Positions 1-64,000 of a stretch of DNA of 64,000 nucleotides are shown piece by piece. The notes beneath the pieces are model-generated. The model did not search any database and had not been told where the DNA came from. It was given only the letters and a program-made list of their open reading frames with translations. A program made the translations under genes and the position numbers. Numbering within the stretch: the stretch's first letter is position 1; each line of letters starts with the position of its first letter. The DNA is from Paraspadella gotoi (Eukaryota > Animalia > Chaetognatha): positions 15,835,473 to 15,899,472 of the forward strand of contig CM119264.1 of the NCBI GenBank assembly GCA_051294375.1. The letters are read 5' to 3'.

Positions 1-1511
1 TTAAGTTTTATTAATTGATTCTGATAGAGCTTAAAAAATTAAGCAAAAAATATAATTACAACTTTTTAAAATTTTGATGTTTTATTACTAAAAATTAGTA
101 AAAACTGCTAAAATCATCGGATGATAATGATGATTTTTAGAGGTTTTCCCAATTTTAACCCACTTATCATCAAAATATTGAAAAAAGAATTATACTTTGT
201 GTAGATAACTTTTCATAAGCTATTTGAATCTGCTTTTAAAAATACAAAATTCAAAAAAATTTTTTTGACATTTCCTATCTATAAATAAATATTTAAAAAA
301 TAATTACTAATGCTTCTAGCCATTTTAGAAAATTTTGGTCCATTTTTCTTAGAAATGTATGAAGTTTCATTTGGAAAGGTTCCCAAATCAAACTTCTGAC
401 CCACCCCATTGACAAAGGTTGGCTCTAATAAGGATCGTCGCAATCGCATAAGAAAAATCAAATTTGAGAAAAGAAAATTAATTTATAAACAAAGAAAAAG
501 AAGAAAAGAATAAATATAAAGAAAGAATAGGAAGGAAAGAAAGAAAAGAAAAGAAAGAAAGAAAAGAAAAGAAAAAAAAGAAAGGAAAGGAAAGAAAGGA
601 AAGAAAGAATGGAAAGAAAGAATAGAAAGGAAAGAAAAAGAATAGAAAGGAAAGAAGGAATACAAAGGAAAGAAGGAAAATAAAAATAAAGAGAGGGTGA
701 TGAAAAGAAGGAACGAAATAAAAACTCGATGTTGCGATAACATGCACAAATGCGAAGCCTAATTTTACGAGTTCAATCCTCATTCAATTTTTTTTTTAAT
801 AAAAACGCAGAGAGAGAGAGAGAGAGAAGCCAAATCGTTTTCGGACGAATCAGCAGCGGCAGCAGCACCTAGAAAAAAAAGAAAAATCAAATGGCAGCAG
901 CAGAAGCAGCAAAAGAAAAGAAAAAAAAAGAATATGCCCCTGCAGAGCCAGATGCAGACTCGTTTTTTTCCCTATGAATCAGTGACTAGGGAAAAGAGAG
1001 AGGGAGAGAGACATGTAATTAAAAAAGAGAAAAAAGAAAGAAATATAAAAATAGAACAGAGAAAATTTGTTTGTTTTGATAAAACGTAAACAAAACATAT
1101 TTAATAACTGTCCAGACTCAATTTTAAGCACATCGATGATGAGAAGCTGTATATAAATTTTCAGCTTCATACACCCAAATTTAATCATAAAAAAGGCGAT
1201 CTATAATTTGGAACGACAACGACAACGACGCCACTTATGGGCAAAAGCGATACAATATCGTCGCAAACGCTAAGCGATTGCGACGATAAAAAAATACTAG
1301 TCAAATTTTTTGTACTATAGTAACAGTTCAGTTTAATCCCTTGCAAGCGATTTACATGTATTGGCGCAGCTACTGGTTTGGTATGGTACGATCAGTTATG
1401 ATCACAAATTGAAAGAATTATTGTTATTCAACATCTTTTTAGCAGATTACCGCTTAATTATCGTAGGCAGATCCGACATTGTTTGCTCTAACTTGTTCCA
1501 AATCAGACTTC

Positions 1512-1557
1512 TGTGGATAAGGCTCTAAGTGGGGCTGAAGAGTACTATCCGCAACTT
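1512..1557 (-). repeat. Fragment of family C LTR 3' end
   Basis: TGTGGATAAGGC...GGGCTGAA...TCCG.AACTT matches 53888-53935. Confidence 0.6.
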
Positions 1558-2592
1558 AAACTTAACATAATTCACTTTTTCGGTCCGTCGGTCCACCCCC
1601 TCAATCTTGTCGGGCATTCACATATATCAGGTCAAAATATCGAATTATGATAAATTATACAAAAAAAAAAAAAACGATGTCCGTCCATTCGTCTTTGTCT
1701 GTCTGTCCGTCCCACCTTAGCAAAAAACTCCAATTACTCGTGATTGGATGGATGGATTCAAATGAAATTTTGTGTGTGGGTAGGGAAGTGTGTGATTGAG
1801 TTGGATATAAAGTTTCGATGGAATTGTCCGAGTGGAAATGAGTTTAAATGGAAAAAACAAAAAAATATATTTCACTATTTGAACGCCAATTACTCGAGAG
1901 TGGATGGGGCAATTGACTAGAAATTTTGTATGTGGGTAGTAAAGTGTGTGATTAAGCTGGAAATCAAGTTTTGATGGAATCATCTTAGTAGAAATGAGTT
2001 TAAATGAAAAAAAAAATCTGTTTCACTAATTGATTATGCTTCTTTTTCTTTTCATAATAAATGTAAATGCAAGATGTATTATATAATCAAATAATTAATC
2101 AATTAATTAATCAATTTATTAATAAATAATCAATTAATCGGCCAATTATTCAATCAATCAATTTATTTAGTATCTATTAATTAATTGTTCAATCAATTTA
2201 TTTATTAATTAATTATTTAATCAATCAATCAGTCAATCTTTATCGGCATTATTATTATCGACGCCATCATCGTCGTTGTTGCTTTTGTCGTGGTCAGTGA
2301 CGAAAAGACCTAAAAACAAACATTTTGGATCAAATTAATTACATTTGTATTAATTAATTAAGTACCGCTAATGATCGTGGGCAGATCCGACATTGTTTGC
2401 TCAAACTTGTTTGCCCCTATGGGTGACCCCTCCGGGGCCCCATATTTCGGCTCAGGGGTCAAATATTAAAATTCGCCTCGATAGTTCTATTTGTATTCAC
2501 ATAGGGATCGTTCATACCAAATTTCAATAAATTTGGTCCAGTAGTATTCTCGAAACGTGTTCTGGTCACCTCATTTTATACTATGAAGCCTT

Positions 2593-2847
2593 TGTGGCGG
2601 TATATTCACACCGCCTCAGGTCCACCATCGTTCAGCCAAATCCATTGGCTCAGAGGGGGAACACACCATCACAGGCGTAGTGTTCCATCCATAGTCCTTA
2701 CGACTTCCCTCTGCGTTGGCAAAGCGAGACCGTCCTAAGGTAACCGCGCCTGTGACTGGATGCGTCACTGAGGGTCGGAAGCCCCCAAAGCCAACAGTGA
2801 GATGCCCCATCCCAATGGGCATCAAAGGCAACCCGGCTGTTGCCATA
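2593..2847 (+). mobile_element. Family B solo-LTR-like element
   Basis: Termini TGTGGC...GCCATA with flanks CCTT/CCCT. A-box-like TGGCTCAGAGG, B-box-like TGTTCCATCC and many hairpins. A second copy lies at 27741-27993. Confidence 0.75.
2715..2795 (+). ncRNA. Twister-like ribozyme, P5 type (family B)
   Basis: P5 GTTGGC/GCCAAC, then GCGA-GA-CCG-TCCTAAGG-T^AA-CCGC-GCC. P3 GTGAC/GTCAC. P4 GGG/CCC with loop TCGG-AAGC. T1 CGG/CCG. Confidence 0.75.
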
Positions 2848-3221
2848 CCCTTCGTATTTATTTTCAAAATAAATTTCGTTGTTTGCAAAAAAAAACAAAA
2901 AAACAAAAAAACAAAAACCTTTAATTTGATTTTAAATTCTAAACGCAACTAAAAGATAAGTCTACTATATATATTAAAATATTAATAATTTAGGAAGCTT
3001 ATCCAGCCTGCTATTGACAATTCAGGAAAAAACTAAATAAACAATAAAACTCAATGAACTTCCCCCCTCCACCTTAAAAAACAAAAGGTTAGGTTTTTTT
3101 TCAAGCATGTCGATTGTCGAGCTAATTTGTACTTTATAGCCAATGATGTGGGGGAAAGTGGTGTTTAGGCAGCTTTGTGTATTCCCCCCCTTCACAGAAA
3201 TGCAGATCTAAAATTTGCGAC

Positions 3222-3538
3222 CTTTTCCATGACGATCAATGAGATGTCAGCAACAGACAAATGCGCTTTCTTGACTTCGTTTCCTTCCCAGACTCGGCAA
3301 GAAACCTTTCCGCCCCCAGCGACGGAGGCCCCGCCACCAGCGACCGGAGATGTCTTGATGTTCTGAGAGGACGACGCCGCAGCAGTGGAACTGTTCGTTT
3401 TAGTACCGCAAGCAGTTTCAAAGGCAGAGTCGTCGGCGCCGCCTAATACATCGGTGTCGTCCTGGAAGGCGGAAGAACCAACCATCGACAAAACACCCAA
3501 GGCGTGAGAAGTATCAGAATCGCCATCATCCGTTTCGC
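3222..3538 (-). CDS. PHTF: PHTF homologue, exon 5 (gene probably continues beyond the window start)
   Basis: TTTTCTAAG|GC acceptor. It encodes VSCRVWEGNEVKKAHLSVADISLIVMEK, resembling the PHTF motif VSAIIWEGNECKK.D.SVLEIS..I. The AAG|GTCGCA donor is tentative. Confidence 0.8.
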
Positions 3539-3604
3539 CTTAGAAAATTTTATTCTGTAAAAAACAAAAGCAACATTCTCCATGACAAATTCGTCTTACA
3601 CTAC

Positions 3605-3762
3605 CTTCCACTCCCACGTCTGAGTCCCAGGAAGTAGCACCGCCTGAGCGACGTTGCCCGCGCGCAGGCGATTTGCAAACCACAGCCTCATCGTCGGAGT
3701 CTTCGTCTGAGTTGTTCGACGAGAGCATAATGGCATCAAGAGCCACGCTTTTCTTCGAGTGT
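3605..3762 (-). CDS. PHTF: PHTF homologue, exon 4
   Basis: CTCTTTCAG|A acceptor, acidic/Ser-rich frame HSKKSVALDAIMLSSNNSDEDSDDE, and G|GTAGTG donor (phase 1). Confidence 0.7.
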
Positions 3763-3920
3763 CTGAAAGAGAAGCAACTTGATAGCGTTTTTTAGGATCA
3801 CAATGGCTTTTCAACGAAGAACAACAGTTATAATTCCACTACAGTAAATACGTAGGCAAGACTTCGTTTCCTTTAGCAATTAGACTAAATACGACACCAT
3901 CTATTGAATGAAAGTACTAC

Positions 3921-4072
3921 CTCTTTTGTGAATATCTCCTTGTAGGTGAGGCGCTTCGTCTGCGAGCGGGAGAGACGCTGTGATTGCGTTTTTCATTCGG
4001 CGGGTTCGTTGAAGACGCGAATGCAGAAGGAGAGAATTCTTCGTCCGTAAATGAAGCCGTTGAATCGCGATT
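3921..4072 (-). CDS. PHTF: PHTF homologue, exon 3
   Basis: TTTTTCAAG|AAT acceptor (phase 0) and AG|GTAGTA donor (phase 2). GC-rich open frame, phase-compatible with both neighbouring exons. Confidence 0.7.
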
Positions 4073-6116
4073 CTTGAAAAAAAATTTTAAAAGTATAGTG
4101 ACCTCGCCAGACGTTACTATCAAAGAAAACTACGAAAAAAAACCGAAAAAAAAACAATGAATGCTCTAATAATAAATTATTGATGTGATAGTAATTGATT
4201 ATTAATATAATGATAACAAATTATTGATGCAATGATGACAAATTAGTGATCTGATGATAAGGAATCATTGATAGGAAAACGTTTAAAAAATGCAATGAAT
4301 GAATAAAATAAAAATTTTTAATAAAATAAGTTTAATAAAATTAATTAAAAAAATTAATTGAATGAATTAATTAATTAACAAAATGAATAATTTAAATTAA
4401 AATTTATTTATTTAAAATAAATAAAAGAATTGAAATAAATTATATAAATTTAACAGTATTAAATAAATTAATTAAATTGAACAAATTTAATCAATTTAAT
4501 TTAATTAAAGAAATTGAATGAATAAATGTGGGAGAGATAAAGAAATAAAAAATGAGAGAACATTAGGGGAAAGAGAAAACAAAATAAAAAGTGAGTTTGC
4601 AAAATGATTACATGGGCGAGTTCGATCCATAATAACTTTTTTTAAATAAAAAGTATGAGTGAGTAAGAGAGAGAACAATAAAAAGTTCCAACAAAAAATT
4701 CAGATAATTGACATTAGAGGGAATAAGTAAGTAGAATAAACAAAGAAAACAAAACAAAAGAATGTAAAGAGAAATGAAATATGAATATTAATTAATAATA
4801 TAATTTAACTAAATTTTACAATGTATAACAAACAAATATAAAATTAATTAATTAATAAAAAAGGGAAAAAATTACATTACAAGAAAAAAAAAGCTCAAAT
4901 TGAGCTGGCCCCCTTGCCTTTCATGGGGCTCTCAATGAAGGTCAGGTATGGATGAGCTCGTCATGGGGAGAGTCATTGGTAAGGAGTAGTAAAAATTCTA
5001 AATTTAACTTTAATTAAAATTCTAAAAAATGAGGAACGAACAACATTATACTAATAAACATTATGTAATAAAAAAATTTATAATAAATTTTACAATTTAC
5101 GCATAAGCCATATTTATATTAGTACTAAACCAATAAATGTTAAAATTTCAAAACAGTTTTTTCTAAGATTTTTTTGCAGATTTAGATTCGTCATAAAAAG
5201 TTGATAAAAATAAATCTAACTCTTTTTGAAAAATTCCTTCATTAAGTGGGTCAAAAATTAGAAAAAGCTATATTTTAAACTGAAAATTAACTTTTTATAT
5301 ATTAAATATAGTTTTTTTAATTTTTAACTCACTTAATTAGGGGGAGACTAACTCAGTAAGGTGGTTAAGAAATTTGAATTAAGCACCTGCTCAAACGAAA
5401 ATTTAGATATTTTTAACAAATTTGAATTGACAAATTTTTTTAATATTACTTCATACTCCATATATTATTTTTTATTATTTATTTATAAATAGGAAAGGCT
5501 AAAAATTTTTTTAGGATTTTTTTATTTTAAGATCAGATTCAGGTAGCTTGCAAAAAGTTGTCAACACAAAGTATAATTCTTTTTTCGATATTATGATCAT
5601 AAGTGTGTGAAAAATATGAAAAACTATTTATAATCATCATCATCATCATTTTTCGATAATTTTATTACTTTTTCTTAATTTTGACCAAGAAAACAAATAT
5701 TTTTGAAAGTTGTAGTTATATTTTTTTATTTAACTTTTTATGCTCTATCAGAATCCCTCAAAAAAAGTTAAGATTGATTAAAAAAATTTTTTATCATTAT
5801 ATAGTAATATTGTAATTTTAATAGCAACAATAAAAGCATTTAAATCGAACTTTTGTTAAAATTTCTTTTTTTACCTAAAAGTAGACTTCAAGACTAAAGT
5901 TTGAACCCCCGCCCCTATTGAATTTAATTTCATAGTAGATTTCTAACTTAATGAAATAATTTTTAAAAATTATTTATATTTTCTTTTCAACTTTTGACGA
6001 TGAATTCAAATCTGCATATTTTCTTTAGAACTTTTGTCAAGGAATTCAAATCTGCAATCTTTAGAGATGAAACGAAAATTCGTTGTAATAGCAATTTTTT
6101 TTTTTATTTTTATTAA

Positions 6117-6158
6117 TGTACATGTTTCGACTCTTAGTATTACGAGTCTTCATCAGCA
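6117..6158 (-). ncRNA. Minimal type I hammerhead ribozyme
   Basis: Exact reverse complement of the 7016-7057 motif. Confidence 0.88.
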
Positions 6159-6197
6159 AATGAATTCAATAGACCAAAAAATTTTGAACATTAGTTT

Positions 6198-6228
<31 letters not shown>

Positions 6229-6320
6229 TTTCCAACAAAGAATTGAGCAAGGATAGTGGTCAGATGTGAGGACAGGTGAAAGTAGGGGAAGAGAGAGCAA
6301 ATGATTTTTGAAATTGGTGA

Positions 6321-6362
<42 letters not shown>

Positions 6363-6803
6363 CACAGGGATCAATACATTAGGCAATGTACAACAGTGAA
6401 AAATTTTAGAAAAAACTAAATATTAACAAAAGTAATAATAAATTAATTGTTAGCTGATGATTGTTGGTAAGAGAAAATGAAATAGAAGAATAAGTGATGA
6501 GGGATAGATAAGTTAAAGATAAGTGAAATAGTAAGGTAAGAAAAAAGCTCAAAAATGAGCTGACCCCCCCCCAGCCGGGCAAATGTGGGACGTTAACGAT
6601 GTAGTCGGGTCATTTTTGAGCTTTTTTCTTACCTTACTATTTCACTTATCTTTAACTTATCTATCCCTCATCACTTATTCTTCTATTTTCATTTTCTCTT
6701 ACCAACAATCATCAGCTAACAATTAATTTATTATTACTTTTGTTAATATTTAGTTTTTTCTAAAATTTTTCACTGTTGTACATTGCCTAATGTATTGATC
6801 CCT

Positions 6804-6853
<50 letters not shown>

Positions 6854-6947
6854 TCACCAATTTCAAAAAATCATTTTGCTCTCTCTTTCCCTACTTTCAC
6901 CTGTCCTCACATCTGACCACTATCCTTGCTCAATTCTTTGTTGGAAA

Positions 6948-6978
<31 letters not shown>

Positions 6979-7015
6979 AAACTAATGTTCAAAATTTTGG
7001 TCTATTGAATTCATT

Positions 7016-7057
7016 TGCTGATGAAGACTCGTAATACTAAGAGTCGAAACATGTACA
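7016..7057 (+). ncRNA. Minimal type I hammerhead ribozyme
   Basis: CTGATGA-A-GACTC(loop)GAGTC-GAAACATGTA^, with palindromic ACATGT as stem III. Confidence 0.88.
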
Positions 7058-7170
7058 TTAATAAAAATAAAAAAAAAAATTGCTATTACAACGAATTTTT
7101 CGTTTCATCTCTAAACTATTTTAAATAGCAAAAGAAAGTCAAAATACAAAAATCTGCAATCAAAATTAAG

Positions 7171-7860
7171 AAAAGTAGGATTAAGCTCTGACGAACAAAG
7201 CCAGAGGTTTTTTTAATATATTCTTATACTGGCAATATTGTTAATAATAAGTTTCAAAAAAATCCTACCATAAATATAGAAAATATCAACCAAAATCTTC
7301 AGAAAATCCACCCCTTCTTTGGAAGATTTTCGCCATAGAAGATTTTTACTGAATCTGACTCCTGGTTGAAAACTCTTAGAATTCCGATCATTAGCTCCTC
7401 TTTTACTTTTACTTTAAATAAAAAATTCACCAAAATGGACTAATTCACTTTCCCAAGATCGTATCATATTAAAATAACCAAATAAAATGTAAAGAAAAAT
7501 TTTGAGAGCCCTTCAGACATATGGCTATTGGATTCCTGAATTTGAAGTTTATTGTAAAATCACAACATATGTTAAATGCATTGACATTGTATTTAAGTTG
7601 AGAAATCCCTTTTATTTTATATATAAAAATTACATCGAAAATATTTTCCCGAGCGGACCAGTCCATTTGAATCTGATGGTTTGATGTCAAAATGATGGTT
7701 ATTTGTCAAGAGAAAAAAAATGCAAGCCCTTCAGATGCAACAGGATCGGAATCGAGTGTTTTTACATCTATTTTTTACCTGAATTTTTTTCCAGGGTGTT
7801 GACATTATTTGGTAGTCAGATTTAACGAAAATCTCCATTGAAAAAGTCTTCCTCGATTTC
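7171..7860. repeat. Dispersed repeat, inverted diverged copy at about 55350-56045
   Basis: Shared blocks such as CCCTTCAGATGCAACAGGATCGGAATC occur on opposite strands. Confidence 0.8.
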
Positions 7861-9169
7861 TAAGAAGACTCCTAAGAAAAGCCTATTTTGAAATTTTTCG
7901 ATTTTATAAGGATAGTACTATATATAAATATAGCCTACTGCAAAAATTAAAAAACATATAATTAATTTTTTTTACAAATTAATGTTCACTGATGGTATGT
8001 TGTTCATAATTGACTTTTAGAATTTTCGTATGTAACTTTCACTACGCCTTAATATTTACTAAGGCGGAACAAGGTAAAAACTAAGAGTTCTGTCATATAA
8101 ATAACGTTAAAGTATCTCTGTGGGATAACGAAATTTTAAAAAAAATAAAGATTTTATCTATAGTTAATAACATAGAAGCATTTAAAGTTTATCGTATTAC
8201 TATAAATCATGAAAATTTTATATTTCAAATTCAGAATTTTTAAAAACGGATTCGGGTAGAGCTTGAAAAAATAAATAAAAAATATAATTACAAGAATTCC
8301 GAATTTTTATGTTTTATTGGTTAAAATTATCAAAAAATATAAAAATTATGGTATGATGATGATGATGATTTTTAAGGGTTTTTCCCTTATTTGACCCACT
8401 TATCATCGAAATATTGAAAAACGCATTTTACTTTTTGTAGACAACTTTTTATGGGCTATCTGAATCCGTTCTTCAAAAATAAAATTTTTACAAAAAATTT
8501 TTTTCATTGCCTATGCATTTATAAATATTTAAATACTTTAATGTCATACTGTGCTTCACTAGTTATAAATGTGATAGTAAATATTGATTAAGTATATGAT
8601 GGACAAATGAATTTTATATGACAGAACTTCTAATGAAAAAATCATAATAAGATCATAATAAATATATTATATCAGTTTAATACATATTGATGATTCATAG
8701 GCCTTAATATACAATAGGAAAGATGATATAAAATGACTTTCGCCAGAACTGCTGCTGGCGCATTTTTGAGCATCATTTTTGGGAATCAAGAATGATCAAT
8801 TTGTTGAGAGAAAATACATTTGCATCTCCTGTAACCAGAGGTTTTGCGAGGAAAGCCTAGTTTTTGCGCAACAATAAAAATAAATATTGCTTTCTGTACT
8901 ATTCCAATATTTTTCTTATTTGAAAGATTCCTTTTCCGTTTTTAGTTAGACTTACCCTTACAGTACCTAGATTTAAAAACTAAATTTTTTCTTTTTCGTA
9001 TTTTCCATACAGTAAATATTTCAAAAAGCCTTGTTTTTTGGAATCAAATTCCCTATTTTTTTTCGGCCGATAGAAAAATAAAAATTTCGTCGAATACTGC
9101 TAATCCCTATTAAAGGAATTTTTTTCCTCTTCCGGACTCTTGGACTTTCACTAAGTCTACTATTCTTAC

Positions 9170-10182
9170 CTCGCAACTTACCCCATGCACCTTGCAATGC
9201 TTGAATCTTCTCGGCCCGAAGTCGCTAGAAGCCGAGGAATCCATGTTCATTGAATGATACTCGGCGCCTAACCTCGTGGGTGGATGCCGCGTACGTTCAT
9301 GGCTACAGTATTCACTCATTGGCGACGAGAAAGGCGTCGATGGAAGGACATTCGGCGAAACTTGTGACGTATTTAAGCCTTCAACGACCGATCCGCCCGA
9401 TCGGTTCTCTATCTGGTTCACAGCCTCTCCACTCCAGAAGCACCATCCCGAATCGTGACTACAGGAGCGAAGACAGCCGACTCTAGTGACACCAGAGTCT
9501 TCCACGCCAGAATCCTCGGGCATTGGGCGACGATGACGAAGACCCTCGCGCGCGGGATCGTCTATCGGGCGAGGGGCGTCCACCTGCCTGACCCTAATGT
9601 TGACTTCGTCGTCTCCATCCCGAAAATCGGAGCGAAGGTCCCTCCTGTCTCGTTCCATCTGCGAAAATGAGGCAGTGTCGCAGTGGCGCAACATAGAGGC
9701 GACGCCGTGCTCGTTGATGTCATCGAGAACGTCTCGCGACGAAGTGGGACGCAGATCGCGAACGGGAGTAGAGCGTGGCTGGCTAAGTCCCCGCATTACA
9801 CTGCGTCGACGATTTAGTTCCGAGTTTGTGGACGATGACGAGGGCGAATAATCGAGACGGAAGTCCGTCCCTTTAGATCCCGATACGATCTGAGTGTGAA
9901 TGAAGGCCAGGGAAAATGCCAGTGCTAAGGGAGTCAGGATCTCCGTCATAGTAAAGGCGTCCGGTTCAGCATCAACCCTCTCGTCCAAGGCAGTGAGGCC
10001 TAAAACGACTACGAATAGACAATAAAGGAAGAGGAAAAAGGCCCAAACGGCGACGGAGAAGTGTTGTCGCCACCAACGAAAATAGAGTGGAAAGAGGAGG
10101 AAGCGGAGCATTGACTTCTTGGTTAAAGCACCCCAACAAAATTGGGACTTTTGCTTCGGAAAGGGGCTGCCGCGAACCAAGT
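9170..10182 (-). CDS. PHTF: PHTF homologue, exon 2
   Basis: Acceptor TTCTTCAG|AC, then DLVRGSPFPKQK...LLFPLYFRWW and IHTQIVS (conserved PHTF block with hydrophobic segments) and a Ser-rich region. There are two in-frame donors, ending the exon at 9182 or 9170. Confidence 0.9.
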
Positions 10183-11462
10183 CTGAAGAAGAAAAAGCAA
10201 AAGTAGTATTCAAATCCTTATCGTTCGTAACCATTCATACCGTCGCGGTCGGAATAGGTTTCTTTGCAAAATAAGAATTAAAATTACATATCGATTGATA
10301 CGATGACGATTAATTGATGAAACGATCATGTCGCTTTATTGTTGAATTTAAGGGTTGAACTTAGGCAAAGATATTTTCTTAAGGTCCGGGATCACTCAAT
10401 TCAAATTATAATAGCTAAAACCGAGCTCGGATTTCGAAAGGAGAGCTCCTGACGATTCCGAAAATGTATTCACTTTACTATTTTTTCAAAGGCGTTATCG
10501 CTTTTTCGATTTTTTTGGTACTATATAAAATAAAGAAACCTATTTGAAGAGTTGCAGCCCAAACGGTAAGGCGGTTTCTCTGAAATTTGGCATGGATTAC
10601 TTTTAGGTCACAAACTCCAATTCTATGAAAAGATACTTTCAAAATTTGCCTTCCTTCATAGAAAATTTGATTATTTTAGTCAATTTTTGGATAAATTCCT
10701 TGATATCTTTGAAACGAAAAACATTTTTCCAAAAACGCGCTCATAGAATCTCCCCCACCTTTCCTTTCTTGCCCAATATATTTTTTTCTTCAAGAAGAGT
10801 CCTGTGGTTTGAGCTGCAACTCTTCGTTTTTAACTTCACTTCGTCAAGAAAGTTAAATTCTGTACTCATTACTTTTGCAAGATTCACCACAACATACACA
10901 AGCACGGGATGTGATGATGGAGTTTGTTCAACGCCGATGTCTTAAAAAAATGGCTTACTGTTTTTAATTTTTTTAAATTCAGATTTGATTTTTTCTTCAG
11001 AGATTTCCTAGAAATAGGGCAACTATTTTATGATATAACATTTATATAAAGTAAAAAGTCAAATTGAAATAAATTCGATAAGTTTTTTAACTCATAAAAC
11101 TCATAAAAGCATAAAAACCCATATGAAAAATGTGTAGAGTAGTTTGTTTTAGACTTATTAGTGATACAACTCCAAGTATGGACTTGTACCAAAGGAAGAA
11201 TTAAATATAAGAAGTAGAAATTGAGCTTACTGTAAAGAATCAGTTTTAAGTTAAAAATTTGGTTGTAGAAATTTAGCTTACATTTAAAAAAATATTTTTC
11301 TCTTGAAAATCTAGTTTTACGAAGAAAAAAAATTGTTAAAATTTTTATGAACATTTTAGGTAGATTTTTAAAAGTTTTCGATTATTTTTAATAGAAAACC
11401 TCTTACAAGATGTGAGAAAATGATTAAGATACAGTAAATTAAGATTTCTACAATATTAGATT

Positions 11463-11879
11463 AATCTGAGTGAACTATTCTGTGAATTCAAGTTGAAGCC
11501 TTTTGTTTTCCTTTTGTTAGTCTGGCTAACAAAAGAGGCCTTGCCGCCAACTGAATTATTTTGATTGTTTACTTGTAAACTGATTGCCCTCAGATTGATC
11601 AGACTGATTTTTCTCCTGATGAAATAAACTTGCTTCTACAATTATTTTCACAATGTTTTTACTTAATATTTCAAAGTAAGAAATACATTAAGTGATAAAG
11701 AAAAACCTTTACCCTCAAATCTGATTAAACAACCAATCAAAAATGAAACAATCAATTTGAAATCCAATGTGAGACTTTCCCTGCGATGAACTGTATCATC
11801 TTAGAACTATCACATCACATGTGTCAACTCTATCGGACGCCTCTAATCAACCTCAGCGGCCTTCCGATGACTTACCACA
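11463..11879 (+). repeat. 5' LTR of gypsy element
   Basis: Direct repeat of 17721-18154. Ends CCACA just before the PBS. The exact 5' end is unclear. Confidence 0.85.
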
Positions 11880-11881
11880 CC

Positions 11882-11894
11882 TGGTGAGCCCGAC
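11882..11894 (+). promoter_or_regulatory. Primer binding site TGGTGAGCCCGAC (tRNA-Trp-like)
   Basis: Lies 2 nt after the LTR end. It is one base different from TGGTGACCCCGAC, the complement of a metazoan tRNA-Trp 3' end as recalled. Confidence 0.75.
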
Positions 11895-14800
11895 AATGAA
11901 CAACAAGCCAACCTTCGAACGGGGCAGAGGAGCGACATTACCACTTCCGAGGTAAGACTGGGTGAAGAATTGGAATTAAGCGTGATCACCCATTCCGCTC
12001 ACACTTTTTCCACCTGCCCCATACACCCCAATATCCCGCTCATCTCGACAACGCCGACGAGCCGCAGGCCGACGCCGCGGCGCCGCAGCTCATCCCCAGC
12101 CTTCAGCGAGGACGACGGTCAAAACCAACGTCTTCAGGCCACCTCGACGCTGCTCTAGGTTTCAACGCTCAAAGAGTCGACGTCGCCTAATTGGAACGGC
12201 GACATGGCGACCGACCAACCGACCGACAACGCTGAGAAGAAGGGAACTACGCCACATAAACGACGAATTGCGCGCCGCACTGACGGCGGCGACTCGCCGC
12301 CTCGAGAGAGCGTCAAACACGGAAGCCCGACCTTCCGGAATTCGATTCATCCAACATCGAGATTTGGATTAGAAGAGTAGAGGCAGCTTACGTCCGCGCC
12401 GGGCATCTCCACACATGAAAAACAAATTCGCTTACCTCGAATCAAAAATTTGGATCAAAGTGGATCCCAAAATAAAATCAGTTTCTATTCGGTGAAGCGA
12501 CGGAGAGGCCTGGACCCAGTGTCCTTTCAATACTTAAGGATGAATATGGATTTACTCGGCGCCAACAAGCTACTCACCTCCTCGACAACATCGACATCGA
12601 CGGATCAAGCCGTCAAGGGCTCTGGCACTCTTAGAGGAGAAAACTCGGACTCTCACTCTCGACGACTTACGCAAGGAAAAATCCTTCAGGAACTGCCGAC
12701 GGAAATCCGCCGGCAACTCGAGGAGAAGGCCGGAGAACTGACCGCCCGCGACTCTGTCAACTGGCAGATCTGGCACTACGACAATAGGTAAACCAAAGAT
12801 CTGTCAGCCGACTGCACAAGTCAACAACATCGAAGGCAACCATCAGCGCCGCCTACCGTCAGAACGGACGACGACGACGACGACGACGACGACGCCGTCA
12901 ATGCCATCGACCACTCCAAGCGGAAGAAGAGAAATGGAAAAGAGCGCCGGACAAAGTCAAAGAGAGAAACAAAAAACTAAGCTTCTCACACTTTGCAGCA
13001 AGCATCTAAAATTCGGAGATAACGCCCGATCATGCGAACCGGGCTGCCTCAAAGTACAAAGAACTGCAAAAGCATCATGAGGGAAACGGAAGAGGGGGAC
13101 GCCGTTTGGTGAAACGCCGTCCCCCAGCCAGAATCATTTTCACCAGCAGCGAGCGACCTCCTTTACATCAGGGATTCAGAGAGCAGAGTGAAATGTTGGT
13201 AGACGGCGGCCGCTCCTTCTATCAATCATACCTCCACCCGCGAACAACGCCTGAAAGGACCAAATCCAGAGACAAAACTCAGGCGGCGAACGGATCACCT
13301 ATTAGCTGCTATGGTTCAGTCAACAAAACCGTCACACTCGGGAAAAGGCGATTTGAATACGATTTTCGTCGTCGCAGATGTCACCCAGCAATATTTTGGG
13401 AGCCGATTTCCTTGCAGAGAAACTTTTCTTGCTCCAACCACCGAGACGGCCTGTTAATGGACTTTACAGGATTATTCGACGATAGCAGCGTCGACATCCT
13501 CCGGAGCCACGACTCATGCGAATTTCGTCGATAGGAAAGGCGAGAGATACTATAATTATTAGAATCTTTCCTTCGCTTTCAACGCCGACATTTGAGCTCA
13601 AGGAGCCGAGACATGGAGTGACCCACTCAAATTCCGACAGAAGGCCGACCATGCCAGTCCCGCGCCCGCCGACTTGATCCAGAAAAACTGCAGTAGCCAA
13701 AAAGGAGCAGAGAAAATGGTTTCCCTAGGCATTCGGGGAAAAGAGAAAATCGGAATGCGTCCTCGCCTCTCCACGTTAGTAGCGAAACCGGAGGGTTGGC
13801 GCTGCTGCGAGGAGACTATCGTTCGACTCAACGCGCAGACGATAGATGACCGCTATCCGGTCAAGCTTACTGACCGACTTCAATGGCTCAACTTGAAGGC
13901 AAAGACTATCTTTTCAAAGATAGACCTACTTAAGGGCTATCATTCAGATACCGTAAATCCTGATGATGTGAAGAAGATGCGGTCATCACCCCCTTTGGGT
14001 TGTACGTCTTTTCCCCGCTGCCCTTTTGGGCTAAAAATGCGGTGGCAAGAGGTTGTCCAACGCCTAATGGATGAGATACTTGGGGATATCCCTCATACAT
14101 TTGGTATACCTCGACGACATATTAGTAGCGTCACCGTCGCCACGAGGAACACATACAGGATCTCTCGAGCTGTCTTCAAGGCACTGGACGGCAGCGGTCT
14201 CGTCCGTTGGATACAAAGAAGTGTCTCCTGGGCCAGGAATTCGCTCGAATTCCTCGGTTTTCTCGTTCGACAGGACGGGTACGCCCTCTACCGCCGAACG
14301 AGTACAGACTCTACGGGGAGACAACGAAGCCCACAACGATAAAGGAGCTCCCAGAGATTCCTCGGATGATCAATTACTCCGTCGATTCATCCCGAAGGTC
14401 GCACATCGTTGTACGCCGCTTTATGAGGCACTCAGTGGAAAACCGAAGGACACTCAGATGGACTGACGACTCGAAACAGGCCTTTTGAGGCAATAAAAGA
14501 AGGCCTGATACAGGCAGCTCTTGCTCCAACCACCCCGAACCGGCGCCGCAATTATTTGCATTACGACGGATGCCTCCGACCCACGCAGTCGGGGCCAGTG
14601 CTCGTGCAGAGGGGACCCAAAGGATGGAGTACCATTGGCATTCTTTTCAGCCAATTACAAAAAAACCCAAAGACTCCTGGCCCCCATTTTGATCGCGGAG
14701 TCTTTTCGGGATTTTGCCGCGCAGTCCAGCATTTCCCGGCATGGATTTGAGGGAAGAAGCTTTTACAATTATACACTGACCACAAAGTCGCTCATCTCCG

Positions 14801-17714
14801 GGCCCTCAAGAAAAAGTCCGAACCTCAAACAGCGCGTCAGAGCTTACAGCTATCGGTAATCGCCGAATTCTCGACCGACATATCGCTATCTAAAAGGCAA
14901 AAGCTATGTCGTTGGCAGACGCCTTCTCGCCCCAACTCGTCGCCAGCAGCTGCCAGCATCATTGCAAACAGCCGACAAAACTCCGAATCAAACCGAGAGG
15001 TCTCGAACAACCAAATCGACCACACCCGCCCAGGGCCATCGACGGCTGCCGTGCCAGAAAAGCGGAGTGAAAGCGATGCCTTACTAACTTAATCAGTTTA
15101 TTTCCGGGTACGTCCAAGCGTCATAGCTCTTCATTTCTCTCGTTTTTTTGTTTTTCAACGACCGTTACGCGATAGGTACGTTCGAACGGGAGATGGCCAG
15201 AGAGCAGGAGCCTCGACCGACTATCCGAATCTCTTGCGCACTGAATCACATATCGCGAGAACTAAAGGATCTGGGCCTGAATTTTCTAAGAGTAAAATAG
15301 CAACACAAGATCGCAGGGAAGTTAGCAGCTACTCCAGATTTGTCAATGAGTGGACCAGCAAATCAGACCTACTCGTCCCTTTGCAGCTATTGGCTGACGA
15401 TTAATAAGGGTGGTCAGACGTCATCAGAGTGGACTTGGCCACCCTGGAGTAGGAGCAACCTGATACGAAAAGCGGTGTCAGGCAAAATTTCGTACAACCT
15501 GGCTCTCTTACCACATTGACATATTTCAGAACTGTCAAACACGTGGGCCGAGAACTGAGTGCATTCGAATGTCAACAAGCAACAAGTGACAAGGCACGTA
15601 GTTCCCAGAGATTGTGTGAATACAGATCCGCCGCCCATGGAGACTTTCGAGCATAGTCACAGTCTAGACCCCCTCGTGTAAGATGCGCCACGTAGCTCGA
15701 AATAGGATTCAAGCTACCTCTTAACAATCGCGCTTGATCGATTCTCGCCGCTTGGTCCAACAGAAATCGATCCCGTTTAAAGACACTCTGTACGACAACA
15801 GTACTTGCATGCCTCAGCACAGAAATGGATTAGCACATATTTCGCAGTCCCAGCCGTAATCCACAATAGATGCCGCGGTACTCATGGTTCACTTCGTCTC
15901 TATGCGAGATCAATTGACACACAGTGGAAGGAATAAAACACCAGACAATTCCACTTGACTATCACCCTCAGTCTGCGAATGGGCCTCGTTGAACGGTTTT
16001 CACAGTGCGCGCTAAGGAATCTTCTCATGGCATTGGGGAGATACGGGGACAGACCGAGAATTGGTTCTGAAACTGCCCATGACCCTCTTAGCAGCAAGTG
16101 TCAGGACGCACAATAAAGGAGGACATCGGAGCGGCCTCCAGGGCTGCTGACCTCTGGTTTTTGGCGAAGGGAGATCAGCGTCCCATGCAGCATCTATTGG
16201 TAGCGACAGTCAAAACGATGAAGTTATTCTAAGAATCGTCATCGTTCAAAACCACTATCGCAGCCCCGCCGTCGAGATTCGCGCGGCTAAACAACCCTTG
16301 AAACTACGAGCCAAGCTTCGCATTATCAGTCGACACGATTCAGTGCAACCTCCCGGCTAGCAAACCTGGAGACAGGGCTCGACATGTTGTGACCGAGAGG
16401 AGGGCATCAACCCACCACTGTCCTCCTTACGATGGCCCAATTTCGTTGCGAATGTGAAATATGACGATATTACAGCAAAGCCGAGAATGGGTATCGTAAG
16501 GCCAGGCGTGATCGCTTACATCCTATCGGAAATCAGACGACTGGCGAACGCGGTCGGCACCGGCTAGAAATTATATCTAACGTTTTAAAACGGGCCGAGC
16601 AAACTACGGGTAAGCAAAGTACACATACCTACGCACACGAGACTTTATCTGCCAAGCGCGGCACTGTAAATGGCCCCTCTATAACTACTTGTCGACCGGC
16701 ATCGGCTTATAATGCTGGACAGTATACGACCTAGAACACCCTACAAGTTTCTTCGCCATGCATTAGACTCCAAACGACAGAATGCCCGAAGCTCAGCGAG
16801 ACCAGCACCCACTACATGGCAAGCGTCAGATCGACTTGTCGCGCGAACCGCCCGACGGCTCTTTCCATCCTCCTCCTCCCCTCTTACTCTCTACTGACCT
16901 CGCCACCAAAGCATCAGGCATCTGAATCAAGACACCTAGTCAACACTCGTACCCAACGACTTTGTGCTAGGTGCCGTCCCCTCCTCCTCACTTCTCTCAC
17001 ATCCATTATTCCCTCCGGGGCCCATCACTCTCCTTCTGCCTTTCGGACTTACTAGGCTCACGCCGTTCTCGCAATTCGCACCTCAAATCTTACAAGTATC
17101 TTAAGAGAAAGCGATCACAAACAACAACAACTTCGCCGAAAGATAAAATGATGGTTACTATTACAGATCCAAGACCACGAGGAATTCCCCGGACGTAAAA
17201 GGTGATTAAAAGAGAGCTAACCACAACAACAACAAAAACGACAGGACAAAGCAAGGGAAAACAAACCAGAACAACAATCGCCTCCAGCTGCATTTGTTAT
17301 ACTTTACCATTATAGTATTAAGAGAATGCTTCGTCACAAGAGAACAAAGAACGACAAAACCATAGGAACAACAAACAAAAATGTAAAACAAACCCCTGAG
17401 GTTAACCGCGCCGGAACATTTGGCTATTTGCCTGTTTCTAGCTAATCGCTCCGATTTCTTCTTTGCGCCTGATTTTTGAAATGTTATATTCTATTCTTGC
17501 CATATTTTTTGAAATTTTAGAATGTTGTGAAAGATGTTAATGTTAAAGTCCAGTCAAGATAGATCTTCAAGTTGGTATTGATAATGCGTTATATACCCGA
17601 ATATAAATATTACAGTTTTAAATTATATTTTTACTCGAGATACATCCACTCCCGGTATGGACGACAAACATATTATTGAAATATTATTAGCCCATATATT
17701 CCAACAGGGGGCTT

Positions 17715-18154
17715 TGCGGCCAATCTGAGTGAACTATTCTGTGAATTCAAGTTGAAGCCTTTTGTTTTTCTTTTGTTAGTCTGGCTAACAAAAGAGGCAC
17801 TTGCTCGCCGCACTGAATTACTTTGTAGTTATATTGTGTTACTTGTATATTACTGATTGACCCTGGCAGTATGATCAACTGATTTTTCTCCTGATGAAAT
17901 ATACTTGCTTCTACAATTATTTTTCACAATGTTTTTACTTAATATTTTCAAAGTAAGAAATACATTAAGTGATAAAGAAAAACCTTTACCTCAAATCTGA
18001 TTCAAACAACCAATCAAAAATGAAACCAATCAATTTGAAATCCAATGTGAGACTTCCCTGCGATGAACGTATGCATCTAATTAACTATCAATCATCACGT
18101 GTCAACTCTATCGACGCCTCTAATCAAACTCAGCGGCCTTCGCATGAATTACCA
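17715..18154 (+). repeat. 3' LTR of gypsy element
   Basis: Starts TGCGG after the purine run AACAGGGGG (PPT-like) and matches the 5' LTR with many single-base indels. Confidence 0.85.
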
Positions 18155-18584
18155 ATCCCTGGCCTTAAGTAGGTAATAGACTAGGTTAACCTAGTAGTTA
18201 ACTCAATAAAAGTAGGCAATTTTAATGAACGAAAGTAGCTTTAAAACAGAAATACTCAGTAGTCCTACCAAGGTCATTTCTTCTCGTCTCTCTCTCTCCT
18301 TTCCTTCTCTCTCTTTACTTTTTTAAACAAATCATTTTTCTCGTTTTTTCACTTTTTGCCACTGATGATGATGACTTAGCAATATAAGTCGAAATATTTG
18401 GAAAACCAAAATTCGGTTTTTTTTTGTAATTGTTGCTACTTTTCCCATGTATGAAAATCTATCTTATATAGATCCTGCATATTTTATTATAATTAAATTG
18501 TCAGAACGTTTTTCTCTTTTTTTTCCATATTTTTTTGACACGCTAAACGTTTCTCTGATTACGCAAAATTTCATGAAAAAAATA

Positions 18585-19222
18585 AAAAATTAATAGTACC
18601 AATAGTTAGTTAGTGTATGTCTCGAATAGATGGAAAAAAAACCTCGTTTAAAAATTCGATCGGGAAGTGGGGTAACTAAGGCTTACCAATGGCATCCTCC
18701 ACGCCAAATCGTTCTCTCAAATAATTTTTTTTATTTAATACATTTGAAAGGGAAAAAAAGAAATTCAGAATGCAGGTTGCAGAAGGGTACAGATAATGAC
18801 ATGACTGTACTACATGATAATCATGACCTTTTATGTCTTGTGAAATGGGGGCAGTAGAGAAACCTAAAAAATTCGATCATTAAGTCAGTCAATGAACCCT
18901 TTCCAATGGGCTATTCCGCGAAATTTTTTTTCTTAATTTAAACGGATGATAAGTAAAAGAATTAAATTCCTTGTATAAAGGTTGTTATATTTAAAAGAAA
19001 ATTATCAATACAAATAAACACAATGATGTCTTGCTTTGTCAAATATGTCACCAGCTATGTAATTTTTTAAAATTTTATTATGATAAACAAGCGCGTGTCA
19101 AGCTTTTTGTTTGCAGTGAAGATAATGAAAATGACAATTTTTTCACAGACAAGAAGGTAGACGTCCAGACTGTTTATATCAATCTGAAAATATTTTTGTA
19201 TTTATCATTTTTCATATTTAAA
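18585..19222. repeat. Dispersed repeat, inverted copy at about 38341-38985
   Basis: Shared blocks such as AGTCAGTCAATGAACCCTTTCCAAT occur on opposite strands. Confidence 0.8.
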
Positions 19223-21367
19223 AAAACATTTTATCAAGCTACTTCATAAATTTTGTCTTTTTTTACTTTAAATAAAAAATACAAGCAAATTTATAGAGTA
19301 GAGCAAATTTAATGGTAATCAAAATGTAATTTAGTCTTTCCTTTTTCAAATTACGAAAGAAGAAAAAAAATTTCACATGCCTTCATTGAAATTTTTAATG
19401 CAAAAAACTGTTATACTTTAACTCCGATTTAAATAAAAGCTGTGTAAAGATTTTATGAATAAAATTTAATAAAACTATTTCAGAGAGGTGTCCATGATTA
19501 GGGCTTTAATTTAATACCTCACCCACTTTCCTACCTCTTTTTTTTCCAAAGTTATTTAAGAAAATAACTTTTTTTACCGTGAGAGAACTAAGGATTTGAA
19601 CTACGCAGTACAAATCTTTGTTAAATAAAAATTTCAGCAAAGCGGGAGTATCTCAATTTATCCTATTGGTACAATACCTAATTTTAAAATAAAACTTAAA
19701 GAAAAATTTTCCGTCCTCTAGAGACATATCACTTTCAGGTTTACCCATCGTCTTACACATTTATGGATTATGCTGGAAGAAATCAGCAAAACGTTTTCTC
19801 TTTTTTTTAAATAGTTTGTACTAGGCGTCAGAAATCTAAGAAGAAACTCGAAAATTTTATTCTGACAAATTTTGCCTTTCAAGGCTGACGTTTATACTAT
19901 ATCTCGAAACCATTTGTGAATTTAAAAAACGGTTTTTGCAAGTGAATATTGATATCATCCTCCAGGGACCGGCCTATAAAATATATTAAAAAAATAACTA
20001 AATTGGCTCTCGAGTGAGGTATCTACTTTATATTATCTTTAAATATCTCTTTTCAAAATGTTAATTTTGGTAAATTTTTTCTAGCAGCGGATTTAAAATT
20101 TTTACGTGGTATACATGTACAGAGTGTCTCAAGCGTACCGTCACTTTACAAAAGAACGCTGTGTCAAATTGGTAGGGTAAATCATCAATTTGATAGAACT
20201 ACCGGAAAGATAAGTGCGTACAGTTTTTTTTGGTATCTATAATATCATGTTTATGGAGAATTGCAAGATTATTTGTTTTACTGTACTAGTCTTTAAAATT
20301 TTATATTTTATATTTAGAGAGAAAAGAATTTCTTTGTGCAACAACGACTTATTGTTAGTATACAAAAAACCCACTAAAAAGTGGGTTTTTTTAAAAATTA
20401 CTTAATTTTTTTAATATGAAACATTAAATTGTTGAAGCAAAAATTTAAATCATATAATATCTATCATTTTTACAAAGCTTAATATATAATTTAAAGATAA
20501 AAAATAACCCTAAACCTATGTTTTACATGTTTACTATCAGTATCACTTTCATTCCTGGCTTCTGTACCATTTTCCTTATATTAAATAATTTTAATCGTGA
20601 ATCGCAAATTATGTTAAGACCGACACAAAAATGATTGCTATTCTTTTGTTATTATTTAACACAAGGTCAGGGTTCTTTTAAAGCTATTTATCAGAAAAAA
20701 TTAAACTTCAATATAATTATATATTTGAATATTTGTCACACGTTAAAGAATTCGCTGAAAAGGTATCCTAACCAGGAGTAAAGTAACGAGATTAACGAAA
20801 ATGCAGGAAAATAATATATTGAGGTCAGGAAAAAATCTTAGCTTAATGAAACACCTTAATATTTTATTAACTCAAATATTGTATCCGAACATCAAAATTT
20901 ATTTTTAGCCCAAAAGACAAGTTAGTTCGTCAAAAACATGTACTAAAAATGTACTTCAAGTTTTAATGTATTAGTAATTTATATAAATGTTTATGATGCA
21001 TATTTATATCAAATTATTTTGAGTATTTAATTAATATTTTCTAATAAGATTAAGTTTATACACTTTTTTCATCACAGGTTTTATTCAGAAAATATAATAT
21101 TTATATTTATTACATTTCTGTTTACCATAAAAAATATTAATTAATTAATACTATTATTAAATATTTTCAGTATATTTTTATCAGTAATCACTTATATATA
21201 TATTTTATATTGGTTGTACCAATTTCATTAAAAAGTATAAATATTTTAAATTTGTATATTAAAAAGTATTAATATGACAGTCTGCTATCTATAATTTAAA
21301 AAACCCAAAAAACGCAATAAAACCCAAAAAAAACCAAAAAAACCCAGGTTTTTGCCAACCCAGCATA

Positions 21368-21408
21368 TAAGTCATACATGTTTCGACTTTTGTATAAGTC
21401 TTCTTCAG
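21368..21408 (-). ncRNA. Hammerhead ribozyme split by a hAT-like MITE
   Basis: CTGAAGA-A-GACTT(loop)AAGTC-GAAACATGTA^TGACTTAT. The partner strand of stem I (ATAAGCA) lies at 22041-22047, beyond the MITE. Confidence 0.82.
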
Positions 21409-22032
21409 TAGGGTGGAGTGATGAAAAGATTGAGCGATGGAACAATGTTTTTTTGCTGCCTTTGTATATGTAATAAAAAATAATTAAGCCCTTTTTCAAA
21501 AAAAAAAATGCATAACAGTATCATTAATTGAATTTTTTTTATAATAATATCCTTATAAAATCATAAAATTTCAAAATCATATTTTCTTAATTTTAAGAAC
21601 AGTTTTGGATTCGCCGGAAAAAACTGAAAAACTTTTGTAAAAAATGTTATATGATATTTTTAAGTTAAAGCTGCAAAAAATGACCAAAACGTTTCATCAT
21701 ATAATAGTTTCTACTACAAAGTATAAAAAAGTAGAGAAATTGACCTTTTTTTCCCATTTTTGATGCTGAAGACAATAAAATTTTTAATAACATTTTATAT
21801 TTTTGATCTAACTTTTTATGAAAAATCAGAATGTTTAATAAAAATTTTAAAAAATTAATTTGAAAATTTAGGATTTTATAAGAATATTACTATAAATATA
21901 TTGTAATTAATGATACTGTTCCCCAAACAATATAAGCAAAATATTTTTTGTACTCCTTAATCATACTATCTCACGTCTAAATATCCTTGTTTGATCACTC
22001 AAATAAAATTTATGTTCCCCAGTGCTCCACTA
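21409..22032 (+). mobile_element. hAT-like MITE, copy 1
   Basis: Ends TAGGGTGGAG...CTCCACTA with 8-bp TSD TTCTTCAG. Confidence 0.88.
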
Positions 22033-22311
22033 TTCTTCAGTGCTTATTAAATAATTTAATGAATTTCACTATAATATCTATATATTAGATTTAATTTATA
22101 TAAATCTTTATATAAGTATATTCTTTTATAATGTATTGGGGAGAGGGATGTTAGTGTTGTCTTCTGGAAATTGAGGGAGCATCTATACAACACAAGGTTA
22201 AAAATTACTTACTGCCCTAGATTGAAAATTCAAAATATTGAAAAGATAAAAAAAAACTTTTTTTTTATTATTATTTTATTATTCTCTATATTTCTCTCTC
22301 AATCAACTCTG

Positions 22312-22342
<31 letters not shown>

Positions 22343-22802
22343 AATTAACTCATCGCGTCAATAAATGACTAGCATCGCATCAATGAATGACTATCATCGC
22401 ATCAATGAATGACTATCATCGCATCAATGAATGATTATCATCCGATCAATGAAGTACTATCATCACATCAATGAATGATTATCATCGCATCCATCATTTG
22501 GTTATCATCGCCTCAATCCTTTGGTTATCATCGCATCAATATATGGTTATCATCGCATCAATATTTGGTTATCATCGCATCAATATTTGGTTATCATCAA
22601 AAGCAGGCTCGATCCCTATTGCTTTTAAGATTTTTAAATATGTTTTGTTTTACATTTTATCAAAACAAACAAATATCCTCTATTTTATTTTATGTCTCCT
22701 TCTCTCTCTCTCTCACTCCGTCCTCTCTTTTTATGCAATTGCGACGATCTTTATGCTTTTAAGATTTAAATGGTAATAAGCTAACTTGGTCAACTTGCAT
22801 AA

Positions 22803-23429
22803 TAGAGTGGAGCACTGGTGAACATAAATTTTATTTGAGTGATCAAACAAGGATATTTAGATGCGAGATAGTATGATTAAGGAGTACAAAAAATATTTTG
22901 CTTATATTGTTTGGGGAACAGTATCATTAATTACAATATATTTATAGTAATATTCTTATAAAATTATAAATTTTTAACATAATTTTTTTAAAAATTTTTA
23001 TTAAAGATTCTGATTCTTCACAAAAAGTTAGATCAAAAATATAAAATATGTTATTAAAAATTTTCATGTCTTCAGCGTCAAAAATGGAAAAATAAGGTTA
23101 AATTCTCTACTTTTTTATACTTTGTAGTAGAAACTATTATATGATGAAACTTTTTAATCATTTTTCGCAGCCTTAACCTAAAAATTTCATGTAACATATT
23201 TTACAAAAGTTTTTCAGTTTTTTCCGGCGAATCCAAAACTTTTTAAAATTGAGAAAATATGATTTTGAAATTTTATGATTTTATAAGGATATTACTATAA
23301 AGAAAATTCAATTAATGATACTGTTATGCAAATTTTTTTTGAAAAAGGGTTTAATTAATTTTTATTACATATACAAAGGCAGCAAAAAAATATCGTTCCA
23401 TCACTCAATCTTTTCATCACTCCACCCTA
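22803..23429 (-). mobile_element. hAT-like MITE, copy 2 (inverted)
   Basis: Ends TAGAGTGGAG...CTCCACCCTA with 8-bp TSD TTGCATAA. Reverse complement of copy 1. Confidence 0.88.
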
Positions 23430-25110
23430 TTGCATAATTTAATCAACTTGCATAATTTGGTTAACTGACATAATTTGGTTAACTGACATAATTGGGTCAA
23501 CTGACATAATTTGATCAATTAAGATAATTTGGTCAACCGGCATAATTTGGTCAACTGGCATAATTTTATCAACTGGCCTAATTTGGTCAACTGGCATAAT
23601 TTGGTCAACAGGCATAATTTGGTCAACTTTAAGAATTTGGTCAACTGGCATATTTTTGTCAATTTGCATAATTTAGTCAATCAATCAATCAATCAGAGAG
23701 AGATAGAGAGAGAGAAACTTTAAAAAATTCAAATAAATGTGTCTTTTGGGTTTCTAATTTGAACTCTTTTCCACTCCTTTATAAAGCTTTATCACATACT
23801 TTCCTACCCACACACAAAATTCAATTTCGATTTATCTATCCAATTTTTAATAAACATAATAATTATGAGTAAATTTAAGTAAAAATACTTCAAGTAAATA
23901 TGACTTTTGTTTTTTCCATTTTAACTCATTTCCACTCGCACGATTCCATCGAAACTTTATATCCAGCTCAATCACACACTTCCCTACCATCATTTAAAAT
24001 TTCAAGTCAATTGCCCTATCTACTCATGAGCAATTGGCGTTCAAATAGTGAAATATATTTTTTTGTTTTTTCCATTTAAACCAATTTCCACTCGCACGAT
24101 TCCCTCGAAACTTCATATCCATCTCAAGCACACAGTTTCCTACCCACACACAAAATTTCATACCAATCCATCCATCCAATCACGAGTAATTGGAGTTTTT
24201 TGCTAAGGTGTGACGGACGGACGGACGGACAGACAGACGGACGGACGGACATCGTTTTTTTTGCATAATTTATCATAATTCGATGTTCTGACATGATATA
24301 AGTGTGTGCCCGACAATATTGAGGGGGCGGACCGACGGACCGACAAAGTGAATTATAGAGTCGGGATCTGCTGATAAGCAGATCCGACTAAAAATAAAAG
24401 AGAAAATTTGTTTGTTTTGATAAAACGTAAACAAAACATATTTAATAACTGTCCAGACTCAATTTTAAGCACATCGATGATGAGAAGCTGTATATAAATT
24501 TTCAGCTTCATACACCCAAATTTAATCATAAAAAAGGCGATCTATAATTTGGAACACCGACGACAACAACGACGACGACGCCACTTATGCGCAAAAGCGT
24601 TACAATATCGTTACAATATCGTCGCAAACGCTAAGCGATTGCAACGATAAAAAGAGAGAAAAGTTGTTTGTTTTGATAAAATGTAAACAAAACATATTTA
24701 ATAACTGTCCTGACTCAATTTTAAGCACATCGATGATGAGAAGCTGTATATAAATTTTCAGCTTCATACATTCAAATTTAATTATAAAAAAGGCGATCTA
24801 TAATTTGAAACGCCAACGACGACGACAATGACGCGCCACTTATGAGCAATATCGTCGCAAACGCAAAGCGATTGCAACGATAAAAAATCTTTAATGTAGT
24901 TGGAAAGATTTGAATATTTTAAAATTGACAAAAAGTATTTTCGACATTGGCTTTGAGTGCTGATAAAATGTGATATAATAGTTTGATTTAAAAAATAAAG
25001 ATATCATATTAAACTGTAAGAACTTCTAGATCCAAAGAGTACAGCAAATACATTTTTTTTTTATTTGACAGTACGCTTGACACTTTGTAATTCACGATTG
25101 AGATACGCAC

Positions 25111-25288
25111 CGACGTCAATGAGTTCCGTTTTGATTCGTCCAGACCGCTTTGGTACGAGTTTGAGTCCTTTGAGGACGGACTTTTGGACTTTGGGTTCGT
25201 AGTCGGCGTTGACATCGTAAGCTCCTATCCTTGTTTGCAGCCAAGCAATAGGATCGGCGTAGCCAACGGTGTTGTCCGATGATGACAT
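25111..25288 (-). CDS. PHTF: PHTF (putative homeodomain transcription factor) homologue, coding exon 1
   Basis: Translates MSSSDNTVGYADPIAWLQTRIGAYD...KGLKLVPKRSGRIKTELIDV, matching the PHTF1/2 N-terminus as I recall it (ISWYQKKIGAYD...KGLK..PKK..HIKPDLIDV). It ends G|GTGCGT (phase 1) and joins exon 2 to give IDVDLVRGS. Confidence 0.9.
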
Positions 25289-25894
25289 TATGTTTATAGG
25301 TATCAGGAAGACTCAATCGGCAATAGCAGACAAAAGTTCGCAGTTAAACCCTAGCATAAAAACTAGTTTACGTGCTACCCTAAATTCGTTTGACCCGAAA
25401 AGTACATCGAAACGCGTCGAAAAAAGTTATGTGCTGTGTCATGATTTGCTCTTTTTCTATTTGTCTTCAAAAACTAAAAACCTAAAAAACTTACATACGA
25501 TAATAGCGTGTATTTAAATTTAGCAGTACAACCTCAACAGAGTACATGTAGTCGTAAAGTTACATTACCAAATTACGTATGCGACCAACTATTGCATGAT
25601 CAAGTACCGAAGGAAACGAAGAAAGCATTCAGTTCCAAGATACAAACCAAAACCACGCATATAAAATGAGAAGGTATCATTGTTCACAAGCCACAAAATC
25701 GCCATCGAAAAAAACCCTCAACCAAAACAAAAATAAGTGGGAAGGAAGCGCGACGGTAATAGTGAGAGAAAAAGTATTACAAATATCTAATTTAATTAGT
25801 ATGTTACTATAATATCACGAGTAAAATGACAACGCGCAAATTTCTGGCTCGTGATCGCGATGTAGTTCTCTCGATCAATCCCCATTGCAGTTCG

Positions 25895-26078
25895 TTATTG
25901 ATGAGCTGAGCTGAAGATGTATTTAACGAAGTCCTCATAGTTAACGTTTCCTTGTTGATCCTCGTGCGGTCCCACAAGATGTTCAACGTCCTCCTCTGAC
26001 ATTTTTTCGCCCAAGTTGATCAAGAGGTGGCGCAATTCGGCCGAGCTTATGGTGCCATTGGCGTCCTTGTCGAAAACC
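25895..26078 (-). CDS. Myosin essential light chain, exon 3 (terminal)
   Basis: TCTTGTAG|G acceptor, then [60 protein letters not shown] (EF-hand pair). Confidence 0.92.
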
Positions 26079-27740
26079 CTACAAGAATAATCAACATTAA
26101 GACACAGCTAAATTAACATATAATAAAACAAGTTTGAGCAAATCGGATCTGCCCACGATCATTAGCGGTACTTAATTAAACATTAATTGACAATAGTTTG
26201 GTCAACTGACATAATTTGGTCAACTGACATAATTTGGTCAACTGACATAATTTGGTCAACTGACATAATTTGGTCAACTGGCAGAATTTGGTAAATCAAT
26301 CAAAGAGATTGAGAGAGGGAAACTTTTAAAACTTCAAATAAATGTGTCTTTTGGTTTTCTAATTTAAATTACTTTCCTACCCACACACAAAATTTCATTT
26401 CAATTTATCTATCCAATTTTAAATAAATATAATAATTATGAGTAAATATAAATAAAAATACTAAGTAAATATGACTTTTATTTTTTCCATTTAAACTCAT
26501 TTCCACTCGCACGATTCCATCAAAACTTTATATCCATTTCAATCACACACTTTCCTACCCACACACAAAATTTCATTCCAATCCATACATCCAATCACGA
26601 GTAATTGGAGTTTAATGCTAAGGGGGGATGGACGGATGGACGGATATCATTTTTTTTGCATAATTTATTATAATTTGGTTCTGATATGATAATAATGATT
26701 TCGCGACAATATTTTGGGGTGGGAACGACAAAGTAAATTATAGAATCGGAATCTGCTGATAAGCAGGATCCAAACTAAAAAAATGTCCCCGTCGGTTAGT
26801 CCGTCTTTCCGTCCCCCCTTAGCATTAAATCCAATTACTTCAAGTAATATGACTTTTGTTTTTTCCATTTAAACTTCCACTCGCACGATTCCATCAAAAC
26901 TTTATATCCAGCTCTATTACACACTTTCACAAAATTTCATTCCAATCCATCCATCCAATCACGATTAATTGAAGTTTAATGAAAAGGTGGGACAAACCTT
27001 CAGACAGACGGACATTGTTTTTTTTTGCTTAATTTCTCATAATTTGATGTTCTGACATGATTTAAGTGACTGCCCGACAACCTTTTAGGGTGGGACCGAC
27101 GGACCAACAAGGTGAATTATAGAGTCGGAATCTGCGATAAGCAGATCTGAATAAAAATTAATTTATTTGATTCGAAATGTTTGTTTTTGGGTCTGACCAA
27201 GATAAAAGCATCGACGATGATGGCGACGATGAAAATAATGCCGATAAAGATTGATTTGATTAATAGACTTTTTTTCCGCAACAAATGGTGATAGAAACTT
27301 CGGAAAACCACCATTCGATTCGAAATAAAATCCTCTTTCGAATGATGTGCTATATGATTAACTTATTTACAAATTTCCAAGTTCTACGTGCGTCAGATTT
27401 ATTATGGATTTAATTGAATGTAAAACTCCGATGTAGGTGTAATTTATTACAAATTAATAAAAAACTTGTTAATAGTATAAAACAAAATATTTTTAAACTG
27501 AAGAGACATTAATGATTGTTGTATGTTTGTTAGAAATGATTTTAAATCAAACAAATTCTTTTCGTGAATATCTGAATCACGTCAATTGGTATTAGTCTCA
27601 ACTTTAATGATTTTATATTATCTTGACTCTCATTGGTCGAATTCTACCAATAGTAGTTAATGATTGAATTCTCAATAATTTTAAAGAAGATCTCTCTTCT
27701 CATTGGTCCATTAAATTTAGTTTTTGTATAAAAGAAAGGG

Positions 27741-27993
27741 TATGGCAACAGCCGGGTTGCCTGTGATGGCCATTGGGATGGGGCATCTCTCACTGTGGGC
27801 TTGGGGCCTTCCGACCCTCAGTGACGCTTCCAGTCACTGGCGCGGTTACCCTAGGACGGTCTCGCTTTGCCAACGCAGAGGAAGTCGTTAGGACTGTGGA
27901 TGGAACACTACGCCTGGGATGGTGTGTTCCCCTCTGAGCCAATGGTTTTGGCTGACGGATGGTGGACGTGAGCGGTGTGAATATACCGCCACA
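27741..27993 (-). mobile_element. Family B solo-LTR-like element (twister 27795-27874) in myosin light chain intron 2
   Basis: Reverse-complement copy of 2593-2847 with an exact 4-bp TSD (AGGG at 27737-27740 and 27994-27997). Confidence 0.78.
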
Positions 27994-29471
27994 AGGGCAA
28001 ACTTTTATTTTTTGAGAGAATTGCCCTGGGACCATAAGGTAATTGATTGATTTACTGAAATTATTAAATAGTGGAATTAGTATTAATAAATGGTTATTTT
28101 TGTAGCTTTTGAGCTTCCACAGCTCTTCCACAGCGCTTCCAATGGCTCTACTGATTGCTATTCGATTGTCCTTATAAACTGTCAACTGAATTACAACTAA
28201 CTTCAATTAATACTACTAATCGCTTACGGTTATTGATGAGTCAACAATAAGAGAAATTAATATGAAGGATGCTCAATCGTGTTCCCAAGTCCGTAAGGAA
28301 ATGTGCAATCTCTAACAATGTTAGCAGATAGAGGGATGAGTATATTTCACTGGATTCCCCCATTTCTCTTCCCATTCTCGCTCGAGACACCATTTCTTCT
28401 CCTCTTCCCGCCTCTTTTTCCTCCCTTTCCCTTCCTCCTCATCGAGCGACGACAGAAGAGCAAAGAGAGAGATTTCGTTCTGTCTTGGGTTCTACTTCAG
28501 CTCGCGAGCTCCCTCTCAGAGAATATATTTTTTTTGCCTATTTTTTGGACTTTTCCTTTGACTTTACTCAGAGAGATAGAGATAAAAATGCGTGTATGAT
28601 TGAGAGAAAGAGAAAAAAAAATCTTAAAAGCATAAGGATCGTCGCAATCGCATACGAAAAATCTGGATTGACAACAAATTTTGATACTAAAAAAAAATAA
28701 AATTTGAGAAAAGAAAATTAATTTATAAACAAAAAGAAAAAATTTATTTTGCGATTGTCAATTAAAAAAAATAATAAAGTACCGAGGAAAATTAAAGTTA
28801 CAGTTTCTGTAAAAAAAAATTATTATCAAAAAATAAACTGATCAGCAGACGCAGCCCCTGAGAAAAAAAAAAGAGAGAGAGAGAAAGAAGCCAAATCGTT
28901 TTCGGACGAATCAGCAACGGCAGCAGCAGAGGCACCCAGAAAAAGAGAAAAAAATCAAAAGGCAGCAGAGCCAGCTGCAGACGACGCCACTTATGAGCAA
29001 AAGCGTTACAATATCATCGCAAACGCTAAGCGATTGTGACGATAAATAAAGAGAAGCTGGACAGCCGCTGCAGACCGAACTCGTTTTCAGACGAATCAGA
29101 AGAAACTGCGACGAAAAATAGAAAGAGCGACATATAATTAAAAGAGAGAGAAATAGAGAAAAACTGGACAGCCGCTGCAGAGCTGAACTCGTTTATATAT
29201 ATAAAAATTTTGTAAATAAAACAAACAAATGAGTGTAGGAATAAGAAACATAACAATTTAAAAGACCTCAATGATGAGAAGCCATATATATTATATATAT
29301 ATTATATAAATTTTCAGCTTCCTTTGGTACTCGAGCTATTTTTAATGTTAAAACAACGTGACAACGACGACTACGGTCAAAAGAAGCAGAAAAAAATTAA
29401 CATCTCGCCCAAGTCTGGCATTCGCCCGTCTGGCAAGATGAAAATAGGTAAACATTATTAATTGGCAAGAC

Positions 29472-29662
29472 CTGAATCCCTCGATAAAATCTTCGGCTGT
29501 GCAGGTCTCCTTGCGTTTGGCAACAGATTGATAAAGGGGGAGAAAGTTTTGAAAAGTTATCATGGTTTGTCCGTTTTGTTTTGCCTCCAGAACCAGTTTT
29601 TGAACTTCAGACTCAGTCGGGTTAAGACCAAGAGCGCGGAGAATGTCTCCGATCTTTGACGC
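29472..29662 (-). CDS. Myosin essential light chain, exon 2
   Basis: TAG|GCG acceptor, then ASKIGDILRALGLNPTESEV...ITFQNFLPLYQSV...EDFIEGFR, typical of MYL6/Mlc-c-like chains. Phase 2 donor. Confidence 0.92.
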
Positions 29663-31403
29663 CTATATGAAACGTTGAAAAAGTCAGCACTTTCCATAGC
29701 ATGAGATAAGATCAATTTATATGAAAACAAAAAAAAATAACATACAAGGTGACACACAACCCGCCGCTAGAAAAAAATCGACATTTACAAACCTGTGAAG
29801 ATTTTTTTTTTATCAGAAAGATTTTTTCTGTAGTAAAAAACAAAATCATTTATATATCCAAATTTCATATTGATTGGTTATGATTTGACAAGTTTGAGCA
29901 AACAATGCCGGATCTGCCCACGATCATTAGCGGTAAGCAGCTGATCTGATAATTAATAAATTATTAAATTAAATAATTAATTAATTAATATTTTTTGGTA
30001 TCCAAATCGTTTTACACTTTATCTCGACTATCAATCACATAACAATCTTTTTCATAAAATTAATTAATTAATTAATTACTAATTCATTAATAATTAATGA
30101 AGCTGGAATTTACATTAAATATAAAAAAAGCATAATCAAATAGTGAAATAGATTTTTTGTTTTTTCCATTTTAACTTATTTCCACAAGCAAACAATGCCG
30201 GATCTGCCCACGATCATTAGCGGTAATTAATTAATTCAAGTTAATTAATTAATTGATAAGTAAATTATTTAATAATAATTAATTGATAAGTAAATTAATT
30301 AATTAATTTGATCCGACATGTTTGTTTTTAGATCTTTTCGTCACTACGAAAGCAACGACGATGATAATGGCGAAGAGGACAATAATGCCAATAACGATTC
30401 ATTTATTGACTTGATTGATTGATTGATTAATTGATAAATGATTTTTTTGATTGATGATTAATTAATAGATAAATTGATTGATTGTATAATTAATTGTTTG
30501 ATTAATTGGCTGAATAATTAATTAATTTATTAAATTAATTAGTACCTACTACCTACCACAGAAAGTGACAAAATTTTTAAAAAAATTTTTCTAATTCTTT
30601 CCTACCCACATACAAAATCCCAGGTCAATCAGCCCATCTACTCATGAGCAATTGGTGTTCAAATAGTGAATATATTTTTTTTGTTTTTTCCATTTAAACT
30701 CATTTCCACTTGGACGATTCCATCGAAACTTCATATCCAGCTCAATTACACACTTAGCTATCCTTACACTAAATTTTATTCAAATCCATCCATCCAATGA
30801 CGAGTAATTGGTGTTTTTTGCTAAGGTGGGACGGACGGATGGACGGACGGACATCATTTTTTTTGCATAATTTATCATAATTCGATGTTCTGACATGATA
30901 TAAGTTATTGCCCGACAATATTGAGGGGGCGGACCGACGGAATTATAGAGTCGGGATCTGCTGATAAGCAGATCCGACTAAAAAAGGCGATCTATAATTT
31001 GGAACGCCGATAACGACGACGCTACTTATGTGCAAAACCACAGCAAAATCGTCGCAAACGCAAAGCGATTGCGACGATAAAAAAACTTTTTTAATTTTGA
31101 CATTTTCTATGGTGAGTACTATATATAAATATGGGCTATGCGAAAATTGACAAACAATTTCAAGTCAATCGCCCCATACAATCATGAGTAATGAGCAAGG
31201 GGGGACGGACAGAGAAGGACTACAATTTCTTCAATTTATCATAATTCGATATTCTGAGATGATGTAGTTGACTTACCAACAAGATTGTGGGGGACAGGGG
31301 GATCCGGCTAAAAATCTTCAAAGGTTTGAAAATGACAATTTTTTTCTAGCGGCGGGTTGCGGGGCGTCACCTTGTAAGCTAAGCAGTTTGCATGAGAACC
31401 TAC

Positions 31404-31487
31404 CTCGACTTTTCCGTTCCCCCGAGTCTCAAACAGAGAGAAGACTTCTTGAAATTCACAAATTTGATCTTCGCTAAGGCTCGACAT
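31404..31487 (-). CDS. Myosin essential (alkali) light chain, exon 1
   Basis: ATG at 31487, MSSLSEDQICEFQEVFSLFETRGNGKVE, then GAG|GTAGGT donor (phase 0). Confidence 0.9.
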
Positions 31488-34400
31488 TTTTATTTACTTT
31501 TTAAAATAAAAAATCTTTAACTGAAATAAAACTTTCAATAGCGAAGGCAGAGGATCGTAAATAAAACAGATTAATTCATGACTAAGACAGGTTTCGAGCA
31601 TAATTTTCATGCTTAGGATAATAAATATAAAGCAAATTCAATTTTATCACCGACCTCATGGGTTTTGACCAGTAAAGCCTTTTTTAGTCGAATCTGCTTA
31701 TCAGCAGATTCCGACTCTATAATCACTTGTCGTTTCACCTAATCTTGCAGTAATCCATATTCTGCCATCCGGATAAATATTGTAAAAGTAGTCTGTCGTC
31801 GCACTTTCGTGATCATGATGAAGGATTGTCTGGGTTAGAACTGTGTGATTGAGCTGATATAATATTTCAAATAATCCGTCGAGTGGAAATGAGTTTAATG
31901 GACAAAAAGTAACGTTACTGAATCTTTTTACTATATACCCAATATTACTATAATTAATCTAATGGATTAATGGGTTGAAGATGAATTTGTATGCGTATTT
32001 AGAAGTAAGTGATTGAACTGAATATAAAGTTTCGGTGAATCGTTGCAAGTGGAAATGAGTTTAAATATGTTGAATGATTAATTGATACACTTTCATTACA
32101 TTCAATAATTATTTCATCGCATCTACTATGATCGCATCAATCAAAAAATATAAATCAATATCAATAAATCTGAACATCGCTTTTTTTGACATGATTATTC
32201 AATGAATGACTATTATTTTAAGAAAAATGAACTTATCTTTTTAATTAATAACTATCATTATATCAATGATTAACTATCACCTTAATAATAACTGACTAAT
32301 CATCGCAACATCTACTAAAATTGCATAAAGAAATCATTATTATTGAATCAATAAATCTTTAACATAGTGAACTGATAGTAAAATTCAAGTTTAAAAAATT
32401 ATTCAACTTTAAATAAATGTAAGTTGAAAAAAAGCAAATTAAAATAACTATGCAAGTGTAAAATAATGAACAAAATATTTAAAATATTATTGATTTTATA
32501 GATATATTTCTAAATATTTTCAAGATTTGTTAAGTCTGTTATGATTTTGTGATTGTTTATGATCTGTAGACAGCCAAAGATTGTATTATGCATCTGTTTA
32601 GACACTTATCGTAGGCAGATCCGACATTGTTTGCTCAAACTTTCGTTGTTCATTTCTGTGAACAAAAAAAACTTTATTTTTCAAAGATCTCCAATATCCA
32701 GTAATAATTTTTTTTCAATAAAGAAATCAGGGATCTACTGAAAAAATGATCATAAAAAATTTACAATTATTTTAAAATAATTAAAGATTTTTAAAAATTA
32801 TATAATATAAAAAATATAGATACAAGATATTAATTGGTTTTTTAAAATAATATATCTTTTAAAATTTTTTGAATTCATGAGAATTCATCTAGGTTAGCAT
32901 CTTCAGCTTTAGCTTTAGTTAGTTACAAATTTCATAAAAATAAATAATGCATGATGAGGCTTTAAAATAACTAAAAAACATAATAAAATTAAAAAAGTCA
33001 ATTTGCATTTTTTATTAACATTTTTATAATAACTGATGCTGGAAAAGCTAAATTGGGTTATAAATAGCTTTTACTGTGTAGCTTTTTCATGCATACAGTT
33101 AATAATAATATGCATATTTTTATTATTTTAATTTTATAGGGTAGAGTAATGCGGTGTGATTCGTTATATGGAATACTGACATATAAAATTAAATAAAAAA
33201 ATTAAATTTTGAAATTAAATTCAAGAGGGGCGGGGGTTCAAAACTTTAGTCTTGAAGTCTACCTTCAGGGGCAGTGATTTTGATCGAGAAATTCAGCAAA
33301 AAAAAAACCACACTTTTGGAAATATTGCTAGAATATTATCAACAAAATTGATTAAATTAGAACCCTAAGACAAAGAGGGCTGGACTACGGATTAATTGAA
33401 ATCATTTGCTGCATTTTATTACTAAGAATCGATATCATTTTTGCTACTTTTAATAAAAAAAAAATTATGTCCATTTTGACTTGAGATTTGAAAAAAATCT
33501 TTTTACTCCGGCTTTCGGGTCCTTATCTTCTTTACCTCTGAGTCGGTTCATTTGCCGTTGGTCATCCATTGTTTGCCTATAAATTAATTTTCAAATTGAC
33601 TAGTCAAAAATTTATATTTTATTACAATTTGTTAAACGAAAATACTTCAAAATGTTCATAATTGTAATCAAATAGTCCTTATCAACGGTGCTTCTAGTAC
33701 ATAAAAAATTAGGGCAAAAAATATAATACTTTTAATGCAAAAAATCTTTTAAGTCAACTTTTAGTTTGTGAGGATTTTTGAGGTGCGTTTTATTTGAAAT
33801 AAAACTCGGCTTTTGACTTATTTTAGGCAGTGATTTTGATTTGGGTATTTTCAACAACCTCGACATTGGAGACTTAACTAATGTATTATTCTTTTTTTCT
33901 CTACTGATACTCAGTATCGAAAAATTTCTTTATTTAAAAACAACAGTTGGCGTAAATTATTTTCTCCTGTAAATACAGCATAGAACTCACTGGCGCTGAT
34001 TTCTCATTGCTTTCAAGATACTGGCTACATACAGAATTCTTTTTACGACCATGCATGTCTATTTACACCTCGTCATCAGCGCTTAATTAAGAAGAAACTA
34101 TGAAAACGCAATCTTTTCATGCGTAAGAGGCCAACTTTTTAAAACGATAAAAGATGCTCGTAGGATCTAACACGTTTTTTAGACCAAAAAACGGCGATGC
34201 TAATGAAATGGAATTGTATAATCTTTTTTCCTTTTCTTTCTCTCCCTCACTTCATTATTTTCTATTTCTTTCTCTTTTTGAACTTTCCGTCTCTGTCTTC
34301 CCTTCTCTGCTTTCTTCCCTGTTTTCTCACGTGTATATGTCGTGCGCGTTTTTCCGTCTCCTTAACTTTTCTCTCCTACAAAATTATCTGGAAACTTCAT

Positions 34401-35747
34401 GTCCGCTTAGTGTCTCTGGTAATATCTTAGCACCTTGGTATAGCAATTTTATGTTTCCTTGCTCGGTCTATCTCCCACTGTCTTTCTTCCGTTCTCCCTC
34501 TTTCTGATTTCTCTTCTTCGCAGTCTCCTCGATATTAATTCACCACTGGTCCGTTCTGTTCTTCTGCGTTACATCATGCTCGTGGATTCTCTTTTCCAAC
34601 TTAAGAAATTTCCTGTCTCTTCGCCCTAGCGCCATGCACTGACATTGACAGTTTCTTTCGCGACTCGTTTCGTCATTCTCCCTAACTCCTCTCCCTTTTT
34701 TGTTTTGCAGCACACAGTTGGACATCTTTCACTCAACTATCGCCCTATTTTTTCCGTTCTTAAGATCCTCTTAACTTATTCAGCTGTCTTTCTCATGCAA
34801 ACTTCACTTCTACTGCTGGCGCTTTTACCCTCTCTTCAACTTTAGAATCATTTTAACATCTATTCAGAACTTAGTACAGGATAGTATTATAATCCTATTT
34901 TTCTACCACGCAACTCTTTTTATATTGTGAGAGTTTATTTTTCAGATAAAAAGTCTAGTGGGCGTGTGTTTATTATATATCACGGCAAAGATTTTAGCGA
35001 AGCTCGTTAAGACTTGCCTAAGGCAGCCACGCCGATTCCTGAGATAAATTCGACACTTATTTTTGTCTACAAAATTTTTGATCTCTGCGCAAAAACGTGT
35101 TGATTTGGAGAAAAGAGGAGAGTCGGTATCTCGACAAGACCTCCGTCCATAAGACGATATAAAAGCGTAATCCGTTGCGTCTTGTGTGGTGAAAACGATA
35201 CCGGCCGGCGACTGAGAGTGAGAGTCGTTGCCTATTCGCTGAGTGCAAACTATATTTTTGCTGGTAGAAGCTTGAAGCAGGCTAAAAAACGAGTATGTGT
35301 AGTTGTTTCAGAAAGAGAACGGCGACGCGCTCGGCCTACAAAACCCACAAGCTTACGGACGGCGTGTGAGTGGGCTGTATGTTAGATTGTTTGTGTGTGT
35401 GCACGAACACAGCGAGTGAGCGCTTCGGCGGCGCGGGAATCTTGTTTGAACTTTTCAGAGCGCTTTTTAGGTCAGTGTGGATTTGCTATTTATATGAGTC
35501 TGCCACCGGTTGTAATATATTATTATTTGTATATTGCTGCACTCAGGGGAGACAGAATATTTCGGGTACAGGTCGCGGCTGAGACGAGAGAGAGAGGATC
35601 GAAAAGCAGTTAGTATGTATTGTGTTGAACGAGAGATAGTGTAGAGAGAAGATGAGAGAGACAGTGAAAAATTATTGAGAGATAGTGTGTTGGAGCTAGA
35701 TCAGAAATTTAAGTATTGATGTCATTTTAAATCAAAGTTAAACAATA

Positions 35748-36350
35748 TAGGGTTAGGCTTAGGAGGAAGGTACTGCGGAGGACATTAGGGATTAGGGTTG
35801 AGGCACCGGAGATGTACGGGAGGCCTGGGCCCGGTTTAGGGTTAGGGTTGGGAGAGAGGCCGCGTGGTTATATATCAAAGGCGATTAGGGTTAGGGTTGA
35901 GGTACGGAGATGTACGGGAGGCCGGGCCTGGGTTAGGGTTAGGGGAGAGGCATGGAGTTGAAGGGAGGCTTGGTTTAGGGTTGGGGGAGGGACCCATGGT
36001 TGATGCATCGAAGGGCGGTTAGGGTTAGGGTTGAGGCACGGAGATGTACGGGAGGCGGGCCTGGGTTAGGTTAGGGAAGAGGCATGGATTGAACGGGAGG
36101 CTTAGTTTAGGGTTAGTGTTGGGAAGGGGCCGTGGTGATGCATCGAAGGCGGTTAGGTTTGAGGCACGGAGTTGAACAGAGGGCTTGGTTTAGGGTTGGG
36201 GGAGGCCCGTGGTTGATGCAACAAAGGCGGTGTAGGTGTATAGGGTTGAGGCATGGAGATGTACGGGAGGCCGCAGGCCGGGTTAGGGTTAGGGGAGACA
36301 GAGCACAGAGTTGAACGGAGGTTTGTGGTTTAGGGTATGGGTTGGGAGAG
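35748..36350 (+). repeat. G-rich tandem repeat of about 130-140 bp containing TTAGGG units
   Basis: GGTTAGGGTTGAGGCACGGAGATGTACGGGAGG recurs about 4 times. Confidence 0.85.
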
Positions 36351-36708
36351 GAGCCTGTAGTGATGTTCATCCCCGTGTTAGCTGCGCTTTTCATTATATT
36401 CGCTACTTTTATCACTGGCGAGGTCACCAGTGGGGGGACTGGCGACATCGCAAAGCCCTGGCGATAAATTCGCCAGGCGATACATCGCTATTTGAATGAA
36501 CTACAACTTGGGTTATAGAGTAATATTAATTTTTTTAATTTATTCAATTTTTTAAAAAAATATGTAAATTTTTGTTTGAACAGGTGCTTAATACAAATTT
36601 CTTAACCACCTTACTGACTTTCCATGATTACAGTTACAACATTCCGATGCTGCAGCAGCAGCATTTTCAAAGCTTCTGTCACAGTCATAATTGATATAAT
36701 ATGACTAT

Positions 36709-37177
36709 AGTAGCGGTAGTATTTCATACCCCGCTACTCGTCCGAGAATCAGCAGCACCTATGGCGCCGGAGGAGCACGAGCTCCTCCCAACCCAAAGGA
36801 GTTGGGTTCGCGCCCTACTGATTCACCTAAGTAAAAGCGGGACGGGGCGTCGAACCCACCTGTAGTGACGGACTACAGCCCGATCCGACGTTCGGGACCT
36901 TGGGTGCAACGGACGGTGAACTGCTCGCGGCATCGTCTTCCACATTGGTGAGCCCACACTAACACGCTGGTACGTTAATACACCTCTGCCTGGGCATGTT
37001 AACCCACCTCTGCCCTCGACCATTGCGTGTGAAGACGGGAGCAGGAATAGGAAGGTCCTCCTAGAGTGCTCGGGCACAACGCGTGCATCATTGCCATCAC
37101 ACTTGCGCGGATGTGGGATGCCTTGGGGGGATGTGTAGTATTTCATACCCCGCTACTCGTCCGAGAATCCGCAACAC
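36709..37177 (+). mobile_element. Miniature non-coding LTR element (TRIM/LTR-retrozyme-like), family D
   Basis: 5' LTR about 36709-36944 ending CCACA, PBS TGGTGAGCCC at 36946-36955, internal region of about 189 bp, PPT GGGGGGA at 37125-37131, then TGTAGT... The segment 37135-37169 repeats 36716-36750 exactly (truncated 3' LTR). Confidence 0.8.
36824..36906 (+). ncRNA. Twister-like ribozyme, P5-type permutation (family D LTR)
   Basis: P5 CACCTAAG/CTTGGGTG, then GCGG-GA-CGG, GGCGTC and G^AA-CCC-ACC. P3 TGTAGT/ACTACA. P4 CCCGA/TCGGG closes loop TCCG-ACGT. T1 CCG/CGG and T2 AC/GT. Confidence 0.75.
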
Positions 37178-39595
37178 GGCGAAAAACAATACTTATTTGA
37201 AGGGAAGATGGGACAAAATGCAGTAATGTAAGGAAATAAAAAAAACTTTTGTCAAAAATACTAACATGATGGAAAAAATCTTAAAAGCATAAGGATCGTC
37301 GTAATTGCATGAAGAAAAATTCTGGTATTGACGACAAAATTTTGATACTAAAAAAAATCAATTTTGAAAAAAAAAAAATTTATAAACAGAAAGAAAAAGA
37401 AGAAAAGAATAATATAAAGAATAGAAAGGAAAGAAAAGAAAGAAAGAATAGAAAAAAAAATAGAAAGGAAGAAAAAATAGAAAAGGAAAGAAAGAATAGA
37501 AAGGAAAGAAAGAAAAGAAAAAAAGAATAGAAAGAAAGAAAGAATAGAAGGAAAGAAAGAATAGAAAGGAATAAGAGAAGGAATAGAAAGAATAGAAAGG
37601 AAAGAAAGAATAGAAAGAAAGAATAGGAAAAGAAAGAATAGAAAGGAAAGAAGAAAGAAAGGGAAAAAAAGAAATTAATTTATAAACAGAAGAAAAATTC
37701 TATTTTGTGATTGTCAATTTACAGTAGTTTCTGAAAAAAAAAAAAAAATCAGACTGACGAAGTGAAGTAAAGACTAAAGTGAAATAAAAACCCGATTGTA
37801 CTATAGCAAAATGATAACATGCACGAATGCGATGCCTAATTTTACGAGTTCAATCCCAATTCAATTTTTTTTTAATAAAAACACAGAAGAGAGAGAGAGA
37901 AAAGAAAGAAATCAAATGGCAGTAGCAAGAAGCAGCAGGAGAAAAGAGGAGAAAAGAGAGAGCCCCTGCAGAGCCAGCTGCAGACTCGTTTTTTTTTCCT
38001 ATGATTATGAATCAGTGAATAGGGAAAAGAGAGAGGGAGAGAGACATGTAATTAAAAGAAAAAAGAGAGAGAGAGAGAAATATGAAAATAAAAGAGAAAA
38101 TTTGTTTGTTTTGATAAAACGAAAACAAAAATCATATCTTAAGTAACTGTCCAGACTCAATTTTAAGCACCTTGATGATGAGAAGATGTATATAAATTTT
38201 CAGCTTCATAAACCCAAATTTAATCATAAAAAAGGCGATCTATAATTTGGAACGCCGACGACGATGCCGACGACAACGCCGACGACCACAACGCCGACGC
38301 CACTTATGCGCAAAAGTGTTACAATTGTCGCGGTTTGGTCTTTTTAAATATGAAAAATGATAAATACAAAAATGTTTTCAGATTGATATAAACAGTCTGG
38401 ATGTCTACCTTCTTGTCTGTGAAAATTTTTTTTTTTATTTTTCATTATATTTAACTGCAAACAAAAAGCTTGACACACTGCTTGTTTATCATAATAAAGT
38501 TTTAAAAAATTACATAGCTGGCAACATATTTGATAAAGCAAGACATTGTGTTAAATTGTATTGATAATTTTTTTTTAAATATAGCAAGGAATTTAATTCT
38601 ATTATTTATCATCCATTTTAATTAAGAAAAAATATTTCTCATAATAGCCTATTGGAAAGGGTTCATTGACTGACTTAATGATCAATTTTTTTAGATTTCT
38701 TTACTGCCCCCATTTCACAAGATATAAAAGGTCATGGTTATCATGTCAGTAAGTTCAGATTTTCTGTGCCTTTTCTGCAACCTGCATTCCGATTTTTTTC
38801 CCTTTCAAATGTATTAATTAAAAAAATTATTTGAGAGAACAATCGGCATGGGAAGAGGATAGCCGATGGTAAAATAAAAAAAACAGCTTAGTTACCCTAC
38901 TTCCCGATCAAATTTTTAAATATAGGTTTTTTTTTTATCTATTTGAGACATAACACTAACTATTGGTACTATTATTTTTTTATATTTTTTTACGGATCTG
39001 CTTATCAGCAGATCCGACTCTATAATTCACTTTGTCGGTCCGTCGGTCCGCCCCCTCAATATTGTCGCGGCACTAACTTATATCATGTCAAGACATCGAA
39101 TTATGATAAATTATGCAAAAAAATTATATCCGTCCATCCGTCCCACCTTAGCAAAAAACACCAATTACTCGTGATTGGATGGATGGATTTGAATAAAATT
39201 TTGTGTGGGTAGGGAAGTGTGTGATTGAGCTGGATATAAAGTTTCGATGGAATCGTCCGAGTGGAAATGAGTTTAAATGAAAAAAAACAAAAAACCTGTT
39301 TCACTAATCGATTATGATTTTTTTTCCATTAAATATATATGCAGGATGTATTAATAAATCAAATAAATTAATCAGTTAATTAATCAAAAGTTTTGACGGA
39401 ATTGTGCCAGTGGAAATGAGTTTAAATGGAAAAAATATAAGTCACATTTACTTTATTTTAAGGACATCGATGATGATAAGCTGTATATAAATTTATAATT
39501 AATTATTAAATATTAAAATTAATTAATTAATCGATTAATTAATTAATTTTTGTAAGCAGATCCGACATTGTTTGCTCAAACTTGTTTATTACAAT

Positions 39596-39827
39596 TGAAG
39601 AGACAGTAATTATTGATAAGTGTTAATGACAGAACCGTTCAATATAAGCAGTCCCGAGCTTCGGATCAGGCTGTAACACCATAGTTACAGGCGGGTTAAG
39701 CCACCCCGTCCCTCTTAACTGCCAGACGACCACCGGGCTAGAACCCGGACCTTTTGGGTTGGAGGCGAATGACTTCCTCCGGCACCAATGGCGCGGATGA
39801 ACGGTTGGTGGATTTTAGGCCACCATA
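39596..39827 (-). mobile_element. Family A solo-LTR-like element (twister at 39647-39722)
   Basis: Reverse-complement copy of 58944-59175 with 5-bp TSD ACAAT. P3, P4, P5 and T1 are intact. Confidence 0.8.
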
Positions 39828-42800
39828 ACAATTCTATTAATAAATATAAGTAACTTTTTAAAGAAATTTATCATCCCTCACCCTATATTCAGTCATATCT
39901 ACAAAACAAAAAAAGATTTTGCATTGATATTTTGTATATGAACATATGAAACTAAAACATTTCAAAAAATTTTTTAAAAAATAATAATATTGAACAGCGA
40001 ACTTTTTTTATGCACGGAACAGTAACGTTACGCCATTTTTCATTGTGTCATAAATAAAAAATATAGATATGAAAAAGATAAAAAAGAAGAAAGCATTTTT
40101 TTGGACAACTCATTTTCTTTGGCATGGAACTCTTGTACTTTTTGTCGTACATAATTGAGACACAGCTCATATGAATCACAATAAGCCAAAGTTTTCTAAT
40201 ATCTAAATTTTATTTTTTAATTCTCACATTAAAATGCCGAAAAAAAATCTGGAAAGTAACCGCGACAATTTTTTTTTTCATCATGGTATAAATCAAAAAA
40301 TACATAAAAATTTTGAATCTATTGACATTCAATAATTTTTCTAAAACGATGACAGCATTAAAAACCATTTTTTTCTATTTAAGTATAGAAAATTTAAATT
40401 TTTTAAACAAAATATTTATGATATGCTCTATGTACTTTATAAAAGTGTTTTAGTTATTACATTCCCTAATATTATAAAATAATTGTTCCGAATTACCCAC
40501 ATGCTGGGCTAATTCGGAACACTTCAATTTTTTAAAAAATGCAGCCCCTAGTCGCCGCAGGATTAAAACGCCTACATCAACCTGTAGTGGGGACACTTTC
40601 CTAAGTATATCGCCATAAAATTTTATTTCAGAAATATATTTCCTTAAAAAAGTGTTCCGAATTACCCCGCACTACCCATCTATGTATTTTTTTCTATGGA
40701 ATTTACTTTTCAAGTAAGGCTCAATTATTTAGAGTCATTTGAAAAAAATCATAATGTAATAATCTTAAAAATATTAGAAAACCCAAAATAGGTTTATAAT
40801 GTCGGATCTGCCCACGTTCATTAGAGGTAATTAATTTATTAAATCAAGTTAATTAATAAATTAGGCAATTAATTAATTAATTTGATCCGAAATGTTTGTT
40901 TTTAAGTCTTTTCATCACTGACCATGACAAAAGCAACAACAATGATGGCAACGTGGATTATATTATATTATAAGTGGATTATAGAGTCGGAATCTGCGTT
41001 AAGCAGATCCGACTAAAAAATGCGCGTTGAATTTGTAGAGACTGGACGGCTATGATTGTTATAGATTCAGTCCAAAAACTAAATAATCAGCAGGAGAAGA
41101 CTACTTGATCAACAGTATGCCCACAACGTTGACCGATTTATGTCGTATTGTGTAAAATAGTGAATAAATAACCTATTTTCATAGTTTGATTAAGAATAAG
41201 GACGCCTGGGTTAATGGGTAAAATTATACTTATTTTAAAAAACCACGTAAAAATATATAGGCCAAAAGATTATTTGCAAAACAAAGATGTCTATTCACTG
41301 CCAATATTTAGCTTGTCCTATATTGAAAAAATAAAGAAAGAGAAGTGCTTATGGCAAGACAATTAAAAAATTGGAAGTTTAAGCTCGATAGAGTGACCAG
41401 TGAATCACAGCATCTGCTGCATAAAAGTTTTTTACCTTAATTTTTCAAGAAAAATCAGTTCGAGAAGAGGGGATATTCCTTAACTATCCTGAGGTTCCAA
41501 CCTGTAAAATCTTATTTTTTATTTTGGTGATTTAGAACTTGAAAGGTTTGTAAGCAGAAACCAAAGTTGTTATGAGCATTCGACTTTTGTAATGGTAAAA
41601 AATTAAAACCCTCTTTTGGACAAGATTTTTTGCTCCATGAAGAAGAATTTTTTCTAGCGATGCCGAGTTTTTTGTACTGCTTTTGATAGCATTTTGAGAA
41701 TGTTTTAAAGCGTTTTTAATTGGTGTTATAAATTCTTATTGGCATATAGTTTACTTATAATTAATTTTTCTTTCGTATCATCGGATTTGGCTCACGGGGT
41801 AGGTAAGGGTTATTTTGGGTAATGGTTGGTTAGGTATAAGGGTGGTTGGTAGGGTGAAGTGAAAGTTTGTAATCAAAATTTAGCAGTTATATCTTGAAAA
41901 CTATCATATTAGTGAATACTAATCTGTAATTATTTATTTTTTTTATAAATATATACATGGTCACAATTTTACAAGCGCCGGTAGAAATACGCTGTCATTT
42001 GCAAACCAGTGGTTATTTCATTGATTTTAAAAATTAGTTGAGTAGAACATATTAAAGTCATTTATGTGTTCAAATTTTATATTGATCAGTTAAGATATGC
42101 CTTAACAATGAGTGGAGAAAGTTGGCTTGTCAAATCGGGTTTCATTTTCCAACTGTTTTTAAATTCATTTTTTTTTGAACTTTTAGCACTTTTTAAAACA
42201 AAGTATTTATTAAAATAATAACAATATTAATATCCTCAGAAAGCCCTTAAAAATATAAAGAGAAATATATACTTACGAATACTGTAGTATAGACGAGAAT
42301 CTCGCTTAAAAAAAAATTCAACCATTTTTCTAAATAGAGAATTCCGTTCCAATCTGACTACCCAAATTGCAAACGCGTTTGCCAGAAATTCGGTTAAAAA
42401 CACATTGTAAAAACGCACGATTCCGAGAGCGTTACATCTGAAGAGCTTGTCCTATTCCGTTTTATGGCATTTGATAAAGGATTTAATATCAAACAAGCCA
42501 GGGGAAATGCACTACTCATCTCCGGAGAATTTTCAAACCTCATTTTACTATAGAAATGAAAGGGAAAGTTTACAAACTTAAAATTGCAAACAGGATTGCT
42601 ATATGTTCCTGTTACATGAGCGACTTCGAATTTCGCGATTCTGATAGCTTTTGTGTCTGAAGAGCTTGTCCTATTTTTCTTTTTTCATTTTATAATGATT
42701 TTGACATAAAATGATCAGGTTTAAATGAAATAGTCCGGTTTGAATCGCGAAATTTTTATTCAAAAAGAAATTAAAAGGAAGGTTGAGAAAAAAACTGATT

Positions 42801-43476
42801 TTTCCTAATATCTTTTGAAGGAATAAAGATAAAGGGATGGCAATAGTACCAAAATGAAGCCATAATCATAGGGCACATACAAGATACAATTTAGAATTAC
42901 TTATGCTAGAACCTCCTTACAGGGTTAGTGTCAAACTAAGTCAAAATTATAATGAATTTTAAAACTAATGACACCCCATAGAAGATAAATGAAAATTTAA
43001 TTCTTTTTAATGATTCTGAAAGAAAAAAGGCTAAATTGTAAAACTTTAAAGTTTTTTTGATAAAGAAAATTCAAATTTTTTGTCACTTAAATATTTGCTC
43101 GTCTGATTTTACAAGCATGCTTACAAAATTCTACAAAATATTATTTACCCCATCACAGCCTAAGTATTTATCCTTCTTTTCCACCAGCAAAAAGTAAACA
43201 TTATCTTATTGAAGAGAACAGGGATGTTTACTGAAAGGAGCCGGAAGCCATTCAACTTCTTCACTTTGATGTTATTTTTCAATTATAAAATAAGCGAATT
43301 TTTTAATTATTTAATCACAGGCTTCATAAGATATTACACTTTCATAATATCCCAATGTTAATGTAATTTATTATATTTTTTACCAGAAATCTTGGTAATT
43401 ATCCTTTTCTTTTTTCGTTGTTTGAGAGATTAACAAAGTTTGATTTTATTTTTGCAACGAATTTTATTTTACAAGA

Positions 43477-43524
43477 GCAGACATGTTTCGGCTCAGTGCT
43501 CACAATACGAGCCTTCATCAGCGC
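43477..43524 (-). ncRNA. Minimal type I hammerhead ribozyme
   Basis: Inverted copy of the 43991 motif with a 7-nt longer loop 2. Confidence 0.87.
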
Positions 43525-43990
43525 ATAAGAGTTGTGAACTTGATACAAGTTTTTAGTTAAAGAAAGAGAGAGAGAGAGAGAGGGTTATAGGTTTCCAACA
43601 AAAAATTGAGTAAGGACAGTGATCAGTGGTGAGGACAGATTTTTAGAAGTGGCTAGTTTGAATAAGTTTTGAAAAGAAGTGAAAATTGGTGAGAGAGACA
43701 GAGAGAGAGAAAAATAAATAAATAATTACATTTGAGCAATGTACAACATAGATAAAGATAATGGAAACTGTTTATTAACAAATTGAAATAAATTAATTTT
43801 TTGAAATTGAAAAGTTGAAATTGAAATTGAGAAGTTGAAAATTGAGATTTTAGAGGGATAGATAAGTAAAATTGTAGTGAAATATAAGAATTAAGAAAGA
43901 GCTCAAAATGAAACCTTTAACCCCCTCTCTCTCTCTCTCCTCTCTCTCTTTTCTTTAACTAAAAACTTGTATCAAGTTCACAACTCATAT

Positions 43991-44031
43991 GCGCTGATGA
44001 AGGCTCGTATTGTGAGCCGAAACATGTCTGC
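43991..44031 (+). ncRNA. Minimal type I hammerhead ribozyme
   Basis: GCG-CTGATGA-A-GGCTC(GTATTGT)GAGCC-GAAACATGTC^TGC. Confidence 0.9.
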
Positions 44032-44692
44032 TCTTGTAAAAAAAATTTGTTGCAAAAATAAAATCAAACTTTGTTAAACCCAGGAATCTTAAAATAACAG
44101 AAAGTTGTGAATTCCCTTCGCTCGTTAAAGAAAAAAAAATTAACTAGCGGAATTATAAGTTTGTAAGAGGAAGTCAGAATCGGCGAAAATCTTAAAAGGC
44201 GAGAATGTTGAAAAAAAGGGGTGGAATTTTGATGGATTTCCTAAGATTTCTCCACAATGTGAGGTCCGATTAAAGCGAAACTTGAGATTTACAATATTCC
44301 CATCATTCCACATCTATCGATATAAAAATATAAGAAAAAAAGTCACTGGCTTCTTTTTCTATAGCGGCTTCCTATGTAGTATAAAATTTAACTGGCCCAG
44401 CTTTAATTTAATTAGGATATTCAAAAACGAGACATCTTTTTTAAAAATCAATAGCTGTAGAGTAAATTTATAATTTTTATCAAATTGTGATTGGCTATCT
44501 TAAATCTTTTTTTCTCAGGCTCTTTCATGATACTTATATAAATATAATATTTTTTGTTATAAACTAATTTAAACAGGTCATATATTTTGAAAAAAGATTT
44601 GTAGACATTGTTGTGATTCTTTCTTTTTCGTTGTGTTTGTGTTTAAGGAATAACAGATTTTTAATGTGTAACAACAAATTTTTATTTCATAG

Positions 44693-44731
44693 GGACATGT
44701 TTCGACTCTGTGGTTTAGAGTCTTCATCAGC
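44693..44731 (-). ncRNA. Minimal type I hammerhead ribozyme
   Basis: CTGATGA-A-GACTCT(loop)AGAGTC-GAAACATGTC^. Stem I is weak. Confidence 0.8.
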
Positions 44732-45357
44732 ATTTGATTCAATCAACAATTTTCTCTTTAATGTTAGTTTTTAGAGAGAGAGAGAGAAAGAGAGAGAGAC
44801 AAAAAGAGGGAGATTCCAACAAAGAATTGAGTAAGGACAGTGGTTAGATGTGAGGACAGGTGAAGGTAAGGGCAAGGAAGAAGATAAATTGGTTGAAATT
44901 TTGAAAGGTGAAAAAATTGAGGGAGAGAGAGAGAATAACAGAGGCAGAGAAAATAGTTACATTTGGTAATGTACAACAAATTAAAATGGACAAACCTAAT
45001 GTTAATCTGGTAGTAACAAATCAATTAATAACTTAGTTTAACTATTAAGGATGAAATATGAAAGGGAAAATAAGTTGTTAGGGATAGTTAAGTGAAGATG
45101 TTAGTGAAATTAAGATAAAGAGCTCAAAAAAGAGCTGTTACTACTAGATTAAAATTAAGTTTGTCCATTTTTACTTTGTTGTACATTACCAAATGTAACT
45201 ATTTTCTCTGCCTCTGTTATTCTCTCTCTCTCCCTCAATTTTTTCACCTTTCAAAATTTCAACCAATTTATCTTCTTCCTTGCTCTTAGCTTCACCTGTC
45301 CTCACATCTAACCACTGTCCTTTCTCAATTCTTTGTTGGAATCTCCCTCTTTTTGTC

Positions 45358-45392
<35 letters not shown>

Positions 45393-45433
45393 AAAAACTA
45401 ACATTAAAGAGAAAATTGTTGATTGAATCAAAT

Positions 45434-45472
45434 GCTGATGAAGACTCTCAACCACAGAGTCGAAACATATCC
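45434..45472 (+). ncRNA. Hammerhead motif, probably decayed
   Basis: Same core, but ACATAT replaces ACATGT and breaks stem III. Confidence 0.65.
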
Positions 45473-46262
45473 CTATGAAATAAAAATTCGTTGTTACACA
45501 TTACAAATATGTTATTCCTTGAAAAAAGATTTAAAATTTTAAATAATTTACTTTTGACACTCTTAATTGAACCAAGGCTGGGCAGCTTACTTTTTATGTT
45601 AGTGCTTTCGTAAGTATATCATTCTCTTCATTTTTTTAAGGGCTTTCTGAAGATATTAATATTGTTAATATTTTAATAAATACTTTGTTTAAAAAAAAAT
45701 AAAAGTTCAAAAAAAAAAAGAATTTAAAAACAGTGAGTTGGAAAATGAAACCCGATTTGACAAGCCAACTTTCTCCACTCATTGTTAATATTAATATTAC
45801 TTTTTATGTTAGTGCTTTTGTAATTATATCAATCTCTTCATATTTTTAAGGCTTTCTGAAGATATTAATATTGTTAATATTTTAATAAATACTTTGTTTT
45901 AAAAAAATGCTAAAAGTTCCAAAAAAAAACATTTAAAAACAGTGAGTTTGAAAATGAAAGCCGATTTTACAAGCCAACTTTCTCCACTCATTGTCAAGGC
46001 ATATCTTAACTGATCAATATAAAATTTTAACACATAAATAGTTTGTATTTTCTACTCAACTATTTTTTAAAATCAATGAAATAACCACTGGTTTGCATAT
46101 TTCTACCGGCGCTTGTAAAATTGTCACCATGTACAAATTAATAATACATTTGAATTCAACAAAAATATTCAGAAATCGAAGATCAAAAATACTTAAAGCA
46201 GATCTATGTAAACAGATGTAAGTAAAATGGGATAACAAATGAAATGACTTCCTGTATTATAG

Positions 46263-46900
46263 CTATATATTACCGGCCTTGAGATTAATTTTTGAGTAAC
46301 GGTTTTGATCTACTTTTTTAACAAAATAGTTATGAGAAATGTTTCGAAAATCGGCGTGCACTGCTTCACTTGCAGACTCATTAAGAACAGCTAAACCAAA
46401 GCCATACATCTCGATAACCTCTGACATATGCACCGTTAGTAAATGCATTTTAGGAGTTTTACTTAGATTCAATTCTTTCCATGATTTTTTGAACTCATTT
46501 ACGTAACGTATATACTATATAGTCTGTATCCACATCCTAAGAGAAGCACGAAGTTACAACAGAATCAAAGGCTTCAAAGGCTTTTAAAAAATTATAGTGC
46601 TCCAGTGGTAATAATTCATTCAAAACATAAGTATTTTTCAGGAGACTACGATATTCGTTCCCCTGTTTTATATTTAGAAATATAAAAAAAATGTTATATT
46701 TATTCAAAACCTTTTCCAACTCTGAGCAAAGTTCTTTCACTATTCCTAAATATCATATTATAATTAGGTGAGCTTATTTGCTTATAAACGACAAATTGTA
46801 CATATCCTATTGGGAAGACAGTAATTGTTTTCGTCATATGTGTTTGATACATTTCCTTTAATTTTTTCAATATAAAAATCTTCCGATCTGCTTTTAGCAA
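46263..46900 (-). pseudogene. DDE transposase remnant (Transib/Chapaev-like C-terminus)
   Basis: The motif TPKMHLLTVH...GLAVLNESASEAVHADF occurs in broken frames. The superfamily assignment is from memory. Confidence 0.6.
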
Positions 46901-49900
46901 ACAAACTTGCTCGATTGTCGTGATGATTGGTTGGCCCTGGATTGAGCTCTACACCGGTAATTATAAGTAATAATTTTTGACGCGGCGATATTTTTGCAGA
47001 GGATGATGTACCAAACGAAATGTAGAATGTGGAAAATATATAATATATGATTTACAACTTTAAGCTTTATTATTGATTTTTAATAATTATGAGGTAAAAT
47101 ATATTTCTGTTAATTGTTTTCTTAACTTACTTAAGCAATCTCCATGCTTTACGATCTGCAATGCAAGGAATACCCATAATAAAAAATGCATTCTTTAAAT
47201 AACATAAATAAATATCTAACATATGAAAACAGAATATTCAAAGAAAGCAGAAAGCACTTTTAATGGTAAATCATTAATGATTAATCATTAATCAAGTTTA
47301 AGAGAATGAGTGGAGGGTGTAAGAATTAATACCTCTTCGTGTTTTAGCTTCCTTTTCATACATCTTTCAATTATTTTATTATCTCTTGTACCTCTTGTCG
47401 GTTTATTCCTTTCCCTTCAATTTTAATTTATGGTTTAATAAATAATTTTTAAATTCATAAATATTAGAATTAATATAAGATTTTATTCCATAGGAAACAA
47501 AAATAATATTTTAATATATATTACTAAAAAATATTAACTTATTAGCAGAATAAAAGACATTAAAAAGTATACCATGGGTAAGCCCAATAACAGTACTATC
47601 TGAATAATAACAAACTTGAATAAAATACTTTATAATTAAACTTGTTTAACAAATTAAATTTTTCCAAAAAAAAATTTTTTTTGGCTACCCTTATATAATG
47701 TTAACATTTTAAAATGGTTTTTTTAAAAATTCTGATAACAGATTCAGATTCCTCGTTAAAAGTTGATAGAATATAATATATAAATCTTTTTCAAAAATTA
47801 TGTTATTAAATAGGTTAAAATCATAAAAAAACTATATTTAAGATATCGATTTTTAATTTTTTAGTTTTTGATATATTTGACCAACTTAATGAAATAATTT
47901 TTCAAAAATAATTTTTATATCAACTTTTTGTAAGGAACCCAAATCCGATCTTAAAATTAAAAAAATTGCATTTTGAAATTTTAGCCTATTTTATACTTAA
48001 ATTACTTATTATTAGCAAAGGGATTTGTTTTTGGGCAAACAACGATTTTATTTAATATGTTTTATATTAAATAAAATCGTTGTTTGCCCAACAACAAATC
48101 TCTTTGCTAATCAAAAACACTAATGTATGAAATTAAAAAATAAATTTACCAAAATATTTTTATTAGTTTTTATTTTCATGTTTTATATGCTAAATCTTAA
48201 TTTTATAAAATTTTATTATTTTCTTATCACTCTAGTGGTTAGGTCTAGGGGAGGTTAGGATTAGGGGTCGTTTGGGGTTGTGAACGTTAAGAGTAGTTAA
48301 GGGAGGTTAGGGTTTGAATTCGTAAGGGGTAAAGGAGATTTTTGAAAAAGTTTATGTATTCTTACCACTTACTAGTGTTCCTTTTTTTTTGTGCGTAATG
48401 ATATTTCTGATATTGTTGCTCGTAAGAAGCGAAAAAAACAAGTTTGAGCAAACAATGTCGGATCTGCCCACGATCATTAGCGGTAATTAATTAATTAATA
48501 CAAATTATATAAACTAAAAAATAATTTAATTAATAAATTAATTAATTTGATCCGAAATGTTTGTTTTTAGGTCTTTTCGTCACTGATCTCGACGAAAGCA
48601 AAGACGACGATGATGGCGATGACGACAATAATGCAGATAAAGATTGACTTGATTGATTGATTAATTGATTAAATAATTTATTTATAAATAGTTTGATTGA
48701 ATAATTGATTAATAGATAACTAAATAAATTGATTGATTGAATAATTAATTGATTATTTGACCAATTAATTATTTATTAATGAATTGATTAATTGAATAAT
48801 TAACTGATTAATTATTTGATTAATTAATACATCTTGCATTTAATATAAAAAGAAAAAGAAGCATAATCAATTAGTTTTTTGTTTTTTCGATTTAAACTCA
48901 TTTCCACTCAGACGATTCCATCGAAACTTGATTTCCAGCCCCGTCCACTTATGAGTAATTGCCGTTCAAATAGTGAAAGTTTTTTTTATCGAGCCTTGAC
49001 CGGCGAAGCCGGGTCAGAGCTCTATAATGTTTTAGGGTTGCTTCTTTGTGACGTAGTCGTCGCGTCGTCGTCGGTCCGTCACGCTGTTTTCATATATAAA
49101 AACTACTACGCTTTATATAGGTTTGGCTGTGATCTACCGTTTTTTTTAAAATAAAAATTATTATGAATTATGATAAAGTTTTACAAAAGTGTGCGATCAT
49201 AGTAATTTAAAATTTAGATATGGCTTTTCATCTTGAAATAGCTGTGATATTTTCATATTACATTTGGATTTAAGTATTTTTTGTTTGAATTTCCACTTCA
49301 TTATGATTTACTGCAATATGCAAATGAGATTAAAGTACTCATTATAATATCCAAATTAGTATATAAAAATGCTTTAATCTAATTTACATATTGCAGTATA
49401 TAATATTGAAGATGAAATTCAAAAAATTGTGTATAAATTTTTAATAAAAATGGGACTCAAAGGATTTTTTTAATGAGAAGCTATATCTTAATTTTAATAC
49501 AAATATAAATATCTTTTACAAGCTGCGATTGGAAAAATTGGAAAAATTTCCAATTGTAAACATTGTAACATTTTTTGCCTTTCTTTTTATTTCTTTAAAT
49601 TACTATATATATATTTGTCTCTCTTCTATATGTTGTTTTTATATGTTGTTTTTTTATTAGCGTCTTTTTTCTGTTTATGTGGTAGCGTCTGTATATGAAA
49701 TTGGTACAACCAATATAAATATTTTATATGTTTTTTATTAGCGTCTTTTTTTGTGTTTATGTGGTAGCGTTTTCAGTAGGATGATGTAGGAATTATTTTT
49801 ACTTAAAAAACAACAAAAAAAAAACAAAAAACAAAAAAACCAGACTGTCCTTTTGTGTATTGTTAGCGTCTCATTCGTTTTTAGCGTCTCTTTGTTTTTT

Positions 49901-51088
49901 TTATTAGTGTCTTTTTCTGTTGATCTGAGTGCTTATATTATATATATATTATATTATATATATATATACTGATTATAGTTTGATATTTCTATTCATAGCA
50001 ATGTGGTCCTCTGCCCTTTACTTTAACATATTAAACACTTTTATAATGTTTTAGTTTATTTTTTGCTCTCATGTTTTTCATTAATGCTTTATATTTTTTG
50101 TTTTTGTTCTTGTTTTCATATTTTTTGTTTTTGTTTTTATGCATTATCTTTGAACGTTTTATTAACATTGTTTTTCGTTTATGCTTTATATTTTTTGTTT
50201 TTGTCTTTGTTGTCATATTTTTGTTTATTTTTTACGCATTATCAAAAAATAAAAATTATAAATTTAAAATAAAAGCTATTGCTTCTCTTGACATTTGACA
50301 TTTTTCGTTTTTTAGTTTTTCCGGTTTTATAATTTTTACATTTGATCTTTGAACGTTCCTGACAGTTATTTTTTATAGTTTCTTATGTATTAGTTCATAA
50401 CATTTATTAATGATTTAAACGCTAGTGTCTTTTGTTTTTATTGAATTTCAAATATGTAGTTTAGTTTTTACTTGTTTTCCAGTCTTTTTAAACGTTAGTG
50501 TCTTTTGTTTTTATTGAATTTCAATACATAGTTTAGTTTTCCAGTCTTTTACACTGTTACTGTTTATGATTATGTCAATACTGTTTTTGGTATTAATAAT
50601 AAAAAAAAAAAAAAAATCTTTCTCTCTCTCTCTGATCGATTTCATGCTGATCGTTCGTTTTTTGAAAAATTCTGATTATTTTTTTCCTTCTAAAAACTTT
50701 TATTATTGCCATTTATTCCGCGCTTTTTTCACAATACAAAATCCCAAATTTACATCCGAGATTCTCTTGGATTTGTTGGAGAAAATGTTAAGAATATCTT
50801 ACTTTGACCTGCATTTCAACCAACTATGTCGAGGAACATGACCTAATAACGCGTTTTGATGGCAACAGAAACGTTATGTGTATAAAAAAAATCAACTTGA
50901 CCGAGATCACGTCGCCGTTGCTAGGCAAACGGATAACCGATATAAACGAGAGTGATCCTAATATTGCGTATCGGTTGGGCGGGAAAACTTTCTCTCTCTC
51001 TCTCTCTGTCTCTCTCTCTCTCACTCTCTCTATCTCTTTTTTTTTTTTTTTTTTAATTTTTAGTCACTTTTTTTTCACCACGAGTTCC

Positions 51089-51139
<51 letters not shown>

Positions 51140-51174
51140 TACTCTCCTCTCTCTCTCATCTTTCTCTCTATCTG

Positions 51175-51211
<37 letters not shown>

Positions 51212-52283
51212 AGCTTCTTTCTCTCTCTCTTCTCTCTCTTTCTCTCTTTCTGACTCTCTCTCTCTGTACGATCTCTTGCGTGATCGTTCGTTTTTTTGAA
51301 AAATTCTGGTTATTTTTTTCCTTTTTAAAACTTTTGTTTTTATTTATTACTGTAACTTTGGACCGGTCGGCCCACTTTTAGCAAATTATATCAAAAATAG
51401 GAGTCGAGAAGAGAGATATAGACAAATTAAACATTACTTTTTTGTTATTCTGATAATTTGTACTATTATTAAATGTATAAATATTTTTAGTGTATATATT
51501 AAATCATTTTTATCTTTTTTTAAACTAATAATTATTTTAGTTTTGTTAACTATTTATAAATTAATTAAATATGCAAATATAAAATTGACCTCGGTCTGGT
51601 TTCTTCCTAAAAAAAGAACAATCAAAATTTTTATTCAAGATTAAAATTTATTAAAAATGAAAAATAAAATTTTTTTTGATAAGTAAAAAAAATATTTGGA
51701 ATCAAAAAAATCATAGTCGTTAACTGAGTATTGTCAACTATATATTTTGTTAATAGGCGATTCTAATTTTATTTCTATCACGTTCAAATATTTGTTTGTG
51801 GTCTCTCTCTGTCTCTCTCTCTCTCTGTCTCTCTGTGTGTGTCTCTCTCTTATTCTCTCTCGGTCTCTCTCTGTGTGTTCTGTCTCTCTCTGTATGATCT
51901 TTTGTGTGATCGTTCGTTTTTTGAAAAATTCTGATTATTTTTTTCCTTCTAAAAACTTTTATATCGCCATTTATTATTTTATCTCAATACAAAATCCCAA
52001 AATACAATAACTTACTTAACCTAGATTTCGTGGTCGTTGCGGGGCAACAAGTAAACAAATGTCGAGGAACATGACCTAATAATGCGTTACGTGTAAAAAA
52101 AAAAATAACATGACCCAATTTCACGACGGATAACCGATATAAACGAGAGTGACCTAATAATGCGTCTCTGTTGGTGGGAAAATTCTCTCTCTCTCTCTCT
52201 TTCTCACTCTCTCCCTCTTTCTCTCTCTCTCTCTCTTCTATTTCCTTTTTTTTTACCAAAAAATTGTTATTCAGTTTTTTTTT

Positions 52284-52355
52284 GCATCAGCAGGGCGCGA
52301 ACCCGAGTCCTTTGATTGGAGGTGCTCGCGCTACCTCCGAGGCTCCCGGACGAGT
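52284..52355 (-). repeat. Fragment of family D tRNA-like head
   Basis: Reverse complement CTCGTCCG...CGGAGGTAGCGCGAGCACCTCCAATCAAAGGACTCGGGTTCGCGCCCTGCTGAT matches 36737-36822. Confidence 0.65.
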
Positions 52356-52485
52356 TCAGCTTCTCTATCTCTTTTTTAATTATATATTGCTCTCTCTCTC
52401 TCTTTTTCTCCGTCGCTATTGCTTCTGATTCTGATTTGTGACGTCGTCGTCGTCGTTGTCGTTGGCATCACACTTTTGATCTTGC

Positions 52486-53148
52486 CAACTTGCATACTTT
52501 TTAAACTTGCATAATTTTTCAACTTGCATAATTTTATTCATAATTTTTCAACTTGCATAATTTTTAACTGCATAATTTTAACTTGCATAATTTTTCAACT
52601 TGCATAATTTTTAACTTACTTGCATAATTTTTTAACTTGCATAATTTTTTAAACTTGCAAATTTTTTAACTTGCATAATTTTTAACTTGCATAATTTTTA
52701 ACTCATAATTTTTTCAACTTGCTTAATTTTTTCAACTTGCTAATTTTTCAACTTGCTTAATTTTTTCAACTTGCTTAATTTTTTCAACTTGCTTAATTTT
52801 TTTAACTCGCATAATTTTTTGCAACTTGCATTATTTTTTAACTTGCATAATTTTTTCAAAAACTTGTATACTTTTTTCAATTTGCATAATTTTTTTCACT
52901 TGAAAAAAATATGCTAGTTGAAAAAATTATGCAAGTTAAAAAAATTATGCAAGTTAAGAAAATTATGCAAGTTAAAAAAATTATGCTAGTTGAAAAAATT
53001 ATGCAAGTTAAGAAAATTATGCAAGTTAAAAAAATTATGCTAGTTGAAAAAAATATGCTAGTTGAAAAAATTATGCAACTAGCATAATTTTTTTAACTTG
53101 CATAATTTTCTTAACTTGCATAATTTTTTCAACTTGCATAATTTTTTT
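52486..53148. repeat. 17-18-bp minisatellite (AACTTGCATAATTTTTT)n with an internal inversion
   Basis: Tandem array whose orientation flips at about 52900 and back at about 53077. Confidence 0.9.
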
Positions 53149-53887
53149 ATGAAATTGGTACAACCAATATAAAAATTATCCATTCATTTAATAAATAAGC
53201 TATCTTGCCCCTGACTTTGGACAGGCTTTGGTGGTTTAAAGCCTCCATCACTCTTACAAGATAATGACATAGCAGGTCCATGCAAGCTTTCAATCAAGAC
53301 TCTCTCACAATCTCGTTTATTCACTCCCAGAGTACCTGGCTTTTTTATCAATGAAGTGGAAAATATTTCAAAGAATGTTTCAATTGTATGAAAAGACCAC
53401 TCCCTTAAGTATTAGTAATTTTTTATACTTGCATAATTTTTTTAACTTACATAATTTTTTTAACTTGCAGCATTTTTTCGACTTTTAACTATCTAGTTAT
53501 CGAGTTTCATTAGTGAGGCAGTGAGGAAGTTGAAATGTGTGTCCATTTTCTTTGTTTCATATCGATTAAAATATTTTTTGTTTGAATTTCCATTTAATTA
53601 TGATTTACTGCAATATGCAAATTAGATTATGGTAATTTTCTTTGATAGTAAAAAAAGGCGAGATCACTATACTTTTAAGATTTTTTTTTTTCTATTTAAA
53701 CTCATTTGCACTCGCACGATTCATCGAAACTTTATATCCAACTCGGTAACACACTTCCCTACCCACACACAAAATTTCATTCCAATCCATCCATCCAATC
53801 ACGAGTAATTGGAGTTTTTTGCTAAGGTGGGACGGACAGACAGACGGGCATAATTTATTTTTGCATAATTTATCATAATTCGACATT

Positions 53888-54194
53888 TGTGGATAAGGCG
53901 CTACGTGGGCTGAAAATGACTGTCCGTAACTTCTATAACCCCCTCTAGCAGCCATGGAAAGGGTCCCTGGGCTTGGAACCAGGCTTGAGGGTTTGCCATG
54001 CCCCCAAGGCGGCTTACAGCCGTCCTCACGGCGTGAGGCTCACGCTTCCCGCAGGGTAGGTACCGGGTTGGGATTGAACCCGGTACCCAGTGGTCATGAG
54101 CTGATGGCTTTACTCAATGAGCCACCGGGTCACAACTGAAAGTGTCATGCTTCTAGGCGAGGTGAACCTAGGCATTAGGCAATGCCCGACTACA
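53888..54194 (-). mobile_element. Family C solo LTR (tRNA-Met-like head + twister-like core at about 53960-54050)
   Basis: Minus strand runs TGTAG...CCACA with 4-bp TSD CATT. A-box-like TGGCTCATTGAG, loop CTCATGA, B box GGTTCAATCCC. Core GA-GGA-CGGCTG-T^AA-GCC-GCC, P3 TTGGGGG/CCCTCAA, P4 CCTGG/CCAGG, loop TTCC-AAGC. Confidence 0.78.
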
Positions 54195-56075
54195 CATTCT
54201 GACATGATATATGTGATTGCCCGTCAAGATTGAGGGGGCGGACCGACAAAGTGAATTATAAAGTCGGGATCTGCTGAAAGCAGATCCGACTAAAAATCAC
54301 CGACTAGAAAATCTTAAACAGTGAATGTAAAATTTTACTATATTTTTGAAAAAGTAACTTCTTGACGTATATGAGAAAGAACCCAAAAAATCGGCAAAAG
54401 ATCCTTAATCGATCAAGGAAAGATAAATTTTTAAAATTAAAAACACAACAAAAACTTTTACTTTCGTTACTTCAGATTCTTTGTCACTATTGAGCACAAG
54501 GTTTGAAATAAATCAGTCAATCAAAACGTTGGGGGGCCAATTGAAATAACAAAAAATATAAGAAATTCTTGCTTGTTTTTACGAAAATTTTGCAACCAAA
54601 TCAAGAAGTTCTTAGTTAATAAGAGTTAATAGCGAACATTGAGCGAAAAAAGATACGTTATCCTATAAGGTAGTATCCAATATATCATTCCGTTACCACT
54701 TTATTGAGCTAACGTGATAACTTTTTTTATATCTGAATAAATTTGAATAACTATTGTGGAGAGGGCGTTGAAAACTGGCGATTGCTTGGCACAGGCAATA
54801 TCAAGTATGTTCATTAAAAATAAAACAGTTCAAATAGGATATTCAGTTTCGTATAACACTAAAAGTGCCTCGGTTAATCTTTGGCATACAGCATGTGAAG
54901 AAACTTGAGTTAGCATTCTGTGTATTAGCTTTTCTTTCCTACAATTGACAACAATAGTCAAACATATAAGGTATCTATATGACTAACTTATCAGAACTCT
55001 AAACAAGTATGGAACTATGAATGAACTTTTATGAAGGAACAACCGAAAAAAATGCACAATTTGTCCAATTTAATGTAAACCAGCTATATCAACTTGGTTT
55101 TAGTTCACGAAAAGTTCTGGTAGAGTAAAACAAGCCATTTGCATAAAGTAAATCAACATTAAAAACCGATAGATGAAAAATATATCAATTTTCGCTCCCG
55201 AAGGAAGGAGCATAGGAAAGGCGAATTTACAACACGAAAAAAAAAAATAAAACGGAGGCTTTCAAATTTGGAATATATCAAAATATGTTAACGAGTACAA
55301 TCCTGATAGGCTAATGGCAAATAACTAGGAGCCGACGTCGTTCTGAGAGATCGAGGAAGAATTTTTCAATGGAGATTTTCATTCAAATCTGACTACAAAA
55401 CAATATAAACGCTCCTGGGAAAAATTCTGGTAAAAAATCGATGTAAAAACACTTGATTCCGATCCTGTTGCATCTGAAGGGCTCGCATTTTTTTTCTCTT
55501 GTCAAATCATCATCATCTTGGTATTAAACAAGCCAGAACAAATAGACTGCTTCTGTACGGAAAAATTTTCCATCTTTGATTTTATATAGAAATGAAAAAG
55601 ATTTTATCCCCTCAAGACAATATAAACGTATTTTATATATGTTCTGGTTTTACAAATGACGTAAAATTCAGGAATCCTCTGGAAAAGTGTCTGAAGGGCT
55701 CTCAAAATTTTTCTTTACAATTCATTTAGTTATTTTAGTATGATACGATCATGGTAAAGTGAATTAGTCGATTTTGGTAAAATTTTTATTTAAACTAAAA
55801 ATAAAAGAAGAGCTAACGATTGGAATTCTAAGAGTTTTCAACCGGGAGTCAGATTCGGGAAAAATCTTCTATGGCAAAAATCTTCCAAAGGGGTGGATTT
55901 TCCGAAGATATTGGTTAATATTTTTTATATTTATAGTCGGATTTTTTTGAAACTTAACAATAGCAATATTGCCATCATTCTACATTGGCCGGTATAAGAA
56001 TATATTAAAAAAACCTCGGGCTTTTTTCATCAGAGCTTAGTCCTAAAATAATCTATTTGTTAATTTCTTAAGTAC

Positions 56076-56977
56076 TATGGTGAACTTAAATCCACCAACC
56101 GTTCATCAGCAGCCATTGATGCAGGCTCTGGTTAAAATTTGGCATATTGTGTGCCAGATTTGGCATAATTTCAGACCGTTTAGCCAGTAAAAAAATGTTC
56201 TGGCATATAGCATACAATCTGGCATATTCAAAATGTGAAAAAAATTTTAGGTTTTTCGATCTACAGCATTGGACAGAGTATGAAAAACACTTCCTTTGGC
56301 AATGTAAATCTGTATTAAATATGTTATTTGCTTATTTTATTATTTATTTCTTTGATAACAATAACAATAAAGCCAAAGTATTTGGTTAATACCGATTTTC
56401 CTCTGAGATGCTTGTGTAGTTCAGTAATACTAGTAATAGCATGTTAAAGCAACTTTCCAAGAGCAAAATACTATGACGTCGGTTGGTTGGTCTGTTTGAA
56501 AATTACTGCTGCAAAACACCTTTTACAGGACTTGACCGGTTATATGGCTCATCGCTTAAGCATTAAGAATTAATCAATTCACAAAAAATCTCATTTTTTT
56601 GGTCTTTTTGTTTTTATCTGTCTTAATAATTTTACATAGGCTCTAATAATAATCATTTTTCTGTACTCTTGTAATAGTTTTGCATTAAATTAGCTAAAAT
56701 ATAATTTGGCATAATATTTAGCATACTAAAAAAAAAACTAACCATTTTTAGCATAATTTAGGGCGCTATCTGGCACACGTTTTTTCTGCAGAGTTTTAAC
56801 CAGAGGATGCAGGAGGTAAGTCATTCGCCTCCAAAACCAAAGGTCCGGGGTTCTAGCCCGGTGGTCGCATAGCAGTTAAGAGGGACGGGGCTCTTAACCC
56901 GCCTGTAACACAGTGTTACAGCCTGATTCGAAGCTCGGTTCAGTCACTAACTCATAGCAATTATTACCGTCTCTTAA
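56076..56977 (+). mobile_element. Family A solo-LTR-like element interrupted by a MITE (twister core 56871-56938, P5 3' arm deleted)
   Basis: The head at 56076-56125 resumes at 56814. Flanked by TSD GTAC. Confidence 0.75.
56126..56805. mobile_element. 680-bp non-autonomous DNA transposon (MITE)
   Basis: 12-bp TIR CTCTGGTTAAAA/TTTTAACCAGAG and 8-bp TSD GATGCAGG (56118-56125, 56806-56813). Confidence 0.88.
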
Positions 56978-57304
56978 GTACCAAACGTTAAAATATTTTT
57001 GCGTCAATGAATTATGTCAAAATAAACCAGCCATTTGGATCACACTCAGTACGAAAAATAGTCTCAATAGTTACGATATAAAATGAAAATCAAAAATATT
57101 AAAAATTATAAATTGCGGAAATTAAGAATAGTTTAACTAATTAATAGGCTAAATCAATCAAAAGAAGATACTGATGATTTAGCCGTTGATCACAAAAAAT
57201 AAAATAAATTTAAGATGCGTATAAATATCAGCAACGACGAACAAAAACCAATAAAAAAAAGCAAAATCTCGTCCTCCTTCGAATGCAAAAAAGATTCTTT
57301 TCCT

Positions 57305-57882
57305 TCATCTCGGCGGTTTGGTCGTACCATCCCCTTCTCCAGACGTAAAATCTAGCTTTGGAACCACGGAAATCACAGAATTTTGATGATATTGTTGTTG
57401 TTCTTGATATTTTTGTAAATGGCGTTGGTGCTGCTCCTGCTGCTGCGAGGAAATCGATCCGTGATAATTAAAATGTGCTGAAGAGGAAACTGGATGAGGC
57501 TGGTTGTTCATGTAAGCGGGTATACTACCGATGTCGCCTTGTGATCCTGCGGAGGTTGACGAAGTAGTTGTCGTCGTCGTCGTCACTGTCGTCGTAGGAG
57601 TTAAGTGGGAACGATACGTTTGAGAGGGGGGTTGCCCGGGATGACTGTATCTGGAATCGATAATGTTCACCTCAAGACCATTTATGAGCCGGAGCGGTGG
57701 CACCATTGGCGAATGATGATATTGCAGATGAAGTTCGTGTTGTTGGTGCTGCTGGAGTTGGTGGGCCTTGTGTTGCTGGGTAATTCGTCGGCGAGTAAGC
57801 GGTTCATCGAGGTAAGAGGTCACAATGACAGGATGAGCCGGTTTACCCGTCATATTCGAAGGATTACCGCCTTGGCGCGTTT
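57305..57882 (-). CDS. Terminal exon (His/Gln/Thr-rich, low complexity) of the same coiled-coil gene
   Basis: TCTTCCAG|AA acceptor in phase 1 matches the GCAG|GTACC donor at 62129. The frame stays open to TGA at 57305. Confidence 0.7.
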
Positions 57883-58259
57883 CTGGAAGACAAATTACGT
57901 AATTAAAGATTATTTTATTAGGAAAATATAAGATATATAATAATGTCTTATTTTATTAATTACTAATATTTAAGATTATTGTATTTGTGATTACGACGAG
58001 TTGACTAAACATTAAATTATTAAAAAACATTAGTATGAAACGTGACAGACCCCAAAAAATAAATGTGGCGGAAATTTATTATCACAAAATAAAAGGGTAC
58101 AGAGAGACTTTTACAATGGTTGAGAGATCATGATAGAGTGAACAAGATCAGTTCATCCAATATGTTAAGCAGCAGTGACTTTATTTTCACGTGTATTTAT
58201 GACACGCACTGCATCAGAATTCCATCTTTTATTCTTTATAGTTTTATAATTTCCTGAAG

Positions 58260-58530
58260 GCGATGATAACCAAATATTGATGCGATGACATTCATTCATT
58301 GATGCGATGATAACCAAATATTGATGCGATGACATTCATTCATTGATGCGATGACATTCATTCATTGATGCGATGACATTCATTCATTGATGCGATGACA
58401 TTCATTCATTGATGCGATGACATTCATTCATTGCTGCAATGACATTCATTCATTGACGCGATGAAATTCATTCATTGACGCGATGACATTCATTCATTGA
58501 CGCGATGATAGTCATTCATTGACGCGATGA
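58260..58530. repeat. 19-20-bp minisatellite (GATGCGATGACATTCATTCATT-like); related arrays at 22350-22600 and 63438-63690
   Basis: Visible tandem units. Confidence 0.9.
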
Positions 58531-58943
58531 CAGTGTATGAGTGAGAGAGAAAAACCGAGAGAGAGAAAGAGAAAAAGAAAGAAAGAGAAAAAGAGAGAGA
58601 AAGAGAAAAAAAAAAGAAAGAGAAAAAGAAAAAGAAAGAAAAAGAAAGAAAAAAAAGAGAGAAAGAGAGAGAAAGAGAGAGAAAGATAGATACAAGCTGG
58701 ATAACCGCTGGAGAGCCGCTGCAGCTGTCCTCGTTTTTAGACGAATCAGAAGAGTCGGCGATGGAAAAAAAAGCGAGAGCGCGATACCCCGTGTCCGTTC
58801 GCGAGTGACACCAAAAAAATGCGTACCATTTCTCATTGGATAAATATTTTTTAAATTTTTTTTCCTCATTCTGGAGCAAAGTACTGGACGTTTATTATAT
58901 TTTAATTTAATAAGATGAAATTGATATTTACTCATGTAAAACT

Positions 58944-59175
58944 TATGGTGGACCAAAATCCACCAACCGTTCATTAGCGGCCATTGGTGCCGGAGGCAAG
59001 TCATTCGCCTCCCAACCCAAAGGTCCGGGGTTCTAGCCCGGTAGTCGCCTAGCAGTTAAAAGGGACGGGGCGCTTAACCCGCCTGTAACATGGTGTTACA
59101 GCCTGATCCGAAGCTCAGGGACTGCTTATATTGAACTGTTCTGTCATTAACACAATAATTATCACTGTCTCTTCA
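58944..59175 (+). mobile_element. Family A solo-LTR-like element (tRNA-Gly-like head + twister)
   Basis: Termini TATGG...CTTCA with 4-bp TSD AACT. tRNA-like segment 58977-59048 has acceptor GCGGCCA/TAGTCGC, A-box-like TGGTGCCGGAGG, loop CTCCCAA and B-box-like GGTTCTAGCCC. Confidence 0.8.
59051..59126 (+). ncRNA. Twister-like ribozyme, P5 type (family A)
   Basis: P5 AGCAGTT/GACTGCT, then GG-GA-CGG-GGCGCT-T^AA-CCC-GCC. P3 TGTAAC/GTTACA. P4 CCTGA/TCAGG with loop TCCG-AAGC. Predicted cut 59075/59076. Confidence 0.8.
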
Positions 59176-59213
59176 AACTTTTCTTTAATGGTCATCCAAT
59201 TTAATCTTCAGTA

Positions 59214-60208
59214 AACAAGTTTGAGCAAACAATGTCGGATCTGCCCACGATCATTAGCGGTAATTAATTAATACAAACTATATAAACTAAAACAATTTAA
59301 TTAATAAATTAATTATTTTGATCCAAAATGTTTGTTTTTAGGTCTTTTCGTCAGTGACCACGACAAAAAAAAGACGACGATGATGGCGATGACAACAATA
59401 ATGCTGATAACGATTGACTTGATTGACTGATTAATTTATTAAATAATTAATTAATTTATAAATAAATTGATTGATTGAATAATTAATTAATAGGGAACTA
59501 AATAAATTATTTTATTGAATAATTAATTGATAGATTAATTGACCGACTAATTAATTATTTATTAATTGATTAATTAATTAACTTATTAATTATTTGATTA
59601 ATTAATACATCTTGCATTTACATTTAATATAAAAACAAGTTAAAGCAAACAGTGTCGGATCTGCCTACGATAATTAAGCGGTAATCGGATGATAACTCGC
59701 ATCATTTTTTCAACTCGCATCATTTTTTCAACTCGCATCATTTTTTCAACTCGCATCATTTTTTCAACTCGCATCATTTTTTCAACTCGCATCATTTTTT
59801 CAGATTAATTAATTAATTAATTAATAAATTAATTAAAACATTTATTAGTAATCATAAATAATAAAGATTCAAGTAAAAGTGACTTATGTTTTTTCCATTT
59901 AAACTCAGTTCCACTCGCACAATTCCATCAAAACTTTATATCTAGCTTCTTCACACACTTTCCTACCCACACACAAAATTTCATCTCAATCTATTAATAC
60001 AATTATGATTAATTCGAGTAATTAATAATAGTTATTTCCACTCGCACGATTCCATCAAAACTTTATATCCAGCTTCATCACACACTTTCCTACCCACATA
60101 CAAAATTTCATTCCATTATTGGAGCTTTTTGCTAAGGTGGGACGGTCGGACGGACAGACCGACAAAGAGAATTATAGAGTCGGATTCTGCTGAAAGCAGA
60201 TCCGACTA
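59214..60208 (+). mobile_element. Helentron/DINE-1-like non-autonomous repeat (representative; related copies near 1.4-2.4, 23.4-24.4, 26.1-27.15, 29.9-31.0, 39.0-39.6, 48.4-49.0, 53.7-54.3 and 60.2-61.9 kb)
   Basis: AACAAGTTTGAGCAAACAATGTCGGATCTGC at one end, hairpin GTCGG..TCTGC...GCAGATCCGAC plus an A-run at the other, a (GGAC/AGAC)n microsatellite and internal tandem repeats. Confidence 0.65.
59694..59802. repeat. 18-bp tandem (AACTCGCATCATTTTTTC), about 6 copies
   Basis: Visible tandem units inside a Helentron-like repeat. Confidence 0.9.
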
Positions 60209-61084
60209 AAAAAATAAGCATAATAATTAGTAAAACAGGTTTTTTGTTTTTTTCACTCGCACGATTCCATTGAAACTTGATTTCCAACTCCATCACACAC
60301 TTCCCTACCCACACACAAAATTTCATTTCAATCCATCCATCCCATCACGAGTAATTGGAGTTTTTTGCTAAAGTGGGACGGACAGACAGACAGACGAACG
60401 AATGGATGGACGGACATCATTTTTTTTGCATAATTTATCATAATTCGATATTCTGACATGATATATGTGAATGCCCGACAATATTGAGGGGGCGGACCAA
60501 CGGAATACATCAGCCTGTAGCAGGGACACTTTCCTAGATATTTCACCAAAAATTGGGAAAATTTTCAGTCGGATCTGCTATAATTCACTTTGTCGGTCCC
60601 ACCCCAAAATATTGTCAGTAAATCATTATTATCATATCAGAACCTTGAATTATGATAAATTATGAAAAAAAAGTTAAGTCCATCCGTCCGTCCGTCGGTC
60701 TGTCCGTCCCCCCTTAGCAAAAAATCTATTTCACTATTTGAACGCCAATTGCTCATGACTTGAAATTGGTGGTAGAAAAGTGTGTGATTGAGCTGGATAT
60801 AAAGTTTCGATGGAATTGTGCGAGTGGAAATGAGTTAAAATGGAATAAACAAAAGTCATATTTACTTGAAGTATTTTTACTTAAATTTACTCATAATTAT
60901 TATGTTTATTAAAAATTGGATAGATAAATTGAAATGGAATTTTGTGTGTGGGTAGGAAAGTATGTGATAAAGCTGGATATAGATTTTTTGATGGAATCGT
61001 AGAAGTGGAAAAGAGTTCAAATTAGAAAACCAAAAGACACATTTATTTGAATTTTTTTAAGTTTCTATCTCTCTCTGATTGATT

Positions 61085-61812
61085 GATTGACAAAAATATG
61101 CCAGTTGACCAGATTATGCCAGTTGACCAAATTATGCCAGTTGACCAAATTAATGCCAGTTTGACCACATTATGCCCAGTTGACCAAATTATGCCAGTTG
61201 ACCAATTAGCCAGTGACCATATTATGCAGTTGAACAGTCAATTATGCAGTGACCAAATTATGGCCAGTTGACCAAATTATGCCAGTTGACCAAATTATGC
61301 CAGTTGACCAAATTATGCCAGTTGACCAAATTATGCCAGTTGACCAAATTATGCCAGTTGACCAAATTATGCAGTTGACCAAGTTATGCCAGTTGACCAA
61401 ATTAATGCCAGTTGACCAATTATGCCAAGTTGACCAAAATAACATGCCAGTTGACCAAATATGCCAGTTGACCAATTATGCCAGTTGAACCAAATTATGC
61501 CAGTTGACCAAATTATGCCAGTTGACCAAATTATGCAGTTGACATCATTGACCAAATTATGCCAGTTGACCAAATTATGCCAGTTTGACCAAATTATGCC
61601 AGTTGACCAAATTATGCCAGTTGACCAAATTATGCCAGTTGACCAAATTATGCCAGTTGACCAAAATAATGCAGTTGACCAAATTAATGCCAGTTGACCA
61701 AATTATGCCAGTTGACCAAATTATGCCAGTTGACCATAATGATGCCAGCTGACAAAATTATGCCAATTGACCAAATAATGGCAAGTTGATTAAATTATGC
61801 AAGTTTGACCAA
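61085..61812 (+). repeat. 18-bp minisatellite (TTGACCAAATTATGCCAG)n; also inverted at 23430-23680 and 26196-26292
   Basis: Visible tandem array. It explains the spurious MPVDQI ORFs. Confidence 0.95.
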
Positions 61813-62128
61813 GTTAGCTTATTACCACTTAATTATCGTTTGCAGATCCGACTTTGTTTGCTCAAACTTGTTTTTTACTATGTGAAAAATTTGATTACTT
61901 ACAAAAGTGTTCCGTATTACCCCGCACTACCCTATTAACTAAGTTATGCAGCATTGACTTTCTGTTCAAATAATTAATTACATTTTGAGGCGATCACTCG
62001 TGGAAGATACAAGAGGACGAAAAAACGTTCTAAATTTCTTTAGTGTTTTGATGAACATTAACAGTGGTGTTAAGTTATAAGTTATAAAAAATGACTTAAT
62101 GATAGACAGAAAACCAGGAAATCGGTAC

Positions 62129-63046
62129 CTGCAAAGGAGACGTTGTAGATGCCACTACCCACAACGTTCCCGCTGACGTCAAAAACGGAAACGCGTTGAT
62201 TGTATGGAGCTGAGGAGGAGCATTGATGCGAGGACTGTTTGGTCGCAAGTATCGCGTTTGTCGAAGATGGATGACTAGCAGCAAACGTTTTCCCCCGTTG
62301 AGAGTTGGTAGAGTTGAACGTTGGTTGGGGAGTATCAGATTCATTGTGAGGAATTCCTGTGTTTGAAAGAAAAAACGGTTTAAAAATAATTCGACGATAA
62401 AAAAGCGAAACGGGGACAATGATGTGTCAAAATCTCACCACGATAATCTGTGAAGGCTTCAGGGATGACCTGAAAGCTGACTCCAGCTGATCTTTGGGTA
62501 GAATGATTCAAGACCTCCGCGACCCCGGCCTCAAAGGCCGACTGGCTAACAGAGGAGATCTTGGTAGACTGCAGATCAGACGCCATGATCTCTGACTGTA
62601 GTTTGTTGTAGACGGCCATCTTATCGTTAAGAGCCTTTTCAACGAGTCCTATTTCTTCCGCCATGAATCGAGTTTCGGTGCCAATTTTAACCCGCCGCTC
62701 CAACTCGGACTCTTGCTTCTTGTGCATTTCAGTCATCTTTAAGAGCCGGGGTGCGGTTGAGGAGGTGAGACAATGGTGAAAAATGGAAAACTAGTATAAC
62801 TAAATCATTTACAATTTGAATACGGAAAGGGTAACGGTGCCCCACCTCGTGCCTTCCGATCTCCTCAAAGGCTGTTTCCAGAGCCTCACCCTGGAGAACA
62901 GCTTGCACGCTGGCGAACCTCCATTTGGACTCTTCCAATTGGTCGTCGAGTATAAGAATTTGGTCGCCAATCTGAAGGAATAGGTTCAATTGGTCCGTCG
63001 GCACCGACGATAAAGAGGCAAGAGTATCGTGAAAGTGCATCCTCGC
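62129..63046 (-). CDS. Three internal exons (63046-62846, 62736-62439, 62356-62129) of a coiled-coil protein gene, possibly RASSF7/8-like
   Basis: Canonical AG/GT boundaries with consistent phases. The heptad-like segment EEIGLVEKALNDKMAVYNKLQSEIMASDLQS loosely recalls the RASSF7/8 C-terminal coil, so the family call is weak. Confidence 0.7.
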
Positions 63047-63722
63047 CTGTCGGGAAAAATTAGAAATAAAGAAGAAAATTAAAATGAAAAACATTTTAAT
63101 AATGCATTGTCAGTTCAGAAGTCAAATATTGTTTATAATTTTTGCTATATATTTTGACAGTTTCCTACGAATTAAAAACAACCATAATAAACATAGGATT
63201 TAGCTTGCCGTCCCATTCTCCTCTTCCTCTTCTTTCCTCCTCCTGCCCCTCAGTATATTTTGTCTTGAGATACATTTTCTTGTTTCTACTCTTCGCAAAA
63301 TAAATAATTTTCCCTCTATTTCTTCACGCCTTCAATACCCCTCAAGTGGCGCCCTCTTCGCGGATTAAGTTTTCCGTGTGAACCCTTAGCAAAAAATCTT
63401 AAAAGCATAAAGATCGAGCCGCTTTCGTTTCCAGATAGTAACCAAATATTGATGCGTTGATACCAAATATTGATCGCGATGATAACCAAATATTGACGCG
63501 ATGATAACCAATAATTGATCGATGATAACAAAATGACTGATGTGATGATAATCAAATATGATATGCGATGATAGTCATTCATTGATATGATGATAATCAT
63601 TCATTGATACGATGATAATCATTCATTGATACGATGATAGTCATTCATGGATGCGATGATAGTGATTCATTGACGCGCTGAATCATTCATCGTAAATAAA
63701 ACAAACAAATGCGTGTATGAGT

Positions 63723-63789
<67 letters not shown>

Positions 63790-64000
63790 CTGGACCGTTT
63801 TCCCCGCCAACGAAACGCATTATTAGGTCTCTCTCGTTTTATATAAAGAATAATCAGAATTTTTAGAAAAAAAAATCCACGAAAATCTCGGATGTATTTT
63901 TGTGATTTTGTATTGAGAAAAAAGCGCGAATAAATGGCGATAATAAAAGTTTTTAGAAGGAAAAAAGAGAGAGAGAGGAAGAGAGAGGGAGAGAGAGAGA

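Follow-up and report, generated by a model that had tools for sequence, protein, structure and literature searches.

The window, i.e. the whole 64-kb stretch of DNA analysed here, contains eight type-P5 twister folds, corresponding to one per 8 kb, which belong to five families termed A to E (Table 1). The predicted ribozyme lies in the middle of non-coding units of 230-270 nt that are dispersed in many copies. The first-pass annotation of this DNA had described a fold shared by four families; the shared fold was confirmed, but the count was not, as family E on the minus strand had been overlooked. It had likewise not recorded the palindrome in P1, the heads resembling tRNA or the likely origin of the carriers as retroposons.

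Table 1. Elements, twister folds and fragments in the window (^, predicted cleavage position).
Feature	Position	Strand	Remarks
B1 element	2588..2852	+	5' hairpin, A/B boxes, twister, two 3' hairpins
B1 twister	2715..2795	+	predicted cut 2741^2742; P1 2733-2740, 8-nt palindrome with one mismatch
E 3' tail only, ~30 nt	21203..21234	+	adjoins (TA)n run; likely 5'-truncated copy
B2 element	27736..27998	-	second copy of family B
B2 twister	27795-27874	-	predicted cut 27848^27847; P1 fully self-complementary 8-mer; damaged T2
D core unit	36710..36944	+	5' hairpin, tRNA-like head (~36746-36827), twister, 3' end
D twister	36824..36906	+	predicted cut 36852^36853; P1 36846-36851 self-complementary
Long-D extension	36945..37177	+	36945-37134, then 43-nt repeat of the 5' end (37135-37177 = 36716-36758)
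A3 element	39597..39827	-	6-bp target duplication
A3 twister	39647-39723	-	predicted cut 39698^39697; one-base insertion in P1
Second E 3' tail fragment	49694..49723	-	
D head fragment	52283..52339	-	without ribozyme; 81% over 59 columns
E element	53152..53414	-	5' end uncertain; without tRNA-like head
E twister	53202..53262	-	predicted cut 53238^53237; without P3; P1 6-mer, perfect palindrome in family majority; RF02684 25.2 bits
C element	53911..54165 (ends approximate)	-	tRNA-like head, A/B boxes
C twister	53959..54052	-	predicted cut 54016^54015; private 14-nt insertion 54025-54038; P1 perfect palindrome in family majority
A2 element	56076..56975	+	interrupted by 680-nt MITE-like insertion; target duplication at element ends
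MITE-like insertion in A2	56126-56805		8-bp duplication
A2 twister, decayed	from 56871	+	predicted cut 56895^56896
A1 element	58944..59174	+	5' hairpin, tRNA-like head 58977-59049, twister, 3' tail; 6-bp target duplication
A1 twister	59051..59126	+	predicted cut 59075^59076; P1 59069-59074 fully self-complementary

The window was searched with a descriptor comprising the GA step, T1, N^AA, P2, T2, P4 and L4, composed after the sequences had been seen. Six loci were matched, the G of the GA step being located at 2728, 36841 and 59064 on the plus strand and at 54027, 53249 and 39710 on the minus strand, as compared to a mean of 0.23 and a maximum of 2 matches in 100 local dinucleotide shuffles. 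This result supports the type-P5 assignment made before. The two remaining copies, A2 (G at 56884, plus strand) and B2 (G at 27861, minus strand), were missed owing to decay, in line with the earlier remark that individual copies are degenerate. The strands follow the P5-closed order, with P2, P4 and L4 in place (in C using family-majority letters), and all eight copies retain the catalytic G in the GA step as well as the A following the cut. Both pseudoknots consist entirely of Watson-Crick pairs in six of them, while A2 carries one wobble and T2 is damaged in B2. Based on this fold, site-specific self-cleavage is predicted for all five families. An Rfam search of the window at the gathering score yielded no match. 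In E-value mode, Twister-P5 (RF02684) aligned best with E (25.2 bits) and also with C (16.8 bits; cut-off 37.6), twister-P1 aligned with B1 (16.4 bits), and D remained without any match. A hammerhead, including type I, was absent from the Rfam matches in the window, the twister standing in its place. Two metagenome scans, using an A/D-type and an E-type pattern, respectively, gave no match.

The order of the structural elements and the T1, T2, P3 and P4 sequences given in the first-pass annotation were confirmed at their coordinates. To these, family E adds T1 CCA/UGG and T2 AC/GU and lacks P3. As had been proposed, the pairings covary between families; they do so even between A and D (T2, two P3 pairs and one P4 pair), which are 71% identical over 118 nt. 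As A and D are related, the families represent four lineages rather than five independent ones. The short P2 had been suspected to carry either a one-base bulge or a C-A mismatch, and both occur, depending on the family: in A2, A3, D, E and the majority of C, the most plausible reading is a 3-bp P2 whose P2' strand has a single bulged base, whereas P2 of B comprises 4 bp including a C-A pair that adjoins the active site. The G of the third P2 pair is missing in A1. P5, previously judged unclear in C, is so in this copy, but is resolved when the private insertion is discounted and position 53960 is given its majority base.

The family-majority letters of C, D and E were taken from public contigs, where these families form high-copy dispersed repeats, with E at the greatest depth. 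None of the 11 listed majority differences inside the three ribozymes breaks a predicted pair. Seven restore a pair or a conserved base or delete a private insertion, two constitute a double compensatory change in P5 of D, and two are located in a P3 loop. Moreover, the D copy in the window has a G at position -1 and an altered L4 base, whereas the family majority is canonical at both, with a U at -1. Together with the covarying pairs, these differences support the selection on structure that had been postulated.

The short non-coding repeats that carry the ribozymes were likely retroposed. The standard ARAGORN run detected no tRNA in the window. At a relaxed score, a cloverleaf was obtained for the heads of A1 (-ps85; 0/200 shuffles), A3 (3/200), C (5/200) and D (-ps80; 5/200), with tRNA labels that differ between copies and a loose B box in D. 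Family B contains A/B boxes, but ARAGORN finds no cloverleaf; E has neither a tRNA-like head nor A/B boxes, and contains T-runs. The copies are dispersed with fixed ends: at 36710 and 36944, the borders of the D core, we counted 42 and 41 loose contig ends in X3 and 38 and 37 in X2, with unrelated flanks, and at 53152, the border of E, 166 in X3 and 25 in X6. The two tail-only fragments of E were likewise counted for retroposition. Direct repeats of at least 6 nt flank all three A copies (chance 2.8% each). No convincing target duplication was found for B1 and B2, which are 92% identical over 267 columns, or for the long D copy; E sits in a tandem array. The long form of D is a head-to-tail unit of ~425 nt that accounts for ~5% of the core depth in X3. 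Its junction at 37134 was represented by a single contig in X1 and another in X3, and was absent from X2 and X6. D occurs for the most part as single dispersed units whose flanks are unrelated, which speaks against a tandem-dimer step, and no tandem form of C or E was found in the public contigs. Interpretations as LTR elements, Helitrons or MITEs were rejected, as TG..CA ends and terminal inverted repeats are lacking. A conceivable resemblance of the opposite strand of B to 5S rRNA was dropped because Rfam gave no support.

On balance, we are inclined to regard the five families, four of which possess a tRNA-like or A/B-box head, as carriers of a predicted self-cleaving P5 twister whose palindromic P1 would form a full helix only between two copies, and as likely copied by the reverse transcriptase of Naiad-type Penelope-like elements. 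P1 is a self-complementary palindrome of 6-8 nt in every family. It is fully self-complementary in five of the eight window copies, with predicted homoduplexes of -3.9 to -11.0 kcal/mol, and one lesion away from this state in the other three. The C and E majorities turn a wobble P1 into a perfect palindrome. For the four lineages, the chance of all inner P1 pairs forming is 3e-5 to 2e-4, a slightly optimistic estimate for which the best copy was used for B, where one pair of the 8-mer could also form within a hairpin. P1 is not a stable hairpin; only 1-2 bp can form within one strand, and none of the eight segments folded singly gave a hairpin. A P1 of up to 8 nt was found in none of 42 prokaryotic or viral P5 twisters, where it measures 12-30 nt and is mostly a long hairpin, and none of 29 matches with a 6-8-nt spacer, mostly chance matches, showed a fully self-complementary spacer. 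According to two studies, amphibian hammerheads in which one helix consists of a single pair with a palindromic tetraloop show little cleavage as monomers but cut well as dimers (PMC7229834; PMC6765202). Likewise, the present predicted ribozymes would probably cut best when two copies pair through the P1 palindrome.

A serious, though less probable, alternative is that these are ordinary P5 twisters with a minimal P1, active as monomers, that cut tandem or read-through transcripts like the Schistosoma SINE-like hammerhead elements, the palindrome having no role or helping only slightly. All copies that match the descriptor could form one pair closing a 4-nt loop. Furthermore, P1 is listed as an essential stem in the twister consensus, yet has been shown to be dispensable (PMC5408937); env22 does not need P1, and natural twisters tolerate P1 defects and P2 bulges (PMC5408937; PMC11662667). 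Single copies may therefore be efficient cutters here, and pairing into a dimer may not be required. The supplement of PMC11662667 may contain short-P1 twisters tested earlier. However, the central P1 pairs are impossible within one strand and are nevertheless Watson-Crick in five families (four sequences plus the B 8-mer), the C and E majorities perfect the palindrome, and palindromes recur in the Naiad twisters described below.

In the available part of the supplement of PMC8557442, five of ten published Naiad 3' ends (Mgal, Bpla, Mphi, Scon and Mmer) show, on visual inspection, a P5 twister whose P2 is 3 nt long and whose P1 region contains palindromes; no twister was seen in the other five. 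Three of the five match families D and E in T2 (AC/GU), P4 (CCYG/CRGG) and the bulged P2'. The words 'twister' and 'SINE' never occur in the main text of that study (Craig et al. 2021, PMC8557442). Neither a Naiad nor another partner was found within the window, where none of 131 ORFs gave a Pfam match to a reverse transcriptase or a GIY-YIG domain. In the long D copy the terminal repeat measures 43 nt, as compared to 30-40 nt for a pseudo-LTR tail of the Penelope type; no such repeat was seen in the other families. The flanks are AT-rich. Naiads are reported to have a (TA)n insertion bias and unclear duplications, from which the ordinary, clear 6-bp duplications of A differ. Judged by eye, and as a weak hint, A, C, D and E appear to end on a short (C/T)TTC motif that recurs ~35-47 nt before three Naiad ends.

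The similarity to Naiad 3' ends likewise suits the notion that the fold was acquired with a Naiad-like 3' tail and kept as a recognition structure for the partner enzyme, cutting being weak or irrelevant. The dispersed copies span the cut site, and for the Poseidon element uncut RNA is the main substrate, catalytic mutants still inserting in vitro (PMC11167929). We consider this unlikely, given that no copy has lost the catalytic G or the A that follows the cut, that the D majority has a U at -1, and that A and D diverged with compensatory changes in T2, P3 and P4 after sharing a head.

The tRNA-like heads with A/B boxes and the short target duplications would also be expected of conventional SINEs mobilised by a LINE, of the RTE type or other, with a twister derived from elsewhere, and twisters are known at RTE 5' ends (PMC8501958). 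This origin appears improbable: the cut of RTE twisters falls at the 5' end of the element, not centrally, a SINE head with a ribozyme behind it would be expected to suffer truncation (PMC5786205), and neither a poly-A nor a repeat tail follows the 3' ends. Moreover, in A and D 33-36 nt of hairpin sequence precede the tRNA-like part, in place of the coincidence of tRNA start and 5' end expected of SINEs. Chance resemblance within GC-rich repeats, to which the post hoc descriptor and the failure to reach the Rfam gathering score might point, is very unlikely in view of six loci against 0.23 expected, majority letters that obey the fold and the independent examples in the accessible Naiad ends.

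Returning to the palindromic twister copied by a Naiad-type enzyme, we envisage the following cycle. A minority of tandem master units would be transcribed, probably by Pol III, as A, B and D contain no run of four T. In a lone ribozyme, P1 would comprise just 1-2 bp and cutting would be weak. Two adjacent or concentrated copies could swap strands via the palindrome, generating two cores and an efficient cut at N^AA, which would parallel the double hammerhead. The RNA set free would be of unit length and could become circular. Copying by the partner enzyme would begin at a constant site, 86-112 nt behind the cut, reminiscent of a Poseidon element in which the corresponding distance from the hammerhead cut is 85-92 nt (PMC11167929). 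The enzyme would then traverse the ribozyme, uncut or re-joined, and the head before halting at the 5' hairpin. The outcome would be dispersed 230-270-nt copies with a central ribozyme. More tentatively, a class of tRNA-headed SINEs might parasitise Naiad Penelope-like elements and not LINEs, with a 'double twister' gated by the palindromic P1 that fires only in tandem or concentrated transcripts. If so, host pre-mRNAs with many single intronic copies would be spared, and master arrays would release unit-length or circular RNA.

Few jobs are known for natural twisters. A palindrome-gated dimeric twister, if true, would be a second ribozyme class reaching the double-hammerhead solution and would provide a concentration-dependent self-cleaving part. 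It would help to explain RNA processing by Naiads, which are reported without canonical hammerheads, and would suggest that Penelope-like elements have SINE-like passengers. As every copy here lies below the Rfam cut-off, such ribozymes are probably under-counted.

The present folds share with the P5 twister (RF02684, clan CL00120; PMC5408937) the open ends in P5, the GA step, N^AA, the two pseudoknots, P2, P4, the L4 pattern and an optional P3, but differ in the 6-8-nt palindromic P1, the bulged P2', a T1 that varies between families and the sub-cut-off Rfam score. According to PMC7229834 and PMC6765202, the dimer-cleaving hammerheads of amphibian satellite or non-LTR retrozymes and of Penelope-like pseudo-LTRs likewise have one helix reduced to a single pair with a palindromic loop and belong to non-coding repeats that are only a few hundred bases long; here, in contrast, we find a predicted twister, mostly dispersed monomers and tRNA-like heads. 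Metazoan non-LTR retrozyme units of 150-450 nt occur in tandem; here a head-to-tail arrangement was seen only in the minor long form of D. In the Schistosoma SINE-like elements (PMC6765202), a Pol III-type head is likewise followed by a self-cleaving ribozyme, here a predicted one, and propagation behind such a head requires tandem copies; the present elements differ in the ribozyme class, the extra 5' hairpin and the several diverged families per genome. Naiads (PMC8557442) are autonomous elements of 3.4-4.4 kb with two palindromes in a longer P1 region, as compared to one palindrome in 230-270-nt non-coding units with tRNA-like heads. Finally, the twister variants of Perere-3 (RTE) in Schistosoma mansoni likewise reside in an animal retroelement; there (PMC8501958), the cut sets the 5' end of the element and host DNA supplies P1, whereas here the predicted cut is central and the element non-coding.

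The strand order of the P5-type twister and the T1, T2, P3 and P4 sequences of the first-pass annotation were found in the window sequence, and the feature is real. A twister-P5 descriptor, which was composed after the sequences had been seen, matched six loci (A1, A3, B1, C, D and E), as compared with a mean of 0.23 and a maximum of 2 in 100 local dinucleotide shuffles. The four repeat families A to D claimed earlier are present, together with a fifth, E, that the claim had missed; the decay ascribed to individual copies is seen in A2 and B2. A fixed IUPAC pattern with at most three mismatches recovered five of the descriptor copies and no new locus, with 0.01 matches expected. Rfam yielded no match in the window at the gathering score; below it, Twister-P5 matched E (see the table) and C (16.8 bits), twister-P1 matched B1 (16.4 bits), and D remained without any match. 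Taken together, the twister fold in these families is almost certainly genuine, and the family-majority forms very probably cleave.

The majority forms were derived from contigs of public sequencing runs, aligned to D (four runs) and to C and E (two runs). In run X3, the summed contig depth, which does not equal copy number, was 181 in a bin lacking these repeats, about 2-3.6e5 for the D core, 0.8-1.7e6 for C and 3.9-7.0e6 for E; the C, D and E repeats are clearly abundant. Among the 11 majority differences listed inside these ribozymes, with another 11 and two rows lying beyond the listing, none breaks a pair and two lie in the P3 loop. In D, the majority carries the canonical U before the cut at 36852 (258,287 of 259,509 in X3), the canonical L4 base at 36889, a Watson-Crick pair at 36828 and a double compensatory change in P5 (36827 and 36903). 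In C, the majority base at 53960 lengthens P5 to 5 bp, and the 14-nt insertion at 54025-54038 is confined to the window copy. In A2, A3, D, E and the C majority, the short P2 with a one-base bulge, noted previously, was confirmed: it comprises 3 bp, and the bulge lies in P2'. Prokaryotic P5 twisters likewise commonly have a 3-nt P2, and natural twisters put up with P2 defects, as stated in the accessible part of PMC11662667.

The P1 segment, extending from T1' to the cut, reads GGCGCU in A1, UCCUAGGG in B2, CGGCUG in C, GGCGUC in D and AGGCUU in E, all five being fully self-complementary; their duplexes are predicted at -3.9 to -11.0 kcal/mol. A2, A3 and B1 carry one lesion per copy, and the majority bases at 54018 (C) and 53240 (E) render P1 a perfect palindrome. 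One or two P1 pairs are possible within a single strand, versus six to eight between two strands. For four lineages, the chance that every inner P1 pair forms is 3e-5 to 2e-4, and for the central pair alone 4e-3 to 1.3e-2. As to kinship, 71% over 118 nt, together with z=7.7 for the heads, marks A and D as relatives; the resemblance of B to D is weak (z=4.4), and the upstream part of E is unrelated to the other families. For comparison, 48 viral and bacterial loci supplied 50 parsed matches as a control; in the 42 that passed the P2 and T2 checks, P1 spans 12-30 nt, and none is as short as 8 nt. A scan for 6-8-nt spacers gave 29 matches, mostly chance, none of them fully self-complementary. Two distinct viral-contig matches (L055/L077 and L060/L064/L076) with a partly palindromic P1 of 6-8 nt pass loose P2 and P4 checks; these may be due to chance. 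We consider it probable that the palindrome is maintained for pairing between copies.

Concerning the carriers, ARAGORN at relaxed scores indicated tRNA-like heads in A, C and D (in 200 shuffles: A1 0, A3 3, C 5, D 5), B contains only A and B boxes, and E yielded neither in the ARAGORN and box searches. The A, B and D units lack a run of four T. End direct repeats of at least 6 nt flank all three A copies (chance 2.8% each), A2 being complete but interrupted by a MITE-like insertion; B1, B2 and the long D showed no convincing direct repeat at their ends. The boundaries of the D core are sharply defined, at 36710 (42 contigs in X3, 38 in X2) and at 36944 (41 in X3, 37 in X2), and the sequences flanking them are unrelated. 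In the window, D occurs as a long copy: an extension of 190 nt, at about 5% of core depth, leads into a repeat of D's own 5' end, making a unit of about 425 nt. The junction row appears in one contig of X1 and one of X3; X2 and X6 lack it. Contigs fix the E end at 53152, and two tail-only E fragments in the window suggest 5' truncation. E is inserted in an 18-nt minisatellite array. The predicted cut is 130-154 nt away from the 5' end in A1, A3, B1, B2 and D; its distance to the 3' end is 86-112 nt.

The window is AT-rich, repeat-rich and of animal type. At about 11900-16500 we observed a GC-rich region with broken frames and a reverse-transcriptase-like motif, with no Pfam match; we take these frames to resemble LTR-retrotransposon pol. 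The dispersed repeats with a tetranucleotide microsatellite resemble DINE/Helentron elements.

Features in the window
Feature	Position	Strand	Remarks
E twister	53202-53262	minus	descriptor; Rfam Twister-P5 25.2 bits
MITE-like insertion in A2	56126-56805		680 nt; terminal inverted repeats, 8-bp duplication
PHTF gene exons (PF12129)	9113-10234, 25064-25312	minus	two exons about 15 kb apart
EF-hand exon	25898-26107	minus
Long fold-back inverted repeats	6178-6998, 21598-23243, 44642-45523		90-100% complementary over 120-210 nt
Tandem repeat, 132-134 nt	35842-36157		rich in TTAGGG words; about 550 nt upstream of D
Dispersed repeat with short tetranucleotide microsatellite	1697-2016, 23907-24226, 26394-26675, 30597-30885, 53627-53890, 60144-60504		abundant
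Dispersed 18-nt and 22-nt minisatellite arrays	23432-23680, 52486-53149, 61087-61816 and 22350-22598, 58276-58532, 63439-63673

In the proposed cycle, tandem masters would be transcribed, monomers would cleave weakly and dimers strongly, circularisation might follow, and a Penelope-like enzyme would prime internally and halt at the 5' hairpin. No partner element is visible within the 64-kb window. In the accessible parts of the Naiad supplement (PMC8557442), some picked by motif matches and others as neighbours, five of ten consensus 3' ends showed, when read by eye, a P5 twister whose P2 has 3 nt and whose P1 region holds two palindromes. Hammerhead-core words occur in two others; no twister was seen in the remaining three, one of which looks truncated. 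From these sequences, Naiads seem to use a hammerhead or a twister at that 3' position. The same source, as far as accessible, reports canonical hammerheads to be absent from Naiads, and its main text contains neither 'twister' nor 'SINE'. For the Poseidon element, the available portion of PMC11167929 places the internal copying start 85-92 nt behind the hammerhead cut, with uncut RNA as the main substrate. We slightly favour a Naiad or other Penelope-like partner.

The accessible literature on twisters in connection with SINEs, retrozymes, Penelope, dimers or palindromes, and on ribozymes in SINEs and non-autonomous elements, yielded no description of a palindromic-P1 or dimeric natural twister, nor of a twister in a tRNA-headed repeat; most subscription papers, among them the original twister paper and Lunse et al. 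2017, and the PMC11662667 supplement lie outside that set. The parts seen of two further articles report truncated twisters at RTE 5' ends (PMC7761336) and no additional twister permutations (PMC10085705).

What speaks against an obligate dimer is that twisters without P1 retain near wild-type activity, according to the accessible sections of PMC5408937 and PMC11662667, where twister dimers figure only as a crystal artefact; we hold the strictly obligate form to be doubtful. In the amphibian hammerhead, which has a single pair with a palindromic tetraloop cap, the monomer is weak and the dimer efficient, according to the portions available of PMC7229834 and PMC6765202. It is the direct precedent for the palindromic P1.

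Follow-up and report, generated by a model that had tools for sequence, protein, structure and literature searches.

The 64-kb window, the whole stretch of DNA analyzed here, harbors a large exon of a divergent PHTF gene on the minus strand (PF12129; 9110–10234), its best database relative being 50% identical, and large inverted repeats with 93–95% identity (6060–7115 and 21406–23432) that are probably foldback or MITE-type elements. The PHTF exon points to an animal as host. A degenerate, frameshifted Ty3/gypsy pol remnant is located at about 13000–14470 on the plus strand, and a degenerate minisatellite rich in TTAGGG-like units occupies 36000–36360, just upstream of the element under study. 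The best explanation for the stretch, judged from its sequence, is a non-coding mini-LTR retroelement present in many copies, of which the element under study (36709–37177) is likely a truncated one.

Anatomy of the element and its copies

All parts of the element lie on the plus strand. The 5′ LTR comprises 236 bp and ends with CCACA (36709–36944), in agreement with an earlier note on this DNA; its ends are backed by X1 contigs with unlike flanks, and its first base is A rather than T in this copy. The left flank CTAT (36705–36708) is a candidate half of a 4-bp target-site duplication (TSD), the right half being gone with the 3′ LTR. A hairpin with 8-bp arms (36709–36738; pair probability 0.65–1.0) forms the 5′ end of the LTR, upstream of the promoter region described below. 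Behind the LTR, a single T (36945) is followed by the PBS-like TGGTGAGCCC from position 36946 (36946–36960), a candidate PBS that starts with TGG one base past the LTR and agrees at nine of its first ten nucleotides with the tRNA-Trp PBS given in Fig. S2 of PMC10886601. The interior (36945–37131) measures 187 bp rather than the previously given 189 bp or so and is indeed non-coding, as no ORF of at least 120 aa in the window overlaps the element. Divergent copies in X1, X4, and X6 cover it, and its folding is no more stable than that of shuffles (z +1.3). The interior ends with the polypurine tract (PPT) GGGGGGA (37125–37131), which abuts a 3′ LTR (37132–37177) that is truncated before the A box; both the PBS-like sequence and GGGGGGA had been recognized previously. 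Positions 37135–37177 repeat 36716–36758 with 95% identity over 43 nt, extending the 35 nt noted before, with 4 nt lost just after TGT. A complete element is calculated to measure 236 + 187 + 236 = 659 bp.

Further copies were traced in contigs of public runs that stem from a single organism (X1, X4, and X6, with X6 originating from a separate study). X1 contigs exit the element into unlike flanks, 36 of them before 36710 and 34 behind 36944, which points to many solo LTRs with identical ends. Summed X1 depth, which is not a copy number, amounts to 15,851–30,867 along the LTR, 1,284–3,952 along most of the interior, and 19 in the unique flank. In X6, two contigs (records 29 and 30) lead from an LTR end across PBS, interior, and PPT and reach the start of the following LTR; one is 250 nt long and shows 10 differences, the other measures 284 nt and has 23 differences as well as 13 gaps. 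The expectation of copies elsewhere is thus borne out for these junctions, whereas a whole two-LTR copy with TSDs is spanned by no contig of the X1, X4, and X6 runs. The right junction of the truncated 3′ LTR recurs in X4 and X6 contigs with 0–1 differences, and the truncated right end is therefore real and not an assembly error.

A tRNA-like segment and a twister fold within the LTR

A tRNA-derived segment (36762–36818, +), predicted to act as an internal Pol III promoter, comprises an A-box-like sequence (36762–36773), a D stem (36764–36778), and a T arm (36802–36818) with the B box GGTTC; this layout of arms and boxes is one that we take from the general organization of tRNAs. The T-stem pair 36803/36817 is T-A in the 36709 copy versus C-G in 97–98% of X1 depth. 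The earlier reading of an A/B-box-like tRNA sequence is supported by the D stem, the T arm, GGTTC, and the compensated T stem, but not by a tRNA call, as ARAGORN (0 tRNAs) and Rfam both yielded none. Compared with the A box of Helenus elements, that of the 36709 element fits TRGC and YGG but not the fifth-position Y, and the B-box variant GGTTC is also found in the sturgeon Helenus-1_AcRu LTR (PMC10886601). Pol III transcription from this segment is likely as far as its sequence tells. A separate fragment of a similar LTR, consisting of the tRNA-like part only and displaying a perfect D stem, is located at 52283–52339 (−).

Downstream, the LTR continues into a P5-permuted twister fold (36824–36906, +), the helices of which pair as drawn: P5 with 8 bp (36824–36831/36899–36906), P3 with 7 bp (36860–36866/36872–36878), P4 with 5 bp (36879–36883/36892–36896), and P2 with 2 bp plus one across a bulge (36839–36840/36855–36856), together with the pseudoknots T1 (36843–36845/36885–36887, 3 bp) and T2 (36858–36859/36890–36891, 2 bp). 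Alignment to the Rfam Twister-P5 consensus via sister families places the predicted N^A self-cleavage site at 36852/36853 (+), and the cut position proposed earlier holds in this alignment, cleavage itself being predicted. We take G36841 to be the general-base and A36853 the general-acid position. Together with A36842, A36854, T36884, and A36888, these two nucleotides are invariant in all six aligned twisters of the window. The core descriptor was matched by none of 5000 dinucleotide shuffles of the LTR, the descriptor having been composed once this sequence was known.

A relaxed descriptor scan of the window resulted in seven hits, namely six twisters in four families, family 1 being that of the 36709 element, and a hit at 55567 that was dropped as low quality. 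Across these six twisters, 95.0% of 101 alignment cells are paired and two-sided changes occur in 7 of 18 pairs, including both pseudoknots and P2. T1, T2, and the 2-bp core of P2 are paired throughout (100%) and P4 to 95.7%. None of 500 shuffles, which ignore relatedness, reaches the overall paired percentage, and slid controls pair to 20–45%; P4 of family 4 is off by one column in this alignment.

Rfam does not recognize the 36709 copy. At gathering thresholds, no matches were obtained over the 64-kb window. The search for Rfam twisters suggested in the earlier note likewise returned none on this copy up to an E value of 10, neither on 36600–37300 nor on 36815–36915, and Rfam did not match a hammerhead in the window or in 36600–37300. 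The Twister-P5 gathering score of 37.6 bits is reached by neither the 36709 copy nor any sister; on families 3 and 4, Twister-P5 accounts for the best two of 10 matches, both sub-threshold. The miss is likely due mainly to the short P1, the P3 insert, and private changes of this copy. Compared with the read majority, counted position by position and not phased, the 36709 copy carries C-G instead of A-T at the P5 pair 36827/36903, G instead of the canonical T at 36852 (position −1), and C instead of A at 36889. By our own mapping, 36889 is L4 position 6, at which changes lowered cleavage. Given this C and the truncated 3′ LTR, the 36709 copy is probably weak or dead. Helices, covariation, and sister families support the P5-permuted twister proposed earlier, although an Rfam match on this copy is lacking, and we hold with high confidence that the element at 36709 is a TRIM carrying a genuine twister fold.

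Family 2, which shares 71% identity with family 1 and reaches about 40–50x its read depth, is represented by three units. A solo unit at 58944–59175 (+) contains the hairpin, tRNA-like boxes, and twister between TA…CA ends and a TSD of AACT; in the solo unit at 39596–39827 (−), the 4-bp duplication ATTG requires an offset of 1 nt, and P1 has a 1-nt insertion; a third unit (56076–56977, +; TSD GTAC) is split by a ~680-bp insertion, and one substitution breaks its P1 palindrome. No twister was matched by Rfam in a family 2 copy, merely a chance snoRNA, and a PBS is absent from the loose-end consensus of the family 2 reads. Family 3 is a solo LTR of 307 bp (53888–54194, −) with TG…CA ends, a TSD of AATG, tRNA A and B boxes, and a twister (Rfam Twister-P5: E = 1.1, 16.8 bits) with the P1 CGGCTG. 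The 4-bp duplications are exact in three of these four sister units, the fourth being the one with the offset. Family 4 (53201–53263, −) is a twister without P3 and with the P1 AGGCTT (E = 0.0076, 25.2 bits), at which neither tRNA boxes nor LTR ends are evident; a peptide encoded upstream matches neither Pfam nor the L017 peptide described below. By sequence, families 2 and 3 appear to be tRNA-plus-twister LTR-like units too, pointing at a superfamily rather than a single copy, the two-LTR form of family 2 being putative.

Twister patterns derived from these families found 0 loci in viral contigs, genome contigs, and a first metagenome scan. A looser metagenome scan resulted in 37 loci, six of which resemble real twisters (L005, L011, L016, L017, L025, and L031), whereas the remaining ones mostly fail helix checks; 36 of the 37 were parsed (L020 excluded). 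Four genome-contig loci found with a canonical pattern gave no Rfam twister match; Rfam was run on 15 of the 41 metagenome and genome-contig loci. L011 and L016 (about 1000–1050, −) are P5 twisters from the metagenomes that look bacterial and have a P2 of 3 nt. L011 (997–1057, −) scores 34.9 bits with Twister-P5, just below gathering, and has P2 (3 nt) and T1 as in family 1 and a P1 hairpin of 23 nt. A search with a model of the window twisters retrieves L011 (E about 0.009), in tests that are not fully independent of family 1, model R1 including the 36709 copy. Twisters without relation to family 1 were aligned as well, but this alignment was discarded as structurally wrong. L005, L017, L025, and L031 (assembly JAAUXV01) form a repeat family with a P5 twister of the same core just past the stop codon of a reading frame and a P1 region of 22–29 nt. 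This frame resembles the restriction-like endonuclease C terminus of non-LTR elements, which would put the twister at the 3′ end of a non-LTR element.

The palindromic P1 and a proposed replication cycle

P1 of the 36709 element is reduced to the hexamer GGCGTC (36846–36851, +), a wobble palindrome that was missed in the earlier note and that we predict to form the inter-LTR helix of a double twister. The hexamers of families 2, 3, and 4 are GGCGCT, CGGCTG, and AGGCTT; all four families thus display full wobble palindromes with CG or GC as central dinucleotide. In the scan, T1 and the cut site could be 2–30 nt apart and self-complementarity was no requirement; a random hexamer is a full wobble palindrome about 5.5% of the time. 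As families 1 and 2 are related, the palindromes are nearer to three independent cases; any 2-bp stem already gives two of the three palindrome pairs, and the palindrome is damaged in two of the three family 2 copies, both of them decayed. For family 1, a 1-bp P1 hairpin costs +4.1 kcal/mol and the self-duplex gains −6.3 kcal/mol; in all families the respective values are 4–6 and 4–8 kcal/mol, and a 2-bp stem with a 2-nt loop is impossible in these hexamers. Among the 16 possible central dinucleotides, the native one takes rank 1–3 by strength of the self-duplex. By nearest-neighbour terms only, with pseudoknots and tether cost left out, swapping strands between two local cores gives a dimer that is 8–12 kcal/mol lower in energy than two P1-free monomers.

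Because the palindrome is too short for a hairpin and pairs with a second copy, the two LTRs of one transcript would likely pair. The palindromic P1 suggests a double twister built from two LTRs, similar to minimal hammerheads, which dimerize via a palindromic stem III (PMC6765202). A 6-nt P1 was found in none of the 36 parsed metagenome loci and is, among the loci scanned, so far confined to this genome. A review mentions twister dimers as artefacts in one crystal form (PMC5408937), and no description of a dimeric twister in nature was found in the literature searched. If true, the dimeric twister would show that a ribozyme unrelated to minimal hammerheads came upon their trick a second time.

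Sequence and reads demonstrate the LTR, PBS-like sequence, interior, PPT, many solo LTRs, 4-bp duplications of sister units, covarying helices, and palindrome, and the following cycle may be proposed. Within the 5′ LTR, Pol III would initiate at the tRNA-like segment, and its transcript would extend into the 3′ LTR. Antiparallel pairing of the two P1 hexamers would then assemble cores that each consist of the 5′ half of one LTR twister and the 3′ half of the other, and this double twister would cut both LTR sites to release a monomer without terminal redundancy. The predicted cut sites lie 423 nt apart, within the 420–425 nt foreseen earlier. Held together in one core, the monomer ends, a 5′-OH and a 2′,3′-cyclic phosphate, would suit ligation by RtcB, the enzyme that circularizes animal (hammerhead) retrozyme RNAs (PMC7229834). 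The resulting circle would contain a single twister with a strained P1, slow and resistant to re-cutting. A tRNA would prime at the PBS, a helper reverse transcriptase would cross the junction and rebuild both LTRs, and Gypsy integrase would generate the 4-bp duplications. A degenerate Ty3/gypsy reverse transcriptase (13596–14339; E = 1e-4 to Ty3 RT) indicates that this helper class is present in the genome, as a candidate class that is not tied to the element. If correct, this scheme would explain how an LTR element replicates without terminal redundancy. We regard the element as a probable animal LTR-retrozyme, and the full mechanism, from Pol III transcript and double twister to a circularized 423-nt monomer and Ty3/gypsy copying, as evenly poised between right and wrong.

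A run of four T is absent in the 423 nt, which fits read-through, but was rejected as evidence: 1240 of 2000 shuffles also lack such a run, and family 3 has one before its LTR end. The monomer circle folds with 63% of nucleotides paired (z −2.3), below the over 70% quoted for retrozyme RNAs. Two LTR/interior pairings had been suggested earlier; CGTCTTC/GAAGACG reaches a probability of about 0.5 in the circular fold, whereas TGCTC/GAGCA was rejected at about 0.01.

Other readings accept the same element and circle or parts thereof. Each twister could cut as a monomer, the hexamer being a vestigial 1-bp P1 with a 4-nt loop. Monomers may indeed cut unaided since P1 is dispensable: twisters without P1 cleave at near wild-type rate (PMC5408937), and imperfections of P1 in natural twisters did not lower cleavage (PMC11662667). 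These data, as far as the sources were available, concern P1 imperfections or deletion and not a P1 tethered by a 6-nt loop, and a monomer loop has no need of the central CG or GC found in four of four families; we consider this reading rather unlikely. The twister might alternatively form 3′ ends in place of a Pol III terminator, with no circle at all. Efficient cutting at the 3′ LTR only would leave an R region of ~100 nt that stretches from the tRNA start to the cut site and permits ordinary strand transfer, the route taken by other TRIMs. This linear pathway would provide the terminal redundancy that ordinary LTR replication requires, and many Helenus LTRs display, by eye, a T-rich run after the B box, the place taken here by the twister (PMC10886601). 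The B-box arm can moreover pair over the cut site in the folded monomer and could silence the 5′ copy, but this masking helix depends on G36852, which is private to the 36709 copy. Since the two LTRs of an element arise as identical copies, a cut on one side only would presuppose some kinetic asymmetry. The swapped dimer builds both cores simultaneously, and the linear pathway appears improbable to us.

Two further readings deny the twister or the LTRs a role. A passenger twister, which came along with a captured SINE or was taken from a non-LTR element's end, would have no function in the TRIM cycle; SINE capture has been proposed by Kojima as the origin of Helenus LTRs (PMC10886601), and same-core twisters do lie just past the reading frame of the non-LTR-like family of L005, L017, L025, and L031. 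Three LTR-like families with differing flanks nevertheless keep all catalytic positions and compensate helix changes, leaving this a very slim prospect. Hardly credible is a SINE that carries a twister and happens to lie near a second, partial copy, no LTR element being involved. The 36709 copy lacks a full second LTR and family 2 looks like a SINE in size and abundance, but TG…CA ends, a PBS-like sequence one base past the LTR, a PPT abutting the next LTR, other copies with the same junctions, sister units with 4-bp TSDs, and about 50 nt conserved upstream of the A box all speak for an LTR element. The boldest form of the double-twister reading, which we put forward only tentatively and judge somewhat doubtful, is a diverse animal superfamily of tRNA-promoter LTR-retrozymes with the first natural obligate double twister; gall-wasp Helenus-2 LTRs, with an apparent hammerhead in the corresponding position, would then be a convergent case. 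Cleavage would then need two LTRs in one transcript, transcripts of solo LTRs and the monomer circle would stay uncut, and the ends would go to RtcB.

Relatives among known elements and ribozymes

An animal TRIM with a tRNA promoter is already known, namely Helenus (TRIMp3; Kojima 2024, PMC10886601), which is mobilized by Gypsy. Both are non-coding mini-LTR elements (~660 bp in the present case) that have an LTR with tRNA-like A and B boxes, a PPT, and solo LTRs; the PBS and the 4-bp TSDs of Helenus have counterparts in the PBS-like sequence of the 36709 element and in the TSDs of its sister units. The 36709 element differs in that its LTR continues into the twister fold, whereas no ribozyme is described for Helenus in the available part of that paper. 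The word "twister" has 0 occurrences in its accessible text, and a motif search of the available Helenus consensus set in its supplement, where line breaks can hide motifs, revealed no twister loop motif. The earlier statement that no tRNA-promoter plus twister TRIM had been described in animals is hence anticipated by Helenus regarding the promoter, and novelty is confined to the ribozyme. The literature searched contains no account of an LTR element with a twister; Repbase, Dfam, subscription journals, and supplements listing natural twisters could hold one.

Plant LTR retrozymes (Cervera et al. 2016, PMC4918200), the RNA of which accumulates in circular form, have one ribozyme per LTR, PBS and PPT, a 4-bp TSD, a Ty3/gypsy helper, and two cut sites that bound the monomer; the 36709 element shares the PPT and, as candidate or predicted features, the remaining ones, the 4-bp TSD being found in sister units. 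The plant elements carry type III hammerheads in plant hosts instead of a twister in an animal, with LTRs of 300–400 bp and monomers of 600–1000 nt compared with 236 bp and 423 nt, and a PBS of the tRNA-Met type instead of a Trp-like one; unlike them, the 36709 element has an internal tRNA-type promoter (PMC4918200). Metazoan non-LTR retrozymes and minimal hammerheads resemble it in the animal host, the small monomers, and a ribozyme that has a shortened palindromic stem and performs better when dimerized, as predicted for the 36709 twister, but are tandem repeats with type I hammerheads and no LTR, PBS, or PPT (PMC7229834, PMC6765202); the 36709 element has an LTR, a PPT, and a candidate PBS. 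According to reviews, LTRs, PBS, and PPT are missing from animal retrozymes (PMC7761336, PMC7229834). If true, a twister-carrying LTR in an animal TRIM would link Pol III TRIMs to retrozymes and constitute a second retrotransposon role for twisters.

With Twister-P5 (RF02684), the fold shares the permutation, the conserved GA, N^AA, L4, and two pseudoknots. Its P1 measures 6 nt in contrast to a hairpin of roughly 20 nt, its P2 comprises 3 nt plus a bulge compared with the 4 bp of the consensus, P3 is present, T2 is AC/GU, and the 36709 copy scores below any Rfam threshold. Twister variants of Schistosoma on Perere-3 likewise tie a twister with a weak P1 to a retrotransposon; there, the element is an autonomous non-LTR one, P1 is completed by the insertion site, and neither LTR, tRNA promoter, nor palindrome is part of it (PMC8501958, available text).

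Two gall-wasp sequences within the Helenus consensus set, Helenus-2_SyJa-LTR and Helenus-2_SyUm-LTR (PMC10886601, DataS1), contain by eye an apparent type III hammerhead that follows the tRNA-like B box directly. The two core boxes appear to be present, and loops I and II are complementary to each other; the hammerhead goes unremarked by the author in the available part of the paper. Judged by sequence, gall-wasp Helenus-2, which has a Trp PBS, is a possible second animal LTR-retrozyme.
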